A stretch of DNA of 63,760 nucleotides, filler included, from Reclinomonas americana ATCC 50394 (GCA_048213135.1; 6 parts of 3 records of this genome joined end to end with filler, not necessarily neighbours in it), one strand, 5' to 3'. Shown: positions 1 through 63,760, counted from the first letter of the whole stretch. Translations and numbers: made by a program. Notes: generated from the letters alone by a model not told the origin.

Positions 1-1198
1 GAGAGAGAGAGGCAAAGAAAAAAAGACAGATAGACAGACAGAGAGCGAGAGAGAAAAGAGGTTCGACACAAGGGCCAGGGACGCGTTGAGACTCGCTGAT
101 CAACGGCGAGGAAGGGTGTGAGAGAGGAAGAGGTGAGAAATGTGGCGAGCATGCTGCCAAAAAAACAAGCAGTAAACTGTAGGTGTCAGAAAAGGAGCGA
201 GAAAAGGTGGGAGACATAGAAAGGCAGAAAAGCAGGTCAGCAGCGAGAGATGGAGGGAGGAAAGAGAAAAGAACAGNNNNNNNNNNNNNNNNNNNNNNNN
301 NNNNNNNNNNNNNNNNNNNNNNNNNNNNNNNNNNNNNNNNNNNNNNNNNNNNNNNNNNNNNNNNNNNNNNNNNNNNNNNNNNNNNNNNNNNNNNNNNNNN
401 NNNNNNNNNNNNNNNNNNNNNNNNNNNNNNNNNNNNNNNNNNNNNNNNNNNNNNNNNNNNNNNNNNNNNNNNNNNNNNNNNNNNNNNNNNNNNNNNNNNN
501 NNNNNNNNNNNNNNNNNNNNNNNNNNNNNNNNNNNNNNNNNNNNNNNNNNNNNNNNNNNNNNNNNNGCTGCTGACCTACTTTTCTGCCTTTCTATGTCTC
601 CCACCTTTTCTCTCTCCTTTTCTGACACCTACAGTTTACTGCTTGTTTTTTGGCGGCATGAACGCCAGGTGTCGCACCTTTTTTCTCTCTCACTTCTTCT
701 CCCACTCCCAGTCTCTCCCTTCACCCCTTTACCGTTTGCCTGTTTGTTTGTGGCAGCAGGCACGCCACTGATCTTGTGTTCTCCCCCTTCTCAGTTCCGC
801 CTCATTGTTGATCTGCTTGCTTGCTCGCCGTTGACTATTGTGCCACACATCATTTCTCTCTCACACACGCACACGCTCTCTCTATCTCTATCTCTCTCAC
901 ATTAACGACCTGCTTTCTCCGTACGCCGCTTGCTCTTCTGTCACACCTCTTCACTCGCCCTTTTCCCTCCTCTTTCCCATTATCCTACTTTCTGTCCTCT
1001 TCCGCTCCCCTCTCTTCCCGCTTTTCTCTTTGCTTCTGGTACTCTTTCTAGTCAAGTCCCCCAATCTTCTACACCCTTTTCCTTCCCCTTCACCCCCTTT
1101 CCCTCGCCGTTCCCATTCGCTCTCCCCTTTCCCTTTCCGTCAATCTTGGCCCCTTTCCCTTCCTCTTCCCTTTCTCACCCCTTCCCCTCCTCGCACAG

Positions 1199-1541
1199 GT
1201 GCTACCTCTGCCTCTTTGTGGGCTCCTCAACCGACCCCCGCGCCCGCAACCCCGATGCACTCGACGAACCCGCAGGGCAATCAGCGCGGCGCACCGTGCT
1301 CAACTTTGGAACGTGCGTGGTGCTCCGCCATTCTTTTTTACCTTCTCCACCACCTGTTCCTTATTCTCCCCTCCTCTGCAGCAAGAAGCAAGGACATCGA
1401 TCCAAGTCCAGCGGCCTCGCCCGAGTTCCTGTCAAGAGCCGCCAGTGGATTCTGGCCAAGAAGGAGAGGCAGCGCATGCAGGGCAAGGACACCGTGCGTG
1501 ACTCCAAGTACACGGGCCGCAAGAGGAGACCGCGCTTCTAA
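1199..1541 (+). CDS. BUD23: 18S rRNA m7G methyltransferase BUD23/WBSCR22, last two exons (5'-partial)
   Basis: Exons 1199-1312 and 1382-1541 (GTGCGT...CAG intron) give CYLCLFVG...KSRQWILAKKERQRMQGKDTVRDSKYTGRKRRPRF*, the characteristic Bud23/WBSCR22 C-terminus. Upstream exons not identified. Confidence 0.88.
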
Positions 1542-1638
1542 CACCAATGAATGCATCGCGGCGAGAGTCTTGTGTGCGTGTTCACTTCTTGTTCTAAACT
1601 GTACCCACCACATCTGCGGTTGCCGTCTCGCGCGCTAG

Positions 1639-3860
1639 TTACTGCCGGGGGCACGGATACACGAGAGGAACGTAGACCTGACCGGCAGCCGACCGCATGG
1701 GCTTGTAGCGCATGTCCTATTCACATTCAATGTGGGTGAGTGACGCGCCACGAGCTGTACGCGGACACGCAGACTACGCAACTTGCACGAGCTGATTCAG
1801 CGAGAGGTACTCGGGCACACTGGGGCCCTGGCCAGAGTCGTACTTGCCGGCGTTGTTCTTCACATTCCAGTTGCGGTCCTTGCCCACTGCGCCAACATCG
1901 TAAGGCCACGACAGGCAGACGACGTGCAATGAGAGAAGGGCAGCAGACAACACGCAACTGGCCATCAGGCAGAGTGTAACCGTGCCGGGAATGCGCTCAG
2001 AAAAACTATCACACAGCAAAAGAGTCAGCGCAGACAGCGGACACCCTCCACCTCTTCTCTCTCTCCATTCCTTCTCTTTCTCCAACCCATCTCCTCTCCA
2101 TCTCTTCTTTCTCCAACCCATCTCCTCTCCACCTCTTCTTTCTCCAACCCATCTGTCTCCATCCCTTCACTCTCCATCCCTTCTCTTTCTCCAACCTATC
2201 TCCTCTCCATCCCTTCTTCTCTTTCTACAACCCATCTCTCTCCATCTCTTCTCTCCATCCCTCCTCCCTCCATCTCTTCTCTCCAGCCCACCTCTCTCCA
2301 ACCCGTCTCCCTCAATCTCTCCTCTCTCCATCCCTTTTCTCTCTCCAACCCATCTTCCTCCATCCCTTCTTTTTCTCCATCCCTCCTCCCTCCATCCCTT
2401 CACTCTCCAACCCTTCCCTTTCTACAACCCATCTCCTCTCCATCTCTCTCCATCCCTTCTCTCTCCAACCCATCTCTCTCTCTCCATCTCTTCACTCTCC
2501 ATCCCATCTCTCTCCATCCCTTTTCTTTCAACAATCCTTCTCTCTCCATCCCTTCTCTCTCAAACCCTTCTCTCTCAAACCCTTCTCTCTCCATCCCTTC
2601 TCTCCATCTCTTCACTCTCCATCCCATCTCTCCCCATCCCTCCTCCCTCCATCCCTTCTCTCCATCTCTTCACTCTCCATCCCATCTCTCTCCTACCCTT
2701 CTTCTCTCCATCTCTTCACCCTCCCAACTCGTAATCTCGTCAAGCACACACCGGAACAAAAACGTGCCCTCCGGCTTGCCATGCAAGCGTCTCTCGCTCT
2801 CCGCCCTGGTGATCTTGCCGTGGAACCATCTGAGGTGGGAGGACAAGGGGGGGAGGGGTGAGAGAAGAGAAGTGAAAGGTCAAGGGTGGGACAGACGACG
2901 GAGAAGAGAATTATGAGGGGTAAGGGCGAGACAGTAGCGTGCAGAGACAAGAAAGTCAACAGAGTGTGAGTGTGTGTGTGTGTGTGAATGTGTGTGTGTG
3001 TGTGTGTGTGTACGTGTGTACGTCCTATGAAAACGCAACTCTTGTGTGACCACATCAATAACCTGCATGCGGACAAGGAATTATCAACACAACACAACAT
3101 AACAGACATCTCTTCCCTCTCCGCCACTCACCTTCTTGACCGTGCCCTTGCGCGTGGGCGTACCGGGTGGAAGGAGCGACGGCGATGAGTCGGCATTGAC
3201 GTACAGCGACTCCTGGTCACTGGTGCTCTCGTAGAGCGACGTGCTATCGGTCTGCGGACTCGGTGAGCAAACAACAGAATGCTGACAACGACGCACTGTC
3301 CTCCATTCACACCTTTGCCACGGTGGTTCCCGCGAACGCGTCAAATGTCGGATCGGCATCGCTTTCGTAAAACGGCGACACATACATCACGCTGTCTTCG
3401 GCCTCCAGCGGGCCGAATGGCGCCACAAAGAAGCGACTCCACGTATCGTAGGTGACTGTGCCGGAGCCAACGGAATCCTCTGAGAGAGAGGTATCAGTGT
3501 GGGTTCTGATAGTCTGTGTTCGCGTACATGATGGCGACGCACCAAACAGCATTCGAAGCTGCGAGAGTTCGACAGCAGTCGCGTGCAACACGTCGCCAAC
3601 AATCGACACGAACTCGTCCCACGAAACCGAGGCCTGCGGAAATGCAGTGAGGTGACTCGGCAAGGACAATCAGAAAGGACAACTTGCAACGCAACTCGCC
3701 CGGCAAAACGCGCTTCAACTGCCTGCGCCAAGACATCCACGCCATGGCCGGCCGGTGGTGAGGAGACCGCAGAGGAGGCACTCGCTGAGCCCACGGAAGG
3801 CGTGCTGTACGGTGCGGGAAACTGTGGTGCCGACGAGAAACCCTGCGGTGTCGTCGCCAT
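1639..3860 (-). CDS. Multi-exon SH2-domain protein with N-terminal Cbl-TKB/Shk-like EF-hand region
   Basis: Manual splicing gives VIDVVTQE-WFHGKITRAESERRLHGKPEGTFLFR-FSERIPGTVTLCLMA-MGKDRNWNVKNN...EYLSLNQLVQ-DMRYK...PLVYPCPRQ* (WFHG, GTFLxRFS and SLxxLV...LxxP SH2 hallmarks). It is preceded by VSWDEFVSIV...ELSQLRMLF..GSGTVTYDTWSRFFVAPFGPL. ATG at 3860, TAA at 1639-1641. Confidence 0.85.
2040..2730. repeat. CT-rich degenerate tandem repeat (CTCTCCATCCC-like) in SH2-gene intron
   Basis: Repeated ctctccatccc/ctccaaccc units between the TFLFR and FSER exons. Confidence 0.9.
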
Positions 3861-6191
3861 GGCGGCAGGCGGCGGTGCGGATTCGTAACGAGGGAAGCTT
3901 GCACATCACGACACGTTATGCGGAAGAATTACAAAAAGAGTTACAAAGGAGTTTGGAGCGAACCTCGCAGAAGACATGGCGGCTGCTTGTGCGACTGTGC
4001 AATATGGCATGAGTGACACAAGTGAAGATAAAGATGCACATAACTACTCACCGGCGACAGGCGGAGTCTGCGGCGGCGAGGGTGACCAGAGCTGCGCGCC
4101 ACCAAACGTGCCAGACGGAGGCGGTGTGTCCGTGCTCTCATACTGCGAGGGTGCACAAGGTTATTCGCGGAGCATCAACGGTGATATATTGGAGGCGTCA
4201 CCAACCAGTGACATGTTGGAGAGGGCACCGGCGGTCGACGACATGGACGCGTTGCCGACGCTGGACGGTGAAAAGTCCGCGTTGGGAGTGCCGACAGCCG
4301 GCGTCGATGCGGTGGCCACAAACGATGCTACGCGGCGCACGCGAGGGTACTTGTTGACGAATGGGTGCTCGGAGAGTTGTCGTGCAGTGGGTCGTTCCTC
4401 TGGGACGCTGGGGGGAGGGGGAAGGGTGAGAGGGGGAAGGAAGGGGAGAAAGGGGGAAGGGAGTGAGAGGGTGAGGGGGAAGGGGAAAGGGGANNNNNNN
4501 NNNNNNNNNNNNNNNNNNNNNNNNNNNNNNNNNNNNNNNNNNNNNNNNNNNNNNNNNNNNNNNNNNNNNNNNNNNNNNNNNNNNNNNNNNNNNNNNNNNN
4601 NNNNNNNNNNNNNNNNNNNNNNNNNNNNNNNNNNNNNNNNNNNNNNNNNNNNNNNNNNNNNNNNNNNNNNNNNNNNNNNNNNNNNNNNNNNNNNNNNNNN
4701 NNNNNNNNNNNNNNNNNNNNNNNNNNNNNNNNNNNNNNNNNNNNNNNNNNNNNNNNNNNNNNNNNNNNNNNNNNNNNNNNNNNNNNNNNNNNNNNNNNNN
4801 NNNNNNNNNNNNNNNNNNNNNNNNNNNNNNNNNNNNNNNNNNNNNNNNNNNNNNNNNNNNNNNNNNNNNNNNNNNNNNNNNNNNNNNNNNNNNNNNNNNN
4901 NNNNNNNNNNNNNNNNNNNNNNNNNNNNNNNNNNNNNNNNNNNNNNNNNNNNNNNNNNNNNNNNNNNNNNNNNNNNNNNNNNNNNNNNNNNNNNNNNNNN
5001 NNNNNNNNNNNNNNNNNNNNNNNNNNNNNNNNNNNNNNNNNNNNNNNNNNNNNNNNNNNNNNNNNNNNNNNNNNNNNNNNNNNNNNNNNNNNNNNNNNNN
5101 NNNNNNNNNNNGGGAAGGGTGAGAGGGGGAAGGGGGAAGGGGAAGGGGAAGGGGGAAGGGAGAGAAAGAAGGGAGGAAGGAAGTGAGAGGGAGAGGGGGG
5201 AGAAGGGGGAGAAGGGGAAAGAGAAGGGAGACGGGAGGAAGGGGAAGGGAGCGAGGGGAAGCGAGTGATGAGTGCAGCGAGTGAAAGACGGAGGTGAAGG
5301 GAGGGAGTGCAACGTCAGAACAGGTGCAGAAAGAGCAGGAGAAAGCAAAGAAAGAGTCAGAAGAAGGCACAAACGACGTCGGAGCAGGAAAGAGGGCGAG
5401 TAAGCAAATCTCAAAACGAACCGACGGAAGCATTGCAACAAGAAATCTCTCGCGTCTTCCGACACGTCGGCCGGAATGGTCGGAATCGCACCGCCATGGG
5501 TCACCTACACATCAAGGAAGTCAGCTTGCAACAAAAAAGAGCACAAAAGAACACATGCGCACCGCATACATCACGGCCCACTCGTTCGTCTTTTCCGAGA
5601 ACGGCACTCGACCCTACCGCACCATGGGTTAGAACACACAGGACGGCTGGTGAGGGTGCCGTGAGGAGCAGATGAATTACCGTCAGCAGCTCCAGCACGG
5701 TGCATCCGAGCGACCTACAATCAAAAGTAAGCATTCTAGACTCCCAACGGCAACCATCGCATCGACCCACCAGATATCTAACACCCACAACAGAGAATGA
5801 GCGAAAACAAATGCGGAAGCAAAGAACAAGTGCAGCACGAACCAGCTTTGATTGTGTACTGGCCCATGAACACTTCCGGCGCCGCAAAACCTGCATTGCA
5901 CACGCAAGGTGAGATGTTGAACTGGCGCACATCTATCAAGCTCTGTCTCTATTCTCTCTTCCCTCTCTCTCTCTCTCTCGATTCGTTTCCGTACGGGTTT
6001 GGTTACTACCGAAACCGGAAACGACCTNNNNNNNNNNNNNNNNNNNNNNNNNNNNNNNNNNNNNNNNNNNNNNNNNNNNNNNNNNNNNNNNNNNNNNNNN
6101 NNNNNNNNNNNNNNNNNNNNNNNNNNNNNNNNNNNNNNNNNNNNNNNNNNNNNNNNNNNNNNNNNNNNNNNNNNTAGGAGACAGCCTCTCA

Positions 6192-6233
<42 letters not shown>

Positions 6234-6519
6234 CCTCCAGTTCATGCCTTTCCGCTTCTCTCCTTGCGCATCTGGATCGATCGCAGAGCTGAAAGGAGCC
6301 AACGGGGACGCAGGCTTCTCATGCATTCTCCTCCGCTCTTTGTACACTCTGCTCCCTTTCCTGCTCTCTCTCTCTCTCTCATGCGCGGTGCGTGCGACCT
6401 TGAAGACTTGAAGCATATGAAACGATCGCAGAACTCAGTGGGGTAGAAAAAGGGACAGGCCTCGCATGCTCTTTCTCTCTCTCTCTCTCTGTGAGTGCTC
6501 CGTGTCAATTCGCTTCTCT

Positions 6520-25537
<19,018 letters not shown>

Positions 25538-25637
25538 NNNNNNNNNNNNNNNNNNNNNNNNNNNNNNNNNNNNNNNNNNNNTTAATTAATTAANNNNNNN
25601 NNNNNNNNNNNNNNNNNNNNNNNNNNNNNNNNNNNNN
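25538..25637. other. Artificial contig join (44N-TTAATTAATTAA-44N)
   Basis: Exactly 100 bp with a six-frame stop linker at 25582-25593; the identical construct occurs five times. Confidence 0.97.
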
Positions 25638-28600
25638 TATGCTGTCGTCGACCGATGTGAATACTGGTCAGGTGCTGTCGTACACTGTTGTGGGTGGTGC
25701 GGATCAAGCATCGTTCAACATCAGCGGCTCGAGCCTGCGTTCGAACGTCGCTGGCCTGACGGGCAACGCGCTGCAAGTGATTGTACAAGTCAGCGACGGT
25801 GCTGGTGGTGTGACAACTGCAACATTTGTCATCGACGAAGGTGTGTTTGTCTCTTAAGTCATCAATCGTTGTGTGGCTGACGTACTCACTACATCTACCC
25901 GCCAATCAGCCAATGTGGTGCCGTCAATTCCAACATTGTCATCCAGTGTGTATGCGCCACCGCTGGCGACCAACGGCGTCATTGGCACTCTTGCATCGTC
26001 CGACCCGAACACTGGCCAGACGTTGACATACTCGATTGTTGGTGGCACGCATCAGTCATCCTTCAACATCAGTGGAACGGATTTGCGCTCCAGTGTGGGT
26101 GGCCTGACGGGCAACAACCTCCAAGTGATTGTACAAGTAGACGATGGAGCAGGCGGCACCAACACAGCGACATTCCTCATCAACGAAGGTTGGACTGGCT
26201 CGCACTGCGCTCGTCCTTCTTGTTTCTCGTTAACCCATCGCTTTTGTTTTATTGTGCAGCCAATGTGAACCCGACTACGCCCACTCTGTCAAGCAGCACT
26301 TACATCCCACCACTCGCCACAAATGGCGTCATTGGCACTCTCGCCTCGACAGACGCCAACACGGGTCAGACGCTGACGTACACCATCACCGGCGGCACCA
26401 GCATGGGATCGTTCAACATCAGCGGCAGCAGCTTGCGGTCAAATGTTGCTGGTCTCACCGGCAACAGCCTGCAAGTAATTGTGCAAGTGAGCGATGGAGC
26501 AGGTGGCACCAACACGTCCACGTTCACCATCAGCGAAGGTCCGTGCGGTGGCTTGTTCTTTTGCTTCTTCCTTTTTTGCACTCGCTCAGTCGCACACTCT
26601 ATTATCTTCATTACAGCCAATGTTGTGCCGACGCCGCCGACTCTATCCACCTCGACGTACACTCCACCACTCGNNNNNNNNNNNNNNNNNNNNNNNNNNN
26701 NNNNNNNNNNNNNNNNNNNNNNNNNNNNNNNNNNNNNNNNNNNNNNNNNNNNNNNNNNNNNNNNNNNNNNNNNNNNNNNNNNNNNNNNNNNNNNNNNNNN
26801 NNNNNNNNNNNNNNNNNNNNNNNNNNNNNNNNNNNNNNNNNNNNNNNNNNNNNNNNNNNNNNNNNNNNNNNNNNNNNNNNNNNNNNNNNNNNNNNNNNNN
26901 NNNNNNNNNNNNNNNNNNNNNNNNNNNNNNNNNNNNNNNNNNNNNNNNNNNNNNNNNNNNNNNNNNNNNNNNNNNNNNNNNNNNNNNNNNNNNNNNNNNN
27001 NNNNNNNNNNNNNNNNNNNNNNNNNNNNNNNNNNNNNNNNNNNNNNNNNNNNNNNNNNNNNNNNNNNNNNNNNNNNNNNNNNNNNNNNNNNNNNNNNNNN
27101 NNNNNNNNNNNNNNNNNNNNNNGGTGGTACCAATCAGGCATCGTTCAACATCAGCGGCACCGACTTGCGATCCAATGTGGCTGGTCTGAGTGGCAACGGA
27201 CTGCAGGTGATTGTGCAAGTGAGCGATGGAGCTGGTGGTACCAACACATCCACGTTCACCATCAGCGAAGGTTTGTATCGCTCCTTATCTGTTAAAAGTC
27301 GCGTGGCTGACTTAGTGTCTGGGGTGCGCAGCCAATGTGCCTCCGTCTGCTCCGACGATTTCGTCGACTGCGTACAACCCACCGCTGGCCCTCAACGACG
27401 TTATCGGCGTCCTGTCCTCGACAGACCCAAACACTGGGCAGGTTTTGACGTTTAGCATTGTGGGTGGTGCGGATCAAGCCTCGTTTAACATCAGCGGGTC
27501 CAATCTTCGTTCCAATGTTGCCGGCCTCTCCGGCTCCAACTTGGTGGTCATTGTGCAAGTTAGTGACGGTGCTGGTGGCACAAACACCGCAACATTTACG
27601 ATCGGCAGCTGTTGCGTTGCATTCCACTCTCTCTTTGTATCTCCTGGTTGTTGCGCCTGCCTGACTTTGTTCCGTGAAACACAGCGAACTTACCGCCGTC
27701 GGTGCCCACGTTGTCGACTGTGCTTTACGTTCCTCCTCTGGCGCTCAACGGCGTCATTGGCGCGTTGTCGGCCACGGACCCAAACGTCGGTCAGACGCTG
27801 ACATTCAGCATTCTGGGAGGAGCCGACTCGGCGCTCTTCAACATCAGTGGCTCAGACTTGCGTTCCAATGTGGCTGGTCTCGTCGGCAACAATTTGGAGG
27901 TCATTGTCGAAGTCAGCGATGGATTCGGCGGACTGACAAATGCCAGATTCCTGATCAGCGAAGGTTGGTGGCACGCTGCCGCTCTCGTGTCTTGCTTGCA
28001 CAAGTCGTGCATGCTGTTGCTCATCCTTCTCCTGCACACAGTCAACGTGCCACCCACCGCACCTACCCTCTCGTCCTCGTCGTACATTCCCCCACTGGCC
28101 GCGAATGGAGTCATTGGCATCCTGTCATCCACCGACGTCAACAGCGGGCAGTCGTTGACATTCACGATCACTGGTGGTGCGCATCAGGCACTGTTCAACA
28201 TCAGTGGTTCCAGCCTCCGAAGCAGTGTTGCCGGACTCACCGGCAACAATCTGTCGGTGGAGGTCACTGTGTCGGATGGCGCCGGTGGCACCAACGTCAG
28301 CACATTCGTCGTTGGCGAAGGTCTGATGCACCTTGCTGTCTGACTGCACGTCCCATTTTTGTTTGCTGATTTGATTGTCTGTCGCGACCGCACAGCCAAC
28401 GTGAATCCCACTGCGCCGGTGCTGTCTGCGCTCTCTTTCACACCGCCGCTTCCGCTCAACGGCGTCATCGGCGCCCTGTCCTCCACAGACCCCAATACGG
28501 GTCAAGCGTTGACGTTCACCATTACCGGAGGCGTCAACGCAAGCTCGTTTGTCATTGTCGCCTCGGACCTGCGCTCCAATGTGGCGGGACTGAGTGGAAT

Positions 28601-31600
28601 CAATTTGCAAGTGGTGGTGACCGTCAGTGATGGTGCAGGTGGCACCTCCAGCAGCACATTTACCATTACTGAAGGTACGGTTTCGTGTTTCCAGAATGCA
28701 TTAACGCTGGTACTCATGAGGTGCTGCTGTACACAGTCAATGTGCCACCATCTGCTCCATCGCTGTCACCCTCGACGTACGCGCCGCCTCTGGCACTCAA
28801 CGGTGTCATTGGCACCCTCTCGTCGTCCGATCCGAATACGGGGCAGACGCTCTCGTATTCCATCACCGGCGGGAGCAATCAGGCATCGTTCAGCATCAGC
28901 GGCACAAGTCTGCTGTCGAATGTTGCCGGCTTGACAGGAAACAGTCTGCAGGTGACGGTGCAAGTCAGCGATGGCGCCGGAGGTATCAACAGTACGACGT
29001 TCTCGATCAGCGAGAGTTGCGTGATTGAAGTCTGTGGCAAGACGCGATGTCACTGTCGCTGAATGCTTGTCCATTAATTGCAGGCAATGTGCTCCCGAGT
29101 GCACCAACACTCTCGACCACTCTGTATGCGCCAACGCTGGCCTTGGGCGGCACAATCGGCACACTGGCCGCCACTGATGCGAATTCTGCGCAGACACTTG
29201 TTTACGCAGTCACCGGTGGCACACATCAGTCCGACTTTTACGTTGTTGGCAACAGCTTGCTCTCCAATGTCAATGGACTCAGCGGCAACGGTCTTCAAGT
29301 GGAGGTCACTGTGTCGGACGGCGCCGGTGGCTCGCGCTCATCTACATTCATCATCAACGAGAGTTGCGAGAACTGCATTCAGTGTTTCGTGGCTTGCAGG
29401 TTCTCATTTGTGCTTCTTTGTCCACAGGCAATGTGATACCGACTGCACCAGTGCTGTCCACCAGCACGTACGTTCCCCCGTTGGCCCTAGGAGCCGCCAT
29501 TGGCACAATCGCCGCCACCGATGTGAACACTGGGCAGACGCTGTCGTTCACCATCACCGGCGGTAGCGCGCAGGCCTCCTTCTCTCTGGTCGGCACCGAT
29601 CTTGTCTCTGCTGTCGCGGGCCTCACCGGCAGCGGCCTGCAAGTCACGGTCACTGTCTCCGACGGCGCAGGAGGCAGCAACTCGAGCACTTTCCTCATCA
29701 ACGAAGGTGATTCGCATTGCCATTGTGCGTATGATGTTTGCCATACTCACGTGAATCGCAGCCAATGTGTCTCCAACTGATCCCACCCTCTCGACCAACA
29801 CCTACATTNNNNNNNNNNNNNNNNNNNNNNNNNNNNNNNNNNNNNNNNNNNNTTAATTAATTAANNNNNNNNNNNNNNNNNNNNNNNNNNNNNNNNNNNN
29901 NNNNNNNNCCAATAGTTCCATGGAGAGCGAGAGGCGGCTGGTACACCAGGGTCGACAGCACCGGCGACGACGGCGACACATTGGCTGCGCACAGACGGCG
30001 TGAGTAACTCAAAAAAAAGACATGTTCTGCGAGTGTATGTGTGTGTGAATGCACACCTTCGTTAATGACAAATGAACTTGCGGCTGAGCCACCGGCGCCG
30101 TCGCTGACAGTCACTGTTACTTGCAGGCCGTTGCCAGTGAGACTGGCCACGTTGGCACGGAGACTGTTGCCGCTGATGTTGAACATGGACTGATTGGCGC
30201 CTCCAGTGACAGCGTACGTCAGCGTCTGACCCGTGTTCACGTCGCTTGACGAGAGCAGGCCAATGACACCGTTGAGTGCCAGCGGAGGNNNNNNNNNNNN
30301 NNNNNNNNNNNNNNNNNNNNNNNNNNNNNNNNNNNNNNNNNNNNNNNNNNNNNNNNNNNNNNNNNNNNNNNNNNNNNNNNNNNNNNNNNNNNNNNNNNNN
30401 NNNNNNNNNNNNNNNNNNNNNNNNNNNNNNNNNNNNNNNNNNNNNNNNNNNNNNNNNNNNNNNNNNNNNNNNNNNNNNNNNNNNNNNNNNNNNNNNNNNN
30501 NNNNNNNNNNNNNNNNNNNNNNNNNNNNNNNNNNNNNNNNNNNNNNNNNNNNNNNNNNNNNNNNNNNNNNNNNNNNNNNNNNNNNNNNNNNNNNNNNNNN
30601 NNNNNNNNNNNNNNNNNNNNNNNNNNNNNNNNNNNNNNNNNNNNNNNNNNNNNNNNNNNNNNNNNNNNNNNNNNNNNNNNNNNNNNNNNNNNNNNNNNNN
30701 NNNNNNNNNNNNNNNNNNNNNNNNNNNNNNNNNNNNNNNNNNNNNNNNNNNNNNNNNNNNNNNNNNNNNNNNNNNNNNNNNNNNNNNNNNNNNNNNNNNN
30801 NNNNNNNNNNNNNNNNNNNNNNNNNNNNNNNNNNNNNNNNNNNNNNNNNNNNNNNNNNNNNNNNNNNNNNNNNNNNNNNNNNNNNNNNNNNNNNNNNNNN
30901 NNNNNNNNNNNNNNNNNNNNNNNNNNNNNNNNNNNNNNNNNNNNNNNNNNNNNNNNNNNNNNNNNNNNNNNNNNNNNNNNNNNNNNNNNNNNNNNNNNNN
31001 NNNNNNNNNNNNNNNNNNNNNNNNNNNNNNNNNNNNNNNNNNNNNNNNNNNCACGCTGTCGGCGACCGACGTGAACACAGGCCAGACACTGTCGTTCTCC
31101 ATCACTGGCGGTGCCGATCAGGCGTCGTTTGAGATCAACGGAACCACTCTGCGCTCCAGTGTCGCGGGTCTGGTGGGCTCGAGTCTGCAAGTCGTCGTGA
31201 CGGTAAGCGACGGTGCCGGTGGATCGTCACAGGCCACATTCATTGTCACATCAAGTGCGTTGTCTTTCTCCATGGTTTGAGGTTTCTCTTTGCTGATTTC
31301 TCACACTCTGCAGTTGGCCCCGTGGACATGGCTCTATCCTCGACCACCTACACGCCACCGACCTCGACCGCGAATACGGTGGTTGGCACGCTCTCCACAA
31401 CCGACACATCTGCATCTTCACCCTACACCTACGCCGTGGTGGGCGGAACCGATGCTGCTGTGTTCTCGGTCATTGGGGATCAACTGGTAATTCGAGCTGC
31501 GGGACAGCGAGGTACCGGTCTGCAAGTGCAGGTGCTGTCAACCAATGCCAGTGGACAAACGCTGGCCAAGTTCTTTACTATCAACGACGGTGAGTGACGA

Positions 31601-34600
31601 TATTTGGTGTTTGCAGAGAGAGTCGCTGCTCACTCTCTCGGTCGCTTGCAGTGCCCGTGACCCCGACCGACGTACTTTTATCCTCGTCGGCCTACGCACC
31701 ACCCACACCCGCTGCCAATACGGTGGTGGGCACACTCACTGGAGTCGATGGCAATGCGAACGACGCACTGTCACTGTCGATCGTCGGTGGTGCGAATAGT
31801 GCTCTCTTCGACATTGTCGGCTCGCAGTTGGTACTCCGCAACGCAGGCCAGCAGGGCAACAATCTGCAAGTCACAGTCCGAGTCAGTGACCCGTCCGGCG
31901 CGCACTTTGACAAGACGTTTACCGTCAACGAAGGTGCGTGCATGTGCTTCTCTACCTTCTTGTGTCTGTGTCGCTCATCGAGTCTGTCGCTAGCCAATGT
32001 GCCTCCGTCAGCACTGGCACTCTCCACCACCACTTACTCGCCGGTACCCGCACCCGTTGGCACCATCGTTGCCACGCTCTCAACCACGTGCGTTTGCACT
32101 TACGATTGCTCCTGGTCCATCAGTGGTTCGTGAAATCCTCACTCTGCACGCCACCACAGAGACGCGAACTGCTGTCAGAGCATGACGTACTCGATTGTTG
32201 GTGGCGCTGCTGCGTCTCGATTCAGTATCTCCGGGAACCAACTGGTGGTCGACAGCAGTGGCGGTCCGCTCACCGGCAATAGCCTGAGCATTGTTGTGCG
32301 TGTCGATGACGGTGCAGGCGGNNNNNNNNNNNNNNNNNNNNNNNNNNNNNNNNNNNNNNNNNNNNNNNNNNNNNNNNNNNNNNNNNNNNNNNNNNNNNNN
32401 NNNNNNNNNNNNNNNNNNNNNNNNNNNNNNNNNNNNNNNNNNNNNNNNNNNNNNNNNNNNNNNNNNNNNNNNNNNNNNNNNNNNNNNNNNNNNNNNNNNN
32501 NNNNNNNNNNNNNNNNNNNNNNNNNNNNNNNNNNNNNNNNNNNNNNNNNNNNNNNNNNNNNNNNNNNNNNNNNNNNNNNNNNNNNNNNNNNNNNNNNNNN
32601 NNNNNNNNNNNNNNNNNNNNNNNNNNNNNNNNNNNNNNNNNNNNNNNNNNNNNNNNNNNNNNNNNNNNNNNNNNNNNNNNNNNNNNNNNNNNNNNNNNNN
32701 NNNNNNNNNNNNNNNNNNNNNNNNNNNNNNNNNNNNNNNNNNNNNNNNNNNNNNNNNNNNNNNNNNNNNNNNNNNNNNNNNNNNNNNNNNNNNNNNNNNN
32801 NNNNNNNNNNNNNNNNNNNNNNNNNNNNNNNNNNNNNNNNNNNNNNNNNNNNNNNNNNNNNNNNNNNNNNNNNNNNNNNNNNNNNNNNNNNNNNNNNNNN
32901 NNNNNNNNNNTGTTCGAGACCAGACATTTGTGCTGGACGAGGCCAATGTGGCACCGACGGCGGTGACCTTGTCGTCAATGACATACACACCGCCGTCACC
33001 GTTGGGCACGGTCGTTGGCACGCTGGCGGCTGTGGATGCCAATTGCTGTCAATCGTTCACCTATTCCATGTGCGTTCACCGTTGAGCTGGCGCGTCCTGC
33101 GATCTCGTTCTCACCCAAAGTCTTCTTTGTCAGTGTTGGTGGACCTGATGCCAGCAAGTTCTCCGTGTCGGGAGACCAGCTGGTGGTCGCAGCTGCCACT
33201 CTCAACACGTCGCCTCTCACTGTGATTGTGCACGCCGACGACGGCGCGGGCGGCTCTGTCGACCAGACACTGACCATCACTGAAGGTTGGTGTTGCCGGC
33301 GGTGGATCTGCACATCTGCTGCGCGTGTGGTTCACTTCTTGTTTCGCAGCTAATGTGCCGCCGAGTGATCTTCTGCTGTCACCATCCACGTACGTGCCGC
33401 CAGCCGCACAGGGATCAGTTATTGGCTCTCTGTTTGTGATCGACGCCAACTGTTGTCAGTCACACACGTATTCCATGTTGCGCAACGACCAGCGGTGTTT
33501 TTTTTTTGCTGCGTACCTTCTCGTGTGCCTGCCAGCTGATCCCCTCTATTATGCAGTGTTGGAGGCGCAAACCAGGGTCTGTTTGCGATCTCCGGCACCG
33601 ACTTGCTTGCCAATCTTCCCGGTGGCTTGTCGGGCACTGGATTGCTGGTCACCATTCGTGTCTCTGATGGATTCTCCTCGTTGGACCGCACATTTACTGT
33701 CAACGAAGGTGTGTGTGTGTGTTGCGGAAATGACCGACGAGCTCGTACACCGCAAAGTGTGCCTTACTGACTGATGGGTGACTTGTCGACTGCAGTCAAC
33801 GTGGCACCAAGCGACATTATTTTGTGGGGCACGACATACATTCCACCGACCTCGAGTGCGAATGTGGTGGTGGGCTTCTTCACCACGTTGGACATCAACA
33901 CGGGCGACACATTCACCTACAGTTGCGTGCATGGATTGCAATTGTGTGGGGGTTACCGCCTCTGATTGAGACTGACATGCTCGTGATCTTGTCAATGTCA
34001 ATGCAGCAATCTCTGGCGGCCCGCACTCGGCCATGTTCAACATCAATGGCACGCAACTACGACTGAGCGCCGCAAACTCTCGTGGCGATCCACTGCAGGT
34101 CGAAGTGCAGTCGACCGATGCGGCCGGTGCCTGGGTCCGCAAGCTGTTTACCATCACTGAAGGTCCCGCATCTCTGTCGACCGTGCATGTTGTATGTCAT
34201 CTCACTCGTCCGTACGCACAGTGAACGTGCCGCCATCGGCATTGGTGCTGAGCTCCAACACATATGTGCCGCCAACTCTCACCGCCGGAGTGGTGGTGGG
34301 CTCGCTCACTACCGTCGACGCCAACACGCTGGGCTCATACACGTACACGGTTATCGCCGGCTTCAACGAGTCGCTGTTTGTGCTCAGCGGATCCACGCTG
34401 TCGCTGGCACTGGCCGGACAGACTGGCAACAACCTGCGCATCCGCATCGAAGTATCCGATGGTCGTGGAGGGACTCTGCAGACAACATTTACGTGCGTGT
34501 GCTGTCGCGGAGATTGCTGGTTTTCATTTTGATTCCTGCATCTAACTTTTGTTTCTCAACGTGCGTCTCCGTCTCTCTCTCTCTCTCCACGTACAGCATC

Positions 34601-37600
34601 AACGAAGGTACCGTTAATTGCACGTGATTCTACGCGTCTACTGTCCACTGATTGTATTTGTTCTGCAGCCAACGTGCCACCAGCAAACCTGGCGCTGTCG
34701 ACAACGTTCTATGCTCCACGTAGTTTGCAGAATGCTTTGATTGGAGTGTTGTCGGCCACCGACGCTAACTGCTGTCAGAGTCTGTCGTACATTCTCATCG
34801 GCAACGACGACGACTCCAAATTCTACGTTGCGCTCTGTCTGTCATTCGCTGTGTTGGTGGCGCACGACTCTGATTGTGTGCTATGCGCAGATTGGTGGTG
34901 TTGCTGGTAACGAGCTGCATGTACAGACGCTGGTGCTGAGCGGCATGGTATGTATTCACGCGGCTGCAAGAGAGTGTGTGTCCCTTGCTCACGTGGATTG
35001 TTGCAGAACCTCATCATCACTGTTCGCGTGAGTGACGGCAACGGCGGCTCACAAGACACCACTTTCTTCCTCAACGAAGGTGCGATGTGCTGCTGCCCGC
35101 CATCCTTGCGCACCTGTTGCTCACGTTGTTGNNNNNNNNNNNNNNNNNNNNNNNNNNNNNNNNNNNNNNNNNNNNTTAATTAATTAANNNNNNNNNNNNN
35201 NNNNNNNNNNNNNNNNNNNNNNNNNNNNNNNGAACAGATGATGGCCGTGGTGGAACAGTGGATACGACGCTGTCTCTCGGTGATGGTGCGTGGCAGTTGA
35301 TCGTGTCCCTTGTACGGAGAGTGACGCGATACTGACACAGACAGAACCTTCGTTACCCGTTCGCAGCCAATGTTGCTCCTTCCGGCATCTCTCTCTCGTC
35401 GAACACATACACGCCGGCCACGTTGGCTGCGAACCAGCCAGTGGGTACCTTGAGCGCCACCGACCTCAATGCCTGGGACACGGCGACGTTCTCCATTGTT
35501 GGCGGTGCTAACCAGGCGCTGTTCACCATCATTGGAAATCAGCTGTGCTTGCGCAATGCTGGTCAGACGGGAACCAATCTGTCCGTGATTGTGCGAGCCA
35601 CCGACGCGGCCGGTGCCTCACTCGATGTGCCGTTCACTGTCAACGATGGTATGTCGATGATTGACTGGAATGTGACACAGCCTTGGGAGACTCACACTGC
35701 TCTCCCTCGCAGTACCGGTGGCACCCACGTCGGTGTCGCTCTCCTCCAGTACCTACGTGCCACCCACCGCCTCAGCCAATGGGGTGGTCGGCGTTTTGTC
35801 GACTTCTGACTCCAACGCGACCGATTCGTTCACTTACTCGGTTGTTGGCGGCGCCAATGCTGCCCTCTTTGATGTTGTCAATGGCAATCTGGTGTTTAAG
35901 AACGCCGGGCAACGCGGTGACGGACTGCAGGTGGTGGTACGATCGACAGACTCCACCGGCAACTTTGTGGATCAGCCATTTGTGTTGAATGAGGGTGAGT
36001 CATTCTCGTTTATGCGCTTCTTCGATCGTTTCCAGTGCTGACATGTCGTGATGGTTGATTCACGCAGCCAATGTGCCGCCTTCCAACCTCCTGCTGGACA
36101 GCACATCATATGTGCCACTGGATCCGACGCCGGGGCAAGTTGTTGGCATCCTTCAAGGCGTTGATGCGAACACCGCCTCAACATTCACATATTCGATTGT
36201 TGGCGGTGCCGATGCCAGTCTGTTCTACATCTCCGGCAACCAGCTGCGTCTTGTCAACACCAACCAGTCCGGCAACAACCTGCAGGTGCTGGTTCAAGTC
36301 AGCGACGGTCGCGGCGGCACCCTACAGCAATCCTTTTTGATCTCGGAGGAGAATGTCGTGCCCACCGACATCCATTTGAGTGGCACGACATATGTGCCTC
36401 CCACCAGCGGACCATTCACGGTGGTCGGCACGCTGACTACTGAGGACAGCAACGTCGGGCAGTCGCACACCTACACGCTGCAGCCGGTGGGCGACTTCGC
36501 GGTGTTCGACATTGCAACCGACGTGTTGCGCATTCGTGCCGCGGGTCAAGTGGGCCACTCGTTCAGCATTCAGATCCTGACTGACGACGGCGCTGGTGGC
36601 ACGTTCTTGAAGTTGTTTACCATCACCGACGGTGAGTAGTACGCTTCGGATGAGCATCTTAACTCCAAGTGTTCCAATTTACTCACTCACACGCTGTTTC
36701 TCCTGCAGTGAATGTCCCTCCGACGGACATTGGTCTGTCCCCTGCATCGTACCTGCCGCCGACATTGGCAGCCAATACGGTTGTGGGCTCTCTCACAGCC
36801 ACTGATGCCAATGGTTTTTAATTGCTTCTTTAGGTGCACACAATAGTTTCTATTGCTTATTGTTCATCTTTTCCGTCTCTCTTCTGTTGCAGTTGCCGAT
36901 GTGCACGCCTTTAGTATCGTCGGTGGCTCAAATGCAGCTGCATTCGACATTGTGAGTGGCAACCGTCTGGTGTTGCGCAACGTTGGTCAGCGAGGCACTC
37001 TCGCCGTGGCCGTTCGAGCCGCNNNNNNNNNNNNNNNNNNNNNNNNNNNNNNNNNNNNNNNNNNNNNNNNNNNNNNNNNNNNNNNNNNNNNNNNNNNNNN
37101 NNNNNNNNNNNNNNNNNNNNNNNNNNNNNNNNNNNNNNNNNNNNNNNNNNNNNNNNNNNNNNNNNTCCTCTGTCTGTTGGCAATGCGCACCTCCTTATTC
37201 TAAGTTTTTGTCTTTCCCTCACAGACCCGGTTTCACCGTCGGGTATCACCGTGTCGACGACGACGTATTCCGCACCCACGCCGTCTGCGAATACGCCGGT
37301 CGCCACGTTGACAGCCATTGACGGTAACATCAGCGACACGTTCACGTTCTCTATTGTGGGTGGCACTTCGGCCGCCTTGTTCAATGTGCAAGGGAACCAG
37401 TTAGTTCTCCGCTCTGCGGGTCAGACGGGCAATGGACTGCAGGTGGTTGTGCAGGTGAGATTGCAGGATTGTCGGTGTCCAAGTGCGCTGCCTTTGTGCT
37501 TGCTGACTGTTGTGTGCAGGTGACGGACAACACTGGCCGCAGCGCGGTGCAGACACTGACGTTCAACGAAGGTCGGTGGTCACCGCCTGCTGCTGTTTGT

Positions 37601-40600
37601 TGATGGTTGTTTCTCATCAAGCTCGCGCCATGGCCAGTCAATGTGCCACCGACGGCACTTGCACTCTCACCACAACTATACACGCCGCCTGGCGTGGTCG
37701 GTACAACTGTTGGCCAGCTGACCACCACCGACAGCAATACCGGAGAGACATTTACGTACTCGATTGTCGGCGGTGCCAATCAGCTGGCCTTCAGCATCAG
37801 CAACGATCGCCTGTTGGTGGCCGCCACGGGACTCTCCGGTAATGGCCTTTTGGTGCAAGTGCGTTCAACCGACTCGGGTGGCCTTTCCATCACGTCCACC
37901 TTCACAATCAACGAAGGTCTGTACCACCCAGCCTGTCTCCTGAATCGATGATTGGCACACTCACGCTTCCTCCTCCGCCAGCCAACGTGCCACCGACGTC
38001 CATCTCGCTCAGCAACAACACCTACACTCCACCGACCACCAGCGCCCTGCAGCCCATTGGCATTCTCAGTGCTGTGGATGTGAACACTGGCCAAACTGTG
38101 TCATTTACCGTGCGACCTGGCGGCTCTGGCGCCCTCTTCACCGTGCTGGCCACGATGCCGCCCCAGTTGGCCTTTGTGGCGGCTGGTCAGCGCGGCACTG
38201 CCTTGACTCTCACGGTAATTTGACGAAGAAGAGCCAGAGAATGTGGTTGCTGCATTGCGTCTTGGTGACTGGCATTTTTTGTGGCGTTGCACGCAGATTC
38301 GAGCGACGGACTCGGTTGGCGGCTTCTCCGACCGCAATTTTGTCATCAACGACTGTTGCGTCATTGCTCGCCAACAGTCGCCATCTTGCCTCCCACTCCC
38401 TCACTACAGCTATGTTTTGTGCAGTGCCCGTGCCACCCACCGCCATTGCGCTGTCTTCATTGACGTACACACCACCGACAGCCGTCGCCAACACTGTGGT
38501 CGGCGTCCTCAGCGCGGTCGACGACAACACGGCTGACACATTTACGTGGTCGATTGTGCCGGGTGGTCAGTCGAATCTCTTCGACGTGTCGCCGGCAGGT
38601 GCTCTCATGCTGCGAAACGCCGGCCAAGGTGGCAATGGATTGCAGGTCACAGTGAAGGTTGGTGGACTTGTCGCTGTAGTGCAGGAGATTGGTGTTTCCT
38701 TGCTGACTGTCAAATTGCAGGTGACCGACAGCGCCGGCAACACGCTGACTCGCACATTTACTATCAGCGAAGGTTTGACCTCATCTGCTTGCTTGATGTG
38801 CGACGCGCGATGATGTGCTAATTTGTATTCGTGTCGGCAGCCAATGTGCCACCGCAATCCACCACGTTGACGCCCAACACGTTTGTTCCTCCGACACTGA
38901 CGGTGAATACAGTGGTGGGCACGTTATCGACCGTGGACGCCAATTGCTGTCAGTCGTGGACGTACACGATTCAGCCGGGCTTGCAAGGCGCTGTGTTCAA
39001 CAGTTTCGTACGCGAGTTTGTTTGTTTCCCAATCTCTGCGCAGTAACACTCACCCATGTGGCCTTGTGTCGCAGTCTTCGGCAATCAGCTCCGCATCTCG
39101 TCAGCTGGTGTTAAAGGCTACGGTATGCAGCTGGTGGTGCGCACCACTGACAGCGCTGGTGGCATTCTGGACTCAACGCTGACGGTTACCGAACGTGCGT
39201 CGCTCGATCATGACGTGCGTGTCGTGTTGGTGTGGCAACAACTCACATCGTGTATATTCTATTCTCCATAGAAAATGTGCCACCCACCATTCTCTCTCTG
39301 TCGTCCTCCATGTACACGCCGGCTACTGTGACGACGAACACCGTCATCGGTACACTCTCTGTGTTTGATGCCAACTCTTCGCCTCCGGAGGCGCACGTGT
39401 TTTCCATTGTGGGCGGATCGTCTTCAACGCTGTTCAACGTTCTCGGTGCCAATCTGGTGCTGGTGAACGCCGGCCAGGTTGGCACCAACTTGCATGTCAT
39501 TGTGGTGCGTTGGTTGCTTTTGAAGGGCATTATGTGGTCGTGCATGATGGCAATGGACTGACTGCATGGAAACAGCGCGTCACGGATACACTCGGTCCAG
39601 CATCACTTGACAAGGAGTTTGTCGTCACTGATGGTGCGTAGCGCGGTCTTCAACCTCTGTTACATCTCCTTTATTCCTCACCGCGTCATCACTAGTCCCG
39701 GTGCCGCCACGGGCCATTCTGATGTCGTCGTACTCCTACACACCTGCGTCTACCACTCCCAACACACCCGTCGGCAATCTCACGGTGCTTGACGACAACG
39801 TGACCGATATTGCGACGTTCTCGCTGGTCGGTGGCGCCGATATGAATCTCTTCGCAATCGTCGGTTCCACGTTGGTAGTGCGCAACGCTGGTCAGGTGGG
39901 AAACAACTTGAGCGTGATTGTTCGCGCCACCGACAGCGCCGGCCTGTTCCGAGACGAAGTTTTCACCATCAGCGAAAGTTGCGTCTTTTCGTTTGTTCTT
40001 GCTTTGCAATCTTGTTGCTCTCCCCTCTCTCTCGTCACCTCCACCCCTTCCTATTCTCTCTGATTCCTTGATGACTCTGACTCTCTGTCCTTATTTTTCG
40101 TCTTCCCTTACGCCCAATGCGTGCAGGTAACTCGCCTCCCACAAATATTGGACTCAGCAAGCAGTATTATGTGGCGCCTACCTTGACCAACAATTTCGTG
40201 CTCGGTACACTCTCAGCAGTCGATGCCAACTCGCAAGATTCTTTCGTGTACTCCATCGTGCCTGGCCAGGGCGATGCACTGTTCAACATCAACAACGCGG
40301 CCGTGCCAGCTGAGCTACGCATCACGGCAGCAGGACAGACAGCCTCCAATCTTGTGGTTACCATTCGGGTCACCGACAGTGGTGGCGCCACGTTCCAGAA
40401 GTCGTTTGTGATTGCCGCCAGTTTCGTTCTCATTCTCTTCTTCTCGTGCGAGTCGCGTATGCTGGCAGCGTTACCGACTGCCTTTGATTGCCTGCCACCT
40501 CCTCGCAGTCGCTGCCACTGGGTTCTTACCAGCCACGGCGGCCACTGACACATTGTCGAGTGGCTTCACTGTTGTCGGCACAAACCTGGCAAGCACTCAG

Positions 40601-43600
40601 TTCTTCCAGCTGCAGTCTGCCAGCACGGCTCCCTGCAATGGCTCCGGCATTCCGCTCACCTCGACCACCGTGGTCTCGCAGGCAGCATCATTGCCGCTGG
40701 GTGTCACTCCAGGTCCCATTCCGACCGGCAGCTGTTTCGTGCACCTTCTACCGAGTGCGGTGTAGCGTGCGTGTGTGTCTCACATCGAGTGCAGACATCG
40801 TGTGCTTCTCGGTGGACGGCATCTCGCCGTACGTGCAAGTGGGCACGACCAGCTTGTCAATCGGTGAGTAGCATGTAAGGCTTGCGTTATTCTTTGCAGT
40901 CCATTTACCCAAATCGTCGCCCTCGCGCATAGTGCGTGTTGTCACCTTGAGTCCTGGTGTCGCGGTTGCCGACGGATCAGCGAAGCGCATCACCGTTCAA
41001 GGCAATGGCTTGAACAAGGCACGTGATGTGTTCAGGTTGGTGCTGCGGTCGACGACTTGTGCCAGTGGTGCTGCTGTCGGCGCAATCACTGGTGAGGAAG
41101 TGACCACATTTTGTACGTTTTCTACTGATGCGTTTCTCATTCGCGCTGTGCAGTGGATCCTGTTGGACCAACCGACACGTCCCTTGAGTTGCTGGTCACG
41201 GTGCCTGTGCCAGCCGACCTGGTGAACGGCACATTCCTGCGCATGTGTATCCAGGTCAATGTCGGCACGCCATTTGTTGAGTTCACGCCAGTGGCGAGCA
41301 ACGGCGATGTCACCGCAGGTACGACAACAAGTCGATCCCCTCCCGAGCGTGTTTGCGTGCTGAAATTACTTACGATCATTCTCGCAGTGGTGATCTCGTC
41401 GATTGTCCCCAATGTTCTGTCCATCGGCACATCGCCACTCTCTGTGCAGCTGGTTGGCGCACACCTCGATGCCGCCGATCAGTACGTGGTGGCTCTTCCG
41501 TCGACTACGTGCACCGTGCCTGCTGGTAGCAGTCCGGCTGGCGCAATCACTACCACGGTTGTCACTGCGCCACCCTCCTCAGCCACGCTCACGCTGGCAC
41601 TCCCGCTGACGGCTGGGTTGTATAAGTTGCGTTGGAGGGGAGGTGTACAAGGACAGGTCAATGTGCATAGTCCACTCATGCACTGTCATGTTGCGCGCAG
41701 GGTGTGCGTTAAACCGGGTGGAAGTGCCAGTGCGCAGTTTGGCGATGCTGCACCCGACCAGCAGCTGATCCTCGGTCTGCATTGTTGACATGTCATGCCG
41801 CCTTTTCCTTTATTTATTGTATTGACTGATTTTCCCGCCGACTTTTCCTTTTCTCAGTGTCGACGGGTGCCGTATCGCCGACACTGATGATTACTGACAG
41901 CCTGGCAAAGACACTTGTCGTCCCGGGTCTGTTCCTGAACGCCTCGCGCGATACGTTTGCCTTAGTGGCAGCCGATGCGTCATGCTCGAGCGCAGCGACG
42001 GCCTCTTATGGCTTTGTCACGGTTGACACTGCAGCCAGCTCGTCTACGCAAGTCGTACTGCGGGTGGCCGTTTCCTCGTCGGTGACTCAGTCGATCGGCG
42101 CGCCATCAAGCATGCAGGTTGAGATGCGCACGGTCCTTCCTTCTGCAGTGACGCCGTCAGCGACCGCGCCATCTGCGTTGCAACTGTGTATACGCAACTC
42201 TGCTGCCGCGGACCCTTCGTTTGCGTGGACACCAGTCGGCGCGGCTGCTGGTGCAGGACTGAATGTCATTGCTTTGGGTATGTCACGTATTTGTCTCGTA
42301 CGTCGAAGGCTGGTCCATGTCATGATGTCTGACTATTGCACTGTTCGCAGCTCGGCCGACGGCGCTGACTCCCGTGGCGATTCCTCGCCTGCTAACCGTT
42401 CCTGCCACGTTCTCGCTCTCGTCCGTCAGCGTCACCATCAGTGGCATCAACTTGACGGTGGGTACGGATGTGGCGGTGGTTCCGTGGAACGTGGACTGCA
42501 GTCCGGCTGCCCCGCTGGTACCATCCATGCTCAACGCCGTGGCCACAACACTGGATGCCAGCGGTGTGCCCTCGACATTGGTGGTGACAGTCACGATTCC
42601 CGTAACTGCCACAGCGCAGTCGTACCACGTATGTATGCGACCGGCCAGCGCCGATCCCGCAGTGCAGTGGGGCGCAGTGGCGGACAACACTGCGTTGCAG
42701 CTTGGTGAGACGTTTCATGCGGTAGTTGAGTGATGCGGAGTGTCGCGAACTCACCACTGCTTCGGCTCACAGTGTCGGTGGATGACTTGGCATCGCACCG
42801 CGTCATCCGAGACAGCACGTCGTACACACTGACTGTCATTGGTGTCAACTTGAATGCCGACCGAGAGCGCTTCCAAATCGTGGCCGCCACCGACTCGTGT
42901 GTTGCTGGTGTGGCAGTAGGCACTGTTGGTGTGCCCAGTGGGGGTGCCAGTCGACTGCTGGTTGCGTTCTTCGTGGATTGAAATTCGATGTTGCACGTTT
43001 TGATTCACCTCGCATTTCGCAGGTGCCGTACACCCTCGGCAGCGCGCCTGCATCGGTAGCCCGTCGGCTGCAGCTGTGTGTGCGGCACGCGTCGACGTGG
43101 TATCCGTTCTCCACGATCAGCGGCAACCTGCTGTTCATGTCTACCATTCAGCTGCAGATGCTTGGCACAACGCGTCTGGCCTCGTCGGCAATGCCAGGTT
43201 CCTCACTTCTGTAGATTGACTTTTATGGCGATGTCGCACTCAACATGTGTGCTTTCATCAATACAGTGGCATACTACGGTCAAGAACCGCTCTCGCTGGT
43301 GTGGTCATGCGAGAATCCGACTGTGGCCACGGCCAATGTCGACCTGCTGTTCCAGCAGCGACCTTCTTCCAATAGCACGAGCACTACGGTGGCTGTCAGT
43401 GTGCACAGTGCCACCGTTTGTGACGGCACGTTTGGTAATGGCGTGGGGTGGAACGTCCCGTCATCACCGCCTGCCGGTCTTGTATCCACGGCCATTATTC
43501 CGTCGCTTGCGGCCTCCGAGACGGTGGAGTTTACCATCGTGCTCGACGATGGTGTTCTTGGTACCTTCTCGGTGGTGCTTGTCGGTACGGCAAGAAATCG

Positions 43601-45333
43601 AGCGTGTGCTTTTCTTGAAGAGCATTAGGCTGACTTGATCGGTGTGTATGTGCCTCACAGAACGCGCCATTACCGTGGTGGAACCGATCCCGCACCTGGT
43701 GCTCACTCGCCTCGATGTGTACCATCCGGTGTGGTTGTGCAATTGGCCTGAGGTCACCACGGTCAATCTGCGACTTGTGCGCGTTGGTGGCGCCTTCCAT
43801 CAGTTCACTGTGGCTGGTCAGTAGGTGTTGTTCGTTTGCTTCCGGAAGCGTTGTTTATGTTGGCTCATCATACCCGGCGCAGATAATGTCCTGTCTGTTT
43901 GCGACGGAGCATTCCGCAACGTTCTGTCAAGCAATTTCACAGTCTCCGTCGACGCCGTGTCTGGTCAAGACACGTATGCTCTGATCGTGGACGACGCGCC
44001 GAGTAAGCGAGTGACAGGCTGGGCCGTTTATGGAGTGGCAGGTGTGCAATGGTGCCTCCACCTCATCTGCACCGTTCTTCACTCTGACTTTTGCGTTTGC
44101 GCGCGTAGCTCCCCTCATTGCGGTGACGACGCCAGTGGAGGGAACAATCCTCTCCACCAACTCGACAGTGCCTGTCACATTTACGTGTAACCGTGCGGCG
44201 ATGCGCGTCGGCACTGTGATTCTGCTTGGTGCGTCCCACCAGTAGCGATTGTCGTTGGAAGTCGCGCGCATGTGCTCACTTGCATGACTGCCAATGCAGA
44301 ACAACAATATGCGGTCGATACATTCGGCACGATCTTCGATCCGACTGATCGTGTATTGCCGGTTGCCGGAGGCAGTCGCAGTCTGAACTTGGCGGATCCG
44401 CGCATTCTCCTTCGCTTCGAAGTTCCCGCCCGCTGCGGTGCCGGTGAAACGGTCAATGTGCTCAACTGGATTCCAGATTCGACGACGTACGTCGTTGGAG
44501 TGATCAACTCACGCGTGTGCTATCGTGGGCTCACTTGTGTTATGGTGCGCAGCAACTCAACTTCGGGATCCGCTGCCACGGCTTCTTCCAGTTCGCTCTC
44601 ACGCTCCGAAACCGACGTCGTCACTCCACCACCGACAGGGTGGGATGGTCCGCGTTTGTTGCGCGCGTGGGTGCTCGATGTGGCCAACACACAAGCGCCG
44701 CTTGTCGGTGGCAGTGGCCGCTTCCGCTTGGTGCGCACGGTGATGACCAGCAACGGCGTGCAGGTCGGCGTCGGTGCCGACGCGGACGTACAAATCACTG
44801 CCGACGGACAGGTGGTTGTCTCTCCGGCGACGACACCTGCTTCTGGCAGCAGTGACAGTGGAGGAGGAGATGTATCGGGCGGCGGCGGAGCAGCCATGTG
44901 TGGTAGCTTGCGCTGCTGGCTGTGGGCCGTGATTGCCGCGTCGGCGGTGCTTCTAATTGGTCTCCACGTCATTTGGTTTGTTTGTTGCTGGCGCCAGCGC
45001 CGCCATGCCGACGAGAAGGAGCTGCAGGCCCAATGTGCGTTGGTCTTGTGTTTTTTACCGCTTCTCTTTCGCGTGGTATAAGTTGACATGACCTTCGCTA
45101 CAGTGGTTGCTTACCATGATAATGCTGTGGACACTGACGACGACGACAATTGCCGCGCCGATGTGGACGACTTGGATGATGGGAAAACAATGGCCTGGGT
45201 GGATGCGAGGCGCCGTAATCCACCGAGAGTGATGGATGGTGTGTTTTGTGTGTTTGTGTGTGTGTGTANNNNNNNNNNNNNNNNNNNNTTGCTTGATATC
45301 TGTGGGTATCGGTGTCACGGATCAGCGACGCCG

Positions 45334-45408
<75 letters not shown>

Positions 45409-55731: not shown

Positions 55732-58700
55732 GCCACCGCCAACCTCCCAACCTTCGACATCTCCGAGGTCGCCAACCACCTCCTGCAAGCCGTCAGTTTT
55801 GAGGTTATCTTTCCTTCCATCCACTCTCCTTTCCTATTCTTTCTCCTCAACATCCAACAGACCATCAGCTCACGTCCCGGCAAGCATCTCGATGCCGAAT
55901 TCACTCGTCTGCACGAGTGGATCCGGGAAACGTACCCGCTGGTGCACCGGCATTTGCGTCGGGAGTTTGTCAACGGTTTCAATGTGGTGTACGAGTGGAA
56001 GAGCACCTGTTGCGTCACTCCCACATCTGCAAGTAAGTAGCGTGCCCCGACAACCGACTGGCATTGTCACAGCGCCGCACAAGCCGGTCCTCTTCGCCGC
56101 CCACCTCGATGTGGTGCCGGTGGCCGAGGAGACGCGCAACGCCTGGACGATGAATCCGTTTGGCGAGCTGACCCACGAGTTTGTGTACGGGCGAGGTACG
56201 TGGAGGGAGTGCGCGATACTCTCCACACCCAGTGTTCTCCTTTACTTTCGGCAATCTTTCCTCGTTCCTCAACTCGCAGGGTGCTCTCTGTTATTTCCAC
56301 AGTGTTCTTTGCATTTGTAGTCTTCTTCTTCTGTTGAGTGATATCTTTGTGCAGAGAACCCGTCAGCTCTTGCCTCTCTCGAATCTGTGCTCCTCCTCCT
56401 CACTCGCAGGGTGCTCTGTGCTATGTCCTCAGTGTTCTTCGCACTTGCAGTCTTTTTCTGTCGAGGGATATCTTCTTCAGAGAGCCCGTCTCTCTCGACG
56501 ATGCGCTCCTCTATCCTCAACTCTCTGTCATTTCCACAGTGTTGTTTGCGCTTGATGTCTTCTTCCATCATGCGATAATCTTTCTGCAGAGAACCCGTCA
56601 GCTCTTGTCTCTCTCAAATCTGCGCTCCTCTTTCCTCAACTTGCAGGCTGCTCTCTGTTATTTCCACAGTGTTCTTTGCACTTGTAGTCCAAGTGATATC
56701 TTTCTTCGGAGAACCCTTCTCTCTCTACGCTGTGCTCCCCTATCCTCAACTCGCACGGTGCTCTCTATTATTCCATATTGTTCTTTGTACTTGTAGTCTT
56801 CTTCCATCATGTGACATCTGCAGAGAACCCGTCAGCTCTTGTCTGTCTCAAGTCTGCGCTCCTCTATTCTGGTATTCCACAGCACTCGTGTTCTTCGCAC
56901 TTGACGTCTTTTTCTGTCAAGTTGTATCTTTCTTCAGAGACCCCGCCTCTCAACGCTGCGCTCCGCTATCCTCAACTCGCATGGTGCTCTCTGTTGTTCC
57001 GCAGCACTCACGTTCTTTGCACTTGGTCTTTTTTCTGTCAAGTAATATTTTCATGTTGAGTACCCCTTCAGCTCTTGTCTCTCTCGAATCTGCGCTCCTC
57101 TATCCTGGATCGTCATTTCCACACTGTTCTTTGCACTTGACGATTTCGTCTGTCAAGTGATATTTCCTTCTGCGAACCCGTCTCTCTCACAAGCAAGTCC
57201 CACAGATGCAATGTGTGTGTATCTTACTGCAGTCCTTCCCATAGCCATGTTTGTGATCCACCGTCTGTCTCTCTCCACTCTGTTCACGCAATGCGTGTGC
57301 GCTCGTCGCCCTTCGACAACCAAGTCATCTCTCCTTTCCCTCCACCATCGCCCTCACGTTCTCTAATCCCGTTCCTTTCCCCCTCCAGGATCGTTCGACG
57401 ACAAAGGCTCCGCCATCGCCCTCCTGGAGGCCGTGGAGCACCTGCTGGCAGCCGGTGTGCAGCCTGCTCGCACCGTGTATCTCGCCTTTGGCGCGGATGA
57501 GGAGATTGGCGGTGCGCTGTTTTTGCCAGCAGCTCTTGCTGTGTGTGTGTTGACCCCCCTCCTGAAATGCGGTGTTTGTGGGGCAGGTCGTGACGGAGCG
57601 GCGCATATCAGCGAGCTGTTCTACAAGCGCGGGATTGAGTTTGAGGTGCGGCGCTGCTTTTGAGGATTTGTGTTTATTGCTGTGTCGATTGTTGTATCTG
57701 TGAGCGAGTATCCATGTGTGAGTTTGAAAAAAGAGAAAAGAGCAGGCGTGCGAGAATCTGTATGCATTTGAAGTGAGAGCAAACAGAGATTGTTGTGTCC
57801 ATGCCGTGTGTGTCATAATGCTGTGTGCTTTCTGTGATGGTATATGTGTGTGGAATGAGAGCGAAAGAGTGATTGTTGTGCTCATCGGTAGTTGTTTACA
57901 ATTGACTTGCTGGTGTGTGTATTTTTTGTAATGTGAGGAAAGAGAAGTTGTTGCCTGCCTTGGAATATGAATGTGTGTGTGTCAGTGCGTTGATATATGT
58001 GTGAGTTTGAGTACGTATCTCTTTTTGATTGTTATGCTCATGCCTTGCATCAGCGCGTACAAAGGTATTGCGCCGTGACAGATGTCCTTCCCTAATCATC
58101 CTGCACAGATGGTGCTCGACGAGGGCGGTCAGTTCTCTCCCGACATGATCGACGGCATTTCTGAACATCCGCCTGCCTTTATTGGTTTGGTCCTCTCCCC
58201 CCTTCTCCTCCCCGTTCAGCCACACAAAGCCGACGCGACGTGTTATTGTTGCAGCGATGACGGAAAAGGGCGTCGTCACACTCGAAATCACCGTGTACGG
58301 CGTCGGTGGCCATGCCGCTTCTCCGCCGCCGCGCAGCGCTCTCGGCAAGGTTCTCCGTCTGTCTCCCACTCGCTGTGTCTTTATATCTCTCACTCATCGC
58401 TCGCAGCTGGGTCGAGTCATGCATCTCATCGAGACGACCTCGATGCCGCTGGTGATGACGCCGCAGTTGCAGCACATGTTGGAGAATTTGGTGCGTCGTT
58501 GGTGGCACTGTACTCGGTGCTTGCACGTTGAATTTGACTCGGTCATGCCGCGCAGTTCCCGCACCTCTCGCTGGTGGAGCAAGTCGCTCTCTCCAACATG
58601 TGGCTGTCGGAGCCACTTCTCATGCGCCATCTGTACAAAAAGTAAGCATCGAGTGAGTTCTCTCCATCATTGCCACCGCTGACACTCTTTTTTACCACTC

Positions 58701-60097
58701 CTCGCAGCCCGCGCATCCGCCCTCTCCTCCGCTCGTCGTGTGTGCCGACAATGGTCAGCGGCGGCGTCGCTTTCAATGTGGTGCCGACGCAGGGCAAAGT
58801 TGCATTCATGCGATTTCACTCGCCTCTCCGCCGAGTCATGGGCTGACCGAGCTTTGCAGATCCTCGTGAATTGCCGTATGCTGCCCGGTCAGACCATGGA
58901 GGACGTGCAGGAGTGGGTTACCACGCTGCTGCGAAAGAACGATCTGAGCAGCGTGCAAGTACAGCCGGCCCCGGGTTGTTGCGTCCCCCTTTCTCTGGAT
59001 GCAGCCGTTTTTCTGCTATCTCACTGGTGATAACAGCTTTCAAGTGCAACCCGACACGCCCGTCGCCGAGCGATTCACCAGTCTTCCGCTATTTCAGCTC
59101 CCTGATCAACACGTTCCGCCCGAATACGTCGGTACGTGCCCCGCATTATGGAGAGGAGGGAGGGAGCATGCGTGCTGACAGCAGAACAATGCACAGGTGG
59201 TGCCGCACTTTGCTTTCGGTCTGACGGACGCGCGATACTATGTCAAGACATCGCAGCATGTGTATCGCTTTACGTTGCGTGGCGGGAGTGAGAAGACTGC
59301 AACTGGTGCTCCATTTCTGTGGCACACTATTCGAGAAATTCGTTGCTGTCGTGCTTGTTTCTTCTCTCATGTTGAGTGTGCTCCTCATGGTGATGCTCTT
59401 TGGTTACCATTGCAGATTTCCTCTTGCTCTCATCTGTGATAATTCTCTCGCTTGTTTCGTCGCGCATGTTTGAGTTGGCTCAAGTGTTGTGTTGCTCTAT
59501 TTGTACGCCATTGCCGGTTCCCTGCCGGTTCCCTACCTCCGTCGTCTGCGGTTGTTCTCTCACTTGTTTCTTCTACCACGTTGAGGTTACTCACTGTTGT
59601 GATGCTCCTTTGCACGCCGATGCTCATTTTTCTTTCCGTCATCTGCTGGTTGTTGTTCATTCCCTCTTGCTTCCAACTCTCTCGCAATCGTGTCACTGCC
59701 ATGAGGGTGCTTCTCTTTTGCATGTCAATTGTTAATGCTCGTGTTCTGATTGTGAAAGTGTTGTTGCGCGTTGTTTCTTCTTTTCCCCGTCTCTCTCACT
59801 CTCCCTGACCCGCAGTCCGGCTCTCACGCCACTGGAGGAGCAAGCTCGCATGCATGGGTGCGTTGTGCGCGCGATGAGCTTGCCAACACTTCGCGTTCGA
59901 CATTAATGAGTGTTTTTGTGCAGCATTGACGAGCGACTGAGCTTCTATAACCTCGGCGAAATGGTTCGCTTCTACATGCTGGCGTTCACGTCGCTCGATC
60001 GCATGCCCGTCAGGTAACCACAAGTGCTCCGTGCTAAACATCTTGCTCGCTGCTGACCTACGCTGATGCACGCAGTACCGACTCGTTGGAGAGGTAG
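55732..60097 (+). CDS. M20A metallo-carboxypeptidase/amidohydrolase (PM20D1/yeast CPS1-like)
   Basis: Exons give PVLFAAHLDVVP, VYGRGSFDDKG, LAFGADEEIGG, MVLDEGG, TEKG, GGHAASPP, FNVVP, NCRMLPGQ, TDARYY and RMHGIDERL, covering the metal ligands. The first exon is probably at 54203 (or 53896). The stop is at 60097 with a final intron, or 60017 without it. Confidence 0.92.
56230..57190. repeat. Intronic degenerate minisatellite (~100-125 bp unit) in M20 gene
   Basis: Recurrent tcctcaactcgca.ggtgctctctgtt..ttccacagtgttctttgcacttg...cagagaacccgtc blocks, about 8 copies, between the VYGR and GSFDDK exons. Confidence 0.85.
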
Positions 60098-61492
60098 GAT
60101 GCAGTGCTTTCGGTTCGTTCTTGTGGATGAGTGCTCACCTCTATTGTGCACTCTCGACTGCAGCCTCGTGCGCCCTGTCAAGGAAACAAAGTGAGTCTAA
60201 TCAATGAGTATTACTTCACGTGCTTCCCCTCTAAATGCTCTCTGTGCAGTGACGCGTCGCTTGCCGAGAGTGCAAGGTGTGCTGACATTGACACGCGACT
60301 TTCTTGTCGCCATTGCTTACCTTTCATATCTATGCAGCTCGTCGGCGACCGAGACTGCAGCAGCCAGCGCGAGGTGTGACGACAGAAGTGGTTGTGGAGT
60401 GTATACCTTGGTCTCCGTCTTACGAGTTGTGTCGTGCGTACAGCAGCAGCAAGTCTCACAAGCCCGCAGAGGAGTCGTCGAGGTTTGTGTCGATAGTGCT
60501 TCCTGTCGTCGGAGATTCTGTCTGACAATTCACTGGCGCTGCAGCGCATCGTCGACCGCCTCAAAGTTGTGCTTTTTTGTGTCTCTCTTGCGTGTGATTC
60601 ATTCTGCTGACTTGATCCTGCTGCAGCACCGCTCCCAAGTCTGCCGAGAGGTTCGCACGCGATTCCTTACTGTTTAATTCGTTCTCTCTTGCTCACGCAC
60701 TTTTTCGCCGCATCAGTGCCGCTCCCAAGTCAGATGACAGGTTCGCAGCCTGCTTTTGACTCGCATCTCTCTCGTGCTCACTCTAATGTTGTACGGCCCC
60801 ACCAGCACCGCCTCCAAGTCTGAAGAGAGGTTTGCTCACACTTGCAATCTATTGCTCCTCCCTCATCAATTCTCACACCCTTTCGCGCCTGCTAGTGCCC
60901 CAGCCAAGGCCGATTCCAGGTGCGCCTTGTTGATCTTACTTCGTTTGCTGTCACGCTCCTGCTCAGCAGCAATCACAGCAGCGCTAGTGATGACGAAGAG
61001 GAGGCTGTGCGCAGGTTTGTGTTCCCCCTTTGTTTGCACACGTCGCAGCACGCAGTGACTCACTCGTCGCACAGACGCCGCACTCGTCGCCGCGAGAGGC
61101 AAAAGCAACAGGCCAGGTGCGTCTGCTCTTGTTCATTGGCCTTGTGGTCGTCTCGTGTGCTCATTCCGCTCCTTGCGTGCAGCCGAGAGGAGCTGTAATG
61201 AGTGCCGGCTGATGCGCATTCGATCATTGAGTGTATTTCGCTCCCTTCTCTAACTCTGGCTGTGTCACGATGGTGTTGATATTCTGGTCTCTTGGCAGTT
61301 CTCTTCCTTCCCCTTTCCCCTTTCCCCCTTCCCCTCCCTCCGCCCTTCCCCATCGGCTGCGAAACAAAATTGTCGTTTATATTGCACTCTCTAAACTCTC
61401 ACAAATCATTAGATGTCCTTAAAAAAAGTGTAGGCTAGTTCTCCCTCTCCTCCCTCTTCTCCTCCTCCTCCTCCTCCTCCTCCTTCTCCTCC

Positions 61493-61991
61493 TTACTTCC
61501 AAATGCGGCTGGGCAGCACCTTCTTATGCGCCGCCGCCGCCGCCGTCGTGGACTCGGTCAGAGGCCGACGAGGCGACAGAGATGGCGCCGCGCCCAAGTT
61601 GCGCGGTGTGGTGCCCGCGGAGCTGCGCGGTGTCGACAGAGCCGACAGCGTGCGCGGCGTGGTGACTGTTGTCGAGCCACGCGGTGTGCTCAGCGCCGAC
61701 CCCCGTGGTGTGCTCAGTGCCGACCCCCGTGGTGTGGTGGCCGTCGACCCGCGAGGCGTGGTGGCCGTCGACCCTCGTGGGGTGGTGGCCGTCGACCCGC
61801 GAGGCGTGGTGGTTGCCGAACTGCGCGGTGTGGTGGCCGCCGAGCTGCGCTGCTGCTGGTAGGCCACGTTGCTCACCGTGCGGGCAGTGGCGGCGGCCTT
61901 GGCTGCCGAGGCACCGCTGGTGGTGCGTCGTGGTGACGACGAGGGTGAGCGCGTCGGCAGTGTCAGCGGTGGCACCACCATGGGCGACGGT
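61493..61991 (-). CDS. Terminal exon of an unidentified gene with (S/T)TPR(G/S)S octapeptide repeats
   Basis: GC-rich open frame with ~9 24-nt units (ATTPRGST, ALSTPRGS) varying at third codon positions, ending KKVLPSRIWK*. The 5' part is lost at the join. Confidence 0.65.
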
Positions 61992-62091
61992 NNNNNNNNN
62001 NNNNNNNNNNNNNNNNNNNNNNNNNNNNNNNNNNNTTAATTAATTAANNNNNNNNNNNNNNNNNNNNNNNNNNNNNNNNNNNNNNNNNNNN
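61992..62091. other. Artificial contig join
   Basis: Same linker at 62036-62047. Confidence 0.97.
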
Positions 62092-63334
62092 AGGACGAAC
62101 TCGGGGGCCACCAACGCCGCAAAGCGCACGGCCTTGTCGGAGGCCGTCTCCGCCTCGCTGACCGCCTTGTGCAGCAGGGAGTTGAGCAACAGCTGATGCG
62201 TCTGCCGTGTGCGCATGACCACTCGCGCGCCACGGTAGTCCGAGTCGTCAGCCGATTGCTTGAAGAGGTTGACGTGGAGCTTGCCGACGCCTGGCAAAAG
62301 GGGAAGGGAAGGAAGGCGAAGGGGGATAAGGGGGAAGGGGAAGGGATGTAGGGAGAGAGAAGAGGCGAGAGGCGAGACGAGCGAGACGGGGAACAAGAGG
62401 TGAGGCGAGAGTTAAGAGACGAGAGGCGAGAAGGAGGAAAGAAGCGAGGGTGAGAAAGGTGAAAGGCGAGAGTGGTGAGAAACGAGAAGTGAACGGCGAG
62501 AAGTGAGAGGCGAGCGGCGGAGACAACAGGCAATTGCAAAGACGACAACCGGTAAAGTGTGAGAAACATGAGGAGGGGACAACAGGCGAGAGGTGAGATA
62601 ATATCAGAGGGAGAGAGAGAATACAGGAGGATAGAGACAAGGAGAGAGAAGACAGATGATAGAGAGAGAGAGGAAGGAGGTGAGAGCAAACACAACAGAG
62701 ACGACACAGGAGACAAGAAGCAACGGGACGGCGAGACGAAACGAGAGACGCACACGAAGAGGAACACAACCATGAAGACGTAAGCCACTCTGTCCCTTCC
62801 TCTCCCCTCTCCTCTCCCCTCTCCCTCTTCTCACCTCGCTCCTTCCACGCCTTATCCACGAGCATGTACAGCTTGGCCTCGACCTCGAATTCGGTCTTGT
62901 CGTGCTCCTCGCCAGAGGTGACCTGCTTCTTCTCCAGATTGACCTTTGGTGAAGCCGCCGCCAACACAATGCCGGCGTTCGGGTCCTCGTCCTCGCCACC
63001 CTCTCCCTCGTCGGGTGTCGACGCCGATGCGCCAGAACCACCAGCAGCAGCGGTCGCCAGTCGTGCGCCAAACAATGGTTTGCCAGCAGTCTGCCCAGCC
63101 AGCGGAGGTGAACACAGAGCAATGCAAAGGGTTCAACTAGAGGACACGCAACAAGGCCCTGCACTTTGTTCATCGTGTTCTGCAGGAACGACGAGCCGAA
63201 TGGCTTGACGCTGAAGGCGGGTTTGTTGGCGCCGTCGCCAAAGCCCTTGGTTGCGGCATTCTCGGCCAGCTTGGCAAAGGAGAAGCCCATCTTGCCGCCA
63301 AAGGAGAATGTTGGTAGCTGGGTGACCTTGGGGG
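62092..63334 (-). CDS. Ran-binding-domain protein with FxFG motifs (RanBP3/Yrb2 or Nup50/Nup2-like), partial
   Basis: TFSFGGKMGFSF...; VTSGEEHDKTEFEVEAKLYMLVDKAWKERG-VGKLHVN...ARVVMRTRQTHQLLLNSLL matches the RanBD signature (TGEE...WKERG.G.L..N...R.VMR...LLLN). Confidence 0.88.
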
Positions 63335-63399
63335 CTGCAGAGAGAGGGCAAGGGTGAGCAAGGAAGGAGCGAAGGAGAGAAGGAGAGAGTGGGGGGAGA

Positions 63400-63760
63400 A
63401 CGAGGAGGAGGAAGAGAAGGAGGAAAGAGGAAGAAGAAGAAGAAGATGCAGCAGCACGAGCAGCAGAAGCCGCAGATGCGCAGCTGCAGCATGAGGAGGA
63501 GGAGAGGAATAACGAGGACGAAGAAGAAGAAGAAGAAGAAGAAGTAGAGGGAGAAGAACAAGGAGGAGGAGGAGAACAAGAAGAAGAAGAACAACAACAA
63601 CAACAACAACAACAAGAAGAAGAAGAAGAAGAAGAAGAAGAAGAAGAAGAAGAAGAAGAAGAAGAAGAAGAAGAAGAAAGAAGAAGAAGTAAGAACGAAG
63701 AAGAAGAAGAAGTACAAGAAGAAGATGATGAAGAACGAAGAGGAGAAGACCAAGGAGGAG
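63400..63760. repeat. (GAA)n/(CAA)n low-complexity tract
   Basis: Trinucleotide arrays upstream of the first visible RanBD-gene exon. Confidence 0.85.

Follow-up and report, generated by a model that had tools for sequence, protein, structure and literature searches.

A candidate second class of 5′ splice site, GTT(G/T)CG(T), with a core displaced by one base

Donors of the form GTT(G/T)CG make up 10 of the 49 checked 5′ splice sites in the window (the whole stretch of 63,760 nucleotides that was analysed, filler included), and comparison of the sequences confirms that within the window they constitute a real class, beyond what a position-independent matrix produces. The reading that we favour, and regard as about evenly balanced between right and wrong, is that these are U2-type GT-AG donors forming a discrete second class, GTT(G/T)CG(T), in which a GCGT core would be read at the +1 register. 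The wider proposition is that the spliceosome routinely reads GCGU at two distances from the cleavage site, that the off-register donors are a main class (approximately one intron in five) and that the U1 5′ end, or another early reader, differs from the textbook form; this we put forward tentatively, as possible rather than probable.

Host genes and placement of the donors

Most of the donors studied reside in a large gene of cadherin-like repeats, which has approximately one repeat per exon and phase-1 introns of 55–90 nt. The genes that supplied donors, together with the second copy of the repeat gene, are as follows:

25639–48875, plus strand: large gene of cadherin-like repeats of ~91 residues, identified by repeat-profile matches and cadherin-domain relatives
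13519–25154, minus strand: inverted second copy of the cadherin-like repeat gene (blastn identity 92.6–95.9%)
48979–51472, minus strand: RNase II (RNB) gene, ended by a scaffold linker; two donors
55858–59978, plus strand: M20 (PM20D1-like) peptidase gene, an independent source of seven donors; 11 exon pieces mapped with a profile from 60 relatives

The assembly is fragmentary, with linkers as well as the inverted duplicate. A protein-kinase exon at ~48200–48500 (plus strand), for which the kinase match is weak, probably continues the cadherin-like repeat gene. Neither the cadherin-like repeat nor the RNB exon gave a self-match in the protein collection, and a metagenome scan with one repeat as query returned four distant relatives only (41–44% identity) and a 17-residue match at 88%, with no close relative.

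No donor motif was used in setting the 49 donors. They come from repeat-profile scores for all GT/GC..AG candidates and from profile mapping of M20 and RNase II; 40 derive from the cadherin-like repeat gene, seven from M20 and two from RNase II. The latter two, GTTTGT and GTGAGC, are both preceded by G. Among the class donors, seven were picked by repeat-profile scoring, with margins of 4.6–8.9 bits, two by chain tests and one by M20 profile mapping. The ten class introns are:

27611–27684, plus strand: GTTGCG after T at a repeat boundary; best of eight candidates, ahead of the GC donor 3 nt downstream by 4.6 bits; second copy (25154) alike
29016–29083, plus strand: repeat-boundary GTTGCG preceded by A; margin 4.9 bits; same hexamer in the allele (23749)
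29363–29427, plus strand: repeat-boundary GTTGCG preceded by A; margin 5.0 bits; second-copy allele at 23402
33477–33556, plus strand: GTTGCG after T within a repeat (profile columns 41/42); margin 7.3 bits
33922–34006, plus strand: GTTGCG after A within a repeat; margin 5.7 bits; allele at 20298
34827–34890, plus strand: phase-0 intron with GTTGCG after C; the next exon is 57 nt long; allele at 19393
38355–38424, plus strand: GTTGCG after T at a repeat boundary; allele at 15133
39003–39074, plus strand: GTTTCG after A within a repeat; margin 8.9 bits; allele at 14485 identical
39978–40126, plus strand: repeat-boundary GTTGCG preceded by A; margin 4.9 bits; second-copy allele at 13519
56009–56072, plus strand: GTTGCG after T in the M20 (PM20D1-like) gene, between profile columns 106 and 111

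In the chain test at 34827, the GT donor yields an unbroken 1–91 profile alignment with 79.5 bits, compared with 78.2 bits for the GC alternative, and at 38355 the two scores tie, the GT donor keeping the usual linker spacing and the GC alternative adding one residue. All ten class introns run from GT to AG, as U2-type introns do, and their removal restores the continuity of the repeat or M20 profile. The acceptors of 109 model introns favour C at −3 (77%) and G at −4 (61%).

A codon-usage gene model with no donor term was trained on the repeats and is valid for the repeat gene only; under this model the scores of the M20 and RNB exons are close to zero or negative, and the other genes were therefore treated with profiles from relatives. 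The donor-blind model conflicts with the profile choice at six junctions of the plus copy (28675, 32088, 33070, 33477, 33709 and 34163). At the 33477 junction it preferred 33432, at a cost of 15 residues of the repeat.

Between the two copies of the repeat gene, divergence is 2.4, 1.0 and 7.4% at codon positions 1, 2 and 3 (22, 9 and 68 of 915 each) and 8.4% in intron interiors (100 of 1190), and all 21 indels fall within the 2309 intron bases, the 4920 exon bases having none. The introns are less constrained than the flanking exons, as expected for the U2 type, and the combination of diverged copies, constrained exons and indel-bearing introns validates the partition into exons and introns. 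The GT is conserved in 32 of 32 copy pairs, and the class hexamer is unchanged in all nine class pairs, where the second-copy donors (minus strand, at 25154, 23749, 23402, 20741, 20298, 19393, 15133, 14485 and 13519) are not independent of the plus copy.

Frequency, signature and further sites

GTTGCG is the most frequent donor hexamer in the set, with 9 of the 49 sites (about a fifth), to which GTTTCG adds one. Independent columns would give 0.44 GTTGCG donors, and none of 100,000 column shuffles reached nine; for GTTNCG, ten are seen where 1.54 are expected, a count reached in 0 of 200,000 shuffles, and the comparison with a position-independent matrix proposed in the first-pass annotation thus comes out in favour of the class. 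On the coding strand between 27231 and 40200, which contains 907 GT dinucleotides, 8 of the 12 occurrences of GTTGCG coincide with one of the 32 curated donors. The description of these donors as a major class holds within the window (10 of 49), but it draws on one window, in which one gene gives nine of the ten.

The motif had been described as the common local core with one extra T, so that the conserved G moves from +5 to +6, and the checked donors bear this out. Every one of the ten class donors has T at +3 together with G at +6, and seven of them have T at +7, whereas the other 39 donors carry G at +5 in 33 cases and T at +6 in 24. The most frequent tetramer is GCGT in either register; it occupies +4 to +7 in 6 of 10 class donors and +3 to +6 in 7 of the 39 others. 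Thus, with U at +3 and conserved positions displaced by one base relative to the local consensus, the class has the arrangement of a shifted-register site. By contrast, none of the ten resembles RTATCCTT, the long conserved donor consensus of U12-type introns.

The class also differs on the exon side, where G precedes 0 of 10 class donors but 32 of the 39 others (Fisher 2.4e-6), exon-side bases near donors being confounded with the coding constraints of the repeat. This agrees with the earlier observation that these donors mostly follow an exon end other than G, as does the presence of a preceding G at only one (42961) of the 17 plus-strand positions listed for the motif. In the checked set, the 17 donors that follow a base other than G comprise five hexamers (nine GTTGCG, five GTGCGT and one each of GTTTCG, GTAAGC and GTTGCA), the canonical GTGCGT donors among them being located at 31255, 32088, 33070, 34493 and 39195 on the plus strand. 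The 32 donors preceded by G comprise 25 different hexamers, as anticipated by the statement that degenerate donors are tolerated after G. The preceding G is negatively associated with intron-side strength, as in a scheme of exon-anchored and intron-anchored donors.

Two candidates with related hexamers were set aside. GTCGCG at 34504 was considered as a member with inserted C and was rejected, for in both copies a canonical GTGCGT lies 11 nt upstream and an 11-nt exon is conserved; GTCCCG at 34163, caught by a loose pattern, was excluded from the class because it follows AAG.

The motif is present at all 17 plus-strand positions that the first-pass annotation listed as donors. Ten of these are fixed by homology, two are supported by the donor-blind model in both copies, and the remaining five are ambiguous as donors. 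The latter seven are:

40421–40508 and 40734–40794, plus strand: introns with candidate GTTTCG donors, placed by the donor-blind gene model independently in both copies rather than by homology
41626, plus strand: motif present, compatible with a donor role; in-frame rival at 41617
42961, plus strand: motif present, compatible with a donor role; in-frame rival at 42973
46086, plus strand: motif present outside homology, compatible with a donor role
48293, plus strand: motif present, compatible with a donor role; in-frame rivals at 48296 and 48299
59274, plus strand: motif present, compatible with a donor role; 24.8 bits, compared with 26.4 bits for its rival

The alleles of 40421 and 40734 are GTTTTG (13079) and GTTGCG (12767), respectively. 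Four further donors had been assigned to a minus-strand SH2 gene, which probably correspond to the GTTGCG sites given here:

~2751–2828, minus strand: SH2 exon (29 bits)
3695, 3039, 1958 and 1782, minus strand: GTTGCG in the SH2-domain gene region, candidate donors only

A search for an SH2 domain within 27611–59280, the range originally given for the class, found none, and a search with the open reading frame downstream of the SH2 exon found no homology. The SH2-gene sites lie outside that range.

Pairing register and alternative readings

In the favoured reading, donors could be defined in two ways. After an exon with a terminal (A)AG, nearly every intron start would suffice as long as +5 is G, whereas an exon that does not end in G would require a strong intron core, GCGT. 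This core would either follow the GT at once (GTGCGT) or be set off from it by one additional, obligatory T (GTTGCGT). The RNA that reads this core, U1 first and then U6, would pair one base off register, and the GU just upstream of the displaced core would still be the one that is cut.

The original proposal of shifted or bulged U1 pairing fails with the textbook U1. The 11-nt textbook 5′ end pairs with the class donors in no register, whether canonical, shifted or bulged, giving a mean of −0.75 kcal/mol compared with a stronger −2.27 kcal/mol at non-donor GU sites, and a median of 74% of 869 such sites pair at least as well as the class sites. Duplex folding with the textbook U1 produced a bulge +2/+3 structure at 0 of 10 sites, and the shifted register becomes more stable than the canonical one only with a hypothetical U1. 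When modelled with G at position 5 and C at position 6, this hypothetical U1 would pair with all ten class sites, in the +1 register only, with modest separation from decoys (a median of 25% of decoys equal or exceed the class sites in stability). Shifted U1 pairing would thus need a divergent partner; an altered U1 or U6 or a variant snRNA, as suggested in the first-pass annotation, is a prediction. Since the textbook 5′ end cannot pair with GCGT, we predict that whatever reads the core here departs from the textbook form. To our knowledge, the U1 5′ end is almost universally conserved. Screening of the window with Rfam at gathering thresholds and with ARAGORN revealed neither snRNA genes nor other RNA genes.

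That textbook U1 pairs with the class in no register would also be explained by a dedicated reader acting without a register shift, such that GUUGCG would be an independent motif recognized by a variant U1 or an early-spliceosome protein, and its likeness to GUGCGU plus a U would be partly coincidental. The T at +3 is invariant, as for a fixed motif, and variant U1 snRNAs are known in animals. However, the GCGT core and the avoidance of a preceding G are common to the canonical GTGCGT donors, which is simply explained by one reader with two spacings. In addition, the differences between copies fall where a displacement by one base predicts them, namely at +4/+5 in class-like donors (GTTTCG versus GTTGCG and GTTTCG versus GTTTTG) and at +3/+4 in canonical donors (GTGAGT versus GTGCGT and GTGCGT versus GTACGT). 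We consider a dedicated reader unlikely.

We also give limited credence to the suggestion that the class is a peculiarity of one locus or family, in which real donors would have been enriched in the tandem-repeat gene through inheritance from a small number of ancestral introns at repeat boundaries and would make up a few percent or less genome-wide. Consistent with this, the gene that supplies nine of the ten class members also supplies 40 of the 49 donors, five class introns occupy a homologous repeat boundary, and the sites in other genes are ambiguous (M20, kinase, 59274) or candidates only (SH2). Against it, four class introns (33477, 33922, 34827 and 39003) are located at non-homologous positions within repeats, and the M20, kinase and SH2 regions also have GTTGCG where an exon could plausibly end. 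Moreover, the class introns have no common sequence beyond the donor. Among 12 introns then counted as class (66 pairs), the mean local alignment score was 8.8, compared with 7.7 for other introns, which does not indicate an introner-like origin, and the highest intron–intron scores stem from CT-rich low-complexity runs. The absence of likeness beyond the donor argues that the motif is kept by selection for its function rather than by recent copying.

It is very unlikely that these are instead GC-AG introns starting 3 nt downstream (GTT/GCG), with an exon one codon longer. An in-frame GC is present at every GTTGCG site, and at 56009, the only site favouring GC, the GT donor leaves three linking residues and the GC donor at 56012 the expected four; GC fits one residue better at this site, where GT and GC are not separable by spacing alone. 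At the repeat junctions, however, GC does not fit the homology as well as GT, being 4.6–7.3 bits worse at 6 of 6 junctions and 1.3 bits worse at 34827, and it would break the otherwise constant one-residue linker between repeats. A GC donor is furthermore inapplicable to the GTTTCG or GTTTTG members, and the resulting GCG after an exon T would be unlike the canonical donors here.

Less probable still is an artefact of the gene models, in which decaying pseudogenes or mis-set exon boundaries would carry a motif with no splicing role, as might be suggested by the linkers and inverted duplicate of the fragmentary assembly, the six plus-copy donors mis-set by the donor-blind model relative to the profile and the wrongly callable 34504, but which is contradicted by exons under purifying selection with every indel intronic, open frames restored across dozens of repeats and a donor hexamer kept in all nine copy pairs.

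Relation to known systems

Splice sites recognized in a shifted (+1) U1 register have reportedly been described in mammals by Roca and Krainer in 2009. The class resembles such sites in that the cut falls at the GU, U occupies +3 and the downstream positions are displaced by one base. It is distinct in frequency, the shifted register being a rare curiosity in human cells compared with 10 of 49 checked donors here, and in the displaced core, which is GCGU rather than AAGU and with which textbook U1 does not pair in that register.

Both shifted and bulge +2/+3 registers exist in human cells, and for the latter the source gives 68 predicted sites, 54 after curation, among 201,541 5′ splice sites, i.e. 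~0.03% (PMC4856993). As in bulge +2/+3 sites, the class has one surplus U beside the GU, after which canonical pairing would resume, but it accounts for ~20% of the checked donors. For a GUU start, bulge and shift differ only in which U1 base faces +1, and the presence of T at the extra position in 10 of 10 donors speaks for a U that is paired or slipped rather than freely bulged. In the main texts searched, drawn largely from outside the subscription journals, we found no publication on GTTGCG in splicing, and the reports on bulged or shifted U1 registers within the same scope describe an abundant class in no organism.

The known cases of non-canonical U1 registers amount to between a few dozen and a few thousand human sites, proven singly. 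If the class extended genome-wide, it would represent an unusually common off-register splice signal, and if the displaced donor were the commonest hexamer of the genome, it would provide a natural system with many such donors. Such a system could reveal what sets the cut site if the recognition helix is off register, how an offset is tolerated in the hand-over from U1 to U6, and whether evolution can change the near-invariant U1 5′ end. Gene finders with a single matrix would mis-set approximately one-fifth of exon ends in such a genome; the errors of the donor-blind model and the in-frame rivals indicate how easily mis-set exon ends arise.

The compensation between exon- and intron-anchored donors (preceding G in 32 of 39 versus 0 of 10) recalls the division of 5′ splice sites into two main groups, AG//GU and //GURAG, set out in the available parts of the sources (PMC9803359, PMC11732430, PMC11842720). 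In contrast to the scheme as described there, the intron-anchored class here appears to split into two spacings of one core. An atypical GTGCGT(G) donor consensus is found in Mamiellophyceae green algae (PMC2483917, PMC3879977), with which the window shares the strong canonical core GTGCGT and, as far as the available text of these sources goes, CTGAC-like branch motifs in short introns. Unlike these algae, which the same text describes with a single consensus, the window has a companion class displaced by one base. The SH2 domain, the kinase exon and the cadherin-like repeats of the window are not suggestive of a green alga.

Inverted copies of a cadherin-like repeat gene

The evidence base for the donor analysis is 63.8 kb of sequence together with protein homology. 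The window is eukaryotic, rich in introns and poorly assembled, with 27 runs of N, five paired about a six-frame stop linker; Rfam and tRNA scans of the 63.8-kb window found no Rfam family or tRNA. The linkers with their paired N runs indicate that unrelated scaffolds were joined end to end, and order and orientation across the five linkers are arbitrary. The piece at 29909–30288, bounded by a linker on one side and a run of N on the other, has its cadherin-like repeat on the minus strand and is thus inverted relative to its flanks.

Features of the window
25538–25637, 29809–29908, 35132–35231, 48878–48977 and 61992–62091: linkers of 100 bases (44 N on either side of a 12-base six-frame stop sequence)
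7235–25536, minus strand, and 27231–46511, plus strand: inverted copies (blastn, 92.6–95.9% identity)
34597–34607, plus strand: 11-nt exon coding for the conserved repeat end, with a counterpart in the minus copy near 19620
906–1538, plus strand: WBS/Bud23-type methyltransferase C-terminal domain (51.5 bits)
2673–2879, minus strand: SH2 domain, first 27 columns (29 bits)

The repeat gene encodes dozens of cadherin-like repeats of ~91 residues, detected with a profile built from seven repeats, from 25639 to ~40400 on the plus strand and from 25428 down to 13084 on the minus strand. Its nearest relatives are cadherin-domain proteins (36–37% identity), the named ones being bacterial. The two arms, ~19 kb each, flank a 1.7-kb centre, probably extend to 6528–7103 (minus) and 48195–48875 (plus), and carry the same weak kinase match at both outer ends. 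The copies represent either two haplotypes folded together by the assembler or a true inverted duplication; on either account their donors are not independent, and each locus was therefore counted once.

For the gene model of 32 curated introns, the copies diverge by 2.4% at first, 1.0% at second and 7.4% at third codon positions (22, 9 and 68 of 915 each), counting only exons in which just one frame is open, and by 8.4% in intron interiors (100/1190). All 21 indels fall within the 2309 intron bases compared, with none in 4920 exon bases, and the donor GT is retained in 32 of 32 copy pairs. The copy comparison thereby tests the gene model stringently across these 32 introns. The acceptor consensus of both copies is unusually sharp, approximately YGCAG (of 109 model introns, 77% have C at −3 and 61% have G at −4), and many introns of the gene carry CTGAC- or CTCAC-like motifs 20–30 nt upstream of the acceptor.

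Donors fixed without a donor motif

A dynamic-programming gene model that used codon usage only, with an acceptor matrix added later, and that allowed any GT as donor, chose GTTGCG or GTTTCG at 10 introns of the plus copy. For each junction of adjacent repeat matches, every in-frame GT or GC..AG pair was also scored, the spliced peptides being compared with the repeat profile and with a junction-centred profile from 15 unambiguous junctions after G. This selects GTTGCG at 27611, 29016, 29363, 33477, 33922 and 39978, as well as GTTTCG at 39003, with identical donor choices in the minus copy. The runner-up at the GTTGCG sites is in every case a GC donor lying 3 nt downstream, which scores 4.6–7.3 bits worse at each of six repeat junctions because it lengthens the linker separating the repeats, elsewhere constant at one residue. 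Where a junction held two introns, whole exon chains were scored, and these gave unbroken 1–91 alignments with a normal linker for the donors at 34827 and 38355. A GTCGCG chosen by single-intron scoring at 34504 was removed, as the copy alignment shows a GTGCGT donor at 34493 instead. The 11-nt exon at 34597–34607 sits between this donor and a weak donor at 34608 (after AAG), and is identical between the copies while its flanking introns differ.

Outside the repeat gene, a profile from 60 relatives mapped 11 exon pieces of a PM20D1-like (M20) peptidase gene at 55858–59978 and fixed seven donors, including GTTGCG at 56009, where a GC alternative is one residue better on spacing and leaves the site ambiguous between the two. 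The donor at 58799 (plus), GTTGCA after A, is class-like with A at +6 and is counted outside the class. The intron at 56196–57388 (plus) spans 1193 nt; others are ~460–600 nt and the rest 60–80 nt. An RNase II profile from 30 relatives fixed two donors on the minus strand. Together with 40 from the repeat gene, the set comprises 49 loci.

The first-pass annotation had listed GTTGCG and GTTTCG sites as donors; ten were fixed as such, and five (41626, 42961, 46086, 48293 and 59274) are compatible with a donor role but not fixed. Four GTTGCG sites near the SH2 exon are candidate donors; the exon's own donor is GTGTGT, after G, followed by ~800 bases of low-complexity repeat. At 53894 and 54201 (minus), GTTGCG occurs in near-identical 24-base contexts at an interval of 307 bases, pointing to a tandem repeat rather than to donors. 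The region from 48 to 56 kb has strong GC and AT skew.

A donor class displaced by one base

Ten of the 49 donors fixed in this way are GTTNCG, and the proposed one-base-shifted class is confirmed within the window. GTTGCG (9), GTGCGT (7) and GTGAGT (3) are the commonest hexamers. Independent columns predict 0.44 GTTGCG, and none of 100,000 column shuffles reaches 9, for this tetramer after GT or any other. GTTNCG likewise exceeds by a wide margin what a position-independent matrix predicts (10 versus 1.54; 0 of 200,000 shuffles reach 10). The coding strand of 27231–40200 contains 907 GT and 12 GTTGCG, eight of the latter falling on the 32 curated donors and two more being intronic. The repeat gene supplies nine of the ten class donors, five of those at homologous repeat boundaries, all within one window.

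As had been noted from the sequence, class donors avoid a preceding G (A 5, T 4, C 1), which is found before 0 of 10 class donors versus 32 of 39 others (Fisher, 2.4e-6), and weak, varied donors are tolerated after G, with 25 distinct hexamers among 32 donors. The 17 donors preceded by another base comprise nine GTTGCG, five GTGCGT and one each of GTTTCG, GTAAGC and GTTGCA. Class donors have T at +3 (10/10), G at +6 (10/10) and T at +7 (7/10), compared with G at +5 (33/39) and T at +6 (24/39) in the others. GCGT is the top tetramer in both, at +4 to +7 in 6/10 class donors and at +3 to +6 in 7/39 others. This column pattern and the shared GCGT fit the view that the strong local core, preceded by an extra T, sits one base further downstream. 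Beyond the donor, class introns have no sequence in common.

The class hexamer is kept in 9/9 copy pairs. Copy differences fall at +4/+5 in class-like donors (40734 versus 12767, 40421 versus 13079) and at +3/+4 in canonical donors (35995 versus 17479, 39195 versus 14297); these four events match a one-base displacement but are only suggestive.

Pairing with U1

Each site (−3 to +9) was folded against the textbook 11-base U1 5′ end.

Mean pairing energy with textbook U1 (kcal/mol)
Class donors (n=10): −0.75
GTGCGT donors (n=7): −3.26
Other donors (n=32): −6.47
Non-donor GU sites, same gene (n=869): −2.27

A median of 74% of non-donor GU sites pair as well as or better than a class site. Shifted and one-base-bulge U1 registers are established in human cells according to PMC4856993, which gives 68 predicted +2/+3 bulge sites (54 after curation) among 201,541, and 2.1% for all curated non-canonical registers combined. 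Since class donors pair worse than non-donor sites (−0.75 versus −2.27 kcal/mol), neither register accounts for the class given a standard U1. The class and its one-base displacement, as first proposed, are supported; shifted or bulged pairing with textbook U1 fails, and the altered U1/U6 recognition suggested for the class is a hypothesis.

In this folding, only the exon-anchored donors appear U1-like. The 'two major classes' papers (PMC9803359, PMC11732430, PMC11842720) are concerned with how exon end and intron side compensate for each other, and GTGCGT(G) is described as the canonical consensus in Ostreococcus and Micromonas (PMC2483917, PMC3879977). In the literature searched, which covers few subscription journals, no description of an abundant donor class displaced by one base turned up.

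For the class, a one-base-displaced register appears to be the most economical reading, and the core is predicted to be read by a non-textbook reader. With a hypothetical U1 carrying G at position 5 and C at position 6, all ten class sites pair (mean −6.64), each of them in the pure +1 register, and GTGCGT pairs very well (−10.99). Discrimination against decoys is modest, a median of 25% being at least as stable.
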